This document shows, piece by piece, positions 1 through 64,000 of a stretch of DNA of 64,000 nucleotides. How positions within the stretch are numbered: the first letter of the stretch is position 1; the number at the start of each line of letters is the position of its first letter. A program made the position numbers and the translations under genes. This stretch comes from Candidatus Omnitrophota bacterium (GTDB lineage: Bacteria > Omnitrophota > Gorgyraeia > Zapsychrales > JAKLDJ01): the NCBI GenBank assembly GCA_022703585.1, contig JAKLDJ010000001.1, positions 246,891 to 310,890 on the forward strand. Reading direction: 5' to 3'. Below the pieces are notes generated by a model that saw nothing but the letters and a program-made list of their open reading frames with translations, was not told the origin of the DNA and ran no database searches.

Positions 1-420
1 AAACCGGCAAGTTCTATGCTATGCCGGTTGGTGATTTCATAAAGTCCCGGCCAGGTCCCGATATTCGAAATAACCGCCGTTTTGCCCTTAAATTCTTTAA
101 TGCGCCGGGCTAAATGTTCAGGAGAAGAAAGATCTTCCTGATGCAAATAATAATCTTTTCCCGGAATGAGGCCGTTAAGCCTGAAATTCTCCTGCGCATG
201 AGACAACAATCTAAAGTCATTATCAATCAGATCAAACCTTGCCGCGCCTAACCGCCATGCCGCCAGCGCCAGGATTCCTTCTGCGCAGCCGGCATCAATA
301 ACGCGTTTACCGGCTAAATCACAATGGAGTATCGCCGCGATAGCGGAAGTCGTATAGACGTGATGGCGGTTTAAGGCAAATATGCATAAGTCGAGATCCT
401 GGATAAGAATAACGTTTCGG
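1..420 (-). CDS. SAM-dependent methyltransferase small domain (RsmC/PrmA-like). It is in the -1 frame relative to the giant ORF, has no in-frame start codon, is partial (runs off the window start), and is probably the C-terminal continuation of the giant ORF through a frame disruption.
   Basis: Translation: RNVILIQDLDLCIFALNRHHVYTTSAIAAILHCDLAGKRVIDAGCAEGILALAAWRLGAARFDLIDNDFRLL...IKEFKGKTAVISNIGTWPG. Motif I is VIDAGCAEG. The frame has an in-frame TGA at 469-471 upstream and no ATG/GTG/TTG start between that TGA and the domain. The giant frame ends TAA 372-374 inside this domain. Confidence 0.55.
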
Positions 421-3400
421 GCAAGTTCTCTTTGAAGTGAAGCGCTCAGCTGTTTGTATTTTTCGGAATCAATGAAAAACAGGCAACCCACTCTTATAAA
501 ATAGTAGCCCTGGTTTCTTTGATAGGGCCTGCCCCAGCCATCGTGCTCTATTCTATGCAATTTTTCCGGCAATAAACCACCCCAACGTTCCCGGACAATA
601 CGACGAGGCCCAAATTGCAACAGGCTGTCAACGGCATCGAGATTATACATCTTCTCGTAACGAACATGTTCAAGGCCCAATTCATCAACAATCTTTTGGC
701 TTAAATTCCGGCAGGTTGATTCTTCAAGATGAACGGCTATTGGAGATTTATTGTCAAATGGAGTTGGGGCATACGCGGATTTCTGCTGAAGAAATTGCCC
801 GGCAGAACAACTTAATGGCCGCTGTGCCGGAGGGCCTCTGCTAACCCAATCAGAAAATGCATTTTCTATTCTAACAAAAACCTTTAATTGCCACGCCAAG
901 GTTAATATCGCCATCCAGGCAAAAATGACTATAAGCGGCAGATACGCGTTTAAATCGTCTTTCTTGTCGCCGAGCTTAGGTTTAAGCGACTCCCTGGTCT
1001 GAGGCTGCGAGGTGGCGGACGGTTTTTCCCAATTCGGAAACAGAGGCCGAATCCGGGTAATCCTTTTTTCCTCCAATGATAAGAAATAGAGCCCAAACAT
1101 TACCTCCACGCTACCCATTAGCCTGGAATCGGCGGACTGGACAACCGCCCTCAAAAACAAGTTCTTGATAGAAGTACCTGTTTGATCAACGATCGTTAAT
1201 GGACTGCCCTCGCTATTAATAAAATCTTCCATCAAGGCTTTTAGAATCTTGCGCAGCTGACGGTTAGGATTAAACCTAAGATCTTGAAGATATCTTTTCT
1301 GGAGGGCTAATTTTTCTTCATGTGTCCATTCTCTGATGTATGGCATAATCACGGAATCTATTTGGTCCGGAGGTGTAAATAAAAGCACAATAAAGTCCGT
1401 CACAACTTCGTGAATTAGAAGTCGACTACTGGCTAAATATCCGGCCCTTAGATAGACAAAACCCGCACCCAGGGCATGAACTGTTTCATGCAATAAAGCT
1501 CCATGCGGATCAAAAGAATGGACATCGACGACAACGACCCCTTTTACGTCTAAAGGAATTCCCAAGAATTCTAATAGTTGTTGCAGTGATATACCAAGGG
1601 CTCGGGCGCTATCCTCAAAATCACCCCTCGATATCCAACGACCATCCCAATCCATTCTCTCGGTAAGATAATCTTTGTCTGCTGGAGTGAACGCTTCTGC
1701 GGAAATAACTTTTCTCAAATAAGAATGCTCCTTGCTTCTGGAGCCGCTTTCATCAGATGCTAATAAGAACGCAAACAACGGATCCCCGAATTTAACATTC
1801 AGGAAATAGGGAATACCTTCCCGCGATAAAAGCGCAGTAATATCTCTTACCGGCGGTAAACCTTTTGTTTCGGGGAAATCGGAGAAATCTTCCCTGTCCA
1901 CGCCTTTCGTCATCCCTGATAAGGCAAACGGCAGCATCATCAGCGGCCATGAAGCAAAGGGCAGCGCGAAGCAGCCGAGGGCATCATCCTTTTCTCCCGA
2001 AGGTATAAAATTAGGTTTCGTTACATTTCGGTCTAAAACTTCTCTTCGAAATTGTTGAATAACAGGCAACTCATTGATCCAGGCAGACGCGTCGGCTAAA
2101 TTATCAAGAACTTCATTCACTTCGCCGACATATCCGTCGGGGATTTGGCTGTAGATTTGCGGCGGCTCTTGACTATCATCTAAGTAAAAATAATCAACGC
2201 CCGGAACAAGAAAATTTTCATCGACGTTAACATCGATGGTGCGAACACCATAACTCATTATTTCCGTAGTTATAGCCTGGGGAGGGATGATCCAAACTTT
2301 GCCGGGAGCAGCGACAAACATATATTGGACTTTGCGATTTTGCGATACAACACGATACCTTCTTACTTTCCTTCCGTATAATTCGGTTAATCCGCTCCTG
2401 TCTGTGCTTATTTCAACGATGCCTCTGCTAAAATCCGGTTCAAAACCATACACAAATTTTCCGGATGCAGGATCATTTTTCCTTGTAAAATAAGCGATTC
2501 TCCGGCCATGGTTAATAAGATTACGCCCGGATGCTCTCGCTTTTTGTCTTGGAGCAACAAAATCTCGATAAGGACCGATGCGATGATAGGGTGCCCTGCG
2601 CACAACCAAGCTAACAGCGGCAGCATCATGCCTGGGTCTTTTAACCTTTAAGTTAATCGCATCAAGGGCCGACTGAATTTCAAGAGGCAAATTCGTTGTC
2701 TCTTCCATCGAGACATACAGCACTTCCCCATTTTCATGAATAATCTTAAGATCTCCTTTGCCAAACCATTCATTATTTCCGTTTGAGCCGTGATGATGGG
2801 AGGCTGATCGCCACGCAAGAGAATAATCTTTGTAAAATAAACGCGGGTAAATAACCTGTTTACCGGTGGCAGGATGCCTCTCTAGAACATAGGCGACAAA
2901 CATTATTTCATCATCATCGAGCAGGGTATTGGTCAGATAATACGTCGTAGTGAAAAGCTGTATTTTATATTTTGGTGTATAGCCCCGCGATAATAAGCTT
3001 AAAGGATCATTTTTAGCTTTTCCAACGGGTTTTATCTCTACGCCGTTTTCAATAAGTTTTCTAAATTCGTATTCCACTTGTCGGGGGGTCATGTTTGAAG
3101 GACGAACCTTGCGTACAATCCGCGCGGCGGGTTGAGCCCTCTTTTTTCCATCAGTCGAATTATCTTTTACCATCCCCCCCACCGACAGGAAAACCGGCAA
3201 CAACATCAGCGGCCCGGCCTCGACGAGGCTCAAAAGGCCTGCGAAGGCCGAGGCGGGCAACAAAACCAAAGACCAAAGACCAAAGACCGCGCTCAAATCC
3301 GCCAGCGACCAGAAGGTAAAGAACAAGATAACGCAACTCATCTCGTCTTGTTGGGTATGCTCAAAGCTGCCGTGTGCCAATTTTATTTTAGCGGCACGCA

Positions 3401-6400
3401 CTTTAAACAGCGTTTGGTCTAAAATCCCGTTGTCCGTGAATGAAAAACAGGGAGTGGCCGTATCGCTATCAACAAAAAGCCTCTTGGCCCTTCCGCCTAA
3501 ACCTAGCTCGACGACCGCATCGGCCCTTAGGGCATCCGATAACCTTACCATTTCGCTTGAATACGCTGGCCTGTTAATTGTATCCAGAATACCTTCAATA
3601 ACATCATGGCTCGTCCTTAGATACCCTGTGTTGTTATTGGATACGATAGGCACCCATGGATCCCGGACTTCAATATTTCGACCGATAAAATCCTTCACGG
3701 CCAGACGTAGGTGGGTCCATTTCCTGGAATGAGAAGAAAATCTATTGTTCCTCAATAATAGCTTGGCCTTGATCCCCATCTCGCCAGAATGGGTAACCAT
3801 AAACTCTTCAAAATCGCCTAAGGTGGCATCGTCGACAAAAACCTTGCATCGGGGTACCGACCCAGCAGAATAAAATTTAAACACCTCAACGGCATCGGAA
3901 AATCTGCGCTCTAAAATACGTACCGCTTCATGGGTTCTCTCGCCATCCAGAACAAAGATATGATTCAGTCCGCGCGCAGCAGGGCTCTTTGCCCCTTCGG
4001 TAAAGATATAGCGTTCCAATCTTACCCCGTCTCCGATAGAAATCGCGCCACTGGCAATGGCCGAAGTTACTGACCCGAGGCTTTCTCCGGCAAATGCCTT
4101 GAATGCAAACGGAATTCCTTCTTTCTTGACAACTGCTTCAAAATAAGCTTTTAACGCCAAATTGATCACCGTAAGAGCTACGCTTAAAAAGCTCGGCCTT
4201 CTGGAATGGTCCGAAGGGATATTCCTGCTATTAATGAATAGTTTGGCCGGGTCAGGTCGGCCCTTATCATCTTTAAACCCTAAGGCCTCGGCAGCCGCTT
4301 TATAGAGAGATTGTATTTCGAGTATTCCCGTGTCATACAAAACACTGCCTACTCTTCCATAGGCGCCCACGCTACGAAAGCTCTGGAAGAGTCCTATTAA
4401 CTGAAGCTGAATATTACTACCTCTGTCTTCCCCGCCTACTATCCCCGCCAACGGCACCAAGGCCAAAGGCCAAAGACTAAAGACCAAACTAAGACCAGCC
4501 AGCGGCACAAACGCACCGAGACGGCCTGCGTCCGAGGCCTCACTCGGATTTGGCGCACGGTAGAGAATCATGCCCTCGCTACGGATTTGCTCAGGGGACG
4601 TATGCGTTAACCCACGATCATCGCTAAAAGCCACATGCGGCTTAACACCGACCGATTCCTCGCGGGCAAAATAAAGAATCTCATTTTTTAACCGCCAGGC
4701 ATCCATATCCGTGCCGGGCGCATCGATAAAGATATCCGCATCGGCGTCAACGGGTGTCGGCGCGCGGGACAAGCTGCCGAAAAGATACAGGTTGAATTTC
4801 CGCACCTTAACCCGGTCAACGGCTCGCCCGACCAGCCAACGGGCATCGGCAATCCTTGCGTCACGTTCCGAGTCCGTAAGTAACGGGCGCGCTTTCTTGC
4901 CGCCCTCCTTATCTTGCATCATTCTTAACGGTTTGTCTCCCTCAATGCGACGCCTGAGCCCTTGTTCAGCTGCCTCACTGCCAAAGAAATAATACGTGCC
5001 TTCAAGGTCGAGCCCGCCCTGCCCTACAGGCTTTTCCGTCAGGTAAGAAAACGGGGTGATCCTGCCGATATCGGAAGAATAGAAATCAATATACATAGCC
5101 GTTGGTTTTTCGCCGGCACGCTCAAGATAAACAAATCCGTTTTTAATAGTTGCAGTTACGCCTGCTTCATTAAGAAACGCCGCGGCCTTTATCATGGCGA
5201 CGTCAAAAATATCCTGCGCCTGTTCCGGGGTCAAGGTATCGTCGAGGTAAACCCTAAAATCAACATCCTTCCTATTCCAAAACGCCCGGCCGTGGGCTTT
5301 AAAAGATTTCGGGAAACTGCCCTCGGCCTTAACCAATACACTTTTACCACCGGAGGCTTCATAAAACGCCCGCGTTACAATATCAACCACATTGGCACCC
5401 TGCCAGGTGCGCGCCACATCAACATGAAAGATGTTTTCCTTAAGCGTGTACGCCGTCTTTTCTATCCCTAAAAGCTTAATAATTTTTAACGGATCAAAAG
5501 CGGCCAACGGCAGAAAAGCGCCCAAGGATTCATCAAGCACAGTTTTCGCCGCAGCAAATACTTCCTCGGGGGTTAAGCGGTACGGATTCCCTTCCGGAGA
5601 TTTAAGAATGATGCTTCGGTCGGTCCAAGGACGGCATTCTGTCTGATTGGTAGAACCGAAAAGCGAAATAATCTTAGGGGCATTGACCGCCGCAGCCACA
5701 TGCGTCAAGCCGCAATCATTGCCGATGACAATATTCGTACGTTCAAGCACCGCCGCCACAACATGGATAGGCTGATTCGAAACCACCGCAACCTTTTCCG
5801 GATTTTTAACCGCTGATAAGAGTTTTTTATCGAGTCCGTCTTGTTGTTCTTCCGGGCCCAGAAATACGGCAAACTTCATTTGCGGAAATTCATCATGCAT
5901 GAGATTAACCAGCTGGGCAAAATGTTCGACGGGCCAGCGCCGGAGCATAAACCATCTGCCGCAGCCTAAATTCAGGCCAATCAAGGCTTCAGACTCGGTG
6001 ATGCCGTTTTGGGATAAAAATTCCCGGGCTGTTGCCTTTGCCGCGTCCGGAATGGTCAGCTTAACCGACATGTCAAATCCATGGCCGGGATTTACGCTTA
6101 ACGCCCCAAGGCTGGTAAGGCGAAATAGGTCCATATTCGTCTCGGCATGATGGCGATGGGAACTAAATCCTACAGCGTTTTCATGATTTAAAAACGACAG
6201 CCTCGCCTTTGAATCCAGCCCAATGCGGTACCGGGCCAAAAGCGCCCCCAGGATACTATCCATGTAACGCCACCGCGAGGTGACAATGCCCAAATCCGCC
6301 TTTTTAAAGATAAAAGGCATCAGCCTCGACACTTCCCGAAGGCTCTCTTGCAACCTATGCATACGGGGTGAAAATCGGATGACCTCATCAATATACGGTT

Positions 6401-9400
6401 CGTGAGTAAGAATTCCGTTTGAAGAGCCGTTGGCAATAACGGTAATCCGCGCCCGAGGCAATCTTTTCCTTAATTCCTTTAGCATCGGAATAAACAGAAC
6501 CGTGTCGCCCATGCCGTCGTGTAAAAAGACAATAACGGTTCGAGCCGAAGAAAAATCCGCCCGCTGCCGGCCCAGGTATATTCTCGTCAGAAACTTAACC
6601 GGATACAGCCCCAAAAGGACTCCTTCTCTTATAAATTTCTTTGCTGTTCTAAGCAAAATTTTTGAGAGTATTTTCACGGCAAGGACAAAGGCGTATCGCG
6701 CCGACCATTGCTGCTCTTCTTTAACAAGCTTCTCGATGCGCCATTCAATAGGAGAAAGATTTCCGTCCGGCATGCGGTATCCGGGCCCCATTAACAAAGT
6801 CAGGATGCTAAAATATCCGGGCAGGCGGCGGGAGTTAATCTTTTCTCGATAGGCTTCAGTTTCTTCATCCGCCGTAATCGGCCTGGGGCCAAAAAACGAC
6901 ATCTCTCCTTTTATAATATTAAAGATTTGCGGCAATTCATCCAGGCCGGTTAAACGTAAAAACTTTCCTATCAGCCCGCTGCGGTTATCTCTCATGGTGC
7001 GTATTTTATAAACCCTAAACATCGTTCCCTGATATCCGACACGTTCCTGGATAAAGAATCCCGGCTTTTTGAAATCGGAAAGCTTAACGGTGGCCCACAA
7101 AATTCCAATCATCGGCAGAATCACGGGCATCGCAATCCACGGAACCACCCTATCAATCAACTTGATATACCAAAGATTATGAATGAGTTTCCCGGCGTCT
7201 CCGCCTTGCGGATTTTTCTGACGATCTTCTGCTATCATCCCCGTCAGGGACAGAAGAACCAATCCCGGCACCAGGCAGCCGAGCCTATCGGATACGGCGG
7301 AATCACCGCGGCCTTCGCCTTCAGTTTCAGTAATCGGTATTAGGCGCAGCCTTCGTTCCAATAACTGCTCAAGCCGGGCTTGTTGTTTTTCGCGCGAATC
7401 GCTGCGGTCATCGCCAAAGCCGCCCCGCACCCGGACAGTAAGATATTCCCACCCGTTCTCAAAATAAAACGGCGTGTAACCATTACGTATTAAGAAATAA
7501 TTGGCCATAAACCAGGCAAGCCGGTGATGGCCGTCGGCGGTATGGGGAGCAAGCGCCCCGCGTTGCTGCCGGCCGCCGGGAGTAACCGTGTCAAATCCGG
7601 CTAACCCGGGAAAAAGCCTGGGGATATAAGTAAAATTGAAATTTAGAAACGCCTGTCCAAACCCGACGGCCTTATAGATACGCGCTGCCACGCGGATAAC
7701 GATTGCGCGATCGGCATACCGCCGATTCGCCCAGTCAACATACGGCATCCCCGCCACCGACTGCAACCGTTGTCCCCGTATCTCAGCGGTATAGGCAGGA
7801 TTTTCTCTGTCGCCTCTGAATAATTCATACATGTCCATGGCATACTCCCATGTCAGCGGCACCCCGGAGGCAATGAGCCGGTTAAAATAATCGATAGCGG
7901 ATTCAAGCCGCGGCATAATATTAGAAGAAGCCAATGCCGCCGCTCGTTCGGGCTCGAGCCGGGCTTGAGCAATCATTCTCGTTGCCGACCCGGCCTCGAT
8001 GAGGCCAAAAAGCCCTAATAAGGCCGAGGCGGGCAGGAAGGCGGCGATCGTATCGTCGTGGCTTGGTTCTTCATCCACAGCTTGCGGCATTACAGATAAC
8101 ACGCTGCCCGAATCAATATCTTGGGTAAACGAGATATACGCATCGAGTGCGGCGCTATAGGCTTCCGCAACAAAACGTTTTTCATCCAAAGACGGATGAT
8201 TCTCTTCTCCGATCGAAAATAGCCGGCTGCGCATGGATTGCGCAACGGCGCTTTTGCCCTGCAGGAATTCTAACAGTGTCAAGGCAGCAGATATTCTCTT
8301 TGCGGCTTTTCTGAAATGCTCATCCTCTGTTTTCTTTTTAATAAAAGTATTGTTCATCCGTTGATGAGATATAATCAACAACCTCGAAATTTCGGCTATA
8401 TTGTTTTGGAATTGGTTTGGCGTACTAACAAATTCTTTACCCCACACAACAAGCTGAGCCTTATTGGTTCGCGTGCGGTGAGAGTTAACAACCCATACCG
8501 GATGGTCTATAATCACACCTTGGGGCACCTCCGGAGTCACATCGCTTTCCAACACTTCCCGGCCTGTTATGATCATACCCATTTTTTGTATTTGCTTTTC
8601 CAGGGTTATATCTTCGGGCAAGGCTAAAACCAGGTGATCTATATCCAAAGCGGTTAAAATTCTCCCCTCAACAACAACCAGAATGTCTAAATCACGAGGG
8701 TGCGCACTATACAGATAGCTTCCGAAAAACGATATATTGACAACTTCGTACCCTAAGGATTGACGAATATATGAGAGTAGGCACGGAACAATCTGCAAGA
8801 GTGATCGAGCCGTTGCAAATACTTTTTCCTGGTGGGGCTTCTTGAGAATTTTAAAAATTCGCATATAATTAAGCTGCTCTAAGAGCAGTTCGTCTGTTGA
8901 TACATCAACATCACGATCGGATAACACCCTCAACGGAAATTCAAATACATAGTCCCGCATCTCGGGAACAGCAAGCTCGGCAATTTTCAATTTATCTGCA
9001 TTAGTCAATTGATTGATTGTGTTACCTTCTGAATAGCTGCGCGGATGATGAAAATCTTCGCTCTCTCCCGCTTGTCGCGGCCCGGCAGCGGACAACTCAC
9101 TCCTTCTTCCATCGCCCTTTTCGTCTCTCGTCATCCCCATGAGTACCATCGGCAGCGCCAGCAGAAAAGCAAACGGCACAAAGGAGCAGGCAAGCTCGCC
9201 GTTGATGTAGGAAGCCACGTCCCGGCCAATCGGCAGGTTAGCACGCACGCGCACCAAATTCCGGAGGTATTCATACGGTACCGGTGCGCTGAAATTATTC
9301 CTAGACCCGATAATACAATCAATGCGCAGGGCTTTCTTATCATACGTTGCTTCGGCTGGGATAATCAGGCCCCTTGGTTCCCGATGGGCAAAAAGCCTGA

Positions 9401-12400
9401 TAAGCCAGGAGAGAGCCGTAGTGTAGTGGCCGTTCGCCCGCGCAAGCACGTCCAGCAATGTTGACGGCCGGCGCAAGACATAACTGCCGTTATGGCTTTG
9501 ATGTTCTAAAATCCATCCCTTAATATTTGCTCCGTCGACAAATACATCGTTGAGGATAACGGCCAGGTGGCTGCCGACGGCACTGCGGGCATCATTCGCC
9601 CAGTTCTTAACACCGAGCACAATCAATCCTCTGATGTCCCGATGGTCCTGGCGCACAACGCGCATCACGCTGCCCCGCGGGTACGCCTGCGAAGAATCGA
9701 TAACGAGCCCCTGATGATTAACAACCACAACATCTGTTAGTCCGGCGTGTAGCGCGCGCAGGAAACGCCGTTCCACTTTTTCACACGCAGGAGACACAAT
9801 CTTGAATAACCCTATATCAACAAGCCACATCTTTTCTGCTTCTGAAAACCGTATGCCATAGATACCTGATTTTCTATATAACGGGATTGGCTGCAGTTGC
9901 ACCGCACCCTGGGCTTTCCCGACGCCATCTCGCACCATCCCCATCATCAGCCCCGTAAAAAAGAACCCGGATCCGAGGAGGCCAAGGGCCGAAACGGACG
10001 TGAACATAAAAGGATTGATAATGCAGCTGACAGATTCGTCGGAGGCAAACGGAACATTTGGCTCAGACAGCCTTTGGACGCCTTTTGAACTATTCAGCTT
10101 GCGAATATGCCTCTTGATTAACAAGACTCTAAGAAAGGTCGGAGAATGAAATAGGTAAGCCCAAAATCCTCTGGATCCTTTGATTATTTTCAGGAATTCG
10201 TACGGATGAGATATATCAAACCCTGCCTCATGCGCAAATTTAATTCCCAAAAAGTCAGCCCTCAACTCAAAATACCATCTGCGTACAACCGAAATAGAAA
10301 CGATGGCGCATCCGATCAAGATCTTATTGACGGAATATTCGTCAAAAAACGTGTTTTCAACAACCGATAAAATCATCAGCTTCATCAGGAAACCGGCAAA
10401 TTCCACGTTCCCCTTTGTGGAAAGCTCGTTTCTCGACTGTCTATCAAGTTTTACTATATGGGCAAAGACCGCGTAAGCCACTCCTTTTGGATCTCGGCTT
10501 TCTAAAGAAACAACATGATGCTTCTCGGTCGTATGGGCAAGTTCGTGCCCCAGGATAAGAGCCCTTGTTGATTGGTGAAGGGTAAAAAATTTATTGTTGA
10601 TAATGATACCCGGCTGACGGAGGAATAATGCCGCGGCATTAACCTTTTTCTGGGAAAATCCTGAAATATTCAACAGGGTGTATTTAAAGCAGTTTAAGCC
10701 CGGATAATGATTGGATGCGGCCCTGATCAGCTCTCCCAACATGTACTTTGTTTCTTGTATTTTGTTCCTCTGCACAGGCACGTAAACAGCTTTGGTGGCG
10801 AATAGATTTCGTGCCCAATATAACCTAATAGCCGCGGAAATAAGACTGATAGCAATCATGGCTTTGGTCAAGTCTCCAAGCCCGGCTGTACTCAACGAGG
10901 TTTTAAAGATGCCAACAACATAGATGAAGAATCCGGCAATCGCCACCGCTCTTATATTGGATATTACGGAAGGCATCACTTTGTTGTGATGAGCCATCCT
11001 GCTGTAAATGATCTTGAATGTTTTCAGGGCCGCCGCTGCCAAGATGACATTTCTCAAGAAGACATCATTCCAAATCAAACCAATCCACGTTCCTCCTGTC
11101 AAAAGCCCGGCCCCTTCGACTGCGCTCAGGGCGAGCCCGATGAGGCCAAAAAGCCCTAATAAGGCCGAGGCGGGCAGGAAGGCGGCGACCGAATCACCGT
11201 CATCACCGGCCGTTGGCGGTAATCGATCTTTACCGGACTTGCCCCCCTGGATAAGGTGCCGTTTGCGCAACTCTGTTAAGGTTTCGCTTCGAGAGCGTTT
11301 AATGAGATAGGTACGAGCAAAAGCCACAACTCCGAGCGTAGCCAAGAAACTCACGAGATATTCAATGACCTGCCGTAATGAACCAGGCGGCTCAACAACG
11401 GCAAGCACCAGGAGGCCGAGGGCAGCCGCAAGAATAACCACGTCACGTTCTGCCCTGATAAGACGCCCTATTTTCACCAGAGACTTGCCCAGGTCAAAAG
11501 TGGCCCATCCCAGGCCGGTAAAAAGAAAGATGAAGATTATTAAATCCGTAAAATCAAGGACTATGCCGCCGCTCCTCATCCAATCGCGCACTCCGCCGAC
11601 AAAGGTAAAATCTAACATACGCGCGAATAAAATACCGCACCCGAGCCCCATCCATAGATGCCATAAACGCTTTTTCACATTGATTAAGTTAGCGAGAAGA
11701 TAGGCAGCCCAAAAGTCTGCCAAAATCGTGCCCAGCTCAAGCATCTGCGCCTTGTCCCCATAGTGAACAAGATTCTCTAACGAGATATTGCCGGTCAGAA
11801 TATCGTAAAAGCGGCCTATGGCTGTTTTTAAATTTGAAACAAGCGAGAAATCCTGCGCACTGGTCATGTCTCCGGGTATCGAATGAAATGTTTTTTCGGG
11901 AATAGTCAGCCAGACATAAATTTTAAAGGTCCAGTCGATCAGGGAAATGGCAATCATGGGAATCATCAGGTGCGGCTTGGGATGCAGGCGGGACAACAAA
12001 CGCTGCGGCGGCCCGTCCGCCAGAAAATCTGTCGAGACAGGTCTCGCCCCGACAGTATGTCGGGGCGGACCGCGACGGGTCATCGCCGCATGGGCCATGC
12101 GATTCTTCGAAACCACTGCCGCCCAGGAAATCCCGACAAGACAAACAATCGTCAGCATAAAAGGCCACAGGATAACGGCCGCAAGCTCAGATTCGTCGAC
12201 GGCCGCGGACCCGGGAGGCGCGAAATACTCCGAGAGATGCACGGCGACCGCGTCATGGAAATTGCGCTGCGCGTTCACGGCACGGGCCCATTTTCTAAAA
12301 CGCTCTGTGTAGTCATCGTATGCCAGAAACATGTCGCGTGCTTCGGGGACAGCGTGAGAAAAAGGCAATCCTTGATGTCCCGTTTCTATACAACTGGAAT

Positions 12401-15400
12401 GTAACTCCAAACGAAAGTGTCGATAATATTCGTAGGAAGGCTCAAAGAAAAACGGCTTTGCAGCGCTGAGCTCAGTCGACACCGTCCCGTAACCGGTAAC
12501 CAAAGACGGCAAGTTGCAGGCGGCAACCAACGCGCTAAAGTCACGAAACGGGATACGATTTAAATTAACCAGTAAAACCCGTCCCATCGGCGTATTCATC
12601 GGCACAATGTAGGGCTTATGTTTGACAAAGCGAAACACAACAATAGGCCTGTCGGCAAGCGGCAACTTCTTAGAATGCGCGGTATTCAAAGCATCGCGTA
12701 CTAAATCAAGGTAGGCAAATACTACGCTCTCATCGTGGGCATGTGGCATCACTAAGCCCCAGCGCGCTTCCCGGATAATATCAACCGCCCCCAAATATTC
12801 ATCGCTCAGCTGCCCCGCAAACATTTCCAGCAATGCCAGCCGTAAGTAAGCGCTGCCGTCGATGGCAATATTATCCATCAAATCTTCGTCAAGAATGGCT
12901 CCGTGTGAACCGCTGGTAACGCCCGGATATAACATGCGAACATTGTCAATCGGTACTGAGTCTGCGTATACAGATAATGACGGCTTTGATATTGCAAAAC
13001 CGTATTCGGGAAACACGATACTCATGGGGGCAACAATACCCTGGCCTGCCAGTTCACGGTAGAGCCTGGCTGTCATTCTATTCCCCGACGCATAGTAAAC
13101 CGTCGGATAGGTGATAACATAATCGCCGATATTTGCAAGGTCAGCGTAGGCTATATACATAATGCCATTCACTTCATTTTCCGGTACCGCCCAATCGATG
13201 TTAGGGAAAAAGCCCGAGAGCAATTGGTAAGAATATTGCTGGATAAATACACGAACTGTCGCGTCAGGGAAACGACGTTTAATGCCGCGCGCCACCATAA
13301 TCGACAGCCCGATATCACCCACGCCATCCGGCAAGACTTCGGGAATAACGTTGACGGCATGATCAAACATCATCCGCTCCAGCCATGCCGGCCAGGCAAG
13401 CGTCTGGGGCGCTTCCAGAACAGAAGCCGACTGCGTCATGCCTGCCAACGGCAGGCAGACTAAAGACCAGAGACTAAAGACAAAATTAAAATCGGCAAAC
13501 GGCAGGAAGGCAGCGAGTGGGGTTCCGTTATCCAACGACTGACCGAAAGGACCAAGCAGTCGTTGTGGAGTGACCGGCGCCTCAGCAAGCTCAACGTATT
13601 CGATGTCCTCATTAAGCCATTTCAAGATCACCTGTGTCATATGTGTATTAATAATAAGATATCCTTTGCGTTTAAGCATCATCAGGCTCTCGCGGTCTTC
13701 GACAGTCACGAATACAGGGGTAAGGATATCGTACATTAGTTGCAAGGATGCAGCCCAGAGTACCCGCTGCAGGACGATTTGTTCCCGCGTCGAGAGCTTG
13801 CCTTCTGCCCAATCGTTAAAAATAGTCTCGCGCAAAGTTTCCTGCGGCGTCACTTCAGCGGCACTCGTGTTATCCAACTCCGAGAGTGAAACGTCAGCGG
13901 GGTTAAACCGTAATACCTCCCCTGCCATTAACCGGCGATACAGCTCCCGAGTGGTATTGTGAATGACGTTCACATCATAAATACTCGACGTACCCATAAC
14001 GCCCTTTCCCCCGTCAATGACCGCCTCATATCCCATGCCGCGCAACACCTCGTCGAGGGCGATACGAGTTAACCAATCGAGCTGTCCGGAATCCAGTTTC
14101 TTGACAAGACCACTGGCGATCTTCGCGGCTTCCATATCATGGCGCTGGCCAATCTTGCCTAAGGCAATAACCAGCGGAATAGTTGCCGGTGAATCAACCG
14201 GCGAGGAACCCAGTGCTTCAAGCAAGGCGCCAATCGCCCTGCGCCCAACCTTGACCAAGGTTTGAATTACGACACGCTGTGAATAATCGGAGACAACGCC
14301 GGTAAGGCTCACCAGACGTGCCAATGCCGACCGTTCTTTGCTAAGGCCAAGCTGACGGATGGCCTTATTACGTATGGAGGGAACAACGTCCGTCAATTGC
14401 TCTTCCAATGTTTCGACCGGGATAACGGCGGTTTCAACATCCATCGTTCGGCGATTATGCACTTTGATAATTTCGATAACCCTGACAAATTCGGGAATAT
14501 CCTCAAAACCGATTGTCTCAATCTTGATAATGTCAACGCGAACACCCAGGCGCTGCGTGATGTGCTCCATCACCTCGAAGGTACCGATCCCCTCGTAGAT
14601 AATCACGTCAATTGTACGATCATAATACGCCTCAAGGATATGTTCACGGGCTTCCGCGTCATGACGTTCAACATCCATATAATCGTAGTTCATGACAAAG
14701 ACGCGGTCAGCCGGAATGCCTAGACCACCACACTGCAATTCTTTCGCGAGATGCGTCTTGCCTGAGGTGCTAGCACCGCCAATAACTAGAATAACCTTGG
14801 TAGGACTGTCAGTAATAATCTGGCGGACCAAACGAATCCCTTCGCGCTGCGTGATGATCTGCTGAACTTCTTGAGTCGAGATTATCGCTTCCTCCGTTTC
14901 CTCGGAAACCCAATTATCCGAAATACAGGTTGAGGATAGCACCAAATGTTTAATGCCCTGATTCTGTTCGTCCATAACAACGTAGCAATCGATAAATTCC
15001 GCTCCCATGGCATCCGCCACTCGACCCCAAAGATTGGCACGCACCGCTTCACTCGAGACCTTGTTGACGGGTTTCAAGGGATCCTTCTGAAGTAAAATTT
15101 CAATAATATCCGCCCGCAGGCGCTCAGCAATCTCGTCACGCACCGCAAAATATTCTCCGTTACCAATAACAAAATTCCTGAGTTGCTCATCATCGAAGAT
15201 ATCGACTATCGCAGCTTTTTTGTCATTGAAGCCCGGAACCATCATGGTAGCAAAATGTTCATATGCCAATAAGTCCTGGCGCAGCCTGCCGATAACATTC
15301 ACCCCTTTTTGGATAAAAAGATCTCCTTGTTCAAATTGCGCCTCGAGTGCTCTGGCAATATAATAAAGGCTTTCGATTTCCGTCATACGAATCTGAACCT

Positions 15401-18400
15401 TAAAAGCCCTCACGGCGTTTGATTTGAACCGTTCGCCTAATAATCGCGCGAACGCGCTAAAGACGCCACGGCCCGAAATCAACAGCAACTGACTATCTAA
15501 AAGATGAATCTTTCCGCGAGGCCCTATGTGCCCGTAGATATAGACGCCTCTGATGCGTCGGCCAGTTGCCTGATCCGCAAAGAAGATTGCCCAGAATAAT
15601 TTCCCTTTATATTCCTGGCGCAACGCCTGCGTGCGGACACTCACCAACTCATCAAACCGGCCGATATCGGTCAAAAGTTCCGCGCACCCGCCTTGTATAA
15701 TCTCAAAATCAAAAACCAGTTCCCGCGCCAAATGAGCAACATCGGTAGAGAATGAAACCACATAACACCTGCCGGCTTTATCTTTGACCTGTTCACCATC
15801 TAGAGAACGCAAGATCCCAAAGGCCTCTTTTTGCTGAGCCGTAAAAAGTAATTCATGCTGCAGCGCTTCAATCCATGAAATCACTTGACGGTAATGGCGG
15901 ACTTGCTGCGCTGACAAAAAGGCATTCTCGCCTAATGGGCCGCCCATGGCCGCCCCCTTGACGTCAATCGCTACGCCACAGACATCGAGCTCTTGATGCC
16001 GCTCAAGCCGGTGTTGGCACTCTTCGAGCACAACCTGCAATTGTTCCTGCAATTCCCTTTCCATCATATCGGGCTCGACCATGCACGTCTTAAGGGTACG
16101 GGCAATGAACTCCAGCTTTCCGAAAGAATACGTATTAGTCAAGAACCAGATTTCTAGTAAATGCGCGATAAGCGACTCCCGTTTCTTCTGAGTGGCATCA
16201 TAGAGCTCAGCCGGTCTTCCTATATAATCGCGCAACAATGCCTTAACCCGTCCGGTTTCGTGGCGTCCGGCATAACGGTCGATATCTGCACGTAATTCCG
16301 CACCCAACTCTCTGGCAAGGTTAAGGCCTTTCATGTAACCAGCCAACATCTCTCTGTTCACGGCAATTTCAAAGGGCATATCTTCACCGGGAATACTGAC
16401 AAGTAGAGCCGGCATTATCGCTAAGATTTTCTCAACGACTGCCACAAACTCTTGTTGTGTTAACGCGCCGTCGTCTAAAAATGCGGATACCGCCGCCTGC
16501 TCGGCAAGGTCAGGCGTTAACATCATGGCGACAATCTCGGAGACATCTTCACCGCTGGTATATAATTCCCGGATTGCCCGGGCACCACTAACGCCATAGT
16601 AGTTTTCTATGAACTCGACCGTTTCCTTGTCTATATTTCTAAAGCGGTACATCCTGCCATCCGCGCTATATGCCTGCTGTGGCATTAATAATTCTTTCAA
16701 CGCACTCTCCAACATACCCAACATCACCGCACGTTCATTATTGGTATCATCCATCCGTCCCAATAACGGCATCAGCGCGAACAGGGAGAGAAACGGAACA
16801 AAGGCGGTGAGGGTGTCCACCTTTTGACCGTCCGGTGTCCGGCGGTAAAAAGGAAGCTCAACGACAAATCGGTATTTATACAAGCCTTCTTCCTGGCTGA
16901 CAAATTCCGTCGATACGCGTAATGGTTTCGGGTGCCAGGCAAGAGGAGTAAAGGTTAAGTTTTTTCCGGCAGCCGAGGCAAGGATTCCTCGCAACCCCGC
17001 CCAATCCTCGTCGGTCACATCGTGTTTAAAGAGAGCGAACCGGATGCGTTTGATTCCGTATTCCAGCATTTTGTTGGAGTCTAGAACCAGTTCTTCCATG
17101 TTCTGCGGTCCCAAGAATTCAAATTTCAAAAGCGCTACCGGGCCCTTGGCGCCGCCGCTAATCGTCAACAAATGTTTCTCGGTATCAAACTGGTCTCTGA
17201 ACATGCTTTCAAAGGCAGTTTTAATAGATACCCCTTGAGGAATAAACGGGCTCACCATAATTGTGCGGCTGGGGAAAATGATTGTCCGCGGGGTTAAGCA
17301 AAAGTCGAGCGTGATAATCCGTCTGTTGCTATCATGAGAAACGATTCCTGTTTCTTGTGTAACAGCCCGATCACTGCGGCGGCCTTCACCGAGTCCGGCA
17401 GGAACTTCAGAAGAACTGCCGGGTTGCGACTTCTCGGCTTTGATAATATCGCCTTGATCCTCGACGCCCAGGCTATTCTCTTCGGGCTGCGCAGACGCTA
17501 CCTCGCGATCGAGATCATCGCCAGCGTGTCCGCACATGGCCTCGATTTCCTCGCGGATACCTTCAACTACATCCTCCATTGCCCCTATTTGAAGCGCCGC
17601 CTTCTTAAACTTCCGGGACACCTTAAACCGGAGATAGAGATCCAAGCCCGCCAGAAACAGACTAATACCGAAGCCGGCCAGGGCAATAAATAACGGGCTC
17701 AAGGCGGCAAGCTCGTCGTCCGACGTATCACTATCGGGGACAGACCCCGCCTCATCTTGGATGTGTCCCCTTTCTACGCCTGGGACTGTCCCAGGTGTGG
17801 CTTGGGGACAGGTCGGAGTTACGGCGGGCCGTCCATCAAAAGATCCATCGGGACGAGCCTCGCCACGAAATTCGGCGGGGTCTGTCCCCGTTTCCACTTC
17901 CATGGCGGACCCGGCAGGAAGAGTTATGTTCTTAATCCCGGCATAATCAAATCCCGTGGCCTCAACAGCGGCCTTCCAAGAACCAAAGTACTTGGCGCCC
18001 GCGGTATACACAGAATTTAGGGAAATATTTATTTTAAAATGATCGTAAAGAATTCTTCTCGCTTGCGGCGGATTACACCTCATTGCAGTAAAAGATAAAT
18101 CAATCCTGCCATAGAGCAGTGTAATCGCTTCAATAATCCTTTCTCTATTCCAGAATCTATCCGGCACCTGCTGCCTTCGCGGCGACTGCACCTTTTTTAA
18201 CGGCCGCAATTTCCCGTTATGGCTCACCGTCAATGTCCCGTTGGATTCCCGCAGAATCCACTTACGCAACCGCTCAATGGCTTTTGCATGAATTTGGCAC
18301 GCGCGAGATTCAGTTACCCCCAAGCTCTCGCCGATTGTCTTTAGCGTCATCCCTTCCAGATAATACCGGCGCACAACATATTGCTCTTTTTTCGGCAACC

Positions 18401-21400
18401 GCGGCAGGTGCTTGGCAACCACATGTGTCAAAAACGCCCTGTTTTCATATTGGATATCAAATCTATACGGCGCAGCGACATCCATCGCTTCCAAAATATC
18501 CCTCTCGCCCTCTCCATCCTCGCCTAGAGATAATTCTTCCAGCGATACCCGATAGGTCGCGCCGGAGAGTATATCTCTAACAATTTCTCTGGACAATCCG
18601 GCGCGCTCGGCAATTTGGGCAATATCAGGATACCGAACACCTTCGGCGGCAAGAGCCGTCTGGGCATTCAGCATCCGGGAGACACAAGACCGGCTTGTAC
18701 GGCTTTCCCACATCTCAAGGCGTGCCTGGTCAATCATGCGGGGCCTTAGTATGCCTATTATCCAGGTCTTGAGACTCGCCCCTCTTGAACTATCAAATTT
18801 TTGAATAGCTTCTAAAACCGCCGCCTGGCCAGCGCTAATGAGTACTTCGAAATCTACTGTGGAATACTGTTCCCGAACAGAAAATGCTGTTTTTCTTATT
18901 ATAGGTAGCCACTCCTCAAGAACTGCACTGTTTTGATCAAATGTTTGTGCGCGCAAGCCGCGACGAAGCCTGGAGCCTTCCGTCCTTTTTACCTTGGGTT
19001 GGCGCGGTTGGCGAAGCTCATACTTACTTCTGCCGATTTTCGGATAGCCTGCCGCGACTAAATCAGCATTCATCTTTTTGCTGTAATAGTGCACGGCACT
19101 TTTATCTATTTTGAGTTCCACCATAATCATTTTGCGAGTCAACGGATTTCTGGGCCAGTCATTGGGGTCGGAAATCCCGTCAAAATGTTGTTTTGCCAAA
19201 GCCAGCAACTGCGGATGAAGCATGTCATATCGGGAACTCCCGGGCTGGCGCGGTTGGCGAGGCTGACCAGGTTCACGCCTGCTTCTGCTAAAGAGAGGAT
19301 AGCCGGCATTAACCAGGTCTTGACCCATCTTGCCCTTATAATATTTATAAATCCATGCCGGAATACTTAAGGCAATCATAATGCTCGCCGGAGTCAACGG
19401 ATTCTTAGGCCAGTCATTGGGGTCGAGAATCGCGTCAAAGTGTTGTTTTGCCAAGGCCAGCAACTGCGGACGAAGCGTGCCATAGCGGGAAGTCCCGGGC
19501 TGACGAGGCCGATAGGGCCCACGCTTGCCTCTGCCGATTTTCGGATAGCCTGCCGCGGCTAAAGCACTATTCATCTTTTTACTGTAGTATTGCACAGAAT
19601 TTCTATTTAATTTGAGCTCCGCCATAATGATTTTCTGAGTCAACGGATTCTTAGGCCAGTCATTGGGATCGGGAATCGCGCCAAAGTGTCGTTTTGCCAA
19701 GGCCATTAATTGAGAACAAAGCGCATCGTATTTTCTTACCCGTGGCTGTCTGGGTTTCGCAAGTTTAACCGGATTCCTTCCAATTTCGGGATAACCTGCC
19801 GATAGTAAATCAATGTTCATCTTTCTTTTATAGTTTCTTATAAAGAATTCATTTACGCTTAAGGAAGACATAATCACTTTCCTGGTCAAGGGGTGATTGG
19901 GCCACTCTGCAGGCAAATGTGAATCAAAATGTTTTCTGGCCAATTCCAAAAGCCGGGGACGAAAGGCATCGTAGACGAGTACCCTGGGCTGGCGCGGTTG
20001 TTGAGGCTGGCGAGACTGGCCGGGCTCACGCCTGCTTGTGCTGATTTTAGGATAGCCTTCTTTCTCTAAAAAGGCCTGTATTTCAGGACGGTGTCCTAAA
20101 TAAATCGATTTGCTGACATTCGGCCAGGACAAAATCATTTTCTTGATTAGAGGATGATTCTCCCGCTCCTGAGGATCAAATTGGTCAAAGTGCTGCCGGA
20201 TACGGTTCTGGATGTCAGGAAAAACAATCATAAAATTTGGCCCTCGAGACCGACCGGTTTTGGGACGGATTTTTCTTGCCGCTGGTTGCTTAGGCTCAGC
20301 GGATCGGTTGCCTCTTTTCCGGGCAATCTCCGGATAATGCTGTTCCGCTAAATAGGCCTGTATCTCCGCTCGATGCCGGACATAAATGCCTGCTCTCATT
20401 TCGGGCCAGGATAAAATCATCATCTTGGTCAGAGGATGATTTTCCCGTTCTTCGGGCGTAAATTGCGCAAAGTATTCGTCAATGCGGCGCTTGATATCAG
20501 GGAAAATAGTACCAAAATGAGGACTGTAGGGACGGCCGGTTTTGGGACGGCTTTTGGACACAACAGAGACTTTTTCTCTCCTGGGCTGAGGTTGTTTTCT
20601 GGGCTGACCGGACTCACGCCTGCTTCTGCCGATTTTCGGATAGCCTGCGTTTTTCAAATCGACGTTCATCCTTTTCTTATAGTTTCGTATGAAAGATTTA
20701 TTTACTCCCAGGGAAGACATAATAATCTTTCCGGTCAAGGGGTGATTAAGCCGCTCTTTTTTATCAGGGATTGCCGCAAAGTGTTTTTGGGCCAACGCCA
20801 GAAGCCGGAGACGGAAGGCATCATAAACGGATATCCTGGACTGGTGTGACCGACGAGTCTGACGCGATTGGCGAAGCTGGGGAAGCTTGCGGTTACTTCT
20901 GCCGACGATGGGGTAACCGGCTGCTATCAAATCAGCGTTCATCTTTCTTTTGTAGTTTCTAATAAAAGATTCGTTTACTCCCAGCAAAGACATGATAATT
21001 TCCTTGGTCAAGGGGTGATTGCGCCATTCCTTTTTATTAGGGATCGCCGCAAAGTATTTCTTAGATAATGCCAGAAGCCGGGGACGGAAGGCATCATAGA
21101 CCAACACTCTGGACTGGCCGGGCCTTGGCTCAGCAACTCCCTTTGACTCAGCGTCTTTCAGGCGGCCCGTCAGAAAGATAGCGGACAGGCAAGATAAGAA
21201 AATAAATGGCGTGAACGGCACGATAAACGCGGCCAGGCTTTCGCTCAGCTGTATCAAGCTTTCTTCGGGCCCGGTCAATGACGATAAAATTTTCTGCCGC
21301 CGCGCGTAAAAATAATTTACGACCCGGCGCTGAACCATCAATGCGGCGACCGGATCAACAATAGAATCATTCAGCCAGAGCGGCTCATCAATATCGCCGA

Positions 21401-24400
21401 TAATAATACCGTCTTCGATAATGAACTCAAACAATCCCTGTTTCGTCCGGTGCAAGGCTTCATAGTGGCCGTGAAAATGGGGTAAAAGCTGGAGTGTTGT
21501 TGCCAATATAAAATTAGCCGTTGGGGGACAGGGTGTTTTCCTGAACACCCGTATTGTCCTCCGGAATAAATGCTCAAGCTTATGCGGGGCAATGTCAAAA
21601 ACCTCAATAACGTTATTGTTCGATCCATCGGCGCGCGAAACCATTTTTAGGTCAATCGCACGATACAGATCGCTATACACCTCTCTGTCAAGCTCTCTCA
21701 TCCCGTAGGCATCGGCGGCAATCTCGGCCAGCATGCAGCGCACCGAGCCCTTGAATCCCGTATCAACGACAAGAACCGGTTTTTCCCGATGGCGAAGAAT
21801 ATCCGAAGCAATGCCAAAACCGTTCAGAAATTCTATTTTCGTTTCTCTGTTCGTATCATGTTTGATATAGCACATCAGGCATCCGCTCGCGGGCAGAAGC
21901 ATAATCTTTTGTTCATTCGGGGTACCGGCAAGCACGGTCTTAAGCGCGTCGTAGAACACTTCCGCGTCGCGCCCGGCAATTAAAATAGTGCTGTAGCGGT
22001 CGATTTCAGAAACAATCTTCGCCACCATAATTTCAAGATATGGCAGAAGATGCTCAAGCTCTTTGAACACAACGCTATCGTGCAGGGATTCGAATGAATT
22101 GTGCTTAAAAACCCGACGCGCGCCCTCTACGATATCCGTTATCCTTAAATTGTGTGCCGCAAGCGGCTCGGGACGCGGATGAGGATAGCGAAGCGCGTTA
22201 CTGATGTGCTCCGCTTGTGTCATTCCCGCCAACGCCATACTTACGGGCAAGACCATAAACGGCATAAACAAACACGCGAGCTCGGAAGTCGAATCTTCCC
22301 CTTTAAATCCGTCAGCGCGTATCCTGGCATCAGCCTCAAAGTAGCACTCAAAATCCCTCGTCCGGGATTCTTCAGCCCCCGAAGACGGCTCCCGGGAAAC
22401 TTTCATAACAAAATATAAATCTTGGTAATCAAGACCGAGAAACGCGACGATGTAACGGAAGCTAAAATCGGGATCTTTCTTGGCAGTTGCCATCAAATGC
22501 CCGCAGGCTTGCTTGTATTCCGTCTGGAACCAGCCGTCGGCATCCGTCATGCGCCAAAACATTTCCGCGATAGGTTCATACGGCTTAAACAAATCCGCGC
22601 CCATATTGCACATGATTCCGTTAAATCTTCCAAAATCTTTTTCAAACCGGTTCAATTGATCGGCATCGCGGTTATCCATCAAAACCGATTGAATGGTAAT
22701 CCGGGCTTCGCTTTTGGCGGCAAAAGATTCGGCGGTCCTCCTGGCCAATTTGAGCTTCTCTTCTGACAGGTTCGAGAGGACAATAATGATTTTACGGCCC
22801 TTGAGGGCTTTAGGATTTTGGAAGGAAATCGCAGAGAAGAATGCGTGAACATCATTTTGCTGGGCGGCGTTAATCCAATAGCGCAGCGTCTGGTCGGTGC
22901 CGTGCAAGGCGATATCGCGGGCGATTAAAGCTTCAAAATAAATCCAGGATTCGATATTAAATGTATCGCAGCAAACTATACAGTCACCTACTCCGGGGGC
23001 GGCTTTAAGATAAGAAATGTCCGGCGGGGCTCTGGAGGTAATAGACAGTTGCGTGGCCCTCTCCAACGGCCCGGCTTCGCTGAGACCTGCGAAGGCCGAA
23101 ACGGGCAGAAACACCAGCGGCATCAAGAACATAAAGGCGCGAAGCGTGTCTTTACCGGCGTCTTGCGTCGGTATCGGACGCTCAAAGGTCTGATCAACCA
23201 TCCGCAAGCTCAACGCCTCGTTAAGGCGTTTCGTGGCCTGGCCGGAAAGTTCTCCGGCGTCAATCTTTAACAGGTTTAACGTCATGATTTTTGTCTGGTC
23301 GACATCGGGCGGGTCTTTTTTGTATTCCTCATCGACGGAGAGAGAAATATCAACCTGAAGTGTAAAGTAAAGTTCGCTCACCATGCGGTAGCCAACAATC
23401 GCGTCCGCATAGTTTTTCTTCGCAAAACATTTTTCGGCATGAGCAAAGACACTTGAAATAGTCTCATATTGTTTTTTATAAGTCCCACCGGCGCGGTGGA
23501 ATTCCGCGCGCAGTGCCGCGTATTGCGCGCGCGCTTCGGGCGAGACATCGGCTGCAGCATCAATTATAGCGATTTGCCGCGCCGAGAGCGGCGGTGGTGG
23601 CAGTTGAGCTGTCCCGGCACAGCCGTTCAACAGAACCGGACAGAGGGCCAACACCACGGCCAGCAGAATCGGCAGCAGGCAATAGGATTCTTCAGCCTCG
23701 CCTTCAGAAAAAGAGAAATTCCTGCCGGCGTATTTCGCCTGCCAGGTTTCCGCGTCGCCGCCCATAATAAACATCCGGCCGCGATGCTGTTTGATGCGCA
23801 ATAATTCTTTAACCAGCCTTATTTCGCTGCCCTCATCCAACAAATCGGTGAAATTATTGGCGATAACCAGATCGGCTTGCCCGAGATATCCGCTCTCAAA
23901 GTCCATAATGTCGCCGCGAACAAGCTGTATCCTTTCACGATAAACGCTTAAATTGCGATTGACCTCCTCCATGACCTCAAGGGCCTGCTGCGCCATGGCC
24001 TGTAGCCCTTCGCCGACAGGGATCCATCTCTCGTCAAGAGCCGCCAAGATATCAAAACCATCTTGCAATTGCTGTTGCGCCTCTTGATGCAGCGTCTGGT
24101 CTTTTTCTATGGCAATAACTCGAAAATCAAAGGTTTCAAAATTCGGGATTTGCCGTTGTGCTTTGTTGTACAGCAACCACATCCAGCTCACGGCTTCCTG
24201 CCCGCGGGCTGAACCGGGGATAAGAATTCGAATTGTCCGCTCTCTGTCCCGCCGCCTGAGGGCAGTAATCTCTTTCACATTTCTGATAAATGTTTCTTCC
24301 TGTTCTGGATACCGCGCAAACCGGCTATACGAATCTGTCTGCCTTGTTAAGGTAAAAGAACGAAGCGCGATGTCCAACATCACATTAAGAAGGGGACTGT

Positions 24401-27400
24401 CGCCGCGCTCGAGTCTTTCGAAGACAACGCTGTAGCGTCCGTGATATGGGGCGCGGGTAAACAGCCGCGTATACCCAAATCGGGTGATGAAAAATTCTAA
24501 CCCCTCAAACAAGCTTAGCGGCTGACTTTGATATCTCCTGCCCAATGCCGTTAAGACGGTTCTAAAGGACTCACGGTCTACTAGCCACCCGGCCGGCGCA
24601 TCAAAACGCCCGAAGGAGAGCCGAACGTCTCTGGCATACCGCCACTGCATCCGGGCTGCCTCGACGGTCTCGGGCTTGCCTTGAATCTGTTCTCGCCAAT
24701 CCATCGCCCCTAATAATGGCGCCAGCGCAAATAGGGTTACAAACGGAACAAACGCAGCCACAGTATCCTCGCCATGAAAACCAGCGCGGCTATCGCTGAT
24801 GGGCAGGCGAATGATAACACGCACCGTATTCGCGAATTCTCTAATTTCGAGTGTTCCGTCGTGAACCTCTACTATTAAACGGCTTAACGGAATTCCAACG
24901 CCTCTCCCATGAGAACCCGTAACAAACCAATCAAAAAGATGCCCCCGCATAAAAGGCGCAATGCGTCCTTTGTTTTCTATTCTTACGGAAACAAAGCGTC
25001 CTTTCCTGCCGGAAATTATTCTGTGCTTAACAGCCACGTCTTCTTTGGAGGCACGCCATGCATTATAGATTATTTCATTAAATACCTTTGAGGGGCCAAG
25101 CCACACTTGCTGTAATCCATCAACACGGGCAGGCCCTTGAAAGGATGTTCGTTCCTTCAGAAATGAGTTAAGGCAAGAAGATAGCACCTCCTGAACATCA
25201 ACGGGATTAACCACTCTTTTTTCAAAACCAAGCAGCCAGCCTATTTGACTGGCGAGTATTGCTAATTCGGCGCTCAATTGTATCCTCTGCGTTGTCAGCT
25301 CTTGAAACTTTCTATCGGTTATCAATGCAAACAGGTCCTTGTTCTCGTCAGAATCAAATCCTTCCGCAACTACTGAACCCCAGCATCCAAACAAACCTTG
25401 GGCGCCTATTCGTATAACTGCCAGATAGTGGCTCATGGATTCTCTGTCTTCCAAAGACGGCCGGGGCCTGTCTAACCGGCCTTCCAGCATCCCGGCATAG
25501 CTATTAAAAAGCGGTGACGAGAAATCGTGGTAAAGCCAGGTATCGGCGATAACCGGCCACAATTTTCTCCAGACATGGACAACTACCTCATCTAAGAGAA
25601 ACTCGGCAAGCGGCCTGTCCATTCTTCCGGCATGTGATTGTGAAATGTCCTGAACGCGCTTAAAGAAAGTAACCGTTAAGCGTTTATCAGCGGAGAGCGA
25701 TCTGAGCATCCCCAGGGCGGTTGATTCCTTTTCGTTTACCATCCCCAAAAGCGGCACAAACATCATTGGTCCCAGGGCAAACGGCACCAGGCAGCCGAGA
25801 TCATCATCCAGCGACGGCTTTTGGGCCACAAAGCCGCTTAAATAGCTGACAAAACCCTCCGTACCGGGAATCGAAACCGCCTGGTCGGCAATAACAGAGA
25901 ATCCGGCATCCAAAAACTCTCCCCTGTAGACTTCAGGGGCTGCATGTACCGTTACCGACAGGATTTTAATTTCTCCTTCCGCAATTTGCCGAATGAGTTC
26001 TTGGGCCGTATAACGGGTTGCGTCAATGCCCTCTCCTTTTACGCCGCGCAATACCATCATCGGATACATTTGATGATCTTCCAGGATTGCCTCAAAATCT
26101 TTAGATACGATAATACCTGTTTCAACCAGCTGCCGGAGAACCTGCCTGTGGAGGGCATAGCTTTTGGTATACCACCGGCCGCGATTCTCCGTCGGCATAA
26201 CACGCCGATAGTCCAGGAATGATACAAGTCCGCCCGGCTTTACGATACGGAATATCTCGCTTAAGATCCGGCGGCGTTTAGAAAGCAAGGGAATCATATT
26301 CAAGGCGCGATGGAACACCGCCGCGTCCAATACGCCTTCCGGCAAATAGGCCTCTTCGGCTAAATCCGCCTGCTGATAAGAAAGGGCCGGCTGAGGTGAA
26401 TTCTTGAGATGCATCAAAGCCACAATCGCGGCCGTCGCCTCCTGATAATTAAGGGATTGTGCTAACGCATTTGAACGGGAGGCGGCCACATACCGGTGTT
26501 CTCTCTCCAGACCAAGAACATTAAATCCTTGCCCATACAACCATTCACTGATTTGACCCGCACCCGAACCGACATCGGCAACAACCATCCTGTCATTTTG
26601 ATTCAGTTCCTGCCGCGCCTGACTTTGAAGTATCCGCGCCAAAACCACGGGATACGTATGCATATAACTGACGTCTTCTCTTCCGCTAAAGTAACCCCAA
26701 TTTGTCAAAATCCGCTGTTGGTTGACGCCCGCTACTAACCTGGCAGCATGCCTTGTTTTCATCAGGCGCGGGTCTCGTATTATTCTTGATTGTGAAATAC
26801 CTTCAAGCCTAGGCATAACATTGACATCGTCTTGTTCATCCTCTACGGCAGCCAGGGAAGTTAAGACCAAAGACCAGAGACCAAAGACTAGGTTTAAATC
26901 GGCGACGAGCATAAACGCGCCGAGTGCTTCAGCTGCCTCCGGAGATGCGGATAAGAGCTTTTCACCATCTGCCCAGTGTGCATTGCGGAGCATTTCTTCC
27001 AAAACAGCCTGCGTTGCTTTGGCTGCCGCCGGGTTTTTGCTGACCCGCATAAACTGCGACTCTTTTCCCGAAAAGGCCCTGAGTATGTCCATAAGAGTCT
27101 GCGAATTGACATCTACCCCTATTCCCAGTGGTGTTTCCCCGGGCTCCCGTTCGAACCCACCAAAAACCAATGCGGCAACGCGCGGTTCTGAGCCCGACTC
27201 AACGATTACCAGAGGCGAACCCGAATCACCGGGAATAGTCTCAACCCGATCGGAGCAAATGCTCCCAGAATCCCTGTGAAGATATCCCGCTGATACCCTG
27301 TTTTCCCCGGTCAATACCCTATTTCTACCGCTTACGAGAATTGCCAATGTGTTATTTCTCCAGGAAAAATCAAAAGGCATAGGCTGAAGGCTGCCAGCCA

Positions 27401-30400
27401 CCTTATCAATGGGTACCGCAAGAAATGCAATATCGTCCTTGGGATCATCTGGCTCAATGTCCGCCCTACGCACCACAACCTCTGCCCTGGCAACAAACCT
27501 GGCTCCATGCCTGCGGCCTCTTAAAACGGCAATCGTTTCCTCGTCACACACAACGTGTGTAGCAGTAGCCAAAATATAATAACCGAACTCTTTGCCGACG
27601 ACAAAAGTGCTTCCCGACCCCTCTCTTCCCGACTTCTGCGCTCCTGGCGCATGCGTTCTCGGTGCCGGCTTTCCGGGCGCATAACCATGTTTTAGCTTGA
27701 ATACACTGTTCGCGAACACACCCTGCCTGCAGCGCTCGCGCAGGAGGTCTTCAGCGCGCGTTTTCACAAGAAGCCTATTCGCTTCTTCTTGTTCAAGTCC
27801 TTTTTTAACCCGGGCGATTTTTTTGTCTGCTATTGTATCCAGCACATACCAATAGAAATGTTTACTCAGAGACGCGACTATAATACCCACGAATACCCAC
27901 GAACACACGGCGTCGAGCCCGAACAGCGCACTCGATTCTTCGGCCGCAAGTTCTCCGGCGGCGGCTGTTTTCTCCCGTTGGGCCGCGTCAAGAGTGGCAA
28001 TCTCAGATTGTTGAGGGCCGAAACGCCGCGCACGATTAAGCATTCGTTTTGAACGGATAATATCCTGAGAGGTCACCCACTGCTGGGCCAAGACATCAAC
28101 CTGCGCAGTCTCAATCGTAAGCAATTCTTTTAATGCGGCTTGCCAATAACCGCCGCTAACTACCGCCGTACTGACGCCAAACCATCGCCCAACCATGGCG
28201 GGCCCGGGAAGCGTGTCCGGATTATTGTCTTGGACAAATTGTACGAGCTCCTCAACGATTGCACTAACCGGGTTACGCGCGAACCGCGCCGCTCTTCTGC
28301 GCCGGATATCAGGCTCTAGGCTTAATAAATCGAGCGCCTCATACCAATGCGGGTTAAATATCTCTTCCGGCCAGCCAAAATGAATCTTAACATCCCGGCG
28401 GCGGGGAAGCTTAACAACCGACGGGTCATCGAGTACCCGGTTAAGATAGCGAACAATCGCGCCGGTTAATTGCGCCTGGGGCACCATAACTCCTTGGGCA
28501 ACAAGAACGGCGCAAACACCGTCCCAGCGTTCCCGTACGTAATTTTCGGTAAAACCAAACCACGCTGGTATCATTTTTATAGACGGAAAAGTGCCATATT
28601 CCGCGGCATACCGAATAATCTCATCGGTGATTGCTTGTGTTTTATCCGTCGCGAGTTCAAACCGGGCAGAACGCTGCAGCGAGGCGTTTCCTTCTTGTTC
28701 GATTGCGCTTAATACACCTCTTCGGTAATATTTGCGGATAATCGTTTCCTCCATCCCGAACCAAGCGCCAACAATGCGCGGATGGGGCACGGTATTTTTC
28801 GCCCGCTCAAGGATAGTTGTCGTAATCGTTTGAATGGGGTCCCGTTTATAGCTGACGGCGCGGCGCATCGTTTCATCGCCCTCCACCAGCAGAATATCAA
28901 GCGCATCCTGATAATCCGAAGCGATAAAGGTGATACCGAAACGTTTGAGGATTTCATTTTCCGAGGCAACATACCGGCGCAGCAAATCATCCTTAAAATC
29001 TTGCATAAGCGCTAATGCAATGGTACGCGGCCGGGTGGCGAAATTTTCGAAGCCTGCCGCCATTTGCACCCTGCCGGTAGCGAGCACAAACAGCATTTCC
29101 ATGGTTGTCGCCCAATAGCGCCCAACCACATGCTTAGAAAGACCGGTTAAGATCGCCACTTCTTTTTGCATAAGCATTCTGATTCTTTCGTCGTCGCGGG
29201 AAAACGCCGCAGAGACAGCATAAAACATGCGCTCAACAATTCTATCGGCATCTGTCAGGCTGTCCTCGCTCATCCGTGAGCTGATAACCGCCCTCTGAAG
29301 TTCGCTCTTGCGCATTTCCGGCAACCAGCACGTGCCCGCCGCATACGCCGCCGGCTCAAAAGGCGCCAAGCGGTTTACGGCAATAAAATAAATGATTTTT
29401 GAAACATGGATTGTCCGGGCAATTGCTTCCGGCACCTGCCCCACGGTATTCTTCCGGGCAGCCGAAAGCAATGTATCTTCATCGTTCTCGAACATAACCC
29501 GCAACCGTTCAATAATCGCCTGACGCAAACGGCACATAACAAATTCGCTGACACCCAGTTCACGCGCAATAGCACGCTGGGTTACCCCGGCGCGCAAACT
29601 CCGGATAATATGTTGCTCCCTCGGTCCCAGCCGGGGCAGATATTTATCAAAAATAAGCGCGACAAACTCGTCCTTGCCAAGCCTTTCTTCAACATCCGGC
29701 ATAGACGAACCGGCAAGCACATCAATTTCTCCGGGCGTCATTTCTTCGCCGTCCGACGCTAAAGAAGAAAACGGCACAATGGTTGCCGGCCCGCGCAAGA
29801 AGGCCTGAACCTGCTCTTCTTTTAATCCTGCCTTGCGGGCGATATCCTCGACACCCGGATAACGATTGCCCTCCATCTCAAGCGCGTGGCGGGCTTTAGC
29901 AATATCACGGCGAATATTATTAACCCAGCGGGATGTCCATCCTTCCCTTCTCGCTTGGTCGAGCATCCGATTGCGCACTTTTGATATAACATGGCTGCGC
30001 AATGACATCCCCCGTGAAGAGTCATAGGTCGTAAGCGCCTGCTGCACCCCTTCCCAGCCGCCGCTGGTCAAGGTTTCCCATTCGCTCGGCATGCCAACCT
30101 TCCAGGCAATCTGATGAGCCATACTGCGGACAACCGATTCCCACTGCGCATACTTTTGCTCTTCCTGCATCCTGCCTATCATCATAAAAGGTAAAATGAA
30201 ACAACCCAAGGCCTCGTCTGCTGCGTCGGCTGCGGGATGAATTACTTCTACAGATGCATCGCTGCTGCCGTTGGATGCGGCTGCCTTCTGAGCGGGAAGA
30301 ATATTTGCACGCGGCCCTGCAGCGCTATCGCGTATCGGTTGAGCGATATGATATGTATCAATCATCGCCATCACTTTCTTCAAATATTTCAAAAATACCG

Positions 30401-33400
30401 CTCGATTAGCGCCAAACAAAGCAGCAAGCTTGGGGCAACTCGGCAGCCCGTCGTACCCTGCCGCCCGACAGATGGGCAATATTGTATCTATGATTGTTTG
30501 TACCGGATCTTGAGAAAATCGCGCAGCCCGTTGTAACCGTTCATTGTCATCCGTAGCGACAATGTCAAGCGCTTCATCCCAATGAGGTTTAAAGACCTTC
30601 CGCACCCCGCCAAAGCGAATGCAGACAATCCGCCATTCCGGTATCTTTAAGGCAGCCGGGTCTTTAAACATATCTCTCAGGTATCCAACAATAGCTTCAG
30701 CAAGATTATCTTCGGAGGGTACCAATCCCCGTTCGGCTAACAGGGTAATAGTGTCAACCCAATATGGCGCAATATTGTTTCTATCAATGCCAAACCAACC
30801 GGAGACGACAGTCTGCCCGGGAACACCCTCATCGGGATGCTCGCGCATCCAGAGTTCTATTTCATCAGCAATCGCCGTGACGGGATTGCCGTGTTCGCGA
30901 TAGGCAAGGTCATACCGCGCCAAACGCCGCAACGCCACCGGACCTTCCGCAATCACGAGCTCCATCGCGCCCGACCAATACAATTGAGAAACCGCTGTCT
31001 GGCTCATGCCTATGCGCTCTGCCATTTCGCGATGCAATGGCAGGGAATCGCGGTATTCCTTCAAGATAATATCGGCAATGAGCCGGGAGGCATTCCCTTC
31101 TTTCGTTGCTAAGGCCATGGCTATTCGCTGTAGCGTTGCCGGATCTCGGGTATACGAACGGCTTTCCTGTGCTACGATAGAAAGCGCTTGTCGATAACGC
31201 GACCAATAATCGCTATTGGGCATCCGCAATCCGAAACGCCGCGCAACCTCTAGGCCAGAGAGTACGCGCGATTGATTACAGTTATGCTGAAATTCATGTA
31301 ATATCTCAAGTGCAATTGCCCGGGCTCGGTAGTCAGAAAGCGTAAACCGGGCAATTTGCTGAACGCGAAAATCAGAGCTAAGAACAATGAGGGCTTCGAC
31401 TGCCTGGGTATAATAGGGGCCTATATGAGACGCTGGCATTCCGAGGTCTCGCGCTATTTTTGACGGCAAGGGAAGGCGTGCATACCTTCGAGAATTCTCC
31501 ACAGCGTCTTGCAATGCATAGTAAATACGAACGGTTGGGGTTCGATGCTCTTCACCTAAAAACAACAAATCAAAATAATAATCAACATCAATTACTGCTT
31601 CGGCTTGATACTCCGGTATCTCAAACGGGCTTTGATACCCTTCACCCGAGTGAAACGGAAAACGTTCATTAACGAACTGGCAGGGCTTAGCGCTTCGCTC
31701 CTGACTTTTTAAGAATACCTCCAGGCTGGTGATACCTAGTGCCCGAAGCTGCGGATGCGAACGCAATAATATAGGATGTATCCTGCTGGTGAACTGGGTA
31801 GAAACTGCTGATTCTGTTACCGCAGGAGTTCGCCGCCCGGCCAATACCTTAAGCGACACACCGTCAAATTTAAATTCCATAAAGTCATTAATCAGTTCCT
31901 CGGGAATCCGGTATCGACGCAATATATCCCGTATAGCACTACGGATACGCGCCAAATCATAGCCAGCCATCTCGATAAATCTATGAGCATTTAAATCTTT
32001 TACATTAACTCGTATTTCGTCCTCTCCGCCGCTTCCGGCTACCGCCGCCTTCTCCGCCAGGCCTTCAAGAGAAACAGTCCGCGAAGCTTTTGAAAGCGTA
32101 ACTATCCCGTTGCGCTTTTTCCCAGTGATTCCTTGCGCCCGCAGATAGTCGATGATAACGGTGTCAATAATATTCCTGAAGGCAAGTGCGTATAATTTCT
32201 TTATTCCTCTCACGCCCGGCACAAAAGGCTCTGTACTGCGGACAGTCGTGTAGCTGATAGCTTCTTGATAAACACGCAATGCCAATTCCTGGTATTCGTC
32301 CGAATCAATGCCATAAAAAGCATACGACAACAATCTATTGGCAATAGCCCCGCGAAGGCGCGGCACCATAATATTGAGGAGGGCCTCATAGGAATATTCT
32401 TCACCTTCATAAATCAGTTCCAATAAGCGCGCCGCCTTCTGGTCTGCATCGTCTATTGCCAGCGCTTGTTCTGCGGCACGACGATCCTGGTGCGTCGGCT
32501 GCCATATACGAGAGGAAGAACAAGGCACAGCGGTTATATTTAAAATTTTCCGCATTTTGTCAATGCCGCCGTAAATCGCAATCGCGCTTGCAAAACGTCC
32601 GCCCATGACCTGGGTATCAAAGCTCTCAAGCGAAATACCTGCTTTGATCAGTTCCAGGCGCATATACGCCGCGGCAATCTCAACGGGAATATAGCGCCAG
32701 GGAATAAATTCGTTATAACGCTCACAGCGCGCGATATAATCCAGCCAAAACTTAAAGAGTGTTGCTGGCCGCGCATCCGGCCGGGATAACGCGCACTGCA
32801 GCCGATATAATGCCTCTATGAGGTATTCGGATTCGGTTTCTTTACATGAAAGCAAGAGACCTTTCAGTGTTTTGTTATTAAACGCCTCAATTGGCTTGTT
32901 AATAAAATCATTAACCGTTAAATCCCATACCGTTTTCTTGCCGGGCTCGGCCAGGAGCATATCGACAAACGCTTTTAGAACAGCAAGTCTCTGCTTACGC
33001 GGCAGCGCGTGAATATCTTGCCAGAAATTCATGTAGCCTTTGGGCGGAGAGGTTTTAAAGCGCTCGATATAATCCTGTGCTGAAACTTCAGCGCGCTGCG
33101 CCGAGACCATCCCGAACAGACAGAATACGCTTAAATCCAAGAAGGGCAGAAATGCGAAAAGCTCATAACCGCCGTCATTAAAATTGACATACGCGTGCGT
33201 GTAGCGCCGGGCCAAATCAACAATAGAACGACGGATTAACGCCTGGAGTTCCTCGGAGGAAATGCTTTGAGAAACCAGCGGCCCGGCCCATTCACTCAAT
33301 AAATCCTGATTAAAAATACAATCTTCGACAAAGCTTTCCATTTGTCGGCGGAAGTCAGCCGGTAAATCCGGAGCCATGGTCGCGACAATCTGCTTGGTGT

Positions 33401-36400
33401 CGATAACGCCGGTATCAAACCACGCTGCAATTTCCTTTCTGCAATCATCACGCGCCGCGCCCAATAACGGTAAAACCGAGAATAAGAACAGCGGCAGCAC
33501 AAAGCAACCAACGCTCTCGGGCCCGCGCTCATCAGCGGCAGACGGTACTGTTTTGTTTAACTCCAAAATAAGAGAATGGATATTCGGGGTTTCACTCGCG
33601 GTCTCAAGACGCAAAACATCCGGCTTTTGCGGCCATGAAAGGGGAACCAATTTCTCGCTATCGCCGACCGCAAGCGCCAGGGTGCGATAAAAAGCAATTT
33701 CACTATCGGCGCTAACACTGCCGGTTACCATTAAATAAGAAATACGTTCAACCAGAGATGATTTGATGATTCTTGACGATGATATCCCGGGGTGGCTGCG
33801 AGGCAGCAAATCTGCCTGCCAGTCAACAACCTGACTGATGATCTTGTTATCTCGTAAGGACATATCGATAGAGGGATTAAACTCTATTTTCATCAGGCAG
33901 GCTATGCCCTCCAATGCCCCGCCGATGGCATACAGCGCCCGGTGGCCTTCTCCGGGGAACAATCGATTAAGTACCTCCCTGTTTTCGGACTTGGCATTGA
34001 GGATAGCACTGACGATAATAACCTGTCTGCCGGCCTCGACATAAGTCTGTTCGCCTAAGGAGAAGATAAATCCGGTCGCCGAATCAGTTGCGGCGCGCGG
34101 TTGTTCTACAACGGGCTCATCAACCTTGGGCTCATCGGCCGCGGATACCGGCGCCGGTGACTCACTATCGTCTTTAGGATCAACATCAAAAATGGCGGGA
34201 AGGCGCAACTCAATCAACACGTGGTCCGACCACGACTGGAATGTGGCGTTTCCGTCGATAAAACTATTCAGCAAAATATCTGTCCCCTGAGCCAAAGTCT
34301 CAAGCCTCAATGTGAATATCTTTCCTTGAGACGATGATAGGTTATAGAAAATCGAAATACCTAATATGCTTTTTGCTGAGCCCGGATAGTTGTCAATGGT
34401 TATGACGGCCTTATATGCATTACGCAGAATTACAGTAGAAACAAATTTCGCGATAATCGCCTGCAGCGCCTTTCGATAGGTATCATCAAGGCATTGAATA
34501 AGCACCGGCCGGTGCCACATAACATCCCAAGAGCATTTGTCGCTTGCGTCACGGCTAATATCCTCGAGCATTTCAATAAGGTCAAAGGCTAACTTTCCAC
34601 TGCTATCCACAACCTGCAATTGTTCTCTATCGGGCTCATCGACTACGTGCGTGACCATAAGCGACTTATCGTTTCGCGGCTTGCCTTCAGAAGCGATAGG
34701 AAGGTAAAATTCAACCATCGCGCCGTCTTTAAGAGGGAATAACACCGCACTGCCGCCAAACGTACGCGTGAGAAATTGATGAGCGTCTTCGGCAAACGAC
34801 GACAATAGGCTCGTCAGAAACTGCCCGTCGGGCGAGGCCAAGTCATAAGAAACAGAGATAGAAACCGGAACACTTTCTATCAGTTCGGTGTCGGTTTTAA
34901 CGGCGACGGTGGCGCGCTCCGCGTAAAATAGCGTCTTTGAAGAAATAAATCCGGCAATATAGGCTTGAAGCTCATCCCAGTACTTTAAATCCCCGCATTC
35001 AATAAACACCGGCTGATCCCAGGCAATATCCCAACGGCATTTGTCGTCCGCGATGCGATGAATATTGCGTAACATCTCAGTAAGATTAAACGCCGACTCC
35101 TCACCATCATCCATCCGGCCGACAAGAAACGGGATGCCGATAAACAGCAGATAACAGCCCAAGGCATTATCTTCTGACCTTGCCGTTTTCTTCCGACGCG
35201 ATTGCGTACCCTTATCTACCCTGCCGCGCTCGGAAACAGGCACGGAGGTACCGGCCGCAGCAGCCATGGATTTGGATGCGACAGCCGGCTCTTCAGCCTC
35301 GACCAATTGTGCCAATGCTCGGTCCGTGCTCAACATACTGAACATCGCGCTTACGGCTTTAATGCTGTAACCACTTTGCACGCTAGCCTCTTTGATGTCA
35401 AAGCCATCAACCAGCAAAGGCAACACGGCACGCGCCACCGCGCGGTGCTCCTTCGGCAAACGGCGAGCAACCTGCTGAATCAACGCCCATGTTTCTTCAA
35501 ATTCGTACGATTGCTCCGGGTCTTCGAAGGAGCTGCGTCCAACGATAATATTAAAGCCTCTCTCTGAGGGTGCTTCAATTCGCTGTTTAGTCATTCCATG
35601 ATGCGCAAAAGATTCATTTTTAGGATAGTGCTTTTTCCTCGGGATGACGGCTATCTGCACGCGCCAATCCGGATGTGCGGATAAAATCGGCAATACTTTT
35701 GGATAATGAAAATCAATACCCTGCCGGGTCACGCCAAAGAGGGCCGCGATTTCGGGTTGCGCCGGGAAGGAATGAACGCGGCTGGGGTCCTGGACATATT
35801 TTTCATTCAAAAGCTCTATCAGGGCATTGGCGATGGTTTGCTCCGGAGACACAAAATAGTCAATGGCACGACGTATCCGCAGATTATCGCCCGCGCGTTG
35901 CCTTAGGGCCGTGACGATCTCTGCCCGGTGACGATGTAATGTTCGCAAACTGATTCCAAAAAGACGGACGCTGGTATTCGATTCCCACGTCTTATGCAAT
36001 GTCCGCGCAACGGGTTTGTCCTGGAGAGCAGTAAAGATAATGTCTACAGTCTTTTCTAAGTCAAATTTCCTCCATGCCTTTATCGGAGAGAGTTTTTCCT
36101 GCTCTGCTGCCGGTTTAACGGCGCCAAGGAGAGAAATAAAGAACAGCCCCGTCCATAGCCCCAGGGTGCAGAGCAAATCTTCTTTGAAATCATCGGGCGC
36201 TATTTGTTTAATATTTAACGACACCTGCGGTTTAAGCGGTACTAAGAATACCGTCACCCTGCCCTCTGTATTTCTCGCAACAACAATATGCGGGGCATGA
36301 TAACCGCCTTCGCGCAAATCATAATAATGCCTGTTCCCTCCCTGATCCTGCCGCGCCCGCAACCAATCAGCATCAGCATCAGCAATCGGCCGGGCACCGA

Positions 36401-39400
36401 ATTTATCACGATAATAAGGAACGCGCGACGGTATTGGATCCAGGGTCAGGTACTCGATGGCATAGGTCTCTTTCAAGGCCTCAATGAGTGCGGTTTGCAT
36501 AATTTCATCGAGATTAATAAGCTTGCCCGCACTGCCACGGTACGCGGGAGCAATATACAGGTCATGAACATCAGTTTCGCGCAAGTCGCCAAACGCCCAA
36601 CCGAAACAAATATCACGGCCCTGCATTGCCTTGATGGCACCAGGAGTAAAATCAACCGGCATAACTACCCGCTGAAGATGCGGCAGCACGTGATCATCCT
36701 GAGGACTTACGACTGCGTCAATAAATCCTATATGCCGCTTGGTATCCAGGTCAAAGATATCTAGCAGAAAACAGTGGCGCTGGATAGACTCCTGATCACG
36801 GCGCAGCGTAAAGAATAGAGAAACCGCTCCTGCGCGGTAGATGGCATAGCCCTTATCCATTAACTCGCGGAAGCTGAATATGCCGATATCGACCGGAGAC
36901 ACTTTCTTCATATCCGATGCGCCCGCATCCACCATCCCTATAATCGGCAGCCAGGCCAAAGGCAGCAAGAACACGCAATGCACATCGGTATCCGTATCAG
37001 ACGTCAGCGGTCCGTCAGCGGCTACGTCCCGCAAAACCTGCGCGCGCAACGCCAGAGCCCGCTCGTAGAGGTCGCGAAAGAGCGCCGTTTCCAGAAAATA
37101 TTGTTTCAGCTGTTCGATGACAACAAATGACTCTCTAAAATACCGATACAAAATTTCTTGGGATTTCGTAAGGTTATTACTGCGACGTTTTGTCTCAATG
37201 ATATCTCTGACAACTTCTTCGACGCTCGGTTGCGACTGATCCCATCGATACGACCGCGTGCAGTCAAACATGGCATCGACCCAATCAAGCACATGAATAA
37301 TATGAAGCGCCATGTTCAGAGCCCGTCGAAGACTGCGCGGCAGCAGCTGATATTCCGGCAATGATGAGACGCGATCAGGCGTGTGGTGATACGAAACGAT
37401 TAATTTAAGAGCCCGCAGCATGTTGATGTATTTCAAAATGGCATCCTGGTCTTGGGCGTCGAGCTTAAAATAGCCGTTATCGAGCAGTATCTGTTGGAGA
37501 TTAAGCAGCCCCGGCGCACGCTCCTCCGCATTAAAAATCTTGATACTGAGCCACCCGAGCTCTTGGGAGAAATCGTCGTTAAAGATCATCTGCAGATACC
37601 GGTAGAGCCGCCGCGGATTAAGGCTAAACAAAAACCACGATTCTTGCGCATGCTGCTGCACAATCACAAGCTCGCTGGCAGTCAACCTGCGCGGCTGGCG
37701 AATTAATTCGGCGATGGTAACCTGCCGCACATCCGTGCCGTCATGAATGGCAAACCGGCGCGGCGAATCCTTGCCTAAATCATGCAGTTCGGCCGCGGAG
37801 CACAAGAGCCGCTGTTCCTCGGGAGAAAACATTTCCTGCGGCATGATAAATCGGCGTATGATTTCGATAGTCTTGCCACGGATAACCTTGCCCGGCCGCA
37901 AATACAAAACATCACGCACGCCTTTTATTTCGCGCTCAATAGCAGTAATATCAGCCAAATGGACGGCATGCGCCAGCTCTTCCTCTAACAATGTAAGCAC
38001 ATCGCGCACAAAAGATTGCTGCCGGTCGGTTAGCGGTGCGCCGTCTGTTAATGACCGTTCAATATCTGTAATGAGATCATTCCAGCCATTGCCTACCAAT
38101 GCCGCTTCCTGGCTTACCCGCCAGGCATGGTGCTGATTGTATACGTCACAATAAAGCGACAAATGCGAGGCAGTGAAAGACCCTCCGATAAACTGCAAAA
38201 GTTGATGTTCCCACGCAAGTTGCTGGAGCACGGCCCTGAAGTACTGGTCATCGCTCAGTGCCTCCGGATATTGAGTCGTCAGCCTCTCAATTGCCTTGAG
38301 GATACTCGCAAACTTCCGCTCTGTTTCCTGAACATCGGGCACCTGCACCATCATTCCGGTTAGCGGCAGGAAGGATGGAGACCACAGACTAAAGACCAGA
38401 GACCAAAGACTAAAAAGATTGGATACATCAGCCAACGGCAGCAGGATGCCGTTAAGCTCATCGCTGTCAGCCCTGGCAACAACACCATAGGCAAAGACGA
38501 CTCCGCTGGAAACAAATCTTAAAATCTGAACCTCTCCAGCCGGAACTAAACCTGCGTCTTTGAAGAATTCTTCAACGGTTTGGTTTTGAAAGAGCCGTTT
38601 TTCTCTATTTAATCTCTCGACGATAAGATCGTTTTCAGGGGAAATATATTTCCCGACTTTAATAACGGGAGAATCCGGATGGTGCATCAGGACAACGCAC
38701 AGGCCACCGGGTTTAAGGACTCTACGAATAGACTTAAGGGCCTTTTGGGGAGCGGCACAGTATTCAATGGTAAATTTCACCACAACAATATCCTGGGACC
38801 GGCTTTCAATCCGAGAAAGCGTTTCGGCGTTATCAACAATGACCTGGATCTTCGGATACGCTCTTATCCCAAGACGAACCACATCAACTAAATCAACCGC
38901 TGTTATCGCCGAGCCTCGGAATTCCCTTAAAAGACGTCTGGACAACTGCAAGGCCCCTGCCCCAACTTCGAGGATATTTAAAGGCTGTGCCCTATCCGAA
39001 GCAGAAGTTTCCTGACGGGTGCGAATGTTGTCGACAACCCAGTCGTTGAGCATATTTTCATTCAACGGACCAAAAGAAGAATAAGAAAGGCCTCCTAACT
39101 TGTTTTCCCAATATTCGCGCCAGGCCTCGGCCATAGCCGCCTCTTCTTCGACGGCGGCCCGGCCAAAAAAGGCTAGAAGGCTGAATAATCCTATAAATAA
39201 ATCAAAAGGCAAGGCAAAGACAAACGAGTGAAATTCGGCAACGGCGGTTTTTTCGGAAAGGAAAGAAAAGATTGCCCCAACTTTTTCTGAATGCATTCCT
39301 GCATATCTCAAGGATAAGTTGGGACTGTTTTGCTTTCCTTGAATAAGCTTTTTAAGAAAAGCAAAAACCGCCATACCGAAGGAGCTATCCCCCACCAGCC

Positions 39401-42400
39401 ACGGAAAGGTAGAATAGCCCTTTTGTGAGAACTTTCGGTATGGCGGTTCTATAAATTCTGCGCCGGCAAAAACAGGTTTGTTCGGCGCGTTTGAGTTCTG
39501 ATTCTTCCTTAACTGTTCCAGTAAGCCTAATTTGACAAAAAGCCACAGAAGCGTCACTGCCCCCGTGGCTACGATAACCGGCAACAGAGAATTAACCGTT
39601 TCTCCGTCTTCTTTGTTTATTTTATCACCGACCGGCTCGGTTACGAAAGTATTTAATAACAAATTTTTACGGTTGACCGCGTTCAAGTCGATAACAAAGA
39701 TTGTCCGGCGGCTTGTCCGTTGTTCTATCAGCGACTCAGCGAGCTCGACATCAACCCAGTTGTATCGATAATTTCCGGCTTTGGTTTTCCCTTTAAAAAT
39801 CCCGACTTGAAGAATCAGCGACCAGGCTGAGTCAGGGATATAGAGCAACAAAATCTTTTGACCGGCATTCTCCAGCAGGGTTTCCAAGGTGTTGCGGCGA
39901 GCGCTGTAGCGCGTCTGGGAATTTAAACCGGTCAAGACAAGGCGCTTTTTCGACGACCCCAGAGAGATGACGCCTTTGGCGCCGACACGAAGGAATGAAT
40001 TCTGATGAAGTTCTTCGTCAATCTGACGAATGGATTCTCTGGTATCCAGGCGCTTTTTTCGCCTGTTTTGATCTGCGCTGATTCTGTAAATCTTGCTCCG
40101 TTTCTGAGCAACCAGCACCAAAAGGTCATCCAGGAAAGGATACCCCGCATATTGGGCCCGCATCTCTTTTTCAAGGCGCGTTAAACTATCTAAGCAAGAC
40201 GGGATATTAGGAAGAAGCCTCAGTCTAAGAGCCTCCGACTGGCACACCGAGCGGGCGACAGCATCCCTCTTGGCGGCTACGGCCGCGGCAATTCTCTCAT
40301 CCGTCGCGATATCCCGATAGCCGGGGATTTTTAACAATCGCTCAACAGTGTCTATCGTTCTTGGCTCATCGGGCCGCCGGCTGATACGCCTGGTCAAAAC
40401 AGAAATCCTTCTTTCTTGCGCCTCTCTCATCTTCGCCTTGAGCAGATCCTCCTCGGCACGGGCTAATTTATTTTGCTCGATCAAATCCTGTATCGAAAGG
40501 TCATTTTCTGCCAGGAAAATAAAGGCCGGATCACTATCTATAAGACGTTTGATCTCCTGCATGCTGGTACCACGGCGCAAACCGCTCTTCAGAAATCTCT
40601 TAAGCGGTTTGGCATAAACCCCGACGATAAACGCAACCTTCTTTCCGGCGGCCTGTCTTACGTTTTCGCGGGCGGCGACAGAACTGTAGCGGCGGCCATT
40701 AAGCCATCGTGATATCTTCATCACCGAGGCCCATTCGCCGGAAAGCCGGTTCATGCGCGTAATAAGCTCAGATGCGAGCGCGTTTTGTTGCTCATCGTCG
40801 GTAGCGGTCATAGCCAAGGATGGGAACACAGACAGGGCCACAATCACGGCATTAAGATCGACCATGAAAAGGCCCAAAAGCCTGCCCTCATCTTCCGCAA
40901 GACCCCGCGATCCATTTGTCCGGTCCGTTGTCCGGGGGGTCAATTTTTGCAGCAAGAGCAGCGGATTGACAACAATACCTTTGGTCGACAACACTAATTT
41001 ATCGGCGTACCGGCAGACCAAGAAAGCCGCTGCGGCCAATAAAAACAGTGTGCCGACCGGGAACTCAAGGCCAAGAAGACTGCGCAAATCGGAAGAACCT
41101 GTTTGCTTGAGTTTCACCCCGAAGGCGCCTTCCCGAACATGGATAACCATGGATTCCCGGTCAGAACACGCCGTATAATACCCCTGGCTGTTTAATGGTT
41201 TTGGAAATCCAGCGGTTGTGCCGTAATGGACTAAAACCCGCTGATCATTTTGTTTAGCATGAACAAGCGCACCAACGGCGAGATTTCCCTCGGCTTCTTT
41301 ATAGAATTCAACAAACGACATCAGCGTTTGATATTCCTTATCGGTCATCGCCCACTCGACCGCAACAGGGTTATAAACAGTCAGGACATCAGCGGGTTTA
41401 TCTGTAAGCGTGCGCATAGTTGCATATTTTATGGCGCCCTGTTTACCAATTTTTACTTCCGTAATGCGCGGCCACAGGTAACTATGTACATATCGGTAAT
41501 AACCGTCGCTCAATAGCTCTTCTTTAAGCGACCAATCCAAATACTTTCGTTCGATCAAGGCGAGAGGCACAAGCACCACCCCCGTATCTTCTCCCGCGTA
41601 AATCTCATTGGCTATATCCAGGACAAACTCTTCACCGGCCAATCTGACAATGATATAGTTAGCTAATTTAATCTCCGTCGTGATTTCAGAATTAAAAGCA
41701 GAGATCATTTTATGCCGGAAACCATGCCGGGATAATACCTGCGAGACTTCCCTGGCTGCCCTATAACTGCATTCAGGGAAACTGGAATCGTGTTCCTTAA
41801 GATTCTCCCGAACGGTTTTAAGCTCTCCTATAAGAGCCTCGAAACGCGCCAGCTGCTCTTGTTCATACGGATTAAGCTCCTTTCTCTTTAACCACTCAAG
41901 GATAACCGTGTACCAAGGAGCAAACCAATTTTTCTCTGCCATCGCTTCGATATTTAAGAATGACTGGACGGAGAATTTGTATTCGCGCATAAAGCTGGTC
42001 GGGATAGCAAAGAATCTATCTTCCGTGCTCAGGAAATCTTCTACCGCAGCCTGTTTGTCCATTTCAGGCGTAAACGCCGCTGCCATCCGCTTTAAGAATT
42101 CACGTGTAACACTTTCCGGAAGACGTGACTTTTCTATAAAATCAGTTAGTGTTTCTTTCTGATAGGAAATCTCCCGGTCAAGCGTACTGAAATGGCGGGG
42201 AGTCAGAATATTGTGGAGACGGTCGGCTGCCTTGACAATATGCAGATATTCGAGTAAAACCTCAACCCCGCCGTATTCTTCCAGGTCAAGGCCAGCTAAA
42301 AGACCGGAGAAATATTCCAGGCCATTGACCAATCTTTCGAGATATTGTTCATTAGACTCATCCTCGCCCTTAGTAAGCATCTGAATCCCGGCGACAATAA

Positions 42401-45400
42401 TCCGGGCGGTTTTTTCAGAACAAACAGCCTCTAATTCTTTCCTGACCCGCTCCAGCAGTTGTTCAGGCGTGCTAAATTGTTTTTTAAGTCTTTCATGCCG
42501 CACCGAATCCTCTCTCATCGTCTTATAGTATTCTTTGAAATATTCTTCAAGGATATCGTGACCCAGCGCCCAGGCGTCAACAATAGCCCTCATCCCGTCC
42601 TTGTTTTTGACCCTGGTATCATTTTTAATAAGCCGGCCGACATCAAACGCATTAAGTAGAATATACAGCACGCTGACCGGATGAAATATATAGGGCTCGC
42701 CGTTATCCCGTTTTAACCCTGAGTGAACGGTACGCGCGATCCTGAACATGGCCCCGGGAACTTTAAGATTAACATGAGGCCAGGTTTTCTTAAGGACATA
42801 GCGATAATGCGCATACTTTTCATTAATAAAACGACGGCTATAGCGTGCCGAATTTTTCTGCCATAAAGAAACCCTGCCAAACACCTGTAAACCCGCGTGG
42901 TACGTCTGCACCCTGGTTTCAACCAAGGGGCCGCTTAAAATGCGGGTCATCAGCCATGAATCAACCCCTTTCTCCGAGGTGCCTTCAAGTATTCCGCCTT
43001 CCTTTAAAAGATCAATGTAAATACCAAAAATGAAGTTGGCAACGAGCGGCCCGTTTGCCCCCGCTTTTAACTCATGCTGATATTCCGATAGGACATAGGT
43101 AATCCAGTCAAATTTATCTTTTTCATTGGTTATTTTCAATTCAGTTAAGGGTGTATCCAGAATATGAATATGCGCTTGTATTTCGGGCTTTAATTGAAGT
43201 TTCCCAGAATCAGTAATATCAAACAAGTTTTTAAGGCGCCTATCACCCTCATCCGTTAACGGCCTATCCTTACCCGTAACCCAATGAGCAGCGTAGGGGT
43301 TTTTAAATCCACGATTGACCGCGTTTTGGTCCGGGGCGGTGACGTACATCTCAAAGGGTAAGCGGGCTTCCCAGAGCAAGGCCGCCAGACGTTGGGCTCC
43401 AAAAATATGGTATCCGTCCAGATAGCGCGCGCCGCTGTCAACGAGAATCTTTAATGTCTTCTGGCCGTTTTTCCTGGTCTCGAGCCATTGTTGCACCATA
43501 GGAATAGTCACCTTACGGCGGTGCTGATAAACACCATCTTTCCGGTTCAAGAAGTACGGTGCCTTGACGGTTTTACGGCTATAGCGGTAAACCTTGAGGC
43601 GGAAAATAAGATTTCTTACCTTTTGTTGATGGTCTAAAATCCGTTCGCGTACCAACTCAGCGTTTCTCATTGTGTTAAACGGATGGGAATCCAGGAGCCT
43701 TACCGCGAACGATTCCATCATAGTCACAACAGCAAGTACCGTCACCACGAACGGAAATACGAACACGTGCACGCCGTCTGTTTCTTCGGGTGACACGGAG
43801 GCAGCTGATGTCGTTTCCTTTGTTATCGCTATCCGTTCGTGATCGAGCTTATTCGGCATAAATGTCGATTCAATAATGACCGGTTTGGGAAGCTCACCTA
43901 TGCCTGCGTCGATCCACATAAGATCAAAGCAGCCTTTGACTTCCAAGTCAACAATGATGCCGGATGCCTGAAGCCTCCTGGCCAGATATCGAAATCCCTC
44001 CGATAATACCCTGTCCACGCCCTCCACAAACTCGTCCGCGCGTTCCGGCGGGACAAGGCCTTGCCAGAAAGGATCAAAGACATGCGGCCACTCTAAAAAT
44101 CCGGAACGATTCCTCCCCGTGATATTGGCAAAAAAGGCGGAGCTGCCGATCTTGGCCTCCCATCTGTTCTTGAGCAGGACGGCATCGCCTGTTAATAAAT
44201 TGCCGGACATGTGATGACGGGTTTCAAGGGCCCTGCCGTTGTACCTTATGGTGCGGACAATCAGCTCTATCATGCCGGGGTTATATAAAGAACGTGGGGT
44301 ACCTGGCGCCACTGAAATCAAAGCGTGCAGCGCATTTAATACACCCGCCACATTCACCTTATCGGCATCGATATTGATTTGAATAATATCTTGTTCCTTG
44401 TTAACCACTATCTTTGATTTATTAACCCCCAGTTTCTTTGCCAATTGCGGCATCGTAAGTCCGCTGAAACTCTCCGGCTGAGGATTAAGCGCCATGGTAA
44501 CCCTCCAGGCGCGGTTTCCTTCTTTTTCTAAGAAAAAGACTCCTCTTCCCATGCCTCCGGTGTTTGGCTTATAGACAATCGCCGACGCCATCCTACCACC
44601 CAGTATCTTTTCGATGGCCTGATCAAAATCAATGACATCGTCGGGATTGATAAACTCTTTCCCGGGAGTCCAGTCTTGGATCTCAAGGCCTAATTCTTGC
44701 AGTTGGCGCAAAACCTGCGGTCTATTCAGGAGGAAAAACGGCTGGGGCTGGCTGATCGGACCGTTTCTTAAAAGATGGCGCATGACATACTTTTGCCCGA
44801 GCATAAGACCCAGCTCGCCTCTGGTTAATAACGTTTGAGAAGTTAACAGCGGAAATGGATTTTCAACCCTCTCATCCGCCACTGACCCGTACGCGATGGA
44901 TACCGCCAGCATCCAGATCAATCCCAACATCTCCATCCCCGGCAAGCCGGCGAAGGCAAAAACCGCTTCTGGCAAGGATTCTTCAACGCGCTTGGAAACG
45001 ATTTGCGCCTTGCCGAAGAGTTCGGCAAATTGAATGCTGGCGTTCACCGGGCCGAACTTCGCCTCTTCGCCAAATAGATCGGTCGGCAGGAATCCTTCCG
45101 CCTTGATCTCCCGGCCTAAGAATAACGAAGCAGGAACCCATTTCATATCGTCGTTTTCTGCGGGATTTAGCTTAAGGCCTTCGACATCCTTTTTAACAAC
45201 AAAAAAGATGATCGGCGAAACGACGCCTTGGCTATCGGCGGTCAAGTATTTCCCCAGGCGTCCAAGCACATGGCCGGCAGTGAGCGATAGGCTTAATTCT
45301 TCGTTCAGGCCGCGCAAAATAGCCTCAAGCGGTTTCTCCAGGGCGTTTTCTTGCCCGTTTTCTTCTCTTGTTTCCGACGGGAAAACCCAGTACGCGCCGT

Positions 45401-48400
45401 AACGGCGGGCATCGCTTCGCCTGCGCACCAGCAGGACCTGCCATTCGCCATGATGACGGTGAAGTAGGATAGCCGAAGAGGCCTTGATGGTCGCGTTTTC
45501 CTCTCCTTCGATCGGCGTAATAACGGGCAGGCTCAAAAGAAGCCTGCGCAATTCCTCTAAGAGCGATTTTTGAATGGCCTCTTCTCTGCTCTGGGCCATC
45601 GCAAGGAACTCTCTGGAACATCGGCTCATTTCCGCGAGGAATCTTTCAAAACCCTGATCCGAAATCCCGAGCTTTAATTTCAATTCCTTAAGCGATTTGA
45701 TTTCTTTAGATTTAAAATTTTTAAAGACTTCTGACTTTTCAGCATCCCATGTCAACCCGGCCGTAGCTAACGCCCTGGCCTGGGTAACGGCAGAGGAATG
45801 TCTCAGCATATCGCTGTCTGCCGCTTCTTGTATCATGGGCAGAGATTCTTCATAACACCTTCGCATCCCTGCGAGGAATCCGGTAAAGTCTTCATCCGAA
45901 AGCCCGGGCTTAACAGACCTGAATATCCGGAGCACTTCTTCGAGCGAGCGAGCATCTTCAAGAGCCTTTGCTATTGCCGGAGTGTTCGGAACCCGGATTG
46001 ATCTCAAATTATGCATCCGGGCCATAATAGTCGAGTTTCTCAGAGCCTTTAATGTCATTTTCTCATCCGCCGCATCGGACGAGGCATCATCGGCCTGGGT
46101 TACCATCCCCAGCCCTGTTAGAAATACAGCCATTGAAAAATGTGACAGCATTTCTAACGGGGCTAGCGCCGCACAGAGTAAAGGCAGCGCTTCCCCGCCC
46201 AGCAAAATAAATAAGGACTCGACCGCCGGCAGGGCAAAGGCAGCTAAATGCTCGCCGATTTCGCTAAATTCGCCATGTTCAATGATTCTTATAAAATCCG
46301 TAAAGCTAACATTCGAGGCAACATCCGGGTTTTCCACCACATAAATCCCCGTGCCCCAACGCTCGACACCGTCAAATTCTCCGTCAACGATGATTTTGAG
46401 ACCAGGCAAGAAAAAGATCCGCTCATGGAACACCGGGAGACCGCGCAGGATCGCATCGACGGGTTCAATGACATAGCGCGTTTGCGGCTTTGCCAAAAGA
46501 CCAAGAATATTTGTCGGCTGCAGATAGGCGCTTAAGACAGCGGAGAAACTATCCGGGCGGAAGAAACGGGATGCTAACTTTGTTCTTAAGATCGCCTGGC
46601 TTAAGATCCCGCGCACAGCCAGGTCCTGGGCATACATGACATACCGGTGTAATATATAATCAGCCTTCCTGCTCTTGCCGATCCCTTTATAGACTTTTCT
46701 TAGTTGGAGCGTATCGAGCGCATTGACCCGTACCGCCGTCATCAAGGCGTCGATGCCCTGTTTTCGATATTGACGGTTGGCATCTTTGAATTTCCTGTTA
46801 GCTGTCTCGACAAAATTATCCATGATATCTATGCCGATCAAGCGGATCTTCCAGTACTCGGATTTTTTCCTGCCTGCGACATCTTTTATGGCCTGAGCGG
46901 CAAAGGCCATCATTTCAATAGCCTCGTTGGGCGAGATCCCGAGGCCGATGGTATAGATCATTAAGCGACGGTTTCCGGCCGCCTCTTTAGTTCGGACAAC
47001 TCTTTCCAGGTCTTCCTTGATAAGAAATGCCTGGCGTTCGAGGTCGCCTCTGAAACCTTCAGCCTGGCCAAAAAGAGAAAGAAGATACGGTGTCTTTTGG
47101 ATGGCATCGACAACATCGGCTTCGGAATATCCCAGCGCCAGCAATTCATCTAATAGGCTCGGGGGGATTCGGATAATATCATTTGTGATTTTCGCATGGC
47201 TGTGACCGACCGGGACGATAACACACATCTCTTCTCCGGCATCTTCTCTAACTGCCGCCATCGTGACAAAGATCCACAACGGTAACAACGGTAGGACAAA
47301 CGCCCCGACATTATCACCCTCCGTCGACGACGCCCTTTGTTCGGGCATCAGACGGACCGTGCCTGACTTAAAGGGCACGGCGGGATTTTCGGAATTAGAA
47401 AATTCTCTTTGCAGAAGAACTTCATAGCCAAGACCGGCCGTTTCAAACAGCTTTTCCCAAATTTGGAATCTGTTAAAATAAACCGCAAACACGGCAAATC
47501 CTGCCGGCGTCAAATGGCCGGGAAGGCTTTTTAAAATCTCCTGCAGGCGGTCAGTATTGATGTGGTACCTTAAGTCAAATAAAGATTTTCTTGCCGGTTC
47601 GGGCGCATTCCAGAGAATGACATCGTATTGCCCCAGGCCTTCTAATCCGTTGTGGATAAAAGTATTGGTTCCTGTTGTAAAATTGTTGAGGTGCAGGTTA
47701 TCACGTGTCAGCCAAACAGCGTCTCCGTTAATATCAATCGCGTCAACGTGATTGGATTTTATCCGCGCGGCGATCACATCAATACCGTTGCCGCATCCGA
47801 TAACAAGCACTTTGTCATCGGATTTGAGCAAATCATACGCCTCTATTGTCCTTGTAATGCGCAGCGACTCGAACCCGCGGGCGGTGTCTTCGTTAGTGAA
47901 CGTCGTATAAACAGTGGGCCGCTGGATTAAAGAATACGGCCTGCCGAAGATAGTGATGGTTACCGCGCCGCCTCTCTTTTCGGACGCACCCGGATACCCG
48001 TCCGATACCAGAGCCAATACTGTCTGCCCGAGCACCAAAAACGCCGCGGAGAAATCCGGAAGGAAGGCGTAGGCGCGGTCGGCCTCTGCCGACGCTAGGA
48101 CGGTCTGTGTTTTTTCATGCGCCAAGACAAGAATCATTAAAAGGGCTGCTGCGGTTATCGTTCCCCCCAGTCCGTCCCACCAAAGGTGGGACGAGATCTC
48201 GCCGGAAAGCAAGGAATTTCCCCCACCAGCCACGGAGAGGTTGAAAATTCCTTGTTGATGCTTTCCGACGGACCACGGAGAGGTTGACGATATAAAGGAC
48301 GTGAGTCCTTCCCGCAGCAGCCCGAAATCTATCGCTAACGGTAATCCCAAGCTTGCCTGCAAAGCGCCATCAGTGTTATTTCCATTTCCCTGACCCATCG

Positions 48401-51400
48401 TCCGCATAGCATTTAAGGTCGTAACCATGCAGGATGCCTGTCTCATTACTTCTTGCAAGGGAGACCAAACATCAGAGTCTTCAAAGTTTTCGATGTAACG
48501 AGAGGCAAAATCGAAAAGCGCCAGGTAATATTTCTCTGCGATGTCAAATTGTCTTTGTTCCAGGGCATTCCGGGCTTCGGCGACAAGGTTTTCACTTATT
48601 TGTTCGGCAAGGATTTCGACTTGGTCGTCCCGAGTCGTCCACAACAAAGACTCAACCTCGTCCATTTTCTCTGTAAAGAGAAAAGCAAAGATCAAGAGCA
48701 TGCGTCTCCTGAGATCCGCCGTAAAGGAGACAGTCTTAGTAACTTCTGCGGCCTCTTCCTCCATCAGGTGAATAACCTCGTCATAATCGCCGTTGAACAA
48801 TAAGACCTCCGCAATATCGTAACGGTTCGAGAGGCTTAATAATTTGGTGCCATCCTTCGCCTCCTTCAAACTGCCATATAATCGTTGGATATCTCTTAAT
48901 AATTCTCTGCTTTCCGGTGAATAGAGCGGCATCTGACCTAGGCGGAGGTAATTAATTAATATCCTTATCTCTTGCACGATGGCGATCGGCGAAGGAACGA
49001 GGGCGTGTAATTTTTCTTCAGGTCCGTCGGGTAAATACCCGGCGACGGAAGGCGCTTGAAGCAGAAGCTTCAATCCTACCTCTTCCCTGGACCAGGTAGA
49101 GTCGTTAGCTCTTTCTGCGCTAAAAGCAAAATCGTCGTAATACTTGTTGAGGCCAACCCCTTCAACCTTTTCCTGGGCAGATCTTCTGTGAAGCATAAGA
49201 TAGAAAGAAACCTTTTGGTCGTTGGTGAATTTAATGGTCACCAGATACACCTGTCTCGGGCGAATCATAATCCGGCTATGCAATTCCTGATGCTGGCGCA
49301 TATTGTGGTACATGGGCCACCAGCTTTTTGGATCAGGGAATTTTTCCATGAATCGTCCAACCGTCATGCCGAAATGCTTGGCCAATATCCCGGGAAGTTT
49401 ATTCTGCGCCGGCATCCAGTAGTTCTTCTTGCCGCGCTCACGGGTTGTCAGCTCAAGGAGGCTAAGGGCAAGGAAGGAATCGTCATTAGAGCCATCGCCC
49501 ACATACTCAGCTCTGAAATAGTCCGTATTCTTAAAATCGGTGGGAAGTTTCCCTTCTTCAATCAATTGCGCGATAAATTCCCTGGCGCGGTTCGGGACAT
49601 TGCCTGCGAACCAGAACCGGACGCTGCGGATCAGCCCATAGAGAATGTACGATTGCTTCTGGTCTAATTGATATTTCTTAATGACCTTTTGGATCGCGTT
49701 TGATTGTTGTGGGCGTGAGAAGGTATCAAAATCAGGATAGATTGAAAGGAGTTTCTGGGTGAGATGCTGGTACTGCCGGGGCAAAACAGCAAGAGCGACA
49801 AGCTCGACCGGAGGCGCGCGCAGGCCGGCATTATTATAGATCTCGTGGAATTTCTTAACCCGCTCCTCGAGCGGAATAAGACGATATTGCTCTCCTAAGC
49901 TTTCCTTCCACAGGCGGTATTGTAAAACGGTTGTTTTGGCGAGATCCTTGAGACGAGACGGGGTAGGCCGCTCTGCGGGTTCAGGGGTCATCACGGCGAC
50001 AACGCGTCTTTCCTGGTCATCTTTAAATCCTAAGACGTCATTGAGGCGCTTTTCTAAAAGCCGTTTGGCGCGACGAAGTTCCGTCAGGGCTTTTCGTATG
50101 CCGGTTTTAGTATTGAGATCAAAGTATTCATCGGCATCTTCAATATGGCCCCTCGCCGTGATTTTCTCCGGTGCTGTGACCCGCCCTAAGGAATCCATGA
50201 GTTCTGTCAATTTCAGCGAGATGGCCCGGTAATCAAAAGAAGCGCCCCCTTGCACTTCTTTAAGGACTTCAATGAGGTCGAGAATGGTTGAGATTTGTTC
50301 CTTCAGAGTTGTTGCTTCCCCTTCCCTGCTTTCCAGGACATGAACAACCTGCCGGTCACGCGCGGGAAGGGCGGCAATCTGCTCGGGAGTAATAAATAAC
50401 GTGCCCTGGATCGTGCGGAGAGGTTTCCGTTTTTCCTGCCTGATAGCGCCCAGCAATGCCGCAAAGACAAATAATTCCATCCCCGGCATAACAGCAGATA
50501 ACCCGCCGTCGTTTCCTTCAGAAGGATTCTGCTGGGCATCTTGCTCTAATGCAGCATCGATCGCAAGGATCAAAGAGGCCGTACCTTTAAGCTCTTTTAC
50601 TTCAATCGGTCGTTCGACGTGTGCGACATGATACCCGTTAGCCTGTATCACTCCTAGCAGGTCGCCGCCAACCAGCTCGGTAAAGAGCACTTCTCTTGCG
50701 TCGGGAGCTGTCTCTGCCCTAATATATACGGGCATCGTGTTTTGCGATATGCCCTGCATCGCCTCTAATCTAAAAATATGATTGAATGTCGCGATCGGCT
50801 GTCGCTCAAAATTAATTGCTCCCAACAACTGCCCCATCGCAAGTTTTTCTATAAATACCAGGCGTCCGGTTACATTATTGTAGAGAACCGTGCCGCCCTT
50901 AATGATAAATTTAGGGTCCTGTTTGCCATATTCGGCAGCGGCAGCAATAGCGCCACTCTCCAGATTAGAATACACAGCAGCGGCGAATTCCGAATGCCAT
51001 GGATCATCGCCCCAAGAACGAAGGTCGCCAATGGTGTTCTGCATGACATATCTGGCGCCACGCATCCGAGCATATTCCAGCGATGACATGGTGAGCTTCT
51101 GAAGAGTCCCATTAGCATTGATCGCATACCCTTTTGAGGGTAAGGAGGCTTCAACCAACGGGACACCGTTACCACCGGCTTTTTCTAAACCTTCTGCGAT
51201 ACCCACCGCGGTGTCTTCGACCGTGAACATCGGATTCTTAACCTGCGGCTGAATGACGAATCCTTCTCTGTCGAAACCAAAGTAATTCTTTTCTCCAAGT
51301 GACGCAGCAATCGCCTCTTTATCATCAGGGCCACAGCATAAAATAAATGTTTGTTTCCCAAGGGCATCCCGCGGCAAGGCGCGTGCTTTTTGAATAAGGA

Positions 51401-54400
51401 TGCGATCAAGAATGGTGCGCTCGGTCAACTGATTTCTGCGATCTCTGAGCCTTAATATTTCCGACATTTGCGCCTCGGTCATCTCGCCTTTTTCCAGGGC
51501 TTTGTCAAATGCACCAACAAGGCTATCGTGTGATTCGGGCGCAAGTAATTCTTTCAAATTAAGAAGCGCCTTGGGCTTACCCAATCCGAGGCGCCTGGCA
51601 TCACCGGCAGCAGGAATCAATACCGCCCATTCGCCGCGTATCAAAGAATGACGGTAAGCGCACCGCGTTTCTTCGGATGCGCGTTGCCGGACAATACGTT
51701 GATCACCATCGGTGCCCTCAAGTGCTACTAAATTGTCAGCCTGTGCATGCGTATTAACAGAATCAAGCACTTCAAAGATTCTTCTTCCATGGCGCCTGAC
51801 AAGAGGTTCTAAGATACGGCGCGTGGCGGCAACCCACATTTCACCGTCGGTGTAATCGTTCGTTGCAATAACCGGGCTATTTAAAGCGTTCGCAAAACTC
51901 TGCTCGCCTCGACCCGCCCTAATCGCCTCCACGACATCTAATCCTTTGCCGTAGGCATTGGCATTAATCCATTTGTTATAAAGGCTTCTTTGTCCGGCCA
52001 CGGTAATGCCTCCGGAAAGCAGGCGCCCAGCCAAAGGTCTTAATATTTTCTGCTCGTCTCCCTTGTAGAACATAAGAACATTCATGATAACAACAACAGA
52101 AATATCCTTAATACGCGCAGGAAGGTTCTTCAAATCGGATTCGACAAATTCCAGATTTTCCTGCTGTAGTTCCTGATAAGGGTCAAGTACTAAGGTTCCT
52201 CTCCCATCTTCATAGTGCTTTTGACCGGCAGCACTTTGCATCAAGGCATTCTTTAACTCATTCATTTCATGAACAAGGGACCTCTCGCGCTCCAGCTCCC
52301 GGTCGCACAATTCAGATTGCCCGGAAGCAATAGCCTCTTCTTCAGGAAGCTGGATAATGACAAGCCGGCCTTGCTGGTCATAGATCCCGCGATAGCCGCT
52401 TCGGCTGCATCTGATGATGGCAGAGGGAACGATGCGGTCTACGCCGATAACCCGAATTCTCGGATTAAGTTCAAAAAGTTTCTTGGCTAACCGGACAGTG
52501 GCGTACGGGAACAGGCCCATGCCAAAATCCAGCACAAGATGCTCGCCTTGCGACAAGTCCACATGTCTTTGCTGCAAAAGATATTGAGCGAGCATATCAT
52601 CATCGGGATCAATATCTCGTAACGGAGAAATCATCCATTCCGTCTTTTCTTCTATCGGCTCTTCAGTAGAGAAGAATTCGGGGAAGGTATTCGCAAACGA
52701 CTGATTGATTTGTTGGGTTTCATCCGGCACGGCGGCAAGGGCTACGGTATGCAGTTTTTCCAAAAGTTCACGCTTCTGGCCTTCCAGGCTTTCATCTTTT
52801 TCCCTCCCGCTGGAAACATCTTTTGTGCCGACTCGAACGTCCTGACCGTATTCAGCGATAGCCTTAAGATAATACCCGTTAACCACATTGCGCCACACGG
52901 AGAGCGCATAGGGATTGCGGATACCCCATCGCACTTCATAACGCCTGAGTTCTTTTAAAATAATCCGTACGAGCTCGCTAACGGAAGATGAGGCGATGAT
53001 CTTTTTCCCTCCAATCAGGGCAGCCGTGCGCCCAAGAACCGTCGGGTCACCGCACATCTTGGTGGCGATCATCACGCCATAGCAATGGGTCTTCTGAAGC
53101 ATCTCTTGCGCATCTTCCGGCGAGAAAACTTCCCCATTGCCGAAAATGGGCACCGACGGATATGCCGCCTGAATATCCTTTAACAAATCCCATTTTGCCC
53201 GGGCCGTACCATCTATAAAACCATCCCGTCTCGTCCGCGTATGCAGGACAATCCAGTCGGCACCGGCATCAATAAGCCGGCCGATAAACTCTTTCGTGCC
53301 GACACTGTCCGGTACCAAAACAATCTTGTCGCCACGCACTTCTTGTTTCTCGGCAATGCGTGTTTTAACACTAACCGGTAGATCCGTGACGCGTTTGACC
53401 GCACGCACAATCTCACAGGCCAACTCAGGCTTGTTGATAAGCGAAGAGCCTCCGCCCTGGTCGGCGAGCGGCCCGGAGCCCATATTAATATCGATAGCCG
53501 AGACGCCTATCTGAGACGCTACGGCGGCGGCCTTTGCGTACAAGAGCGCAATCCCCTCGTCTGTTGAGAAGATACGCTCACGATGCAAGTGCGTGGGCAA
53601 GTCATGCGGCCCGGCAAGCTGCATGACGACATACTGTTCTCTCGAGGAGATATCCATGCGCGGCAATCCGCCTCTGTACTCCGTGTCGATAAAATAAATG
53701 GCATTGGATTCGTGTTCACGCGTAAAGATATTGCCGATACGCACCAAGTCGGAGTAACATAACACATCGTCGCCAAATTCTTCTTCGATCGTCACGCGTT
53801 TGGGATACTGGGTGACGATATCGATGGGGCCCGCCAGCACACGCGGCAACCTCGCAAGGTCGAGCCGTTTGGCTCTCACGTCAAGCTTCGTAACAGTATC
53901 CGCTGCGCTAACCGGATCTGTCTGCAGCTGATAAACCCATCTCTCATCGGTAAAATGAGTGATCTCCGGTCTTCTGGCACTGACGCTAAACACGCGCGTC
54001 AGCTGCATCACAGACGCCGGATTATCGACACTCACAATAATTTCTTTCTCTTTCTTGCGATAAACCGCAGGATAAACGGATTTCACGTCACCCAAACCAT
54101 TATCAAAGCGTTTGATTACTTCCACGAAGAGGTGCCCGGAAGACTTCCGGAGGTTTTGAATAGCTCCTAAGCGAGACCACGTGAGGTAGCCCCTCGGGAT
54201 AATGACATCAACAACATCGTTTCCTTCGGAGAACTCCTGAATATTCCGTTGGCCGAGAACAACTGTTTCCCGCGTAAGCCGTTTTTCCGCCTCGGTGAGA
54301 ATACGGCTCTCCGGGCCTGTACGGATGAGATTACCCAAGTGAGAACGGATAAGATCCGGAATTTTTGTCGCTAAATCAGGCCAACGAGCCGTCTTGTCCG

Positions 54401-57400
54401 CCATGGAGGGAATGCCATAGTCCACTTTAACAGTCACAATTAACTTTTCAGGTGTCACGCGAACCTCAACAAAACGTATGGGTGTACGGTACACATAGGT
54501 AACCTCATTGCCATCACCACTGGGCCCTATTAGTTCGACGGCTGATTCCTTAAGGCCAACATATGCCTTGGAGGCATTAGCGATACCCTGTTCAAATAAT
54601 CCGCGCTGCTCCTTATCAAGCTCTTGGAGTGTCCGGCAATTTTCAATGGTAAATTCAACAGTGGTCGTCTCCCAGTCATACGGTCCGAACAATTGATAGA
54701 CCGGCCATCCTAAGGTGTAATCGGAAGACATAAAGCACCCGACCTCAAAGACTCCTTCGTCGCGTACCGCCAGCTTCTGCCTACGGTTCTTATGGGAGTG
54801 GATGCTAAAGACAACCGTTTCTCTTTCTTTACGCTTGAGAGGCAGGCCGTAGGGCGGGGGATTTAAGTCACGCAAACCAACTGCCTCGCCATACCACATT
54901 TCGCCAATCAAAACTAACGCATCAAACTTTCGGCGCACGCTCGTCTCTAAATCTTGGTACGAGTCGGCTGTTTTGATGGCCAGCTGTTGCTTACGATAAT
55001 AATCACCGAGGGTACGTGCCTTTTCACCGAATTTCTCCTTTATAATGCCGTCGAAATACGGCACCAGGAACTGCACATCCATATCGGTGGCGTCACTGCG
55101 CAGCGTCGGCTCGCTCTTGGCAAAAAGTGTCACCTGAAAACCTAATTCCAAAAGAAGATATGTCTTCCAGAGCACCATCAGAAGTTCGATACCGACATTG
55201 TCGGTCGCAATCGCAACGGCTGCCTGGCCTTTTTGCTGGACGCGCTTTAGAACGGCCAAAAATTCATCGCGATGGTCGACAGCGCTTTCTTCTTTGCCCT
55301 TAATGCCCGCGCCGCGACTGAGATCGTCAGAAATATTTCCGGCGGCAACAGCTTCAAACGAATCGCGATACAGGCTCCAAAGATCCTGGGGCAATGCCGA
55401 CGGCATCGTTTTTATAAATCGCGAGAAAGCCTCTAATCCGTTTTTCAGAAAGGTTCTCTTGTCGCGCGCGTATTGATCACCTCTTAAATACGCCCGGTCA
55501 CGATCTCTCGGGAAATCTTCTATGCCCTTCGTCCCTCCGATAGTTAACGGTCTCTTTTCTTTGAGGGCCTTCCATCCCCAAACGAGATTGCCCAGATGAT
55601 CGAGCATGCGATACAACTCCGTTTGCTCATCTAAGGCAACCCTGCCGAAATTCCAATCGCTCTCGTCGATACGGTCGGGATTATATTTCGCAAGAAACTT
55701 ATCAAGAAAGTCTCTTGTCTCGCCTGATAGATCGACATCTTTGTCAGCCCGCAAATCTCGGGCATAGCTGACAGCATCATACAGGCGATACATATATTGG
55801 GAAAACTTAATCAGATGGTGGTAGGTACGCAAAAGTGCCCCTGACAGCTGATCATCTTCGCGCCGTTCTCTTTTTTGTTTCAAGCTGTCCAATCGATGCC
55901 GAGTCTCTTGCAATTTCTGCTCAAGCCGTATTTCTTCTTTGCGGCGCGCCTCGATCACGTTTGGATCTTCTTCAATGATCTTGCGGCGTTCATATTCAAA
56001 AGGCCAATATTTTTTGAGTACATCAGCCGGATTAATCTTCATCGCAACACCCTGCTCGCGCAAAAATGCAATGGCCACCTCGATCGGAAATCCGACGATG
56101 GTCAGAGGATTACCCTCAACACGATCAACGGTCAAGAAGAAGTCTCTATCCTGAATACCGAATCCACCCGCCTTGCCGTAAAATCTTCCGGCCTGTACAT
56201 AGCGCTGCAACACATCCTGGACAGAAACGCTATCTGCGAGCGTTCGATAAGAGGCAAGGTGTCCGTATCCGTCTTCTCCGGCGAGGCTTTTGAGGATGGC
56301 AAGCTCTTGTTCGCGTAAAAGCTCATCGGCTGCTTTCATGTGCAAGTAGGTCAGCCCGTATCCGAGTCTAACCGTAGCCTCCGCGGTATTGATGATTGCG
56401 ATACCCGTAACGGCCTCGATGCTCTTGCCGCAGAGAGCTTTCAGAATTTCAAGGGGTTTGTTTTTCTGGTGCAGTTTCCCGATAACATTGCCGTCGACGA
56501 GCATTGTCGTATCGCTTGCAATGATGATACCCTGATGCTCGCGGGCAACAGCCCATGCCTTTTGGAGAGCAACGGTCATCATCGCGCTCTTATAGGAGGC
56601 ATCTGTCGGAAGATATTCTTCAATCTCAGCGGGAATAACGCGGTAGTTATCCTTCAATAATAAATCCAGAATCTCTTTTCTGCGCGGCGATTGAGAAGCC
56701 AAAATGACACCGTCACTTTCTGTCTCGCTGACACCGATTCGGCGCAAAATGATACCGAGCGCTTTTTGTGCGCGTTCTCTGTCTTTATCAAGCATCCGGG
56801 CAATCAGGGTCCATGCTTCTTTTTTGTCTTTTGTCAGAGCAGAAAGAACAGTTTCTGCATCAGCCGACGCGTCCTCTTCGGTTGTCATGCCAAGGAAAAT
56901 TGCGAGTACGAAAACAGGCGGCATAAACAGCATAAAGGCCCTCAAAGTACCGTCGGGGCCATTGTCTTCAAGGCTATCCGGACGGTACAGCGCAAATGCC
57001 GCTGCCAAATAATCATCCAGTTCATACAGCGAGGTGTCGCGGCGTTTCACAATGGCCGAAAAGGCTTCAATAATACCAAAGATGTCTGACGGGTAACCAA
57101 AAAGCCTGACATATTCCCGGGTATGGTCGGCAAGCTTGACCGGGCCCAGAGAATAAATCTTCCTTAATAAAGACTCCTGCGGCTTAGGCAAGGACATGAC
57201 TTGTACGATCGCCGTAACCCAGATATTGAGTTTCCCAAAATGTCTTTCCTCTTCGCTGAGGCCCTGGATTTTATCGATTGCCCTGATTTCCGCCAAAATT
57301 TTATTAACCTGGCGGCGCAGTCTTTGGGAGGCCGCTGATTCACCCTCCGCCGTCATGGCGGTGAGAATAGGCAATAGGGAGAATGCGAGCGGCGCGATAA

Positions 57401-60400
57401 AAAGCGTAAAGCTATAAAGGTGTTCGCCGCGGGCATTGAATTCTTCAGCGGTTAATTTACCGTTAAGGTTCAGCCCCTCGACGGATTTCTGCCAGTAGTC
57501 AAATGAATCACCGATGACGGAGCTGTAAACCTTATTGAGTTCGCTCAGGGCGCGGAACAACGCGACAACGTAATTATTGAAACCGACTAAGCGTAAAGAC
57601 CTTAGGATCCTTGAAATCCTTAAGAAATTGTGGTTCGTTTCCGATAACCAGATCTGACGCCGCTCTTCAAATCTCGAAGACGGCTGTATGCGCACCTCAT
57701 CATTTTCAACGCTGTATTCGAACCCGTAGAAATTAAGCATCAGGGCCAGCGACTTGAGCATGTTTTCCCTGAGTAATTCTCCTACGGGCGAGGACTCACG
57801 GAATACCTCTAAAGTTTCTCTCGTAAAGATAGGCCCAACAAACCTGCCTCCCAGACTGACACCATCAAGCCTTATATCCCATTCAAATATTTCAGAACTT
57901 TCTTTGAGAGGAAATAGCAATTGAATGTAGTTATGTTCGGTTTCTAACCGTTCGTCATCGTATCCCATAGCCGAGTCATCACCGTATCCAAAAACCTCAA
58001 AAATATATCTTCCTTTATGGTCAGGCCCGATCCCCTGGTAGAAATCGATCAAGGGTTGATTGATCCCCGTGAAAGGCCATCGCTCTTCCTCCACCGTCAT
58101 GGCGGTTAAGGCCGCAAAAACCATCTGGGCGAAGATGCCGAAGAATATTCCAAGCCCGCTAAATCCATAAATCACTTCAAATTCACCCTTTTGGGCGGTT
58201 TTGCGCACGACCCTACCCTGCAAAGCGGCTTTACCCACGACCCTACCTTGCAAAGTTGTTTTCAAGATAGCGGCCTGTTCGCTACCGGCATTCGCCAGAG
58301 AAAAAGGTTCGCCTGCGGTCACAATCAAGTCCGAGAAAAGATAGGCACCCGGTTTCATCATCGCGATACTTTCACGAAGCTCGTATAATTCTCGGTCGTT
58401 TAGGTAGCGCGTCACATAATTAAGGAAGATCATGTCCGCCTCTTTGATCGCCTCTAATGTTTTCTGCGCCGTAACGTCACCGGTGACGAATTGGACCATC
58501 TGACTGCCGCATATACGCGGCAAGGAGGCTGATAAAAATTCGGCAATCCATGCCTTCATAGCCTGATAGTGCCGACTGACAATGTTATCTTCAATGACTT
58601 CGGGTAAGTGACGATCTTTTCGTTCGTCTAATACATAAATAACATCCTGAGGCTGAATGTCGCTACGGCCAAGAAGCTCTTGGGCCATCGCTACATACCT
58701 GCTATCTTTGTCTATGCCCGTAATACGCACCTGCGGAAGATCTTTTGTCGGGTCATAACGCTCCGGGTAACGTTCAAACTGATGCAAAATAGTGAGGGCA
58801 ATCGATAGGGCTTCATGGCCCTTTGAGCTGCCCAGGGAAAGGACGCGTAACGTTCGTCTGCCTTCTTCGCGGGACTGCTGCACAATTCCCGGCAAACGCT
58901 TTTCCAAAACAATGAACTGGGCCGGCAGCCGGAAAAACGATGTGTGATGTTCTATATCGGGCTTTGCCTCTCCCGTCATCGCCGGCAAGGCCAGAGCCAG
59001 TTGCACAAAAACGCTGAAGAACACACCGAAAATATCAAACCCGCACAAGGTATCAGCTGGAACAGTTTGGGCATCAGTCGCCGAGACCCAAAGAATTTCT
59101 TCGTCAACGTCAAAGCGGTAACCCTTGCCATCCGGCAATGTCAGGCGCGCATCCATATATCGGAGAATACGCGGGATAATACTCTGGCGGCGGTCTTTGT
59201 CCGGCAGAACGGCTGCCACCAAATGAAGCATTTCCTCTCGCGATAGGGTTTCATGAATAAAGCGTATCCGTTGCACCTCCACCGGATAACCCCAGGAGCG
59301 AATCTTGTCTTCGAGATTGGTCGCCCGGCCCTTGGGGACAAAGGAATGCTTTTCCATAAGAGTAGACCGGACAGCGACCTGGTTTCTGGCGGTGGGGATA
59401 TTGCCGTTAAGCACAATCGCCAGGCGCCCGGCTTTATCAATGAGCGGCAATACTTTCTTCTTTAAAAGCAGGTCGCGCTGATCGAAGGGAACAAATAATA
59501 AGGAATGCGACATCACGATCCCGTGCAATTTCTGCCCTCTTAAAACATCAATCTTCTCAAAGAAACTTCCGGTAATAACACTCAGCCCTTCGATCTCTCT
59601 GGTTTTAATCACGGCGGCCCGCCCGGAGTCTTTCTCAATCGCCAGCACTTGATCAAAATGGACAGCAACCCGTTCGGTAATCTCACCGGCACCGGCCCCT
59701 AAATCAAGTAACTTTCGCGGAGACGGCACCCCGGTAAGGAATTTATCAAACCCTTCGGATAGCCGCTGGCCGATACTCCGTTTTTCTACGCTTAATAACC
59801 TCTGGCCTGCCTTGTTCATTTGCTGCCAGTCAAAATATTTAATCGGCTCTTCGCTGCCTTGCGGCTGCCCTATCATCCCCATCATCGCCGGTAACGCCAA
59901 AAGAACAGAGAACGGCAGCACGACCATACCTATTGGCAACAGGGCCGCGAGGCCTGCGTCTCCCGTCTCTTTGATTGGGCCTTGGCTGTTCGTCACACGC
60001 GCCGCAATGCCGCCATTCTGCGCGCGTTGTTCCTGCTGATCGAGCCCAAGAATATAACGGATCGTTGCAATCTGGTCAGGATCGGTAATCCCAACGGTAT
60101 CTTGTGCGTATTGTTCAACCACAAATTCGCGCCCTTGAGGAGCAGTAACCTGCAATTTCTCGGCATGACGATCGATAAATACAAGCACCACCTGAAATCC
60201 GCTGCCATCAATCATCTGCAATGCATCAGCAATCATATAGGCGGCTTTCAGCCGCGCAGCAACCGTTGGCAGGTGCCGATACATGTCGCGCAAGAGGGCA
60301 ATCATGGTAAAATCATGGCTCGGTAGCCGGCTGCGCATAACACGCTCATAATCTTCGCGTTTGACAATCCATGGAATAGAAAGAGTCTCGGCAACCTCCC

Positions 60401-63400
60401 ATGAAACAAAGTTGGCAAGTGCCTCCTTGACTTTCTCGTACAGTCCGGCAATCTCAGTGTATTCATCGTCAGTCAGCCATTGGGAGATTTGCGGAAATTC
60501 CCAAGTATGCGGATAGGCCGGATTTTCACAGAGAAGGTCGCTGAATATTTGCCGTAAGGTAACCCCGCGTGCTTGACGTAATACCTCATCGATCGCGGCA
60601 ACAGCAAACCCATTCTGGTTAATCAAAGCATCCCGGTTGACAAAAATTCCTCGCCATGTCCTCTCCATCAGGTCCCATAATTGTTCGACATATTGATAGG
60701 GAAGTTCCTGTGCCTGTTCTTCTTCCTCAGTCAGCAGCCCTCCGTTTTCTGTTTCTGCGCGGTCAACGGTGATATAGACGCGTTTGTGAATAATCTCAAT
60801 AATGCGCGCAAAAGCGTGAGAGAGCGTTTCACGGTGCGTATGATACGCTTCATTGCGGGCAATGACCGCCTGTGGCGTAAAGAAAACAACACTGCCGATG
60901 CCTTGATCCGGATAGCGGATGAGCATTGAACCCATCGTCTGCCATGTTTCGCGTGGGGCACTTACCTTTGCATCCACACAATTACCGACACTTGAGCGGA
61001 CCATAACCTGCTCACCGGGCGCAAAGAGGCGGCTTTTCTTCTGTGCAATGTCCTCATTAACCGTGCCAAAGCGATATGCCCGGTATATCGTCTCTGCCTT
61101 TATGCGCTCAATAAGATAATCGCCGTGACGGATAACAACAAGCGTATAGTGATTTTGTATGTGAGCCGGCTCAAGGATAGTGACACGCCGACCGGTCAGC
61201 GGCTTGATGCGTTCTCTCATTGAAGTACGGCCACCGTATTGGATATAAGCTTCTTCGCCCTGTTTGAGCGTATAGACAGATTCATCGCGAGTGAACACAG
61301 ACCGCTGATCAATAACAAGCTCAGGCAGTTTAAAGAGGGCAAGCAGGCTGTTGATACGTGCGATCTTCTCAGCGCTAAACTCCTCAAACGATCCATCAAG
61401 TAAGCAACGCAGTTCTCGTGCCGCTGCCTGTTTCCCTCCGTCGTTGGCCACCGCGCCCAGGACACCGGGCAGGGCTAAAATGAGTTGGACGAGAATACTC
61501 ACCAACTCAAGGCCGGGAATGAGAGCGAGCGCGTTACTATTTTCTGCCTCCAGCACTTCCTGTTTAGTCCTGCTCAATTTTCCGTAAACATTTTCGGGAA
61601 TGGATTCAAGCAAGGCAACCACCTCTTCCTGCGGCATGACTTGAGGCGAAGTTAAATTGATATTGACCGTAGCTAACCCTTCGCTTTCAAGCCACTGATT
61701 TATTCTCTCCAGGTGGTCATCGGGCGGTATAAAGGTGCGCATCAGCCTTCTGGCGTCGAGTGTTGCCTGGTTGATTCCCAATCTCTCTAAATCTTCAGAA
61801 TCCTGCGGGTCAACGACCAAACCAAAATCTTCCCAGGCAGTCTGCATTCTCTGCGCCTTGGTTAATGCCTTTTGGCCGTCGGTACCCCAGAACTGCATCA
61901 AAACGGGATTACCGGTAAATGATTCCGGCAAGGATCCGGCCGTATTCTCTGTAAAACCAAACACCCAGGAATCAATGGTTAACCGTTCGGGGTCTAAGCC
62001 GAAACCGTAGGACTTCAACTTCGGCTCGGTACCCGAAGGACGGAAAAGAATAAACCATCTTCTTCCTTCTTTCTCAAAGATAAACATGACACCGTCGCCG
62101 GTAAATTGAATATCGAGAAGAGAATCAATGTCAACTTTAGGGAAGCGCTGGATGAATACGTCTTTTAACTTCTCCTCTCCTGTCTGATTAAGCCTGGCTT
62201 GATATTCCTGATCAAAGATATCCCTTAAAATGACTTTGGCCTCTGCCAGAGTAAGCTGCTTTCTCATATAGGCAATAACAATGGATAAGTAGGCACCGAA
62301 GATGCGCAGCTTCTTGCCATTCCCCTCGATCTCTTTTCGCTTTGCTTCTTCCGAAGTTCCCGGCAAGCTCAAGGCATTATCAAAACGGATATCGATCGGC
62401 GTGTCGATCTCATCACGCGCGTAGATCTCTTCAAGATAAACGGCTAAATCAACATCGCCTTTTTCTCTCTGCAATTTAGAGATCAGGGCCAAGGATAAGA
62501 ATATGGATTCAGTGGCGCTCTTTTCTCTTTCGGCCAGAAAAGAATTGCCCAAAAGATCCTGGAAGCTGTAGGTAATGCCGGTGATGATCCCGCCGCTTTC
62601 TTCCCAGGCAGCTATAATAATAGGGTCGGGCCCGATGTTAACGTCTTTGCCGCTGGCGTCGGTAATCACAACGTCTTCGCCGGGGAATTGCCTCATCACG
62701 CCTTCAGCGCGGTACATCACATTAGCCAATTTGGCAAAGCCAACGGCCGTGTTGATGACCTCTATTCTGTAGCCTTCAGCCTTGCGCTTTTCTGCCCATT
62801 TATCAACGGCCGGCGTGGATGCTAACGTTTTTAAGACAACCATGGTTCTGTCTTTGGATACCTTCCCCTGTTTCATTAAGGTCGTGATCCGCTCGAAATT
62901 CATCTCGTGCAGGAAATGGAAAAACTTATTGGGAATAAAGACCGCGACCAGCTTTTCGTTGCTGACAACATTATAAATAACGCCCAAAGCTTCCAGCAGA
63001 CTCCTAACCTGAGGAGAATTAACCATAACCTGACTAACATAGAGACGGTCATTATCCATGTCGGTATGCAAAACAATATCGCCGACGGGCATGGCCCGGA
63101 AACGCTCGGGGTAATCGGCTGTGCACAATACCGGGAAATATTTCACAACTTGGCCGTTGGATAAAACTCTCTCTTGCACCTGGGTGCCGTCAGCGCCTAA
63201 ATCATACGGTTCCGGCCTGCCGTTTTTGGGATTCTCGGAAAGCTTTCCGATATTGCCAAAATCAGGCCGTTCCTTCGGATGCATCCAGTCAATCCTTCCC
63301 ACCAGCTCATCCAGGCCCATTTCTCTAAAGAATGCGGTTAATGTCCGATAGGCCGAGCCGTGGGCACAATCGATATGAATCTTGGCGGGACCAATGGCCC

Positions 63401-63746
63401 TGACTAAGGCCAAAACCACTTCATCGGCAGCAGTCTGTTCCTGATATTTGCGGTACACGTGCATTCCGTTATGAGTCGAACGATACAGCTGGTCGGTAAT
63501 TCTGGGGTCATCCTCGGCAGAAAGATAGAAATCAACAAAGCCGTCCCGCTGAATCTTCTCAACAATGGCCCTTTGGATGGCAATCATCGCCTCAATGGTA
63601 CTGATCAAGAATTGGCTGCCTTCATAATCCATGATCTTTAAGCCGTCAACATTGCTGGGCGAATGAGACGATGTTCCGCAGAATGACAACACAAAATTGA
63701 AGAACTTGCCCATCGTAGAAGTATTCCAGATGGCGGTTGCCGCATT
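372..63746 (-). CDS. giant multi-modular ORF: one uninterrupted minus-strand reading frame of about 63.4 kb (>21,000 codons); stop TAA at 372-374; frame open upstream to TGA at 63747-63749; first in-frame ATG at 63711-63713; probably continues further 5-prime via a frame disruption
   Basis: Hand reverse-complement translation at about 26 anchors (plus 2628, 3252, 4512, 6921, 8043, 8355, 8724, 10545, 11184, 13512, 14808, 18384, 20229, 23094, 26919, 30000, 35175, 38448, 42696, 47780, 50490, 53496, 59958, 62000, 63000, 63500). All give protein-like sequence with recognisable motifs in the same frame (codons on plus positions 3k..3k+2), with no stop at any sampled site. All ~40 minus-strand ORFs in the supplied track are in the other two frames and no long ORF is listed, which fits one uninterrupted frame. 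The frame terminates at TAA 372-374. Confidence 0.6.
1250..1700 (-). other. module: second HExxH zinc-peptidase-like motif region
   Basis: ALLHETVHALGAGFVYLRA verified at 1441-1500. Confidence 0.35.
3190..3300 (-). other. instance of the recurring linker motif (double hydrophobic segment)
   Basis: MSCVILFFTFWSLADLSAVFGLWSLVLLPASAFAGLLSLVEAGPLMLLPVFLSVGGM verified. Confidence 0.6.
3262..3288. repeat. heptanucleotide tract (CCAAAGA)x3 inside the coding sequence; encodes VFGLWSLV
   Basis: accaaagaccaaagaccaaagacc. Confidence 0.6.
4440..4515 (-). other. instance of the recurring linker motif
   Basis: EASDAGRLGAFVPLAGLSLVFSLWPLALVPLAGI verified. Confidence 0.6.
4461..4498. repeat. imperfect heptanucleotide tract (CCAAAGR / CTAAAGA), ~5 units, inside the coding sequence
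   Basis: ggccaaaggccaaagactaaagaccaaactaagacca. Confidence 0.5.
4520..4900 (-). other. module: second minimal nucleotidyltransferase domain
   Basis: LYLFGSLSRAPTPVDADADIFIDAPGTDMDAW; its coding DNA located at 4693-4790. Confidence 0.45.
5650..6650 (-). other. module: glycosyltransferase family 9 (heptosyltransferase-like)
   Basis: GNDCGLTHVAAAVNAPKIISLFGST; its coding DNA located at 5651-5725. Confidence 0.5.
6880..7300 (-). other. module: bacterial sugar transferase (WbaP/EpsL-type polyprenyl-phosphate glycosyl-1-phosphate transferase C-terminal domain)
   Basis: SGLIGKFLRLTGLDELPQIF(NIIKGEMSFFGPRP) verified at 6921-6990. Confidence 0.55.
7990..8046 (-). other. instance of the recurring linker motif
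   Basis: DDTIAAFLPASALLGLFGLIEAGSATR verified. Confidence 0.6.
8560..8760 (-). other. module: minimal nucleotidyltransferase (Pol-beta superfamily) domain
   Basis: NISFFGSYLYSAHPRDLDILVVVEGRILTALD verified at 8641-8740. Confidence 0.5.
10250..10700 (-). other. module: M48-like zinc metalloprotease (HExxH) embedded in hydrophobic segments
   Basis: LILGHELAHTTEKHHVVSL verified at 10501-10560. Confidence 0.5.
11120..11190 (-). other. instance of the recurring linker motif
   Basis: DGDSVAAFLPASALLGLFGLIGLALSAVEGAGL verified. Confidence 0.6.
11250..12400 (-). other. module: polytopic membrane domain, possibly O-antigen ligase/polymerase-like
   Basis: Multiple long hydrophobic stretches read by eye; assignment weak. 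Confidence 0.2.
13440..13515 (-). other. instance of the recurring linker motif
   Basis: TPLAAFLPFADFNFVFSLWSLVCLPLAGM verified. Confidence 0.6.
13457..13484. repeat. imperfect heptanucleotide tract (AGACYAR)x4 inside the coding sequence
   Basis: agactaa agaccag agactaa agacaaa. Confidence 0.5.
13560..14950 (-). other. module: uridine kinase/phosphoribulokinase-family P-loop kinase domain
   Basis: DSPTKVILVIGGASTSGKTHLAKELQ...FVMNYDYMDVERHDAEAREHILEAYYDRTIDVIIYEGIGT verified at 14580-14810. Confidence 0.55.
18250..19000 (-). other. module: sigma-70 family sigma factor-like domain, copy 1
   Basis: RAFLTHVVAKHLPRLPKKEQYVVRRYYLEGMTLKTIGESLGVTESRACQIHAKAIER verified at ~18270-18440 (region 4 HTH); region 2-like FDSSRGASLKTWIIGILRPRMIDQARL. 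Confidence 0.55.
19030..21110 (-). repeat. in-frame tandem array of 8 divergent copies of an ~83-97 aa HTH-like unit (DNA period 244-292 bp), immediately N-terminal to sigma-like module 1
   Basis: DNA anchors gagtcaacggatt / ggtcaaggggtgatt recur at 19139, 19391, 19640, 19884, 20146, 20436, 20728 and 21010. The unit encodes ...LLALAKQHFDAI.DPNDWPKNPLT..IM.EL.L..NSVQYYSKKMN..L.AAGYPKIGR... Confidence 0.6.
22221..22300 (-). other. instance of the recurring linker motif
   Basis: EDSTSELACLFMPFMVLPVSMALAGMTQAEH verified. Confidence 0.6.
23035..23100 (-). other. instance of the recurring linker motif
   Basis: FLMPLVFLPVSAFAGLSEAGP verified. Confidence 0.6.
24800..25200 (-). other. module: GHKL/HATPase_c-like ATPase domain
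   Basis: G-box-like GSHGRGVGIPLSRLIVEVHDGTLEI read by eye. Confidence 0.3.
26000..26700 (-). other. module: class I SAM-dependent methyltransferase
   Basis: QNDRMVVADVGSGAGQISEWLY verified at ~26555-26620. Confidence 0.5.
26830..26925 (-). other. instance of the recurring linker motif
   Basis: EAAEALGAFMLVADLNLVFGLWSLVLTSLA verified. Confidence 0.6.
26863..26890. repeat. imperfect heptanucleotide tract (AGACCAA)x4 inside the coding sequence
   Basis: aagacca aagacca gagacca aagacta. Confidence 0.5.
27150..27750 (-). other. module: trypsin/chymotrypsin-like (S1) serine protease domain
   Basis: HRDSGSICSDRVETIPGDSGSPLVI verified at ~27200-27270 (GDSGxP Ser motif); upstream TATHVVC His motif read by eye. 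Confidence 0.55.
28250..32350 (-). repeat. divergent tandem ~90-100 aa repeats (RAARF...IVGAWFG...PHW.EALD units) on both sides of sigma-like module 2 (29450-30120)
   Basis: Protein-level repeats read by eye. Example DNA similarity: 30580-30625 against 28333-28380. Confidence 0.35.
29450..30120 (-). other. module: sigma-70 family sigma factor-like domain (regions 2-4), copy 2
   Basis: GWEGVQQALTTYDSSRGMSL verified at 30000-30059; region-4 HTH LGPREQHIIRSLRAGVTQRAIARELGVSEFVMCRLRQAIIERLR verified at ~29500-29640. Confidence 0.55.
35131..35180 (-). other. instance of the recurring linker motif
   Basis: SEDNALGCYLLFIGIP verified. Confidence 0.5.
36100..36190 (-). other. instance of the recurring linker motif
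   Basis: APDDFKEDLLCTLGLWTGLFFISLLGA...VKPAAEQEKLSP verified at 36061-36200. Confidence 0.55.
37300..38000 (-). other. module: HD-domain phosphohydrolase
   Basis: ELHDLGKDSPRRFAIHDGTDV located at 37731-37800. Confidence 0.45.
38348..38450 (-). other. instance of the recurring linker motif, with an embedded heptanucleotide tract
   Basis: GILLPLADVSNLFSLWSLVFSLWSPSFLPLT verified. Confidence 0.6.
38378..38412. repeat. heptanucleotide tract (AGACCAR)x5 inside the coding sequence; encodes the LWSLVFSLW part of the linker motif
   Basis: gagacca cagacta aagacca gagacca aagacta. Confidence 0.6.
38600..38960 (-). other. module: class I SAM-dependent methyltransferase
   Basis: DRAQPLNILEVGAGALQLSRRLLREF verified at ~38880-38960. 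Confidence 0.5.
42250..42700 (-). other. module: RelA/SpoT-type HD domain ((p)ppGpp hydrolase-like)
   Basis: GLKRDNGEPYIFHPVSVLY verified at 42661-42720; downstream ALGHD and VKAADRLHNILT match the SpoT HD and ADRLHN motifs. Confidence 0.5.
45050..45500 (-). other. module: Nudix hydrolase-like
   Basis: Nudix-box-like ETREENGQENALEKPLEAILRGLNEELSL read by eye; not re-verified against DNA. Confidence 0.25.
47350..47950 (-). other. module: methyltransferase small domain (RsmC-like)
   Basis: IGCGNGIDVIAARI verified at ~47775-47815; downstream DVILWNAPEP, a variant of the NPPF/Y-like motif. Confidence 0.45.
50441..50500 (-). other. instance of the recurring linker motif
   Basis: SAVMPGMELFVFAALLGAI verified. 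Confidence 0.55.
50500..51620 (-). other. module: sugar-nucleotide NTP-transferase (nucleotidyltransferase) domain
   Basis: AYRHSLIRGEWAVLIPAAGD(ARRLGLGKPKALL) verified at 51601-51660; Gly-rich NTP-transferase signature. Confidence 0.45.
52000..52700 (-). other. module: class I SAM-dependent methyltransferase
   Basis: HLVLDFGMGLFP motif I; its coding DNA gcccatgccaaaatc located at ~52515-52530. Confidence 0.4.
52900..53700 (-). other. module: tRNA-dihydrouridine synthase (Dus) TIM-barrel domain
   Basis: LYAKAAAVASQIGVSAIDINMGSGPLAD verified at 53461-53550 (DINMGCP-like motif); downstream PVSVKTRI...IPIFGNGEV. Confidence 0.55.
56140..56710 (-). other. module: Maf-like nucleoside triphosphate pyrophosphatase domain
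   Basis: VILASQSPRRKEILD verified at ~56665-56710; downstream IIIASDTTMLVDGNVIGK. Confidence 0.5.
56865..56946 (-). other. instance of the recurring linker motif
   Basis: AFMLFMPPVFVLAIFLGMTT verified at 56881-56940. Confidence 0.6.
58170..58965 (-). other. module: CheR-type methyltransferase-like domain
   Basis: RTLRVLSLGSSKGHEALSIALTILHQF resembles the CheR SAM-binding region RIWSAGCSTGEEPYS. Read by eye, not independently re-verified. Confidence 0.3.
58203..58258. repeat. 30-bp direct tandem duplication inside the coding sequence; encodes ALQGRVVGKA / ALQGRVVRKT
   Basis: cacgaccctaccctgcaaag at 58206-58226 and cacgaccctaccttgcaaag at 58236-58256. Confidence 0.6.
59055..59870 (-). other. 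module: class I SAM-dependent methyltransferase
   Basis: Motif I VPSPRKLLDLGAGAGEI verified at ~59690-59730. Confidence 0.5.
59874..59960 (-). other. instance of the recurring acidic-flanked hydrophobic linker motif
   Basis: TGDAGLAALLPIGMVVLPFSVLLALPAMM verified at 59881-59960. Confidence 0.6.
61440..61545 (-). other. instance of the recurring hydrophobic linker motif
   Basis: EVLEAENSNALALIPGLELVSILVQLILALPGVLGAVAN verified at 61441-61560. Confidence 0.55.
61990..63746 (-). other. module of giant ORF: alpha-D-phosphohexomutase (PGM/PMM/GlmM family)
   Basis: Active-site region FCGTSSHSPSNVDGLK (~63650) and C-terminal signature RPSGTEPKLKSYGFGLDPERL verified at plus 61981-62040. Confidence 0.6.
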
Positions 63747-64000
63747 GTCAGGAACCACATGGCAAACAAATCCCAGGGCAGCAAGGGTCCGGGCGGTAAT
63801 AGCCTGGAAGAGATTGCTGTGATACCGTACCTCATGGCCGTAATTCGTCTGATAAGGGAAGTACGCTCCCTTGTTATAAAGAATCTTCACCATAAGGCCT
63901 AAGGATAACGATGTCAGCAGCCTTTCAAAAGAATTCTTAATAACCCGGGTATCGTGAATATCGGTAATATTCATCGCATGCCTGATACCGGCGATCGCCA
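63638..64000 (-). CDS. 5-prime continuation of the giant ORF in a different frame. It encodes the N-terminal part of the phosphohexomutase (PGM/PMM/GlmM-like) module, ends at TAA 63638-63640, overlaps the main frame, and runs off the window end.
   Basis: Translation in frame +2 reads ...IHDTRVIKNSFERLL...ITARTLAALGFVCHVVPDNAATAIWN. The main-frame sequence TSTMGKFFNFVLSFCGTSSHSPSNVDGLK continues it (SASHNP-like active-site Ser motif). Protein-level continuity across the junction implies a 1-nt frame disruption near 63715-63725. Confidence 0.5.

Follow-up and report, generated by a model that had tools for sequence, protein, structure and literature searches.

A predicted S1 protease within a giant ORF

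We found a complete chymotrypsin-fold serine endopeptidase (PA clan, MEROPS S1), predicted as a module of ~310 residues, within a giant ORF of a Candidatus Omnitrophota bacterium. In our preferred yet tentative reading, the giant chain is a putative precursor, which would be cut by this S1 module at or beside hydrophobic linker peptides that punctuate the chain.

The giant ORF (3..63998, minus strand) runs through the whole 64-kb stretch of DNA analysed here (hereafter, the window) and is open at both window ends. In a six-frame scan of the window, its 21,332 codons run without a stop, and none of the six frames offers another open stretch of 300 aa or more; at three stops per 64 codons, the calculated chance of such a run is ~e^-1000. 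Its Pfam modules are a mosaic of unrelated enzymes, including Dus, Maf, NUDIX, many SAM methyltransferases, CheR, HATPase_c, Bac_transf, GT9 and Peptidase_M48, along with two sigma-70 modules; glycosyltransferases, a heptosyltransferase and tRNA-modifying enzymes are encoded. Upstream of the S1 module, a sigma-70 module and helix-turn-helix-like repeats are followed by a hydrophobic segment. With this mosaic of bacterial enzymes and sigma factors, the window agrees with giant genes already described from Omnitrophota (Archaeovorins), which share with it an ORF far longer than 20 kb, many hydrophobic segments, and glycosyltransferases, methyltransferases, NUDIX and peptidases. S1 relatives also occur in Omnitrophota MAGs, and PilZ genes follow one relative-bearing giant gene, as the giant-gene authors describe.

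Catalytic residues and fold of the S1 module

The S1 module (26934..27860, minus strand; residues 12047-12355) has a hydrophobic segment on either side. The first-pass annotation had reported an S1-type signature in-frame within the giant ORF, with the peptides GDSGSP and, upstream, TATHVVC. The minus strand encodes both peptides, the module lies in the stop-free frame, and a Pfam match and a family alignment bear the signature out. The range proposed at that stage (27150-27750) covers the catalytic core, but the whole module is longer. The core (27207..27614, minus strand; residues 12129-12264) matches Trypsin_2 (PF13365) above the curated cut-off (E=3.3e-10; 41.3 bits against 27.6). GDSG begins at frame residue index 12256 (~27230, minus strand) in the context AGYLHRDSGSICSDRVETIPGDSGSPLVIVESGSEPRVAA, with ILATATHVVCDEE upstream, and occurs only once in the whole giant frame. 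The triad is intact, as read from the 17-sequence family alignment (A1), and its codons all lie on the minus strand: His at 27555..27557 (residue 12148, in TATHVV), Asp at 27432..27434 (residue 12189, in DDIAFLAV) and Ser at 27222..27224 (residue 12259, in GDSGSP). In module numbering, His63, Asp104, Asp173 and Gly175 are invariant in A1, G172 is conserved, and only one of the 17 sequences lacks Ser174. The S1 module is thus real and, judging from sequence, apparently active.

An AF2 model of the module with the family alignment has a pLDDT of 82.3 and a pTM of 0.85. Ahead of the barrel is a family-conserved strand (27687..27719, minus strand; AF2 strand E14-18), VFANSVFKLKH, which corresponds to FSRSIVRV in the A1 relatives. 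The insertion PRTHAPGAQKSG (27627..27662, minus strand; model residues 28-39, pLDDT <50) is specific to the window sequence and a gap in the other A1 rows. At the other end, a helical C-terminal extension (26943..27110, minus strand) comprises the canonical last helix, a short strand (QFMRV) and a long helix (AF2 H214-224, E231-233 and H238-265); its pattern ML.AL.G.ES.F.vv.D is conserved in A1, and the extension is specific to this family. The structurally closest proteins are HtrA2, Deg, DegS and MarP, at 13-23% identity. Compared with HtrA/DegP/DegS (MEROPS S1C) and the PDZ-less, membrane-anchored MarP (Rv3671c), the module, at only this identity, lacks a PDZ domain in Pfam searches and in the AF2 model, scores 14.4 bits against the NCBIfam MarP model (cut-off 250), and differs in its own conserved N-terminal strand, its C-terminal extension and the chain of more than 21,000 residues around it.

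The PA-fold structural matches also include the proteases of astroviruses, sobemoviruses and potyviruses, and the frame is long and multi-modular, as would befit the viral-polyprotein framing of the first-pass annotation. However, the viral matches score no better than the cellular ones, and the module falls outside the sequence families of the RNA-virus chymotrypsin-like proteases (astrovirus nsP1a, PDB 2w5e; sobemovirus S39; potyvirus NIa; flavivirus NS3), with no viral peptidase family in Pfam matching it at E<=1. IMG/VR and GenBank phages contain no viral or phage relatives of the module, and every taxonomically named relative is bacterial. Longer than 64 kb, the frame codes for sigma factors, a heptosyltransferase and tRNA-modifying enzymes. 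Unlike the viral systems, the window has a bacterial host and housekeeping-type enzymes in its putative precursor. This precursor would also be, to our knowledge, several times longer than known viral polyproteins. Family, relatives and module content therefore effectively refute a viral polyprotein protease, to which we assign next to no probability.

The hydrophobic segment before the protease, SSALFGLDAVCSWVFVGIIVASLS (27864..27935, minus strand), could be either a membrane anchor or a linker that has degenerated. According to the positive-inside rule, the K/R-rich side of a membrane segment is cytoplasmic. Since a K/R-rich stretch follows this segment, the S1 protease would be cytoplasmic, alongside the SAM- and ATP-dependent modules. 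The S1C ectodomain of RsgI9 (PDB 7sjy) and MamO are likewise domains of S1C fold that come behind a membrane segment in proteins with a regulatory role or several domains; RsgI9 is linked to a sigma factor. Given the order of sigma-70 module with helix-turn-helix-like repeats, hydrophobic segment and S1 module in the window, a non-proteolytic sensor or scaffold coupled to the preceding sigma-70 module, comparable to the anti-sigma ectodomain of RsgI9 or to MamO, can be conceived. It is improbable, however, given that the module has an intact triad and GDSG motif, conserved in 16/17 sequences, and that no sigma-70 module was seen ahead of the S1 relatives in other giant ORFs.

A linker peptide recurring between modules

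The conserved linker motif mentioned in the first-pass annotation is confirmed: ~30 hydrophobic segments of the form acidic-x-[GA][AC]F[VLM]P[FL]...PL[AL]G-M-[TVD] recur between the Pfam domains of the window, with no domain/linker overlap. The N-terminal anchor is found 19 times in the window (1.7 expected) and the C-terminal anchor 11 times (0.8 expected), and in a PSSM scan ~17 distinct sites far exceed the shuffle maximum. Synonymous codons differ among the copies, indicating that the peptide is conserved rather than a DNA repeat. The flanks on either side are net negative, the N side being acidic, and SAM- and ATP-dependent modules occur on both sides of single linkers.

One copy, PEAAEALGAFMLVADLNLVFGLWSLVLTSLAAV followed by EDEQDD (26844..26942, minus strand), lies directly after the protease, ~100 residues from the catalytic Ser, and has a PSSM score of 21.6 (shuffle maximum ~10). 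Several others, all like the rest on the minus strand, lie between or beside identified modules. The copy at 58974..59033 separates a SAM methyltransferase from a CheR module, LGCLVPFALGPMMFVPLLGMVNE (25731..25799) a methyltransferase from a HATPase_c module, and VAAFVPFVTLFALAPLLGAMD (24699..24761) a HATPase_c from a CheR module; ILLPLADVSNLFSLWSLVFSLWSPSFLPLTGMMV (38346..38447) immediately follows a methyltransferase domain, and the short copy LGCFILPFMMIGRM (30168..30209) immediately precedes the first sigma-70 module. Further copies are LAALLPIGMVVLPFSVLLALPAMMGMI (59871..59951), one ending in ...AALTAMTV and then EEE (58092..58175), FTLFIAPLAFSLLPILTAMTA (57348..57410), AFMLFMPPVFVLAIFLGMTT (56880..56939), SAVMPGMELFVFAALLGAIR (50439..50498), VGAFVLPLLPLWIFVTMAAV (47250..47309), HLAAFALPAV... 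(46149..46250), VHVFVFPFVVTVLAVVTMM (43716..43772), LLGLFMVDLNAVIVALSVFPSLAMTATDD (40794..40880), CVFLLPLAWLPIIGMVD (36927..36977), SVGCFVLPLFLFSVLPLLGAA (33453..33515), LFAFLPFLDLSVFCLFGMVSA (33099..33161), AFMFLMPLVFLPVSAFAGLS (23079..23138), LACLFMPFMVLPVSMALAGMT (22218..22280), SLAAFIVPFTPFIFLSCLSAIFLTG (21165..21239), TLTAFVPFLSLFALMPLLGRMD (16749..16814), PLAAFLPFADFNFVFSLWSLVCLPLAGMT (13434..13520), VAAFLPASALLGLFGLIGLALSAVEGA (11109..11189), LACSFVPFAFLLALPMVLMGMT (9129..9194), IAAFLPASALLGLFGLIEAG (7989..8048), LGCLVPGLVLLSLTGMIA (7230..7283), LGAFVPLAGLSLVFSLWPLALVPLAGIVGG (4431..4520), the long or double copy VILFFTFWSLADLSAVFGLWSLVLLPASAFAGLLSLVEAGPLMLLPVFLSVGGMV (3168..3332) and ALGCFALPFASWPLMMLPFALSGMT (1908..1982).

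Relatives of the module and their punctuation

Only 16 cluster representatives out of 1.84 billion match the module at E<=1e-3, all of them inside proteins of 334-6485 aa. Seven of the ten relatives whose sources were looked up are named Candidatus Omnitrophota, one is from a Bacteroidales MAG and two are JGI proteins; the genome loci of relatives belong to Omnitrophota in 4/4 cases. This small S1 subfamily is almost confined to Candidatus Omnitrophota and is mostly found within other giant ORFs or fragments thereof. At E<=1e-4, the relatives align to the giant protein solely over the S1 stretch 26934..27860, apart from one 50-residue match of P0001. They were sampled by having the protease, and the 'shared core module' is thus partly ascertainment.

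Other S1-bearing giant ORFs have punctuation motifs of their own, SSP[VIL] and SKSGGH. There are 31 SSP[VIL] sites in L005 (0.37 expected) and 19 in P0013 (0.3 expected), and 11 S[K..][SA]GG sites in P0003 (0.15 expected). The L005 sites all fall outside Pfam domains, and the stretches between them contain entire enzymes, a starch synthase among them. In 6/7 contexts of related giant ORFs, a punctuation motif occurs 74-92 residues past the catalytic Ser.

On the other hand, P0006, P0004 and P0010 are stand-alone relatives carrying N-terminal signal peptides or a lipobox; P0006, which has a signal peptide, is encoded at a locus where the genes are separate. The family thus functions apart from polyproteins as well, and probably outside the cytoplasm. 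These proteins, as well as the closeness of the fold to HtrA2, Deg, DegS and MarP, are consistent with a working protease of the ordinary HtrA/MarP-like kind, carried with many other cargo enzymes in a chain that stays intact or is otherwise processed. It would digest prey or envelope proteins or take part in protein quality control; the literature sees the peptidase domains of giant proteins as tools of predation and takes the hydrophobic segments for membrane helices. We consider such a cargo role possible but doubtful: the PDZ domain is absent, the subfamily is almost wholly limited to Omnitrophota giant-ORF contexts, the spacing to the next punctuation motif is fixed, and in an intact chain the cofactor-dependent enzymes would alternate between the two sides of the membrane.

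The linkers might instead be cut by another enzyme, the S1 module being merely one of the released products. SKSGG-H looks more like the double-glycine site of C39 peptidases, which West-Roberts et al. report from giant proteins, than like an S1 site, and the C-terminal anchor L-[ATS]-G-M resembles the c-region of a signal peptide or lipobox, as would suit signal peptidase I or II. Within the window, an HtpX-like Peptidase_M48 module (10191..10658, minus strand; 30.7 bits, cut-off 20.3) has an intact HELAH zinc motif (codons 10533-10547, minus strand) and several adjoining hydrophobic segments, and would be no less suited than the S1 module to linkers that are hydrophobic or embedded in the membrane. 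C39 and S8 domains elsewhere in the ORF are further candidates: both were proposed for processing by West-Roberts et al. (2023, bioRxiv 10.1101/2023.11.21.568195), and a C39 protein adjoins the stand-alone S1 gene in locus L001. A signal-peptidase-II domain is reported in a 147-kaa giant protein (bioRxiv 10.64898/2026.06.07.730766). Nevertheless, Pfam searches of the 21,332 window residues gave no C39 or S8 match at E<=0.01, the N-side linker flanks are acidic, unlike Sec signal peptides, and the obligatory lipobox Cys is replaced by Met. With the S1-substrate-like P-[FL] and SSP[VIL] also speaking for the S1 module, another cutter seems unlikely.

Proposed processing of the giant chain

We return to the preferred reading, in which the S1 module would process the giant chain. 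The triad and GDSG are conserved, linkers stand between modules, and one follows close behind the protease. Cleavage would be needed because a membrane-weaving chain would leave half of the cofactor-dependent enzymes outside the cell, and because the sigma factors must reach RNA polymerase. The first cut would be made in cis, at the linker past the protease's own C-terminal extension, followed by action in trans; the individual enzymes and sigma factors would thereby be released or re-anchored. The most likely scissile position would be after the hydrophobic residue following the conserved Pro in F-[VLM]-P-[FL] of the N-terminal anchor, paralleling SSP[VIL] of sister lineages. AAPF and AAPV are classic S1 substrates, which the proposed site resembles; the N-anchor P-[FL] and SSP[VIL] are presumably both S1-substrate-like.

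Against S1 processing, the three punctuation types (AFVPF...GM, SSP[VIL] and SKSGGH) are very different, while no corresponding change is obvious among the protease modules when the segments after GDSGSP in A1 are compared by eye. Stand-alone signal-peptide relatives such as P0006 also weigh against it, and the hydrophobic linkers are counted as transmembrane helices in earlier studies. In the literature, cleavage is shown for no giant Omnitrophota protein; the cleavage points are given as unknown and cleavage as an open question (bioRxiv 10.1101/2023.11.21.568195; bioRxiv 10.64898/2026.06.07.730766). In text searches, neither of these papers, the second of which describes the giant-gene class 'multi-enzyme metabolic cluster', gave anything relevant on trypsin, HtrA, M48, linkers or a polyprotein, nor did the 2026 preprint on a motif. 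What the present analysis adds is therefore this S1 subfamily and the punctuation motifs specific to each lineage. Together, the S1 module and the recurring linker peptide provide a testable candidate for how such giant bacterial proteins might become working pieces.

A giant reading frame built of bacterial modules

We found that the whole window is a single stop-free reading frame on the minus strand (3..63998; 21,332 codons), while a six-frame scan of the window detected no stop-free stretch of even 300 codons in the other five frames. Taking three stops per 64 codons, we calculated the chance of such a frame as ~e^-1000; it is therefore a real coding frame. Neither the start codon nor the stop codon of the giant gene lies inside the window, and the real ORF is longer than 64 kb. 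A Pfam scan of the whole frame revealed a mosaic of unrelated bacterial modules, comprising several SAM methyltransferases, two CheR-type methyltransferases, two PrmA-like modules, OGFr_N, Maf, ARMT1-like phosphatase, Dus and NUDIX modules, HATPase_c, a Bac_transf sugar transferase and a family-9 glycosyltransferase, all encoded on the minus strand. A search with the Dus module matched only ordinary DusB proteins (26–40% identity), which give no taxonomic assignment. A Peptidase_M48 module (HtpX/Ste24-like; 10191-10658, minus strand) with an intact HELAH motif is flanked by several hydrophobic segments and represents a second protease of the frame, besides the S1 protease described below. Two sigma-70 modules are encoded at 29439-30146 (-) and 18261-18917 (-), with regions 2 and 3 at residues 11285-11425 and regions 2 and 4 at residues 15028-15246 of the frame, respectively. 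Such modules are odd in a membrane-associated giant protein, which argues for module release.

Repeats surround these sigma-70 modules. Just upstream of the second one, a tandem array of about eight repeats, each 85-90 residues long and up to 64% identical (18966-21182, minus strand; residues 14272-15011), follows the pattern VYDAFRPRLLALAKKHF...DPNDWPKNPLT...AGYPKIGR...PRQP; the repeats appear helix-turn-helix-like and have no Pfam match. Degenerate repeats of a helix-turn-helix flavour (...WFG.s...v..YW...) lie around the first one, upstream of the S1 protease (27999-31598, minus strand; residues 10800-12000). The proteases of the relatives are preceded instead by I-x-PLED-type helical repeats.

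Published giant genes of Candidatus Omnitrophota have ORFs far longer than 20 kb that encode glycosyltransferases, methyltransferases, NUDIX hydrolases and peptidases, along with many segments predicted to span the membrane (bioRxiv 10.1101/2023.11.21.568195; 10.64898/2026.06.07.730766). The window resembles these genes (the Archaeovorin / multi-enzyme class) in having an ORF of more than 20 kb, a mosaic of glycosyltransferase, methyltransferase, NUDIX and peptidase modules, and many hydrophobic segments. At E<=0.01 the window shows no SecA-DEAD domain, no N-terminal C39 or S8 peptidase and no downstream PilZ genes, but the ORF extends beyond it in both directions. The giant genes of West-Roberts et al. 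are followed by PilZ genes (bioRxiv 10.1101/2023.11.21.568195), as is a related giant gene in one of our genome loci (L003), which has two PilZ genes downstream.

An embedded S1 protease

The first-pass annotation had read an S1-type protease signature in-frame within the giant ORF. This signature is present on the minus strand; both quoted peptides (...GYYILATATHVVCDEE... and ...HRDSGSICSDRVETIPGDSGSPLVIVE...) were found, and its GDSG is the only one of the frame. The region assigned to the protease, 27150-27750, covers the catalytic core, but the complete module spans 26934-27860 (-). The Pfam search that had been proposed matched Trypsin_2 (PF13365) with E=3.3e-10 and 41.3 bits against a curated cut-off of 27.6 (37.2 bits when a 5000-aa chunk is the query), and Pfam Trypsin matched the region weakly. 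The catalytic residues occur in the order His, Asp and Ser, together with the GDSG oxyanion-hole motif. The annotation had hinged on an intact triad, and an alignment of 17 module sequences (A1) shows one: His63, Asp104, Gly153, Asp173 and Gly175 are invariant, Ser174 is present in 16 of the 17 and G172 is conserved. The corresponding minus-strand codons are 27555-27557 (His63), 27432-27434 (Asp104) and 27222-27224 (Ser174, residue 12259 of the frame).

An AF2 model made with the family alignment (pLDDT 82.3, pTM 0.85; single-sequence pLDDT 33.5) shows the two six-stranded beta-barrels of the chymotrypsin fold in its strand pattern, and also the canonical last helix, one further short strand and, C-terminally, a long helix. 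In a Foldseek search against the PDB, HtrA-type enzymes rank first (AlgW, Deg1, DegP, HtrA2 and DegQ; E about 5e-8), closely followed by the RsgI9 S1C domain, MamO, SplA and an astrovirus protease. The profile match, the triad, the fold model and the structure searches together indicate that the module is a genuine S1 serine peptidase of the PA clan, with predicted hydrolytic activity.

The protease domain is closest to HtrA structures. However, HtrA/DegP proteins possess one or two C-terminal PDZ domains, and the S1 module has none, so it falls outside the HtrA family: no PDZ family is among the Pfam matches of the module with its flanks (E<=1) or of the chunk (E<=0.01), and the AF2 model has helices after the barrel. 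The MarP family profile (NCBIfam NF033740) scores 14.4 bits against a cut-off of 250. Judging from alignment and model, the module is HtrA-like in structure yet forms its own subfamily, recognisable by a helical tail and by a strand before the barrel (FSRSIVRV in relatives, VFANSVFKLKH here), both of them conserved. In RsgI9 the S1C domain is tied to a sigma factor, and the S1 module is also downstream of a sigma-70 module. It is nevertheless quite improbable that the module is a non-catalytic S1C-fold sensor coupled to that sigma-70 module as in RsgI9, since its triad is conserved in A1 and the sigma-70 association is absent from the relatives.

The first-pass annotation had further likened the module, as a candidate for processing, to viral polyprotein proteases. 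Its placement is similar to that of such enzymes, in that junction motifs exist and flank it, with putative cleavage; however, it is a member of none of their families. Viral peptidase families (Peptidase_S7, S29, S39, C3 and similar) gave no match at E<=1, Trypsin_2 and Trypsin being the only peptidase families matched. IMG/VR and phage records contain no relatives of the module, every relative that has a taxon name comes from a bacterial MAG or SAG, and the modules of the frame are bacterial. Predicted viral structures score no better than cellular ones against the S1 model. The viral framing was therefore abandoned, and we give a role as a viral polyprotein protease almost no credence.

Relatives in Omnitrophota

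No close relative of the S1 module was found in a word-indexed search of 5.8 billion proteins, or when the module itself was compared with genome and metagenome contigs. A HMMER scan across the full set of 1.84 billion cluster representatives gave 16 matches at E<=1e-3 (best 3.5e-18, 36% identity), all inside proteins of 334-6485 residues. Among ten relatives whose source names were looked up, seven are from Candidatus Omnitrophota (or Omnitrophica), one is from a Bacteroidales MAG and two are JGI entries without a name. A contig scan with a second family alignment (A2) found four genome loci, all Omnitrophota in GTDB, and one poor metagenome locus with short ORFs only, which was left out. As the protease relatives are mostly from Omnitrophota, we infer with good support that the window probably belongs to this phylum. 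At E<=1e-4, the parent proteins of the relatives share essentially the S1 module alone with the window, the one exception being a 50-residue match of the related protein P0001.

Stand-alone relatives also exist, with signal peptides or a lipobox. In L001 (81-15066; Omnitrophota MAG GCA_016213925.1) the arrangement is 'unfused': P0006, an S1 relative of 499 aa whose signal peptide is lipoprotein-like, has a gene of its own, and around it lie a GH116 gene, unannotated genes and a Peptidase_C39 gene of 1,490 aa that runs past the locus end. Such proteins, P0006 beside GH116 and the C39 protein among them, would suit an ordinary HtrA/MarP-like working protease, engaged in quality control or in attack on prey or envelope proteins and having no processing role. 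Against this, a two-helix hairpin in the stand-alone relative P0007 would keep the protease in the cytoplasm, and localisation is thus ambiguous. We regard the working protease as possible rather than probable.

Two further relatives deserve description. P0008 begins with ...LRTKSGGA... and is therefore probably an internal piece that was mistaken for the start of a gene. P0002 has linkers at residues ~1290-1330 and 1795-1835 that resemble internal PEP-CTERM-style sorting signals, with VLPF or APLV followed by G-[EI]-[ID]-[DV]-D-P-V-V-G, a hydrophobic helix and a basic cluster (GRGRNAKR, KLRR).

A recurrent linker between the modules

The conserved linker motif of the first-pass annotation was confirmed. 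Self-comparison and hydropathy scans detected a hydrophobic segment that recurs throughout the frame, and of which we curated 30 copies. Each has an acidic lead-in and an N-anchor, [LV]-[GA]-[AC]-F-[VLM]-P-[FL], then 10-25 hydrophobic residues, and finally a C-anchor, P-L-[AL]-[GA]-M-[TVD], after which the residues are acidic or mixed. Both anchors are over-represented relative to shuffles (19 found and 1.7 expected for the N-anchor; 11 and 0.8 for the C-anchor), and a position matrix places about 17 separate sites at scores of 15-27, whereas shuffled sequence reaches no more than about 10. The linkers all share one polarity, and the flanks on either side carry a net negative charge (-1.8 and -0.8; background near 0). 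The codons of the conserved residues vary synonymously from copy to copy, indicating that selection acts on the peptide and ruling out a DNA-level repeat or recombination scar. A known family of sorting signals was also ruled out, as four linker peptides had no meaningful match in NCBIfam at E<=10.

The linkers lie outside all Pfam domains, several of which stop just short of a linker. SAM-/ATP-dependent modules flank single linkers, as in the orders methyltransferase, linker, CheR and methyltransferase, linker, HATPase_c, linker, CheR. One linker directly follows the protease (26844-26942, minus strand), and a hydrophobic segment precedes it (27864-27935, minus strand). The region ~50500-56880 (-) (residues 2373-4500) contains Maf, ARMT1-like, Dus and methyltransferase domains without any hydrophobic linker; module boundaries there are thus marked otherwise or not at all. 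Linker ends of the form L-[ATSM]-G-M-T (for example, 13434-13520, 22218-22280 and 9129-9194) mimic the lipobox L-[AS]-[GA]-C with Met replacing Cys, and one segment has a true Cys (LLNGCAG, residues 13437-13460). We also considered that translation might start internally at the Met conserved in the C-anchor.

Punctuation motifs in related giant ORFs

The related parent proteins each have their own over-represented short motif. SSP[VIL] occurs 31 times in the L005 ORF of at least 6,787 residues (0.37 expected), 19 times in P0013 (0.3), nine times in P0012 (0.16) and six times in P0001 (0.18). A second motif, S[K..][SA]GG, usually SKSGGH, occurs 11 times in P0003 (0.15 expected) and six times in P0015 (0.07). 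None of the 31 sites in L005 is inside a Pfam domain. The longer intervals between them (218-946 residues) contain whole enzymes, such as a methyltransferase and an alpha-amylase, and the GT5 and GT1 halves of a starch synthase lie together within one interval. L005 (15-20375) derives from the Omnitrophota SAG AM-311-N09, and whole glycogen-metabolism enzymes are carried in its longer intervals. In the group of L005, P0001, P0012 and P0013, SSP[VIL] sites are sometimes clustered 6-70 residues apart, which would yield short spacer peptides. From the catalytic Ser to the next punctuation motif there are 74-92 residues in six of the seven related contexts and ~100 residues in the window. By eye, A1 shows no convincing specificity-pocket differences that track the three punctuation types.

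P0003 (L004) and P0015 (L007), both from the Omnitrophota MAG RBin_191, are giant-ORF fragments in which the punctuation is [LI]TSKSGGH; this double-glycine-like motif would fit C39 peptidases. The linkers could be processed by an enzyme other than the S1 module. SKSGG-H resembles the double-glycine site of C39 peptidases, and the C-anchor L-[ATS]-G-M resembles a lipobox, with Met for Cys. The M48 module, with its intact HELAH among hydrophobic segments, is a candidate within the window, and C39 and S8 peptidase domains have been proposed in the literature (West-Roberts et al., bioRxiv 10.1101/2023.11.21.568195). We consider processing by another enzyme rather unlikely.

Possible processing of the giant chain

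An intact and conserved S1 module, a modular, precursor-like chain, junction motifs whose conservation lies in the peptide and a fixed spacing between protease and motif are all seen. On this basis, the giant chain may be cut at or near the linkers, with the S1 module doing at least part of the cutting, a serious proposal to which we give somewhat less than an even chance. Cleavage is suggested because an uncut chain with membrane-spanning linkers would leave half of the SAM-/ATP-dependent enzymes outside the cell, and because the sigma-70 modules must reach RNA polymerase. The S1 module is the suspected cutter because F-[VLM]-P-[FL] and SSP[VIL] resemble AAPF and AAPV, the standard chymotrypsin and elastase substrates with Pro at P2 and a hydrophobic P1. 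HtrA-type enzymes prefer an aliphatic P1 in exposed hydrophobic stretches. Putative S1-cleavable peptides are EDTVAAFVPFVTL and APLLGAMDWRE, and ASSPV-type peptides for the sister enzymes. A K/R-rich stretch after the upstream hydrophobic segment would place the protease in the cytoplasm by the positive-inside rule, alongside the enzymes that it would release.

We rejected an uncut functional chain with alternating single-span membrane helices: cofactor-dependent modules occur on both sides of the linkers, the linkers share one polarity and their flanks are acidic. Implausible localisations were also noted by West-Roberts et al. (bioRxiv 10.1101/2023.11.21.568195), who listed among the important open questions whether giant proteins work as one chain or as cut pieces, the cleavage points being unknown. 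The giant-gene context and the general idea of embedded peptidases cleaving giant proteins are already published. These motifs and a trypsin-like module were not found in the two giant-gene preprints (West-Roberts et al. 2023; bioRxiv 10.64898/2026.06.07.730766), and the Omnitrophota-restricted S1 subfamily appears to be new, as do the lineage-specific motifs that punctuate S1-bearing giant ORFs and mark off whole enzymes.

These results supply two kinds of candidates, namely a conserved, apparently active S1 subfamily (by predicted activity) recurring in giant ORFs, and short punctuation motifs, 10- to 80-fold enriched, bounding whole-enzyme modules. Whether and where giant proteins are cleaved thus becomes directly testable. 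If cleavage does not occur, the motif must still be explained as a recurrent hydrophobic element of constant polarity. If it does, giant ORFs could be divided computationally into real products, and the presence of cytoplasmic cofactor-dependent enzymes and sigma factors in a 'membrane protein' would be explained. Tentatively, and with appreciable doubt, we suggest that the multi-enzyme-class giant ORFs of Omnitrophota may be true cellular polyproteins, that is, operon-equivalents of housekeeping enzymes and sigma factors, made by translation as a single chain and afterwards cut at lineage-specific punctuation (AFVPF...PLAGM, SSP[VIL], SKSGGH) by an embedded, phylum-specific chymotrypsin-fold protease. 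Cleavage would establish polyprotein expression in a cellular organism, and such polyproteins would mean that a free-living or predatory bacterium expresses genes in a virus-like way.

What the first reader, a model, noticed from the sequence alone, without database searches (positions are those of the whole stretch)
28250..32350. Second sigma-70-like module, embedded between a different family of ~90-100 aa tandem repeats
Regions 2 and 4 are both verified (GWEGVQQALTTYDSSRGMSL at 30000 and LGPREQHIIRSLRAGVTQRAIARELGVSEFVMCRLRQAIIERLR at 29500-29640). Arrays of RAARF...VGAWFG...PHW.EALD units sit on both sides. Two paralogous sigma-plus-repeat modules suggest the mega-protein contains duplicated regulatory cassettes.
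Basis: partly seen in the sequence, partly recalled or inferred. Interest (0 to 1): 0.7.

Follow-up and report, generated by a model that had tools for sequence, protein, structure and literature searches.

The report
Sigma-factor domain inside a giant gene
A complete but divergent flagellar-type sigma factor domain, flanked by two six-unit blocks of a rare helix-turn-helix repeat, lies inside a single open reading frame of more than 21,000 codons, an arrangement not described for sigma factors and a possible handle on whether giant bacterial proteins are cut into working pieces.

Summary
The coding strand is minus. One frame has no stop codon across all 64,000 bases, so there is a single ORF of at least 21,332 codons. 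Window 29481-30149 encodes a full FliA/WhiG-like sigma domain with regions 2, 3 and 4. It scores E 8.5e-22 against the FliA_WhiG profile and E 1.6e-20 against an independent FliA HMM. All top-50 Foldseek PDB matches to its AF2 model are sigma factors. It is 35% identical (E 4e-27) to a better preserved copy at 18246-18935.

The flanking repeats are real, but the units are 63-71 aa long (starts 59-77 aa apart), not 90-100. There are six on each side, and the two blocks are colinear duplicates (Smith-Waterman z = 43). One unit folds with pLDDT 92.7 into a four-helix HTH-like domain. No Pfam model covers it, and only about 10 credible relatives turned up among 1.84 billion representatives. None of those carries a sigma domain.

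The array next to the second sigma is an unrelated, very basic 82-aa family. So the sigma domains are paralogous, but the cassettes as wholes are not shown to be.

My working model is a tethered or latent sigma-like module, possibly released by proteolysis. This is inferred, not shown. The first copy has lost the sigma-28 type -35-contact residues.

The parts
3..63998 (-). Single open reading frame that runs off both ends of the window (at least 21,332 codons). Residue i of its translation occupies window 63999-3i to 64001-3i.
   Evidence: 0 TAA/TAG/TGA in this frame against about 650-1,400 in each other frame. In-frame Pfam domains occur along its whole length: Dus, Maf, CheR, several methyltransferases, NUDIX, Trypsin_2, HATPase_c, Sigma70 twice, Peptidase_M48, Bac_transf, Glyco_transf_9.
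33105..33161 (-). Hydrophobic, TM-like segment (aa 10280-10298) that opens the inter-hydrophobic stretch holding the sigma-1 cassette.
   Evidence: Kyte-Doolittle 19-residue mean of 2.17. This is a crude predictor and the topology was not resolved.
31572..33104 (-). 511-aa stretch of unassigned function (aa 10299-10809) upstream of the repeats. It holds a weak, unconfirmed signal resembling region 2 of an ECF sigma factor at aa ~10503-10600.
   Evidence: No Pfam hit at E<=10. No PDB sequence hit. Only two NCBIfam ECF sigma models at E 0.02-0.08. hhalign against the FliA alignment scores no better than shuffles.
30339..31571 (-). N-side block of six A-type HTH-like units, N1-N6. Window coordinates: 31368-31571, 31149-31361, 30927-31130, 30717-30914, 30534-30734, 30339-30533. 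These are aa 10810-11220.
   Evidence: Iterated HMM converges on 13 units. Alignment A1. Shuffle control.
30150..30338 (-). Low-complexity linker (aa 11221-11283). It ends in a truncated hydrophobic junction motif, LGCFILPFMMIG (window 30174-30209).
   Evidence: Sequence. The motif recurs at the start of full hydrophobic segments elsewhere in the ORF. Here the Kyte-Doolittle 19-residue maximum is 1.3, too low and too short for a TM helix.
29481..30149 (-). Sigma-1, a FliA/WhiG-like sigma-70-family domain (aa 11284-11506). Region 2 is at window 29934-30146, region 3 at 29724-29909, and region 4 at 29499-29639.
   Evidence: Pfam r2 1.1e-6, r3 1.9e-6, r4 0.005. TIGR02479 8.5e-22 over positions 5-223/224. 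TIGR02937 43.8 bits against a cutoff of 42.9. Independent FliA HMM 1.6e-20. AF2 domain pLDDT 85-92. All top-50 Foldseek PDB hits are sigma factors, E down to 1.3e-7.
29268..29480 (-). 71-aa spacer between sigma-1 and the C-side block (aa 11507-11577).
   Evidence: No A-type unit and no Pfam family detected.
28098..29267 (-). C-side block of six A-type units, C1-C6. Window coordinates: 29070-29267, 28866-29066, 28677-28865, 28479-28676, 28299-28499, 28098-28298. These are aa 11578-11967. The block is colinear with N1-N6.
   Evidence: Colinear block similarity between aa 10824-11210 and aa 11590-11956, BLASTP E down to 8e-23. Smith-Waterman z = 43. MAFFT aligns the two blocks end to end. The best reciprocal unit pairs are N2-C2 at 35% and N5-C5 at 38% identity.
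27873..27929 (-). Hydrophobic, TM-like segment (aa 12024-12042) that closes the cassette.
   Evidence: Kyte-Doolittle mean 2.15.
27207..27614 (-). Trypsin-like serine peptidase domain (aa 12129-12264), the next recognisable domain after the closing hydrophobic segment.
   Evidence: Pfam Trypsin_2, 6.2e-9, 37.2 bits against a cutoff of 27.6. Weak MarP-family hit at E 0.0096.
35664..35873 (-). Isolated thirteenth A-type unit (aa 9376-9445), about 1,370 aa upstream of the cassette.
   Evidence: Seed HMM iE 7.4e-8, 18.8 bits. It was not in the seed.
18246..18935 (-). Sigma-2, the better preserved paralogous sigma domain (aa 15022-15251).
   Evidence: TIGR02479 1.3e-36. Pfam Sigma70_r4 1.8e-16. FliA HMM 1.3e-41. 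It keeps the FliA region 4.2 motif GVTESRACQIHAKA.
18999..21116 (-). Array B: eight units of 82-83 aa (starts 81-103 aa apart) directly N-terminal of sigma-2 (aa 14295-15000). It is a different family from array A, is strongly basic, and has R/Q/P-rich linkers.
   Evidence: Each unit scores 108-125 bits against the unit HMM. Net charge +82, pI 10.7. No significant similarity to A units. No PDB sequence relatives.

Best explanation
Shown:
- The region is one segment of a single giant minus-strand ORF of at least 21,332 aa. The ORF is of the multi-enzyme kind, punctuated by hydrophobic segments.
- Between two hydrophobic segments (aa 10280-10298 and 12024-12042) lies a cassette. In order it holds: about 510 aa of unassigned sequence; six ~65-aa helix-turn-helix-fold units; a linker; a complete group-3 (FliA/WhiG-like) sigma-70 domain with sigma2, sigma3 and sigma4; a spacer; and six more units. 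The second six-unit block is a colinear, ancient duplicate of the first.
- The sigma domain is a diverged paralogue of a better preserved copy 3,700 residues downstream. That copy follows an unrelated, very basic repeat array.

Inferred mechanism, about 0.3-0.35 on its own:
- The sigma domain is a tethered or latent sigma-like module on the cytoplasmic side.
- It keeps the sigma fold and the region 2.2 hydrophobic pattern that sigma factors use to bind RNA polymerase core. It could therefore dock RNA polymerase at the giant protein, or be cut out by proteolysis. The ORF carries its own trypsin-like and M48 peptidase domains, the first of them directly after the hydrophobic segment that closes the cassette. 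Once released it could act as a free sigma factor. Known precedents are ECF sigma factors fused to transmembrane anti-sigma extensions and the pro-sigma E/K precursors.
- The flanking near-neutral HTH-fold arrays would then act as built-in partner-binding or autoinhibitory scaffolds, not as classical operator-binding domains.
- Sigma-1 has replaced the conserved FliA -35-contact motif (TESR..QIH has become SEFV..RLR) and the region 2.3 aromatic residues. If it still initiates transcription it does not read sigma-28 promoters. Sigma-2 is the more likely functional initiator.
For: - ORF: 0 stop codons in 21,332 codons, with in-frame domains along the whole length.
- Sigma identity: Pfam r2 and r3 above cutoff. 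FliA_WhiG profile 5-223/224 at 8.5e-22 and TIGR02937 above cutoff. An HMM from stand-alone FliA proteins hits only the two modules. AF2 domains at pLDDT 85-92. All top-50 Foldseek PDB hits are sigma factors, including sigma-28/FlgM and WhiG/RsiG.
- Continued sigma-type constraint: sigma-1 and sigma-2 are identical at 46% of FliA-invariant columns against 30% of other columns (Fisher p = 0.034). They share 7 derived states.
- Repeats: 13 units. The two blocks are colinear.
- HTH homology: relatives found with the unit profile (P0015 at E 1e-12) hit many HTH Pfam models, for example HTH_5 at 7e-11 and GerE at 1e-9.
- Anatomy for tethering and release: hydrophobic segments bound the cassette, and Trypsin_2 follows the closing one.
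- No Shine-Dalgarno-preceded in-frame start codon at the module boundaries, so separate translation is not indicated.
- Precedents: fused or membrane-bound sigma factors activated by proteolysis, such as IutY and ECF52 SCO4117 (PMC8999054). Cleavage of giant proteins has been proposed but remains open (10.1101/2023.11.21.568195).
Against: - No RNA polymerase binding, DNA binding or cleavage was tested, or could be tested, here.
- Sigma-1 keeps only 23 of 58 near-invariant FliA columns. It lacks the FliA region 4.2 contact residues and the region 2.3 aromatics.
- Pfam region 4 is below threshold. The FliA_WhiG score of 78 bits is far below the family cutoff of 189.6.
- A-type units are near neutral overall (block net charges 0 and -2) and most recognition helices are not basic. 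This argues against classical DNA binding.
- Topology could not be resolved. Charge flanks of successive hydrophobic segments are mutually inconsistent, so a cytoplasmic location is assumed, not shown.
- No orthologue or relative of the cassette was found in any collection. Conservation, and therefore selection on the cassette, cannot be assessed.
- None of the other proteins carrying A-type units has a sigma domain.
Confidence: 0.45

Rival explanations
1. Exapted or decaying sigma relic. A fliA-like gene was captured into the giant ORF and duplicated. Sigma-1 now serves only as a helical structural or protein-binding spacer, together with the HTH-fold repeats. It has no interaction with RNA polymerase or promoters.
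For: - Sigma-1 retains 23 of 58 FliA-invariant positions.
- It has lost the TESR..QIH recognition motif and the region 2.3 aromatic residues.
- Pfam r4 is subthreshold.
- The flanking units are near neutral.
- Published giant ORFs are described as poorly conserved, with few annotated domains (PMC10066038).
Against: - All three sigma domains still fold confidently and match only sigma factors.
- Identity between sigma-1 and sigma-2 is concentrated at FliA-invariant columns (p = 0.034).
- Sigma-2 keeps an almost canonical region 4.2 (Sigma70_r4 at 1.8e-16). At least one copy therefore looks functional.
- A 64-kb stop-free frame argues against neutral decay.
Confidence: 0.3
2. In-situ nucleic-acid organiser. 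The cassette is never released. The sigma domains and HTH arrays together anchor DNA, RNA polymerase or nascent RNA to the membrane-bound giant protein. This would feed the many RNA- and protein-modifying enzyme domains on the same polypeptide (Dus, Maf, PrmA-like, CheR-like, NUDIX).
For: - Array B is extremely basic (net +82, pI 10.7), which suits nucleic-acid binding.
- The ORF is rich in RNA- and protein-modification domains.
- There are no internal start signals.
- One relative carrying A-type units lies directly upstream of rimP-nusA-infB.
Against: - The A-type arrays flanking sigma-1 are not basic.
- Nothing shows nucleic-acid binding.
- The domain co-occurrence may simply reflect the mixed content of giant ORFs (10.64898/2026.06.07.730766).
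Confidence: 0.15
3. Artefact. The long frame comes from misassembly or a chimeric contig, or the sigma region is a separate gene merged by a sequencing error.
For: The window's source was not found in any searched collection, so the assembly could not be checked independently.
Against: - A frame with no stop over 21,332 codons cannot arise by chance or by joining unrelated pieces, given about 650-1,400 stops in each other frame.
- Composition is even along the window.
- Recognisable domains stay in the same frame on both sides of both sigma modules.
- The junction motif recurs throughout.
Confidence: 0.03

Closest known systems
FliA/WhiG (sigma-28) group-3 sigma factors (NCBIfam TIGR02479; structures 1rp3, 6pmi, 6pfv, 9wsf)
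   Same: - Colinear regions 2.1 to 4.2; the profile aligns over positions 5-223/224.
- Same three-domain fold.
- The nearest database relatives are stand-alone FliA proteins at 22-29% identity.
- The MLD..R...W..R motif of regions 2.4/3.0 is retained.
   Different: - Scores 78 bits against a family cutoff of 189.6.
- Has no start or stop codon of its own and sits more than 11,000 residues into a giant ORF.
- The region 4.2 motif TESR..QIH is replaced by SEFV..RLR, and the FETYA aromatics by LRSHV.
- No FlgM- or RsiG-like partner was identified.
ECF sigma factors with fused regulatory or transmembrane extensions (IutY; ECF52 SCO4117; ECF48/53; ECF36; ECF42 with TPR repeats), reviewed in PMC8999054
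   Same: - The sigma domain is covalently joined to non-sigma extensions that include repeats or membrane segments.
- Activation is by proteolysis or by conformational change.
   Different: - Those are group-4 sigma factors with only sigma2 and sigma4, and extensions of at most about 400 aa on one side.
- Here a group-3-like sigma with sigma3 is embedded on both sides in more than 10,000 aa.
- Its flanks are HTH-fold arrays, not anti-sigma, SnoaL or TPR domains.
Pro-sigma E and pro-sigma K of Bacillus subtilis (established knowledge; not tested here)
   Same: A sigma factor made as an inactive precursor and activated by membrane-associated proteolysis.
   Different: The pro-sequences are about 20-30 residues at the N-terminus of an otherwise free-standing protein. 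There are no repeats and no giant carrier.
Giant multi-enzyme ORFs of Omnitrophota (10.1101/2023.11.21.568195; 10.64898/2026.06.07.730766; PMC10066038)
   Same: - Length well above 10,000 aa.
- Many hydrophobic segments.
- The same recurrent domains: Methyltransf_11, HATPase_c, NUDIX, HEAT_2, glycosyltransferases and peptidases.
- The same open question of whether the protein is cleaved.
   Different: - The main texts of the two giant-gene preprints do not contain 'sigma' or 'helix-turn-helix', and the 2026 preprint also lacks 'HTH' and 'DNA-binding'. In PMC10066038 'sigma' occurs only in a supplier's name.
- The taxonomic origin of this window could not be established. No related locus was found.
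Uncharacterised proteins carrying the same A-type repeat (P0012, P0013, P0014, P0015, P0016, P0019, P0020, the last being MFH1378920.1 'ARMT1-like domain-containing protein')
   Same: - Tandem arrays of the same unit (LP...E[IV]A..[LF]G....[HY]W..[IL]L), E from 5.6e-37 to 1e-6.
- Several are large multidomain proteins with methyltransferase, GNAT or ARMT1 domains and hydrophobic segments.
- P0013 has the same junction motif.
   Different: - Their units repeat about every 80-95 aa, against 59-77 here.
- None contains a sigma-70 domain.
- One, P0012, is a free-standing 1,117-aa gene.

Membership tests
Sigma-70 family (sigma-1, window 29481-30149) | Region 2 domain (PF04542) above the curated cutoff | tested here: met
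   28.8 bits against a cutoff of 24, E 1.1e-6.
Sigma-70 family (sigma-1) | Region 4 HTH domain (PF04545 or PF08281) above the curated cutoff | tested here: inconclusive
   PF04545 scores 16.7 bits against 24.1 (E 0.005), and PF08281 12.7 bits. However, the FliA profile aligns through position 223/224, the stretch is colinear with sigma-2's strong r4, and it folds as HTH helices at pLDDT 88-90.
Sigma-70 family (sigma-1) | Superfamily model TIGR02937 above cutoff | tested here: met
   43.8 bits against 42.9. This is marginal.
Sigma-70 family (sigma-1) | Three-domain sigma2-sigma3-sigma4 fold | tested here: met
   AF2 with a 13-row alignment gives domain pLDDT 85-92 and a disordered 3.2 linker. 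All top-50 Foldseek PDB hits are sigma factors, aligned over 224-268 columns, E down to 1.3e-7.
Sigma-70 family (sigma-1) | Binds RNA polymerase core and directs promoter-specific initiation | not testable with these tools
   Only sequence patterns are available. The region 2.2 pattern L.S.G...V..A[IL]..[FY]D is retained.
FliA/WhiG subfamily (TIGR02479) | Score at or above the subfamily cutoff | tested here: not met
   78.0 bits for sigma-1 and 126.4 for sigma-2, against a cutoff of 189.6.
FliA/WhiG subfamily | Conserved region 4.2 -35-contact motif (G-V-T-E-S-R-x-x-Q-I-H) | tested here: not met
   Sigma-1 has GVSEFVMCRLRQ. Sigma-2 keeps GVTESRACQIHA. The assignment of these residues as DNA contacts rests on general knowledge of sigma region 4.2, not on a test here.
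FliA/WhiG subfamily | Free-standing protein of about 220-280 aa | tested here: not met
   The domain is embedded in an ORF with no stop codon for at least 11,000 codons upstream and 9,800 downstream. There is no Shine-Dalgarno-preceded in-frame start codon at its N-boundary.
Helix-turn-helix fold superfamily (A-type repeat unit) | Helix-turn-helix core within a small helical bundle | tested here: met
Helix-turn-helix fold superfamily (A-type repeat unit) | Membership of a described HTH family (Pfam) | tested here: not met
   No Pfam family matched more than 1 of the 13 units, and the best E was 0.013. The PDB profile search gave only GntR-type hits at E 0.09-1.4. hhalign against sigma region 4 gave probability 5.9%.
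Helix-turn-helix fold superfamily (A-type repeat unit) | Binds DNA | not testable with these tools
   Net charge of the blocks is 0 and -2. Only 3 of the 12 cassette units have pI of 9.4 or more. This leans against DNA binding.
Giant multi-enzyme ORFs described for Omnitrophota | Single ORF above 10,000 aa with many hydrophobic segments and scattered enzyme domains | tested here: met
   At least 21,332 aa. 44 hydrophobic segments by a Kyte-Doolittle scan, which is crude. The domain repertoire overlaps published lists.
Giant multi-enzyme ORFs described for Omnitrophota | Encoded in an Omnitrophota genome | not testable with these tools
   The source and its relatives are absent from genome contigs and metagenome contigs. 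No rRNA or marker gene lies in the window.

The most novel reading that the evidence does not exclude
Giant bacterial proteins can carry their own sigma factors. The two embedded FliA-like domains would be functional RNA-polymerase-binding modules, either acting while tethered to the membrane-anchored polypeptide or released from it by the protein's own peptidase domains. The giant protein would then be a self-regulating polyprotein. Its state (assembly, contact with prey, cleavage) would be reported directly to transcription. The previously undescribed HTH-repeat arrays would act as built-in anti-sigma or co-factor scaffolds.
Probability: 0.25. Interest if true: 0.85.

Novelty: new variant of a known kind. 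Interest (0 to 1): 0.62.

Why it matters
Sigma factors are known as small, free-standing, diffusible subunits of RNA polymerase. The known fused forms are ECF-type, with short extensions on one side.

A group-3-like sigma domain, present twice in a polypeptide of more than 21,000 residues, would be a new architectural context. Each copy sits next to a tandem array of small helical domains.

It also bears on a question the giant-gene literature states openly: do these proteins work as one chain, or are they cut into pieces? A sigma domain must meet RNA polymerase and DNA. Its location and processing state can therefore be tested directly, by pull-down, N-terminomics and in vitro transcription. 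The result would also fix the membrane topology of one segment of the protein.

The A-type unit is in addition an undescribed, very rare HTH-fold repeat family, with about ten credible carriers among 1.84 billion representative proteins.

Tried and rejected
- BLASTP of the region against the whole translation missed the internal repeats, because HSPs contained in the self-hit are culled. Chunked all-against-all BLASTP and Smith-Waterman with shuffles solved this.
- TRF finds no tandem repeats at the DNA level in either array.
- Homology of the A unit to sigma region 4 or to the B unit was not demonstrated. hhalign gave P 0.006-0.027 and probabilities below 6%. The alignments are in HTH register only.
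- A third, ECF-like sigma domain at aa ~10503-10750 was suggested by eye and by two NCBIfam hits at E 0.02-0.08. Pfam, the PDB sequence search and hhalign against shuffles do not support it. I treat it as unconfirmed.
- The C-terminal tail of relative P0012 looked like sigma region 4, but it has no Pfam sigma hit.
- The source or relatives of the cassette were sought with the search for homologous proteins three times, genome contigs twice and metagenome contigs twice. Only ordinary stand-alone FliA proteins at 22-29% identity and one RpoD-like protein were found.
- Membrane topology from charge flanks gave mutually inconsistent orientations and was left unresolved.
- There is no internal translation start with a Shine-Dalgarno-like sequence at the boundaries of sigma-1, sigma-2 or the cassette.
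- I tried to build a multi-unit alignment for structure prediction of inter-unit packing. MAFFT simply re-aligned the overlapping pieces, giving an effective depth of 2. I used it only as evidence that the two blocks are colinear.
- The literature libraries hold no mention of sigma domains in giant proteins.

Full report
**Frame and context**

The reason is that one minus-strand frame has no stop codon at all over the 64,000 bases. It has 0 TAA/TAG/TGA in 21,332 codons, against about 650-1,400 stops in each of the other five frames. The ORF therefore runs off both ends of the window and is not listed.

Residue i of this translation occupies window 63999-3i to 64001-3i. Pfam finds in-frame domains along the whole length:
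- Dus, Maf, OGFr_N, CheR (twice), ARMT1-like
- several SAM methyltransferases, PrmA-like, NUDIX
- Trypsin_2, HATPase_c, Sigma70 (twice), HEAT_2, Peptidase_M48
- Bac_transf and Glyco_transf_9

A crude hydropathy scan finds 44 strongly hydrophobic 19-mers spread along the chain.

This matches published descriptions of giant multi-enzyme ORFs of Omnitrophota: methyltransferase, HATPase_c, NUDIX and HEAT content, many TM helices, and lengths up to 85,804 or 147,155 aa. I could not establish the taxon, because no related locus was found.

**The sigma module**

The evidence for aa 11284-11506 (window 29481-30149) is:
- Pfam Sigma70_r2 (28.8 bits, cutoff 24) and Sigma70_r3 (28.3 bits, cutoff 25.3) pass. 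Sigma70_r4 does not (16.7 bits, cutoff 24.1).
- NCBIfam FliA_WhiG aligns over profile positions 5-223 of 224 at E 8.5e-22. The superfamily model TIGR02937 is just above its cutoff (43.8 against 42.9). All subfamily cutoffs are missed by a wide margin.
- An HMM that I built only from eleven stand-alone FliA proteins, returned by the database search, hits the 21,332-aa translation at exactly two places. These are aa 11284-11506 (1.6e-20) and aa 15022-15251 (1.3e-41), each covering HMM positions ~30-257 of 260.
- AlphaFold2 with a 13-row alignment gives three well-predicted helical domains (pLDDT 85-92) joined by a disordered linker in the position of region 3.2.
- All 50 best Foldseek matches in the PDB are sigma factors: SigD, SigB, sigma-28 with FlgM, WhiG with RsiG, sigma-A and sigma-S. 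E goes down to 1.3e-7 over 224-268 aligned columns.

So this is a complete group-3-like sigma-70 domain. It is 34.7% identical over 222 aa (E 3.8e-27) to the second module at window 18246-18935.

The two copies share derived states relative to FliA, for example FETYA changed to L[RK][ST][HW][VI], DELR to DQAR, and W.PRS to W.SR. Their mutual identity is concentrated at FliA-invariant columns: 26 of 57 against 48 of 162, Fisher p = 0.034. This indicates descent from a common, already embedded ancestor, with some continuing sigma-type constraint.

Sigma-2 is the better preserved copy. It keeps 30 of 58 invariant columns, scores 1.8e-16 on Sigma70_r4, and retains the region 4.2 motif GVTESRACQIHAKA. 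Sigma-1 keeps 23 of 58 and reads GVSEFVMCRLRQ at the same place. From general knowledge of sigma region 4.2, those are -35-contacting positions. Sigma-1 has therefore lost or changed sigma-28-type promoter recognition. That last step is an inference.

**The repeats**

Ordinary BLASTP hid the repeats, because internal HSPs are culled under the self-hit. Chunked all-against-all BLASTP shows that aa 10824-11210 is similar to aa 11590-11956, with E down to 8e-23. A Smith-Waterman alignment of the two sides scores 245, against 30.7 +/- 4.9 for shuffles.

A seed HMM of eight units recovered four further units that were not in the seed, at 18.8, 15.8, 14.5 and 2.0 bits. It gave nothing above -0.9 bits in 40 block-shuffled translations. 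Iteration converges on 13 units:
- six N-terminal of sigma-1 (aa 10810-11220)
- six C-terminal of sigma-1 (aa 11578-11967)
- one isolated copy at aa 9376-9445

Units are 63-71 aa long and their starts are 59-77 aa apart, not 90-100. The consensus is QRAARFEERNPTQAIADELLEEVRDPRYDRLPSQREVAARFGMSRAVVDPYWQEALEILAAEGDV.

RAARF is the start, WFG is the turn of the HTH, and PHW.EALD is the third helix, but in that exact form only in units N5 and C5.

The two six-unit blocks are colinear, N1-N6 with C1-C6. The best reciprocal pairs are N2-C2 at 35% and N5-C5 at 38% identity, and MAFFT aligns the blocks end to end. A differentiated six-unit block was therefore duplicated as a whole. Nothing remains at the DNA level.

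**What the unit is**

With the 13 paralogues as its alignment, AlphaFold2 predicts a compact four-helix domain (pLDDT 92.7, pTM 0.80) with a helix-turn-helix at residues 33-57.

Structure searches give only generic matches, as expected for 67 residues:
- Foldseek finds nothing below E = 1, with sigma-A region 4 and NarL at the top.

At the sequence level:
- No Pfam model covers the unit.
- A PDB profile search gives only GntR-type HTH hits at E 0.09-1.4.
- The top three hits of that search (E 1.7e-5 to 9e-4) are de novo designed TIM barrels. They arise from four summed repeats of 4-7 bits each, with per-stretch i-Evalues of 73-400, and I take them to be spurious.
- hhalign to sigma region 4 is not significant.

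A full HMMER scan of 1.84 billion representative proteins with the unit profile found 22 proteins at E <= 1e-3. About ten are credible: P0012, P0013, P0014, P0015, P0016, P0019, P0020, P0023, P0024 and P0032. The best-scoring seven carry tandem arrays of three to thirteen units; P0023, P0024 and P0032 have only one or two. Features of the relatives:
- Several are large multidomain proteins. P0014 (4,047 aa) has FHA, WD40 and methyltransferase domains. P0015 (2,119 aa) has GNAT. P0020 is annotated as ARMT1-like.
- P0013 has the same hydrophobic junction motif as this ORF.
- The near-identical units of P0015 hit many HTH Pfam models, such as HTH_5 at 7e-11 and GerE at 1e-9. Through homology this supports the HTH assignment.
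- None of these proteins or their contigs has a sigma domain.

The family is thus an undescribed, rare HTH-fold repeat. Its link with a sigma domain is so far unique to this ORF.

Electrostatics argue against classical DNA binding by the A units. The block net charges are 0 and -2, and only three of the twelve cassette units are basic.

**The other cassette**

Directly N-terminal of sigma-2 lie eight units of 82-83 aa, with starts 81-103 aa apart (aa 14295-15000). They are much more alike (each 108-125 bits against the unit HMM) and have R/Q/P-rich linkers. The array is very basic, with net charge +82 and pI 10.7.

It has no PDB sequence relatives and no significant similarity to the A units. 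Its sequence pattern, NHPLTK.IIMS.LGVN.SFIRNYK.KMN.DL, looks like an HTH, but I did not test that structurally.

The 'two paralogous sigma-plus-repeat modules' are therefore paralogous only in the sigma part.

**Anatomy of the cassette and the mechanism**

The sigma-1 cassette lies between hydrophobic segments at aa 10280-10298 and 12024-12042. About 90 residues after the closing segment comes a trypsin-like peptidase domain (Pfam 6.2e-9). An M48 peptidase lies further downstream.

A truncated copy of the recurrent junction motif precedes sigma-1. The motif is an acidic stretch followed by [C/A]F[VIL][LFM]P[FL] and then a hydrophobic run. The copy here is too short to span a membrane.

There is no in-frame start codon with a Shine-Dalgarno-like sequence at the module boundaries. 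Topology could not be derived, because the charge flanks of successive hydrophobic segments give contradictory orientations.

On this basis my best explanation is a tethered or latent sigma-like module. The sigma domain would dock RNA polymerase while attached, or be released by proteolysis. The flanking HTH-fold arrays would act as partner-binding or autoinhibitory scaffolds. Three precedents exist:
- ECF sigma factors fused to transmembrane anti-sigma extensions and activated by regulated proteolysis (IutY, SCO4117), or fused to TPR repeats (ECF42) (PMC8999054).
- Pro-sigma E and pro-sigma K (established knowledge).
- The published but untested proposal that giant Omnitrophota proteins are cleaved by their own peptidase domains.

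Every functional step is inferred. The main rival is that sigma-1 is an exapted or decaying relic and only sigma-2, if either, is functional. A second rival is an unreleased nucleic-acid organiser serving the many RNA- and protein-modifying domains on the chain. An assembly artefact is very unlikely, given the 64-kb stop-free frame.

**Novelty and score**

The sigma domain and the HTH fold are known kinds. What appears new is:
- the context, a group-3-like sigma embedded twice in a giant ORF
- the sandwich between two duplicated HTH-repeat blocks
- the repeat family itself

In their main texts the two preprints on giant Omnitrophota genes do not contain 'sigma' or 'helix-turn-helix', and the 2026 one also lacks 'HTH', 'DNA-binding' and 'transcription'. 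In the third paper 'sigma' appears only as a supplier's name. A combined literature search returned nothing. Supplementary tables were mostly not available.

I rate it a new variant of a known kind, with interest 0.62. It would surprise a specialist, and it offers a concrete test of the open question whether giant proteins are processed. But function is unproven, sigma-1 is partly degenerate, and no second example of the cassette could be found.

Noticed in passing
window 3-63998, minus strand: The whole window is one stop-free reading frame of at least 21,332 codons, open at both ends. It carries more than 20 different enzyme-like Pfam domains, many of them RNA- or protein-modifying: Dus, Maf, PrmA-like, CheR, NUDIX, ARMT1-like.
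   Followed up: partly
window 18999-21116 (aa 14295-15000): Array B, next to the second sigma domain, is extraordinarily basic (net charge +82 over 706 aa, pI 10.7) and has R/Q/P-rich linkers. This suggests nucleic-acid binding. It has no PDB sequence relatives, and no database-wide search was run with the B-unit profile.
   Followed up: partly
aa 5566, 6745, 9009, 10165, 13909, 14257 and, truncated, 11266 (window 30174-30209); also protein P0013: A recurrent junction motif occurs at the start of many TM-like segments. It is an acidic or Ser-rich stretch, then [C/A]F[VIL][LFM]P[FL], then a hydrophobic run. Upstream flanks are on average acidic (-1.3 against a background of -0.1). The same motif precedes the A-type repeats in an unrelated metagenomic fragment. 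It could be a membrane-insertion or processing signal.
   Followed up: partly
window ~32202-32492 (aa ~10503-10600): A weak resemblance to region 2 of ECF sigma factors, upstream of the repeats. Two NCBIfam ECF models match at E 0.02-0.08. Pfam, the PDB sequence search and hhalign against shuffles do not confirm it.
   Followed up: yes
window 34128-35093 (aa 9636-9789 and 9804-9957): Another tandem duplication, of a domain of about 155 aa (35% identity, E 1e-25), with no assigned family.
   Followed up: no
window 35664-35873 (aa 9376-9445): A single orphan copy of the A-type HTH unit, about 1,370 residues upstream of the cassette.
   Followed up: partly
window 27207-27614 (aa 12129-12264): A trypsin-like serine peptidase domain (weakly MarP-like) directly after the hydrophobic segment that closes the sigma-1 cassette. 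The layout recalls a site-1 protease placed across the membrane from a tethered sigma factor.
   Followed up: partly
aa 10014-10191 vs 15604-15757; 12348-12404 vs 19811-19873 (and 12345-12385 vs 16819-16854); 17595-17620 vs 18638-18667: Short similar stretches recur around hydrophobic segments in distant parts of the ORF (E 1e-4 to 1e-6). This suggests a repeated linker-plus-anchor element.
   Followed up: no
L004 9890-16249 (GCA_974883765.1, contig CDFPXV010000035.1): P0015, a 2,119-aa relative with three A-type units at its N-terminus, lies immediately upstream of an NTP_transf_5 gene and the rimP-nusA-infB operon.
   Followed up: no
L003 (JGI 2020627003, contig BDM_C4294): The contig carrying P0013 has a fifth A-type unit in a shifted frame. 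It is probably a frameshifted fragment of a longer gene.
   Followed up: partly

Follow-up and report, generated by a model that had tools for sequence, protein, structure and literature searches.

Genes of at least 60 kb have recently become a puzzle with regard to their assembly, the maintenance of their reading frame and the processing of their products, and nucleotide tracts at the joints between their modules are a checkable detail of these junctions. The locus described here raises the question of why a seven-base repeat recurs within the translated spacers of such a gene. A 7-base repeat, instead of an ordinary evolved peptide, underlies some of the spacers between modules in at least two giant genes that are unrelated to each other. 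If these tracts were merely tolerated coding microsatellites, they would be a small curiosity, yet one that marks the likeliest sites of frameshift errors and aids the judging of assemblies. If they were relics of leader repeats or recombination patches, they would bear on the building of giant genes from ordinary ones.

The window, i.e. the complete stretch of 64,000 nucleotides analyzed here, is spanned by a single stop-free frame on the minus strand, which comprises 21,332 codons (positions 3-63998) and is open at both ends; the remaining five frames contain 648-1401 stops. The first-pass annotation had described a 60 kb ORF: the single giant frame was confirmed, but its size had been understated. 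Its modules include Maf, Dus, NUDIX, several methyltransferases, CheR, three sigma-70 domains, trypsin-like and M48 peptidases, Bac_transf, GT9 and HATPase_c, and 56 hydropathy peaks above 1.6 (19-residue window) were counted along the protein. By its length (at least 21,332 codons, against a class limit of more than 10,000) and its many enzyme families, the gene matches the multi-enzyme giant genes of Omnitrophota, which have been published as 'Archaeovorins' (West-Roberts et al. 2023, bioRxiv 10.1101/2023.11.21.568195) and as 'multi-enzyme metabolic clusters' (Nielsen and Lui 2026, bioRxiv 10.64898/2026.06.07.730766). It shares with the published genes a length of more than 20,000 codons, many enzyme families, among them methyltransferases, NUDIX, glycosyltransferases, peptidases and HATPase_c, and many hydrophobic helix-like segments; the transmembrane-type helices that are numerous in this class may correspond to the 56 hydropathy peaks. 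The term 'linker' was not matched in the texts of either study, and tandem nucleotide repeats in giant coding sequences are treated in a bulk scan only (Nielsen and Lui 2026, bioRxiv 10.64898/2026.06.07.730766).

The search for relatives returned module-level similarity. The best module homologues include one labelled Candidatus Omnitrophota and another labelled Candidatus Eisenbacteria. An exhaustive HMMER search with residues 19200-20400 found homologues of modules only, at up to 63% identity and none with tract linkers, and a word-indexed protein search with residues 8300-8900 gave no match. Likewise, neither the D-E module nor a DNA pattern specific to the linkers had a match in metagenome scans, and viral contigs scanned for relatives gave none either. 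A candidate ortholog pair, P0014 and P0153, was rejected as a single sequence, 100% identical over 5108 aa and showing no variation. Literature searches for the linker motif and for bacterial polyproteins gave nothing relevant. The absence of close relatives of the window gene fits the published description of this class, whose sequences are mostly unique (bioRxiv 10.64898/2026.06.07.730766).

All five (AGACCAR)n tracts that had been listed from the letters alone are present, with 3.7-5.9 units and inside the coding frame (Table 1). Three consecutive AGACCAR units, with at most two mismatches, matched at 10 overlapping positions of the window, all on the plus strand and all within these five places, and the same pattern gave 0 matches in 100 dinucleotide-preserving shuffles. 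In a scan of lags 4 to 15 for short-period arrays (threshold 14/16 lag matches), three regions were found at lag 7 and a single region each at lag 10 and lag 14, with the remaining lags giving no region; period 7 is the sole short period forming such arrays in the window. The tracts are imperfect. The longest perfect run, in tract E, amounts to three units and two bases (GGTCTTT x3 + GG, 23 nt), and this is the only tract with three perfect units. Two identical adjacent units each are found in tracts B and D, and none in A and C. In tract A one degenerate unit precedes the recognisable ones, and its peptide LFSLWS-LVFSLWS corresponds to two 21-nt periods.

Table 1 Heptanucleotide tracts, the linkers that carry them and their host gene. 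Units are given on the coding strand; the percentage after the lag-7 matches is the share of synonymous resamplings that reached the same number.
Feature	Position	Strand	Residues	Tandem Repeats Finder, period 7	Lag-7 matches	Sequence or description
Tract A	38378..38412	-		38379-38414, 5.1 copies, 79% matches	24/35 (only 0.065%)	about 5 recognisable units TAGTCTT TGGTCTC TGGTCTT TAGTCTG TGGTCTC, encoding LFSLWSLVFSLWS
Tract B	26863..26890	-		26863-26888, 3.7 copies, 89% matches	18/23 (1.2%)	TAGTCTT TGGTCTC TGGTCTT TGGTCTT, encoding LVFGLWSLVL
Tract C	13457..13484	-		13457-13485, 4.1 copies, 77% matches	16/23 (1.5%)	TTGTCTT TAGTCTC TGGTCTT TAGTCTG, encoding FVFSLWSLVC
Tract D	4461..4498	-		4447-4488, 5.9 copies, 77% matches	21/32 (0.7%)	CTGGTCT TAGTTT TGGTCTT TAGTCTT TGGCCTT TGGCCTT (variant unit), encoding LSLVFSLWPLAL, including LVFSLWPLAL
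Tract E	3262..3288	-		3261-3288, 4.1 copies, 95% matches	19/23 (0.06%)	GGTCTTT x3, then GGTTTTG, encoding AVFGLWSLVL
Linker A	38331..38474	-	8508-8555			RADSDELNGILLPLADVSNLFSLWSLVFSLWSPSFLPLTGMMVQVPDV, hydrophobic inter-module segment with tract A
Linker B	26823..26942	-	12352-12391			PEAAEALGAFMLVADLNLVFGLWSLVLTSLAAVEDEQDDV
Linker C	13413..13538	-	16820-16861			SLDNGTPLAAFLPFADFNFVFSLWSLVCLPLAGMTQSASVLE
Linker D	4413..4538	-	19820-19861			ASDAGRLGAFVPLAGLSLVFSLWPLALVPLAGIVGGEDRGSN
Linker E	3213..3350	-	20216-20261			QDEMSCVILFFTFWSLADLSAVFGLWSLVLLPASAFAGLLSLVEAG
Host gene	1..64000	-				mosaic of unrelated enzyme modules and joining hydrophobic segments of about 20-30 residues

The first-pass annotation had assigned the tracts to the VFSLWSLV part of the linker, and this holds: three coding-strand units YTGGTCT (21 nt) are translated as L-V-F-G/S-L-W-S, and VF[S/G]LWSLV corresponds to this translation read cyclically. 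Since 7 and 3 have no common factor, one and the same cyclic heptapeptide results whichever frame of the repeat is read; three units yield LVFGLWS in all three frames, and the repeat is stop-free on either strand. A cyclic peptide made up entirely of hydrophobic or small residues is given by only 2.9-5.1% of all heptamers, while freedom from stops in six frames is common to the AGACCAA unit and about half of them (50.4%). R/Y variation of the unit is limited to Leu codons in which it is silent (CTY, YTR), and Phe is encoded by TTT in 6/6 copies; therefore, the tracts are translated and constrained at the peptide level.

This constraint does not account for the whole pattern. For each tract, the lag-7 matches were compared with those of 20,000 synonymous resamplings based on the host gene's own codon usage. 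All tracts were more 7-periodic than 98.5-99.94% of the resamplings, five tests that are non-independent if the tracts share an ancestor, and their periodicity goes beyond what the peptide requires. Identical residues of the five linkers are encoded by the same codon in 36/49 pairs (0.73) within the core, compared to 13/36 upstream and 7/25 downstream (about 0.3), where the gene's codon usage gives an expected probability of 0.18-0.56 per residue type (0.18-0.28 for V, S, G and L and 0.56 for F). Synonymous sites are saturated in the linker flanks and unsaturated in the core.

An alignment of 21 linkers showed that the tract is an insertion relative to the generic linker. In 15 generic linkers, the Phe of 'GAF' and the Gly of 'xGM' delimit a stretch of 11-18 residues (median 14); this stretch comprises 22 residues in linkers B, C and D and 29 in linker A. 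The tract linkers represent a generic hydrophobic linker enlarged by about 7 residues (about 21 nt), or about 14 in linker A, and all length differences among the paralogous tracts are in-frame. A conserved Ala-Asp is common to four tract linkers, with Ala-Gly at this place in linker D. The distance between this site and the start of the repeat is identical in B, C, D and E, and one extra codon is present in A; 4/5 tracts lie in the same codon register. The earlier proposal that the tracts are footprints of one ancestral linker is thereby largely supported, as they form one subfamily with a shared position relative to Ala-Asp. Duplication of a module together with its linker was rejected, since the modules flanking the tracts are not paralogous, and for the same reason the linker is likely to have spread without modules. 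Linker E is flanked by a FabD-like module on one side and, on the other, by a module with 55% identity to part of P0014, and the end of linker D coincides with the start of the homologues of the next module. For linker C, AlphaFold2 predicts one helix (residues 6-41, mean pLDDT 73). The reverse reading of the repeat, RPKTKDQ, is absent from the entire window protein.

We consider it somewhat more probable than not (roughly 0.55) that the tracts represent in-frame heptanucleotide microsatellites of the STRR-type kind, short and decayed in part, located in hydrophobic helix-like inter-module segments. The peptide VF[S/G]LWSLV would then derive from the DNA repeat and not the reverse. A three-unit block would add seven residues to a hydrophobic spacer and leave its frame and character unchanged, and the linker might tolerate the tract for this reason. 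The original insertion may have arisen in one linker by slippage or duplication and could subsequently have been copied, without modules, to the four others, whose shared insertion site is observed; gene conversion or recombination between linkers would be a conceivable route. Linker A, with its measured extra length, may have grown by a further 21 nt through duplication, whereas changes by a single unit would truncate the protein and presumably be purged by selection. In-frame coding micro- and minisatellites are comparable: there, too, a structurally permissive part of the protein tolerates a repeat at the DNA level, and length changes survive only if they preserve the frame. The window tracts differ from this general case in their 7-nt unit, for which the frame-preserving step is three units, and in giving the same hydrophobic heptapeptide in every frame (about 3-5% of heptamers). 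Two results count against the microsatellite reading. Passive decay does not predict that synonymous sites are much better conserved in the core than in the flanks; to account for this, gene conversion would have to be recent and confined to about 25 nt, or else the arrays would have to turn over continually or be selected at the nucleotide level. In addition, the heptamer recurs, in opposite orientation, in the linkers of L031, an unrelated giant gene.

Alternatively, the peptide itself might be the selected entity, with VF[S/G]LWSLV kept for a role in the protein, such as an element for recognition or packing in a membrane helix or a site of processing, and the periodicity of the DNA merely inherited from a recent ancestor. 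The restriction of unit variation to synonymous Leu positions with invariant Phe and Trp would suit such a motif, as would the conserved and predicted helical hydrophobic context. In addition, the generic parts of the linkers are conserved with scrambled codons, which indicates protein-level selection on linkers, and the SLDNGG linker of a relative behaves likewise. Yet the periodicity exceeds the need of the peptide, and a recent ancestry would have to cover about 25 nt only, with saturated flanks around an unsaturated core. Moreover, only 5 of the roughly 20-40 linkers of the host gene carry the motif, a search of 5.8 billion proteins with a profile built from the five tract linkers returned no similar sequence, and in L031, an unrelated giant gene of Omnitrophota, the DNA unit is translated from its other strand into a wholly different, hydrophilic peptide. 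Altogether, we regard a selected peptide motif as rather unlikely.

As 7 is not a multiple of three, the first-pass annotation had further expected that gain or loss of one unit shifts the frame of everything downstream. Simulated one-unit changes indeed led to a stop 7-45 codons past the tract, which is the kind of frameshift that switches expression at contingency loci; after simulated loss of three units the frame stayed open. Nevertheless, the tracts look unlikely as a phase-variation switch because they are short, imperfect and located deep inside the gene, and we describe them as a latent frameshift liability rather than a demonstrated switch. The repeat of the Neisseria opa genes lies in the coding region of the signal peptide and encodes its hydrophobic core in any frame. 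Opa tracts are long and perfect, are located at the 5' end of a small gene and show demonstrated length variation. Both systems have a coding repeat with a unit that is not a multiple of three, so that a unit change shifts the downstream frame, but the window tracts have 3-6 units, which are imperfect, and lie far within a gene that measures at least 64 kb. The frame-shifting pentanucleotide 5'-CTTCT-3' of these opacity genes, to which a passage of a Neisseria survey refers (PMC5084427, citing Stern et al. 1986), would be the precedent for slippage of single heptamers that toggles downstream translation and leaves a truncated giant protein in a subpopulation. The tract copy numbers of 3.7-5.9 also reach the three units required of 6-10-nt repeats in that survey, a value that is a screening cut-off only (PMC5084427), and continuing turnover within the arrays would suit the high codon-level conservation of the core. 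Contingency loci are homogeneous tracts, a property not found here: one tract has three perfect units and two lack identical adjacent units. Furthermore, the tracts lie 8,500-20,200 codons into the visible ORF and not close to a start, all length differences among the paralogous tracts preserve the frame, and five independent kill sites per gene would be unlike known contingency loci. A contingency function is therefore very unlikely in our assessment.

Other functions at the level of the nucleic acid left no trace in the searches made at the tracts. Rfam gave no match to an RNA family, RNA structure gave no signal (z-scores of -1.6 to +1.3), and no promoter- or terminator-like site falls on a tract within positions 1-15000, with overall counts at the level of shuffled sequence. 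No consistent start of plus-strand ORFs led by the tracts was found at the five places.

Short tandem heptamers are also a feature of ordinary bacterial genomes. Mazel et al. reportedly described, in 1990, the units CCCCAGT, TTGGTCA and CAACAGT for the STRR of heterocystous cyanobacteria, and we take the window unit TTGGTCT to be one base off STRR2. TAACTGA repeats are located upstream of start codons in Beggiatoaceae, Cyanobacteria and Bacteroidetes and vary between close strains by indels in 7-nt steps (MacGregor 2015, PMC4679880). The five window tracts resemble these repeats, and leader-type repeats in general, in being short sets of a few direct copies of a 7-nt unit in tandem. Most STRR and TAACTGA repeats lie between genes and are oriented forward with respect to the gene that follows, whereas the window tracts are located inside the giant reading frame, are translated, run antisense to the usual orientation of the unit and are constrained to net 21-nt changes.

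Arrays of TTGGTCT/AGACCAA itself are common in other bacterial genomes just 5' of start codons. Among 119 ordinary loci from many phyla, 51/133 arrays precede, in the AGACCAA sense, an ATG-initiated ORF of at least 120 aa that starts within 100 nt downstream (median distance about 14 nt), compared to only 8 of the 133 in the other sense. This raises the possibility that arrays from upstream of start codons were carried into giant genes by fusion or are still acting there, for instance as binding sites, leaders for internal initiation or short stretches of homology through which linkers recombine in frame. TAACTGA repeats show a like behaviour in front of genes (PMC4679880), free-standing homologues of the host-gene modules start and stop at linkers, the unit is stop-free in six frames and the core is conserved at synonymous sites. 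With 4/5 tracts in one codon register, recombination between them would keep the frame. L031 carries three five-unit AGACCAA-type tracts on its sense strand, two of them between Pfam domains. Several observations speak against such an origin in the window gene: its antisense tracts could not serve as sense-strand leaders, they are not followed by a plus-strand ORF start, and they are homologous insertions within a conserved peptide linker and not independent relics. Freedom from stops, shared by 50.4% of heptamers, is hardly distinctive, and the L031 match was obtained by searching for this very unit. The unit is, moreover, no commoner in viral contigs than composition-matched controls (9 loci versus 11, 11 and 25), which leaves an unusual abundance there unsupported. 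We consider a fusion seam or nucleic-acid element as possible but not probable.

In the L031 linkers the heptamer is oriented opposite to that of the window gene and encodes an altogether different, hydrophilic peptide; its recurrence in an unrelated gene hints at a function at the DNA level or at a shared source. A more doubtful extension is that AGACCAA/TTGGTCT arrays are seam elements of giant-gene construction in general, carried into or operating at module junctions. They might then provide stop-free read-through spacers in either orientation as well as in-register homology patches for the in-frame gain, loss and shuffling of modules, and the tracts of the window (antisense, hydrophobic) and of L031 (sense, hydrophilic) might be two outcomes of one process. 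A protein search with L031 returned two distant module homologues, neither of which carries heptamer linkers. The L031 heptamers, together with the cyclic translation, the excess periodicity and the insertion of about 21 nt, are observations additional to those of the first-pass annotation.

We scanned the window for the AGACCAR unit, since the first-pass annotation had claimed five heptanucleotide tracts within linker-coding sequence, and all five (A–E below) were recovered at the places given, both by pattern search and by Tandem Repeats Finder. A three-unit AGACCAR pattern with up to two mismatches gave 10 overlapping matches, all on the + strand and all inside the five tracts, versus none in 100 dinucleotide-preserving shuffles. 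Tandem Repeats Finder reported period 7 at each tract, with 3.7–5.9 copies and 77–95% matches, and a lag-match scan of the window revealed arrays of this kind at no other short period. The units are imperfect, and three perfect units occur in tract E only. Eight codons upstream of tract E lies a degenerate second copy of the motif (TTC TGG TCG CTG, encoding FWSL within 'FFTFWSLAD'), perhaps left over from an older repeat block. No Rfam family matched the window, no RNA structure signal was found at any of the five tracts, no promoter-like or terminator-like site fell on tracts C, D or E in a scan of positions 1–15000, and no + strand ORF begins just past the tracts.

Positions of the heptamer tracts and of other features discussed in the text
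Feature	Sequence	Nucleotides	Residues	Remark
Tract A	window	38378–38412		coding strand minus
Tract B	window	26863–26890		coding strand minus
Tract C	window	13457–13484		coding strand minus
Tract D	window	4461–4498		coding strand minus
Tract E	window	3262–3288		coding strand minus
Degenerate FWSL copy	window	3303–3314		
Stretch between Pfam matches	window	31404–38402	8532–10865	about 2,300 consecutive codons
Diverged tandem-repeat block	window	19023–21121	about 14290–14990	
Generic linker, first of a pair	window	7993–8054	18648–18668	'AAFLPASALLGLFGLI'
Generic linker, second of a pair	window	11135–11195	17601–17621	'AAFLPASALLGLFGLI'
Junction tract 1	L031	170–205		sense strand, five AGACCAA-type units
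Junction tract 2	L031	3980–4015		sense strand, five AGACCAA-type units
Junction tract 3	L031	5843–5878		sense strand, five AGACCAA-type units
P0014 gene	L121	463–15858		
P0153 gene	L179	50–22813		

On the coding strand the unit reads YTGGTCT, and three units (21 nt; TTG GTC TTT GGT CTT TGG TCT) encode L V F G L W S. As 7 and 3 are coprime, all frames yield one and the same cyclic heptapeptide. The repeat is stop-free in all six frames, with RPKTKDQ on the reverse strand, and only 2.9–5.1% of all heptamers give an all-hydrophobic or small peptide. The tract core is GTC TTT RGT CTY TGG TCT YTR GTY, from which tract D differs at two codons; it starts four codons past a conserved Ala-Asp in tracts B, C, D and E (Ala-Gly in D), and tract A carries one extra codon. 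In 20,000 synonymous resamplings of each tract peptide, drawn from the codon usage of the gene, 98.5–99.94% had fewer lag-7 matches than the real tract. Furthermore, identical amino acids of different linkers share the same codon in 36/49 cases within the core, but in 13/36 upstream and 7/25 downstream, the flank rates lying inside the range of 0.18–0.56 expected from codon usage. The 7-nt periodicity therefore belongs to the DNA, and the core is younger than its flanks or under more constraint. The peptide is constrained as well, since the R/Y variation of the unit is confined to Leu positions where it is synonymous, and all six copies use TTT for Phe. In contrast, synonymous codons are freely scrambled in the SLDNGG linkers of P0014, a related multi-module protein.

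A hydropathy scan along the window protein gave 56 hydrophobic peaks, 21 of which fit one alignment: an acidic or Gly-rich run, x-L-G-A-F-(L)-P, about 10 hydrophobic residues and L-x-G-M. Overall, about 20–40 hydrophobic linkers carry the common motif [acidic/Gly]-x-LGAF-P...LP-LxG-M, usually with Thr or Val plus acidic residues behind it, and the linker resembles a repeated processing or anchoring signal more closely than unrelated membrane helices. A model of linker C computed with AlphaFold2 from the alignment of the five linkers consists of a single helix, at moderate confidence. When the 21 linkers are aligned, the tract occupies a gap. The distance from the Phe of GAF to the Gly of xGM is 11–18 residues (median 14) in generic linkers, but 22 in linkers B, C and D and 29 in linker A, an extra length of one and two 21-nt periods, respectively. 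The tract is an insertion within one linker subfamily. The modules beside the five tract linkers are not paralogous, indicating that this linker variant spread without its modules. Two generic linkers share 95% identity over 62 nt within dissimilar surroundings, which suggests recent copying or gene conversion between linkers.

Most likely, the tract represents an in-frame, partly decayed heptanucleotide microsatellite common to one linker subfamily, whose reading as a hydrophobic heptapeptide makes it tolerable inside a hydrophobic spacer. The annotation had also pointed to the frameshift risk of a 7-nt unit, and indeed, in simulation, one unit more or fewer leads to a stop 7–45 codons on and loss of three units leaves the frame open. 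A phase-variable switch operating by unit gain or loss appears unlikely, given imperfect units, the location of the tracts deep within the gene, and length differences among the paralogous tracts that are, as far as seen, exclusively in-frame. Copy numbers only reach the screening cut-off of a Neisseria survey (3 units for 6–10-nt repeats; PMC5084427). Relatives carrying the tract linkers were not found in the protein, metagenome and viral-contig collections searched. The simple microsatellite picture leaves two observations unexplained, namely the codon conservation of the core far above its flanks and the recurrence of the unit in an unrelated giant gene, whose linkers carry it on the opposite strand; both allow for a DNA-level role.

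This second gene, L031 (contig JAQUQN010000006.1, a Candidatus Omnitrophota genome bin), is a single stop-free frame of 2,666 codons in 8 kb with methyltransferase, CheR, GNAT, HAD and MTS domains, and its protein shows no similarity to the window protein. Its tracts read ADHRPKTIDQRPS in two cases, with closely similar flanks, and ADQRPKTKDQRPS in one, and two of the three lie between Pfam domains. At a fourth junction the downstream part of the motif is present and the array absent; in both genes, the array gives the impression of an addition to a generic linker. Since L031 was found through a search for the AGACCAA/TTGGTCT unit itself, no prior probability can be given for the match, but three junction tracts within 8 kb are unlikely to be an accident.

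L031 is one of at least 120 loci matched exactly by the core pattern in one genome per species. Among the matches listed, nearly all consist purely of (TTGGTCT)n and lie in short open frames. Arrays of (AGACCAA)n are a common feature of many bacterial genome bins and often adjoin arrays of other heptamers; by record title, members of Acidobacteriota and Bacteroidota are frequent sources, as are Pyrinomonadaceae, Blastocatellia and Vicinamibacterales. Among the tandem repeats at these loci, period 7 is dominant, with 476 arrays versus at most 120 at any other period. Read in the AGACCAA sense, 51 of 133 listed arrays are followed within 100 nt (median about 14 nt) by the ATG of an ORF of 120 residues or more, compared to only 8/133 in the opposite sense. 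This position just ahead of start codons agrees with that of TAACTGA heptamer repeats, which occupy the place expected of a ribosome-binding site (PMC4679880). In viral contigs the unit was not commoner than composition-matched controls, and hence we claim no unusual abundance for it.

The window itself is a single stop-free minus-strand frame of 21,332 codons, open at both ends, while the five remaining frames contain 648–1401 stops each. Pfam revealed a mosaic of mutually unrelated enzymes, with Maf, Dus, NUDIX, several SAM methyltransferases, CheR, three sigma-70 domains, one trypsin-like and one M48 peptidase, a sugar transferase, a GT9 heptosyltransferase and HATPase_c. One long stretch has no Pfam match at E <= 0.001, although its frame is open and hydrophobic linkers are present throughout. 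Upstream of a sigma-70 module, a diverged tandem-repeat block inside the ORF shows pairwise DNA identities of 75–94% over 60–220 nt at offsets of about 250–500 nt. An exhaustive HMMER search with residues 19200–20400 gave 5,985 matches grouped in three separate modules ending at linkers, and among the matches listed no best-matching stretch crosses a linker. Many are free-standing proteins that match a single module beginning at the protein's own N-terminus, and two close module homologues are labeled Candidatus Omnitrophota and Candidatus Eisenbacteria, respectively. Homologues of the three tested modules are free-standing and both start and end at linkers. The gene resembles a chain of complete, once independent proteins. 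Its architecture is like that of published Omnitrophota giant genes, which combine many distinct enzyme families with many predicted membrane helices and mostly unique sequences (West-Roberts et al. 2023, bioRxiv 10.1101/2023.11.21.568195; Nielsen and Lui 2026, bioRxiv 10.64898/2026.06.07.730766); a term search of the two preprints gave no match for 'linker'.

Three related multi-module proteins, P0014, P0153 and P0035, each carry their own repeated linker. P0014 and P0153, the one apparent ortholog pair among relatives, were rejected as such, as they are a single sequence assembled twice: the 7,587-aa P0153, from a JGI contig, begins 50 nt from the contig end, and its C-terminal 5,108 residues match P0014 (5,131 aa, NCBI genome bin) at 100% identity, so that P0014 is a truncated or mis-started version of the longer gene. 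SLDNGG followed by basic residues occurs in 15 copies in P0014 and 24 in P0153, and in P0035 R[S/A]E[A/T]R-like motifs are numerous. On either side of a module shared with the window (55% identity), SLDNGG of P0014 takes the place of the window's hydrophobic linker, and window linker C itself begins with SLDNG.

Follow-up and report, generated by a model that had tools for sequence, protein, structure and literature searches.

An uninterrupted open reading frame of at least 21,332 codons in an Omnitrophota bacterium encodes divergent enzyme modules separated by a recurring hydrophobic element

Introduction

Giant open reading frames studded with enzyme domains are among the least understood bacterial genes. 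The central question of the literature is whether their products work as a single chain or undergo cleavage, on the sites of which its authors had no information. For the giants of Omnitrophota, processing and a scaffolded mega-complex have already been debated as alternatives (West-Roberts et al., 2023, bioRxiv 10.1101/2023.11.21.568195). The same alternatives were raised by the initial annotation of the locus described here, which had reported a fusion of ten usually separate enzyme domains at 42250-64000. What does this frame encode, and does its sequence indicate where such a chain might be divided?

The open reading frame

The whole stretch of 64,000 bp that was analyzed is called the window. 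Frame -3 (minus strand, first codon 63998..63996) contains no TAA, TAG or TGA over 21,332 codons, whereas the remaining five frames have 648-1401 stops each (3-6.5% of codons).

1..64000 (-), single uninterrupted ORF in frame -3, 21,332 codons in the window, both ends open, Pfam matches along the full length

Many usually separate enzymes are encoded in one uninterrupted frame, as had been proposed. The fusion is not limited to 42250-64000, since the same ORF fills the window to position 1. The flagged region (64000..42250) corresponds to aa 1-7250, the N-proximal third of this fragment, and its boundary at 42250 is arbitrary: the HD domain itself reaches ~42144. GC content by codon position is 0.56/0.40/0.53 and the amino acid composition of the product is ordinary.

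A Pfam scan of the 21,332 aa revealed ~25 distinct families which tile the ORF, none of them dominant by copy number. Only SAM-methyltransferases (~8) and sigma-70 (2) recur. Downstream of the flagged region, on to position 1, the frame encodes two sigma-70 modules, both complete and FliA-like, two proteases, a HATPase, and more methyltransferases and glycosyltransferases (Bac_transf 95 bits, GT9 80 bits). The proteases are of the M48 (HELAH) and trypsin-like (GDSGS; Trypsin_2) types and their motifs are intact. HEAT repeats are also present. Piecewise BLAST of the protein against itself showed no repeats in aa 1-8400 and several farther downstream. No close relatives of the giant were found in single-sequence scans of genome and metagenome collections, and the nearest match in an alignment-based metagenome scan was not above 30% identity.

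Enzyme modules at aa 1-7285

A domain map built with Pfam and NCBIfam HMMs reproduced the domain matches: all ten calls of the initial annotation were recovered in their N-to-C order, 7 or 8 of them above curated Pfam thresholds. The motifs quoted there lie at aa 2022 (HNYIQLLFPL), 7101 (EPYIFHP), 7144 (ALGHD) and 7258 (ADRLHN). The modules outside the Maf-Dus region are as follows.

62004..63851 (-), divergent phosphohexomutase (PGM/PMM/GlmM-like), aa 50-665; Pfam PGM_PMM I/II/IV, NCBIfam Arch_GlmM
59334..59723 (-), class I SAM methyltransferase (DREV/Erm/KsgA-like), aa 1426-1555; motif I LLDLGAGAG
58671..58946 (-), CheR-type methyltransferase, aa 1685-1776; Pfam CheR 44.7 bits (GA 27)
57477..57959 (-), OGFr_N domain (HNYIQLLFPL), aa 2014-2174; Pfam 61.1 bits (GA 22)
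50994..51647 (-), weak UDP-sugar pyrophosphorylase/NTP-transferase-like region, aa 4118-4335, with PAAGDARRLGLGKPK loop; PDB 4bqh
47499..47837 (-), MTS/PrmA/HemK2-type methyltransferase (RsmC family), aa 5388-5500; Pfam MTS 32.3 bits (GA 23)
45120..45476 (-), NUDIX hydrolase domain, aa 6175-6293; Pfam PF00293 33.9 bits (GA 21.1), Nudix box GX5EX7RGLNEE
42144..42767 (-), RelA/SpoT-type HD, (p)ppGpp-hydrolase-like, aa 7078-7285; PDB and NCBIfam

The three weaker calls (PGM, SpoT-type HD and NTP-transferase) were backed by searches of NCBIfam and PDB, weakly so in the case of the NTP-transferase. PGM_PMM I, II and IV are colinear at 18.6, 13.4 and 13.8 bits, each below GA, and Arch_GlmM matches with E=1.5e-7; the loop reads TSSHSP in place of the expected phosphoserine loop T(A/G)SHNP. 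The SpoT-type HD remains under curated thresholds (Pfam HD_4 13.9 vs GA 27.2 bits; TIGR00691 25.8 vs 499), with E~0.05 only for Pfam HD/HD_4. Hydrolase domains of RelA/SpoT proteins occupy all of the top 12 places in its PDB search (best E=3.2e-5), spoT_relA of NCBIfam matches it with E=3.2e-6, and the signatures GEPYxxHP, HD and KxADRLHN follow in order at aa 7101, 7147 and 7258. For the NTP-transferase-like region the best PDB match, the UDP-GlcNAc pyrophosphorylase 4bqh, is weak (E=0.0045, two colinear stretches). The nucleotide-binding loop PAAGDARRLGLGKPK aligns in this weak match with LAGGSGTRLGFDKPK of 4bqh (criterion G-x-G-T-R-L-(x)n-K). Pfam found nothing below E=0.1 in this region, the IspD N-terminus being at E=0.13.

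Among the better supported modules, the OGFr_N domain has ~100 bacterial homologs and the RsmC-family methyltransferase reaches 43 bits with NCBIfam PRK14968. In the Nudix box GQENALEKPLEAILRGLNEELSL, compared with GX5EX7REUXEEXGU, EE is retained, RE is changed to RG and the last G to S.

The initial annotation had treated these modules as housekeeping functions. Their scores are domain-level only and far under the NCBIfam equivalog cut-offs (DusB 115 vs 293 bits; Maf 105 vs 273; spoT_relA 26 vs 499), which marks them as divergent paralogs rather than housekeeping copies. Their catalytic motifs have for the most part been kept.

The Maf-ARMT1-Dus supermodule

The Maf and Dus calls belong to a conserved block, which also contains an ARMT1-like domain that had been missed, as had the hydrophobic elements that separate the domains.

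52854..56837 (-), conserved supermodule Maf - ARMT1-like - Dus-like, aa 2388-3715; Pfam and colinear homologs
56049-56708 (-), Maf, aa 2431-2650; Pfam PF02545 106 bits (GA 27)
55056-55334 (-), ARMT1-like, aa 2889-2981; Pfam 30 bits
52785-53540 (-), Dus-like, aa 3487-3738; Pfam PF01207 125.8 bits (GA 20.4), DusB TIGR00737 115 bits

The Maf motifs VILASQSPRR (aa 2431) and KAGGFGIQ (aa 2609) correspond to ILAS.SPRR and KAGAYGIQ of the family, and the domain is interrupted by an insertion. In the Dus-like domain the loop IDINMGSG, against IDLNAGCP in 1vhn, places a Ser at the catalytic-Cys position of the D.N.GCP loop, a further departure from a housekeeping copy. Across the supermodule family this position is C, S or G. 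Judged from its sequence, the domain is a Dus-fold flavoenzyme for which Dus chemistry is not assured.

The supermodule is colinear, at 25-42% identity, with L001, L002, P0001, P0003, P0004, P0008 and P0152. Its best relatives are found in Omnitrophota UBA9636 (41.5%), in a MAG labelled Planctomycetales (40%) and then in Endomicrobiales (34%), and relatives also sit in contig-filling open frames. The window itself carries no marker gene for taxonomic assignment. The homology is mosaic: towards L001/L002 it begins at aa 2388, ~7 aa past a hydrophobic element (aa 2345-2381), and the flanks are unrelated. Proteins with the same domain order occur in Margulisbacteria (OGH97602.1, a free protein of 1,720 aa), Omnitrophota (MBU1862905.1, 3,499 aa) and Endomicrobiales (MBN1822679.1), and have in common with the giant the invariant motifs and the frequent replacement of the Dus catalytic Cys by Ser. 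These relatives, free-standing or within other large proteins, have no hydrophobic segments, whereas in the giant the block is a cassette flanked by two such elements. A pre-assembled cassette common to giants and free proteins supports cassette capture over random domain accretion.

The punctuation element

Between the modules recurs an element of ~30 aa, here called the punctuation element. It consists of an acidic linker, the N-core [LVI][AG][AC]F.P, a Pro-rich hydrophobic core, GM[TV] and again acidic residues, and is present in 25-29 copies.

59841..59945 (-), punctuation element, aa 1352
57339..57443 (-), punctuation element, aa 2186
56862..56966 (-), punctuation element, aa 2345, ~7 aa before the start of Maf-Dus supermodule homology
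50418..50522 (-), punctuation element, aa 4493
47226..47330 (-), punctuation element, aa 5557
46077..46271 (-), compound punctuation element, aa 5910-5974
43689..43793 (-), punctuation element, aa 6736
61443-61532 (-), variant hydrophobic element similar to that at aa 1648-1681, aa 823-852
58956..59057 (-), variant hydrophobic element (...LALALPAMTGE), aa 1648-1681
58083-58187 (-), variant hydrophobic element, likewise similar, aa 1938-1972
1896..40859 (-), ~21 punctuation elements beyond the flagged region, aa 7714, 8532, 8999, 10156, 10274, 11256, 12368, 12727, 13073, 13611, 13900, 14248, 15723, 16823, 17597, 18262, 18644, 18899, 19488, 19822, 20234, 20667

None of 29 elements lies inside a domain match (4.6 expected). 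The median distance between elements is 348 aa, and the chain is divided by them into protein-sized units. The core pattern occurs 18 times, compared with 1.2 ± 1.1 in shuffles preserving local composition (maximum 6 in 500 shuffles) and 2 in the reversed sequence. A profile of the element gave 21 forward matches at ≥5 bits against 0 in the reversed sequence; in split-half cross-validation it exceeded the reversed control only modestly. The statistical weight lies on the explicit pattern count and on blastp, which pairs elements independently. One pair is 94% identical in DNA, and part of the core's conservation could stem from recent duplication and spread and not from selection for recognition.

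The cores are Pro-rich (7.8%), both flanks are acidic, and the N-core is kept even in elements whose hydrophobic stretch has just 11-13 aa. By profile, no copies were detected in 21 long homologs, 150 representatives, three related loci or a collection of 5.8 billion proteins, so the element appears to be private to this lineage. P0019 and P0005 carry private recurring hydrophobic elements of their own, one of them prepilin-like.

Membrane association and sorting signals

A Kyte-Doolittle scan of the 21,332 aa identified 37-46 hydrophobic segments, several with cores whose short length or high Pro content does not suit a canonical TM helix. Such TM-like elements separate nearly every module, which does not fit the plainly cytosolic modules assumed before. 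The giant is predicted to be membrane-associated, perhaps by insertion of these segments. Application of the positive-inside rule gave no consistent orientation (of 37 segments, 18 C-in, 10 N-in, 9 tied).

Known sorting and cleavage signals were considered for the element. The ten best elements with their flanks were compared with NCBIfam and Pfam at E<=10 in both libraries, and prepilin N-methylation, PEP-CTERM, GlyGly-CTERM, PGF-CTERM, LPXTG and lipobox were rejected, as none matched. Neither a Glu at +5 nor a basic cluster after the core is present in the elements. An AlphaFold2 prediction of aa 2180-2390 from the single sequence was unusable (mean pLDDT 47.6).

Comparison with known systems

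The closest described systems are the "Archaeovorin" type (West-Roberts et al., 2023) and the "class 1 multi-enzyme metabolic clusters" (Nielsen & Lui, 2026, bioRxiv 10.64898/2026.06.07.730766). Class 1 giants are characterized by ≥10,000 aa, multiple TM helices at ~2% of residues and an Omnitrophota (Gorgyraeia) genome; the protein described here has at least 21,332 aa. Like the Omnitrophota giants it comprises tens of thousands of codons and many Pfam families, none dominant, with divergent and sparsely identified domains, and it has hydrophobic segments every few hundred residues, in agreement with ~1 TM segment per 370-600 aa in the published classes. The common repertoire includes methyltransferases (PF08241), HATPase_c (PF02518), HD, PGM/PMM, NUDIX, HEAT, peptidases and glycosyltransferases, and the nearest relatives of one window module are in an Omnitrophota MAG. 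From the Archaeovorin set the ORF contains glycosyltransferases, at least 8 methyltransferases, peptidases (Trypsin_2, M48) and NUDIX. Archaeovorin also contains glycosyl hydrolases, a divergent SecA_DEAD helicase and an N-terminal C39/S8 peptidase near a signal peptide, and it has a T2SS/T4P-like secretion locus next to it and PilZ genes downstream (West-Roberts et al., 2023). In the 21,332 aa, no glycosyl hydrolase, SecA_DEAD or N-terminal C39/S8 peptidase was found at E<0.01, the termini of the gene lying outside the window. The window also differs in its sigma-70 modules and its punctuation element, which neither West-Roberts et al. (2023) nor Nielsen & Lui (2026) mention; the element is thus undescribed. 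The classification of giant proteins is left unchanged, and the window adds one more such giant.

MARTX toxins (PMC6315884) are likewise very large chains that carry several unrelated effector enzymes in mosaic, exchangeable cassettes, and a built-in protease cuts between their modules. In the window giant the proteases are in-frame and cutting is only proposed. MARTX toxins have ~3,500-5,300 aa, glycine-rich repeats and an InsP6-activated cysteine protease, with cleavage after Leu in unstructured linkers, whereas the giant is at least 4x longer, has at least 30 hydrophobic separators and carries metallo- and serine-type proteases. None of the MARTX traits was found in the giant, and Pfam matched neither RTX-like glycine-rich repeats nor the InsP6-dependent cysteine protease domain in the window. 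Polyvalent proteins of phages and conjugative elements (Iyer et al., 2017, PMC5512222) join 2-15 disparate enzymatic domains, among them methyltransferases, peptidases and RelA/SpoT, and an embedded zincin-like metallopeptidase was proposed to separate them. Their genes lie on mobile elements and the proteins, which are delivered together with DNA, are much shorter and without hydrophobic punctuation; no phage or conjugation marker domains are present in the window.

One chain or many products

The reading that explains these observations best is that the ORF is a member of the multi-enzyme giant type (Archaeovorin / class 1) of Omnitrophota and neighbouring lineages, and that its product is a polyprotein cut at the punctuation elements. 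We give this combined reading a probability of roughly 45%. On this reading the chain consists of ~30 concatenated protein-sized modules, divergent and mostly catalytically intact, some of them exchangeable cassettes that other giants share. The whole gene would be translated into one polypeptide and each emerging element would pin the nascent chain to the cytoplasmic membrane. The elements would then serve as cut sites which yield module-sized products, the cutters probably being the giant's own M48 and trypsin-like proteases or a membrane protease whose gene lies elsewhere. Such a bacterial polyprotein could bring to one membrane site a constant set of activities for nucleotide handling, methylation, glycosylation and regulation.

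Viral polyproteins and the pro-sigmaK/SpoIVFB and pro-sigmaE/SpoIIGA pairs show the same principle, an inactive precursor from which activities or a sigma factor are freed by proteolysis. The analogy is functional only: there is no sequence relationship, and the giant carries no 2A-like or known protease-site motifs.

That the frame does not correspond to one protein at all, as an assembly artefact, a decaying pseudogene or an operon-like array with internal starts, is hardly credible, even though the ORF ends beyond the window and giant ORFs are prone to assembly problems. Neither chance nor decay is compatible with 21,332 codons free of stops, the catalytic motifs are intact, and relatives are likewise embedded in contig-filling open frames. 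No 2A-like NPGP motif was found in the protein and no ribozymes, RNA families or tRNAs in the window. Internal initiation was rejected, as Shine-Dalgarno sequences with ATG are not enriched after the elements (5 weak matches in 44; baseline 5-7%). An exported effector array directed at prey or host, MARTX-like or polyvalent-protein-like, in which the ppGpp hydrolase, Maf, Nudix, methyltransferases, sigma factors and proteases would act on or in the target and the hydrophobic elements would serve translocation, is improbable. The literature ties Omnitrophota giants to predation, one giant being up-regulated on prey contact, and the domains of published giants are mostly predicted to be extracellular, with secretion and pilus loci adjacent. 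The repertoire also resembles host-takeover toolkits, as in polyvalent proteins with RelA/SpoT, peptidase and methyltransferase domains. However, the 21,332 aa, open at both ends, contain no signal peptide, secretion domain (SecA_DEAD, C39), adhesin or glycoside hydrolase, and cells do not offer the cofactors needed (SAM, FMN/NAD(P)H, NTPs) in the space around them.

A serious, if doubtful, competitor is an uncut, membrane-tethered array of beads on a string, a scaffolded mega-complex in which the hydrophobic elements are anchors, either TM spans or re-entrant hairpins. The elements are anchor-like, 94% of published giants carry TM or SP and are interpreted as membrane-anchored, HEAT repeats are present and no known cleavage motif was found. 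The Pro-rich cores of ~18-21 aa with similar acidic flanks fit a re-entrant helix-break-helix that brings the chain back on the same face. Such a form would also solve a difficulty of TM spans, namely that adjacent SAM methyltransferases with one element between them would face opposite sides of the membrane if uncut. This difficulty is one reason to favour cutting. Cutting or recognition is further favoured over plain anchoring because the N-core is conserved at 11-13-aa cores, unexpected in a pure anchor, and because the cores are Pro-rich with acidic flanks on both sides. The two FliA-like sigma modules would need release to work as sigma factors, and their tethering in a multi-megadalton chain is hard to square with function. 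The intact in-frame proteases point in the same direction and would be left without an obvious role in an uncut array. Against cutting stands the lack of any match between the elements and curated models of sorting signals, prepilins or leaders.

The more specific proposal, that the element is a processing signal of bacterial giants, is unlikely, though worth stating. Cleavage at or next to [LVI][AG][AC]|F-x-P would then release ~30 enzymes and regulators of ordinary size, including FliA-like sigma factors, and other lineages would use their own variants of the element.

For the giants of Omnitrophota and related lineages, the window offers a sequence-defined candidate boundary signal which coincides with module and homology boundaries. 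It makes the question of processing accessible to a direct proteomic or genetic test, and it provides a rational way to divide these giants into units for structure prediction.

The reading frame and its predicted domains

Minus-strand frame 3 (first codon 63998..63996) contains no TAA, TAG or TGA in 21,332 codons, while the other five frames of the window hold 648-1401 stops each and the longest closed ORF (counting those of at least 150 aa) has 203 aa. The co-encoding of the modules in one frame, as proposed in the initial annotation for 64000 to 42250, is thereby borne out. This interval corresponds to residues 1 to ~7250 of a giant fragment that is open at both ends and fills the window (aa numbers refer to its translation, with the N-terminal side at 64000). 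The lower edge at 42250 is biologically meaningless, since the last listed domain reaches ~42144. The amino-acid make-up of the giant ORF is ordinary, with a GC content of 0.56/0.40/0.53 at the three codon positions. The GC skew of the plus strand is negative in 30 of 32 2-kb bins, the coding strand being G-rich, and the GC content of the window is about 50% compared to 44-46% in three related loci. Embedded RNA families, tRNAs or ribozymes were not found within the window.

For the domain map, the translation was cut into 1000-aa tiles and compared with Pfam, then NCBIfam, then PDB sequences. These scans reproduced the domains of the initial annotation in the same N-to-C order and added an ARMT1-like domain, which had been overlooked.

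Table. Predicted domains between 64000 and 42250 (minus strand)
aa 50-665, phosphohexomutase; PGM_PMM I, II and IV colinear, each below the gathering score
aa 1426-1555, class I methyltransferase
aa 1685-1776, CheR-type methyltransferase
aa 2014-2174, OGFr_N (61 bits)
aa 2431-2650, Maf (106 bits), both signature motifs kept
aa 2889-2981, ARMT1-like domain
aa 3487-3738, Dus (126 bits)
aa 4118-4335, putative NTP-transferase
aa 5388-5500, MTS/PrmA-type methyltransferase
aa 6175-6293, NUDIX (34 bits), Nudix box GX5EX7RGLNEE
aa 7078-7285, RelA/SpoT-type HD domain

The phosphohexomutase region matches Arch_GlmM (E=1.5e-7) and carries the loop TSSHSP. The HD domain missed the Pfam thresholds (E ~0.05); it is matched by NCBIfam TIGR00691 (E=3.2e-6), and each of its 12 best PDB matches is a hydrolase domain of the RelA/SpoT type (best E=3.2e-5), with an alignment that falls exactly on the motifs of the initial annotation. 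The weakest of the assignments is the putative NTP-transferase, whose best PDB match is a UDP-GlcNAc pyrophosphorylase (E=0.0045) that covers the nucleotide-binding loop.

The modules had been described as housekeeping functions, which does not hold: all domain scores lie far under the NCBIfam equivalog cut-offs, and the Dus-like domain (window 52785-53540) has Ser at the position of the catalytic Cys (IDINMGSG, aa 3503-3509). Judged by sequence, the modules are divergent paralogs and not the housekeeping enzymes of the cell. Across the family of proteins with the order Maf-ARMT1-Dus, this position is C, S or G. Ser at this site is reminiscent of the class 2 dihydroorotate dehydrogenases, which use Ser, so that by analogy the substrate of the Dus-like domain may be other than tRNA. 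P0036 (406 aa), a homolog of the OGFr_N module, is a fusion in which OGFr_N (78 bits) is combined with an ADP-ribose-binding macro domain (99.9 bits). This architecture hints that bacterial OGFr_N may act on nucleotide or ADP-ribose derivatives, in keeping with the nucleotide theme of the part of the giant that bears OGFr_N.

Relationship to known giant proteins

The giant ORF is of a kind already described for Omnitrophota. ORFs >20 kb occur in most genomes of several classes of this phylum (Seymour et al., 2023; PMC10066038). The "Archaeovorins", giants with many TM segments, are rich in glycosyltransferases, methyltransferases, peptidases and NUDIX domains (West-Roberts et al., 2023; 10.1101/2023.11.21.568195). 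In a catalogue of 916 proteins that are 10 kaa or longer, 94% bear TM segments or an SP, and class 1 consists of "multi-enzyme metabolic clusters" (Nielsen and Lui, 2026; 10.64898/2026.06.07.730766). This class and the co-occurrence modules of the catalogue (PF08241, PF02518, HD, PGM/PMM, NUDIX, HEAT, peptidases) closely match the window.

When aa 2001-3200 were searched exhaustively with HMMER, no relative exceeded 37% identity. The closest loci belong to an Omnitrophota MAG (UBA9636, 41.5%) and to a MAG labelled Planctomycetales (40%), both with frames free of stops across the entire fetched locus. With its nearest relatives so distant, the lineage of the giant is poorly sampled, and its assignment to Omnitrophota is probable. 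Homology to these two giants is limited to aa 2388-3715, starting ~7 residues past the hydrophobic element at aa 2345-2381, and the flanks are unrelated. The same Maf-ARMT1-Dus order was found in Endomicrobiales, Omnitrophota, "bacterium F11" and JGI metagenome proteins; in Margulisbacteria it forms a complete protein of 1,720 aa (13 cluster members) with 0 hydrophobic segments. The block is therefore a single cassette that already existed, as opposed to three separate fusions, and an exchange of cassettes among giants is shown at the level of sequence comparison.

A recurrent element between the modules

The giant contains 37-46 hydrophobic segments, at least 25-29 of which share a common, non-generic motif of ~30 aa, here called the punctuation element. 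In a profile of 25 copies anchored on a conserved Phe (position 0, F in 18/25), D/E is found at -5 in 16, L/V/I at -3 in all 25, A/G at -2 in 17 and A/C at -1 in 23 copies, and Pro follows at +2 in 12 and at +3 in 9. The C-terminal part is a hydrophobic run ending in L-x-G-M-[TV], followed by acidic residues. The core pattern was counted 18 times in the giant and twice when its sequence was reversed; 500 shuffles with local composition retained contained 1.2 ± 1.1 copies, with a maximum of 6. Searching with the profile gave 21 matches scoring 5 bits or more on the forward sequence and 0 on the reversed one. Split-half cross-validation of the profile was only modestly positive; several elements were paired independently by BLAST. 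The elements at aa 18644 (window 7997-8059) and aa 17597 (11138-11200), ...AAFLPASALLGLFGLI..., share 94% DNA identity over 63 nt, implying that the element itself recently underwent duplication or gene conversion. Long variants (VF[SG]LWSLV) are likewise similar at the DNA level (repeat families D5 and D7).

Of 29 elements, 4.6 would be expected to fall within a domain hit, but none does, and the median spacing of all hydrophobic segments, 348 aa, is that of an ordinary bacterial protein. Between 64000 and 42250, the units separated by the elements read PGM / ? / class I MTase / CheR / OGFr_N / ? and continue as Maf-ARMT1-Dus(-MTase?-NTP-transferase?) / MTS MTase / ? / NUDIX / HD. Curated models of sorting and prepilin signals gave no match to the element, which was also found in no other protein across the collections searched; such a motif is mentioned neither by West-Roberts et al. 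(2023) nor by Nielsen and Lui (2026). Among the features of the giant, this one alone looks undescribed. Other long homologs have private recurring hydrophobic elements. The Maf-containing protein P0005 (OVE77190.1, "bacterium F11", 5,904 aa) has two types in two copies each: one is the segment GFLVAHHYMANGVSLW..., whose copies are nearly identical, and the other, ...SAFTLIEVLGVLAIIGL..., is prepilin-like. P0019 (JGI, 4,526 aa), which contains Maf and also a PNP_UDP_1 nucleoside phosphorylase domain, has three FEG...F.PAL.SV.AG segments. A further hydrophobic segment of the giant (aa 13438-13473, window ~23580-23687) is unlike the punctuation motif, with a lipobox-like LLNGCAG end and then a Pro-rich stretch.

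Modules in the remainder of the frame

The same frame continues with more methyltransferases, HATPase_c, a second CheR, HEAT repeats, a Bac_transf sugar transferase and a GT9 glycosyltransferase, together with the following modules.

Table. Sigma-factor and protease modules (all in frame, minus strand)
window 29442-30146, aa 11285-11519, FliA-like sigma-70 module 1
window 27207-27614, aa 12129-12264, trypsin-like protease (GDSGS), catalytic motif intact
window 18207-18917, aa 15028-15264, FliA-like sigma-70 module 2; regions 2, 3 and 4 (region 4, 61 bits)
window 10191-10658, aa 17781-17936, M48 metalloprotease (HELAH), catalytic motif intact

The two sigma-70 modules are paralogous, and their best outside matches are ordinary sigma factors of ~255 aa (38% identity). 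Neither study of giant proteins (West-Roberts et al., 2023; Nielsen and Lui, 2026) mentions sigma domains. Ahead of the M48 module lies a TM cluster of its own, with 4-5 hydrophobic segments, and both proteases are candidates for self-processing of the giant. Piecewise BLAST and a DNA repeat finder detected no internal repeats in aa 1-8400. Directly N-terminal of sigma module 2 lie about eight repeats of ~90 aa (aa 14272-15011, window 18966-21185). They are 33-64% identical at the aa level, correspond to DNA repeats D1-D4 and D6, and gave no Pfam signal beyond weak HTH-like hints. Other duplications relate aa 10819-11214 to 11590-11959 and aa 9629-9750 to 9797-9917.

Fate of the polypeptide

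What the window demonstrates is one ORF with modular domains, predicted to be mostly catalytically competent, and conserved separators at the module boundaries. The initial annotation had concluded that such a fusion implies either processing or a scaffold. This reading holds in part: many modules are indeed encoded in one frame, and the choice between the two is a question already standing, as cleavage was raised by West-Roberts et al. (2023), who state that they lack information on cleavage points. We tentatively favour cutting at the elements (probability roughly 0.45). The giant would be made as a single polypeptide, an artefact or internal initiation being very unlikely; the elements would pin the chain to the membrane and the chain would be cut there. 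Cutting is favoured because the N-terminal core of the element is kept even where the hydrophobic run is too short for a bilayer (11-13 aa), and because the element cores (11-31 aa), with 7.8% Pro compared to 4.4% protein-wide and acidic flanks on both sides, differ from ordinary TM helices. Moreover, two complete sigma-factor modules would require release to work, and the frame itself encodes two intact proteases.

Adjacent SAM-dependent methyltransferases with one element between them would come to lie on opposite faces of the membrane in an uncut polytopic chain, which also argues for cutting. The main rival, an uncut array held by re-entrant anchors, would solve this parity problem without cleavage and is somewhat less probable than cutting. 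An exported effector array directed against prey, in analogy to MARTX toxins or polyvalent proteins, is possible but improbable; no secretion feature was found within the window. Whether the chain is cut at the elements, as we favour, or kept as a scaffold, the punctuation element opens this standing question to experiment.
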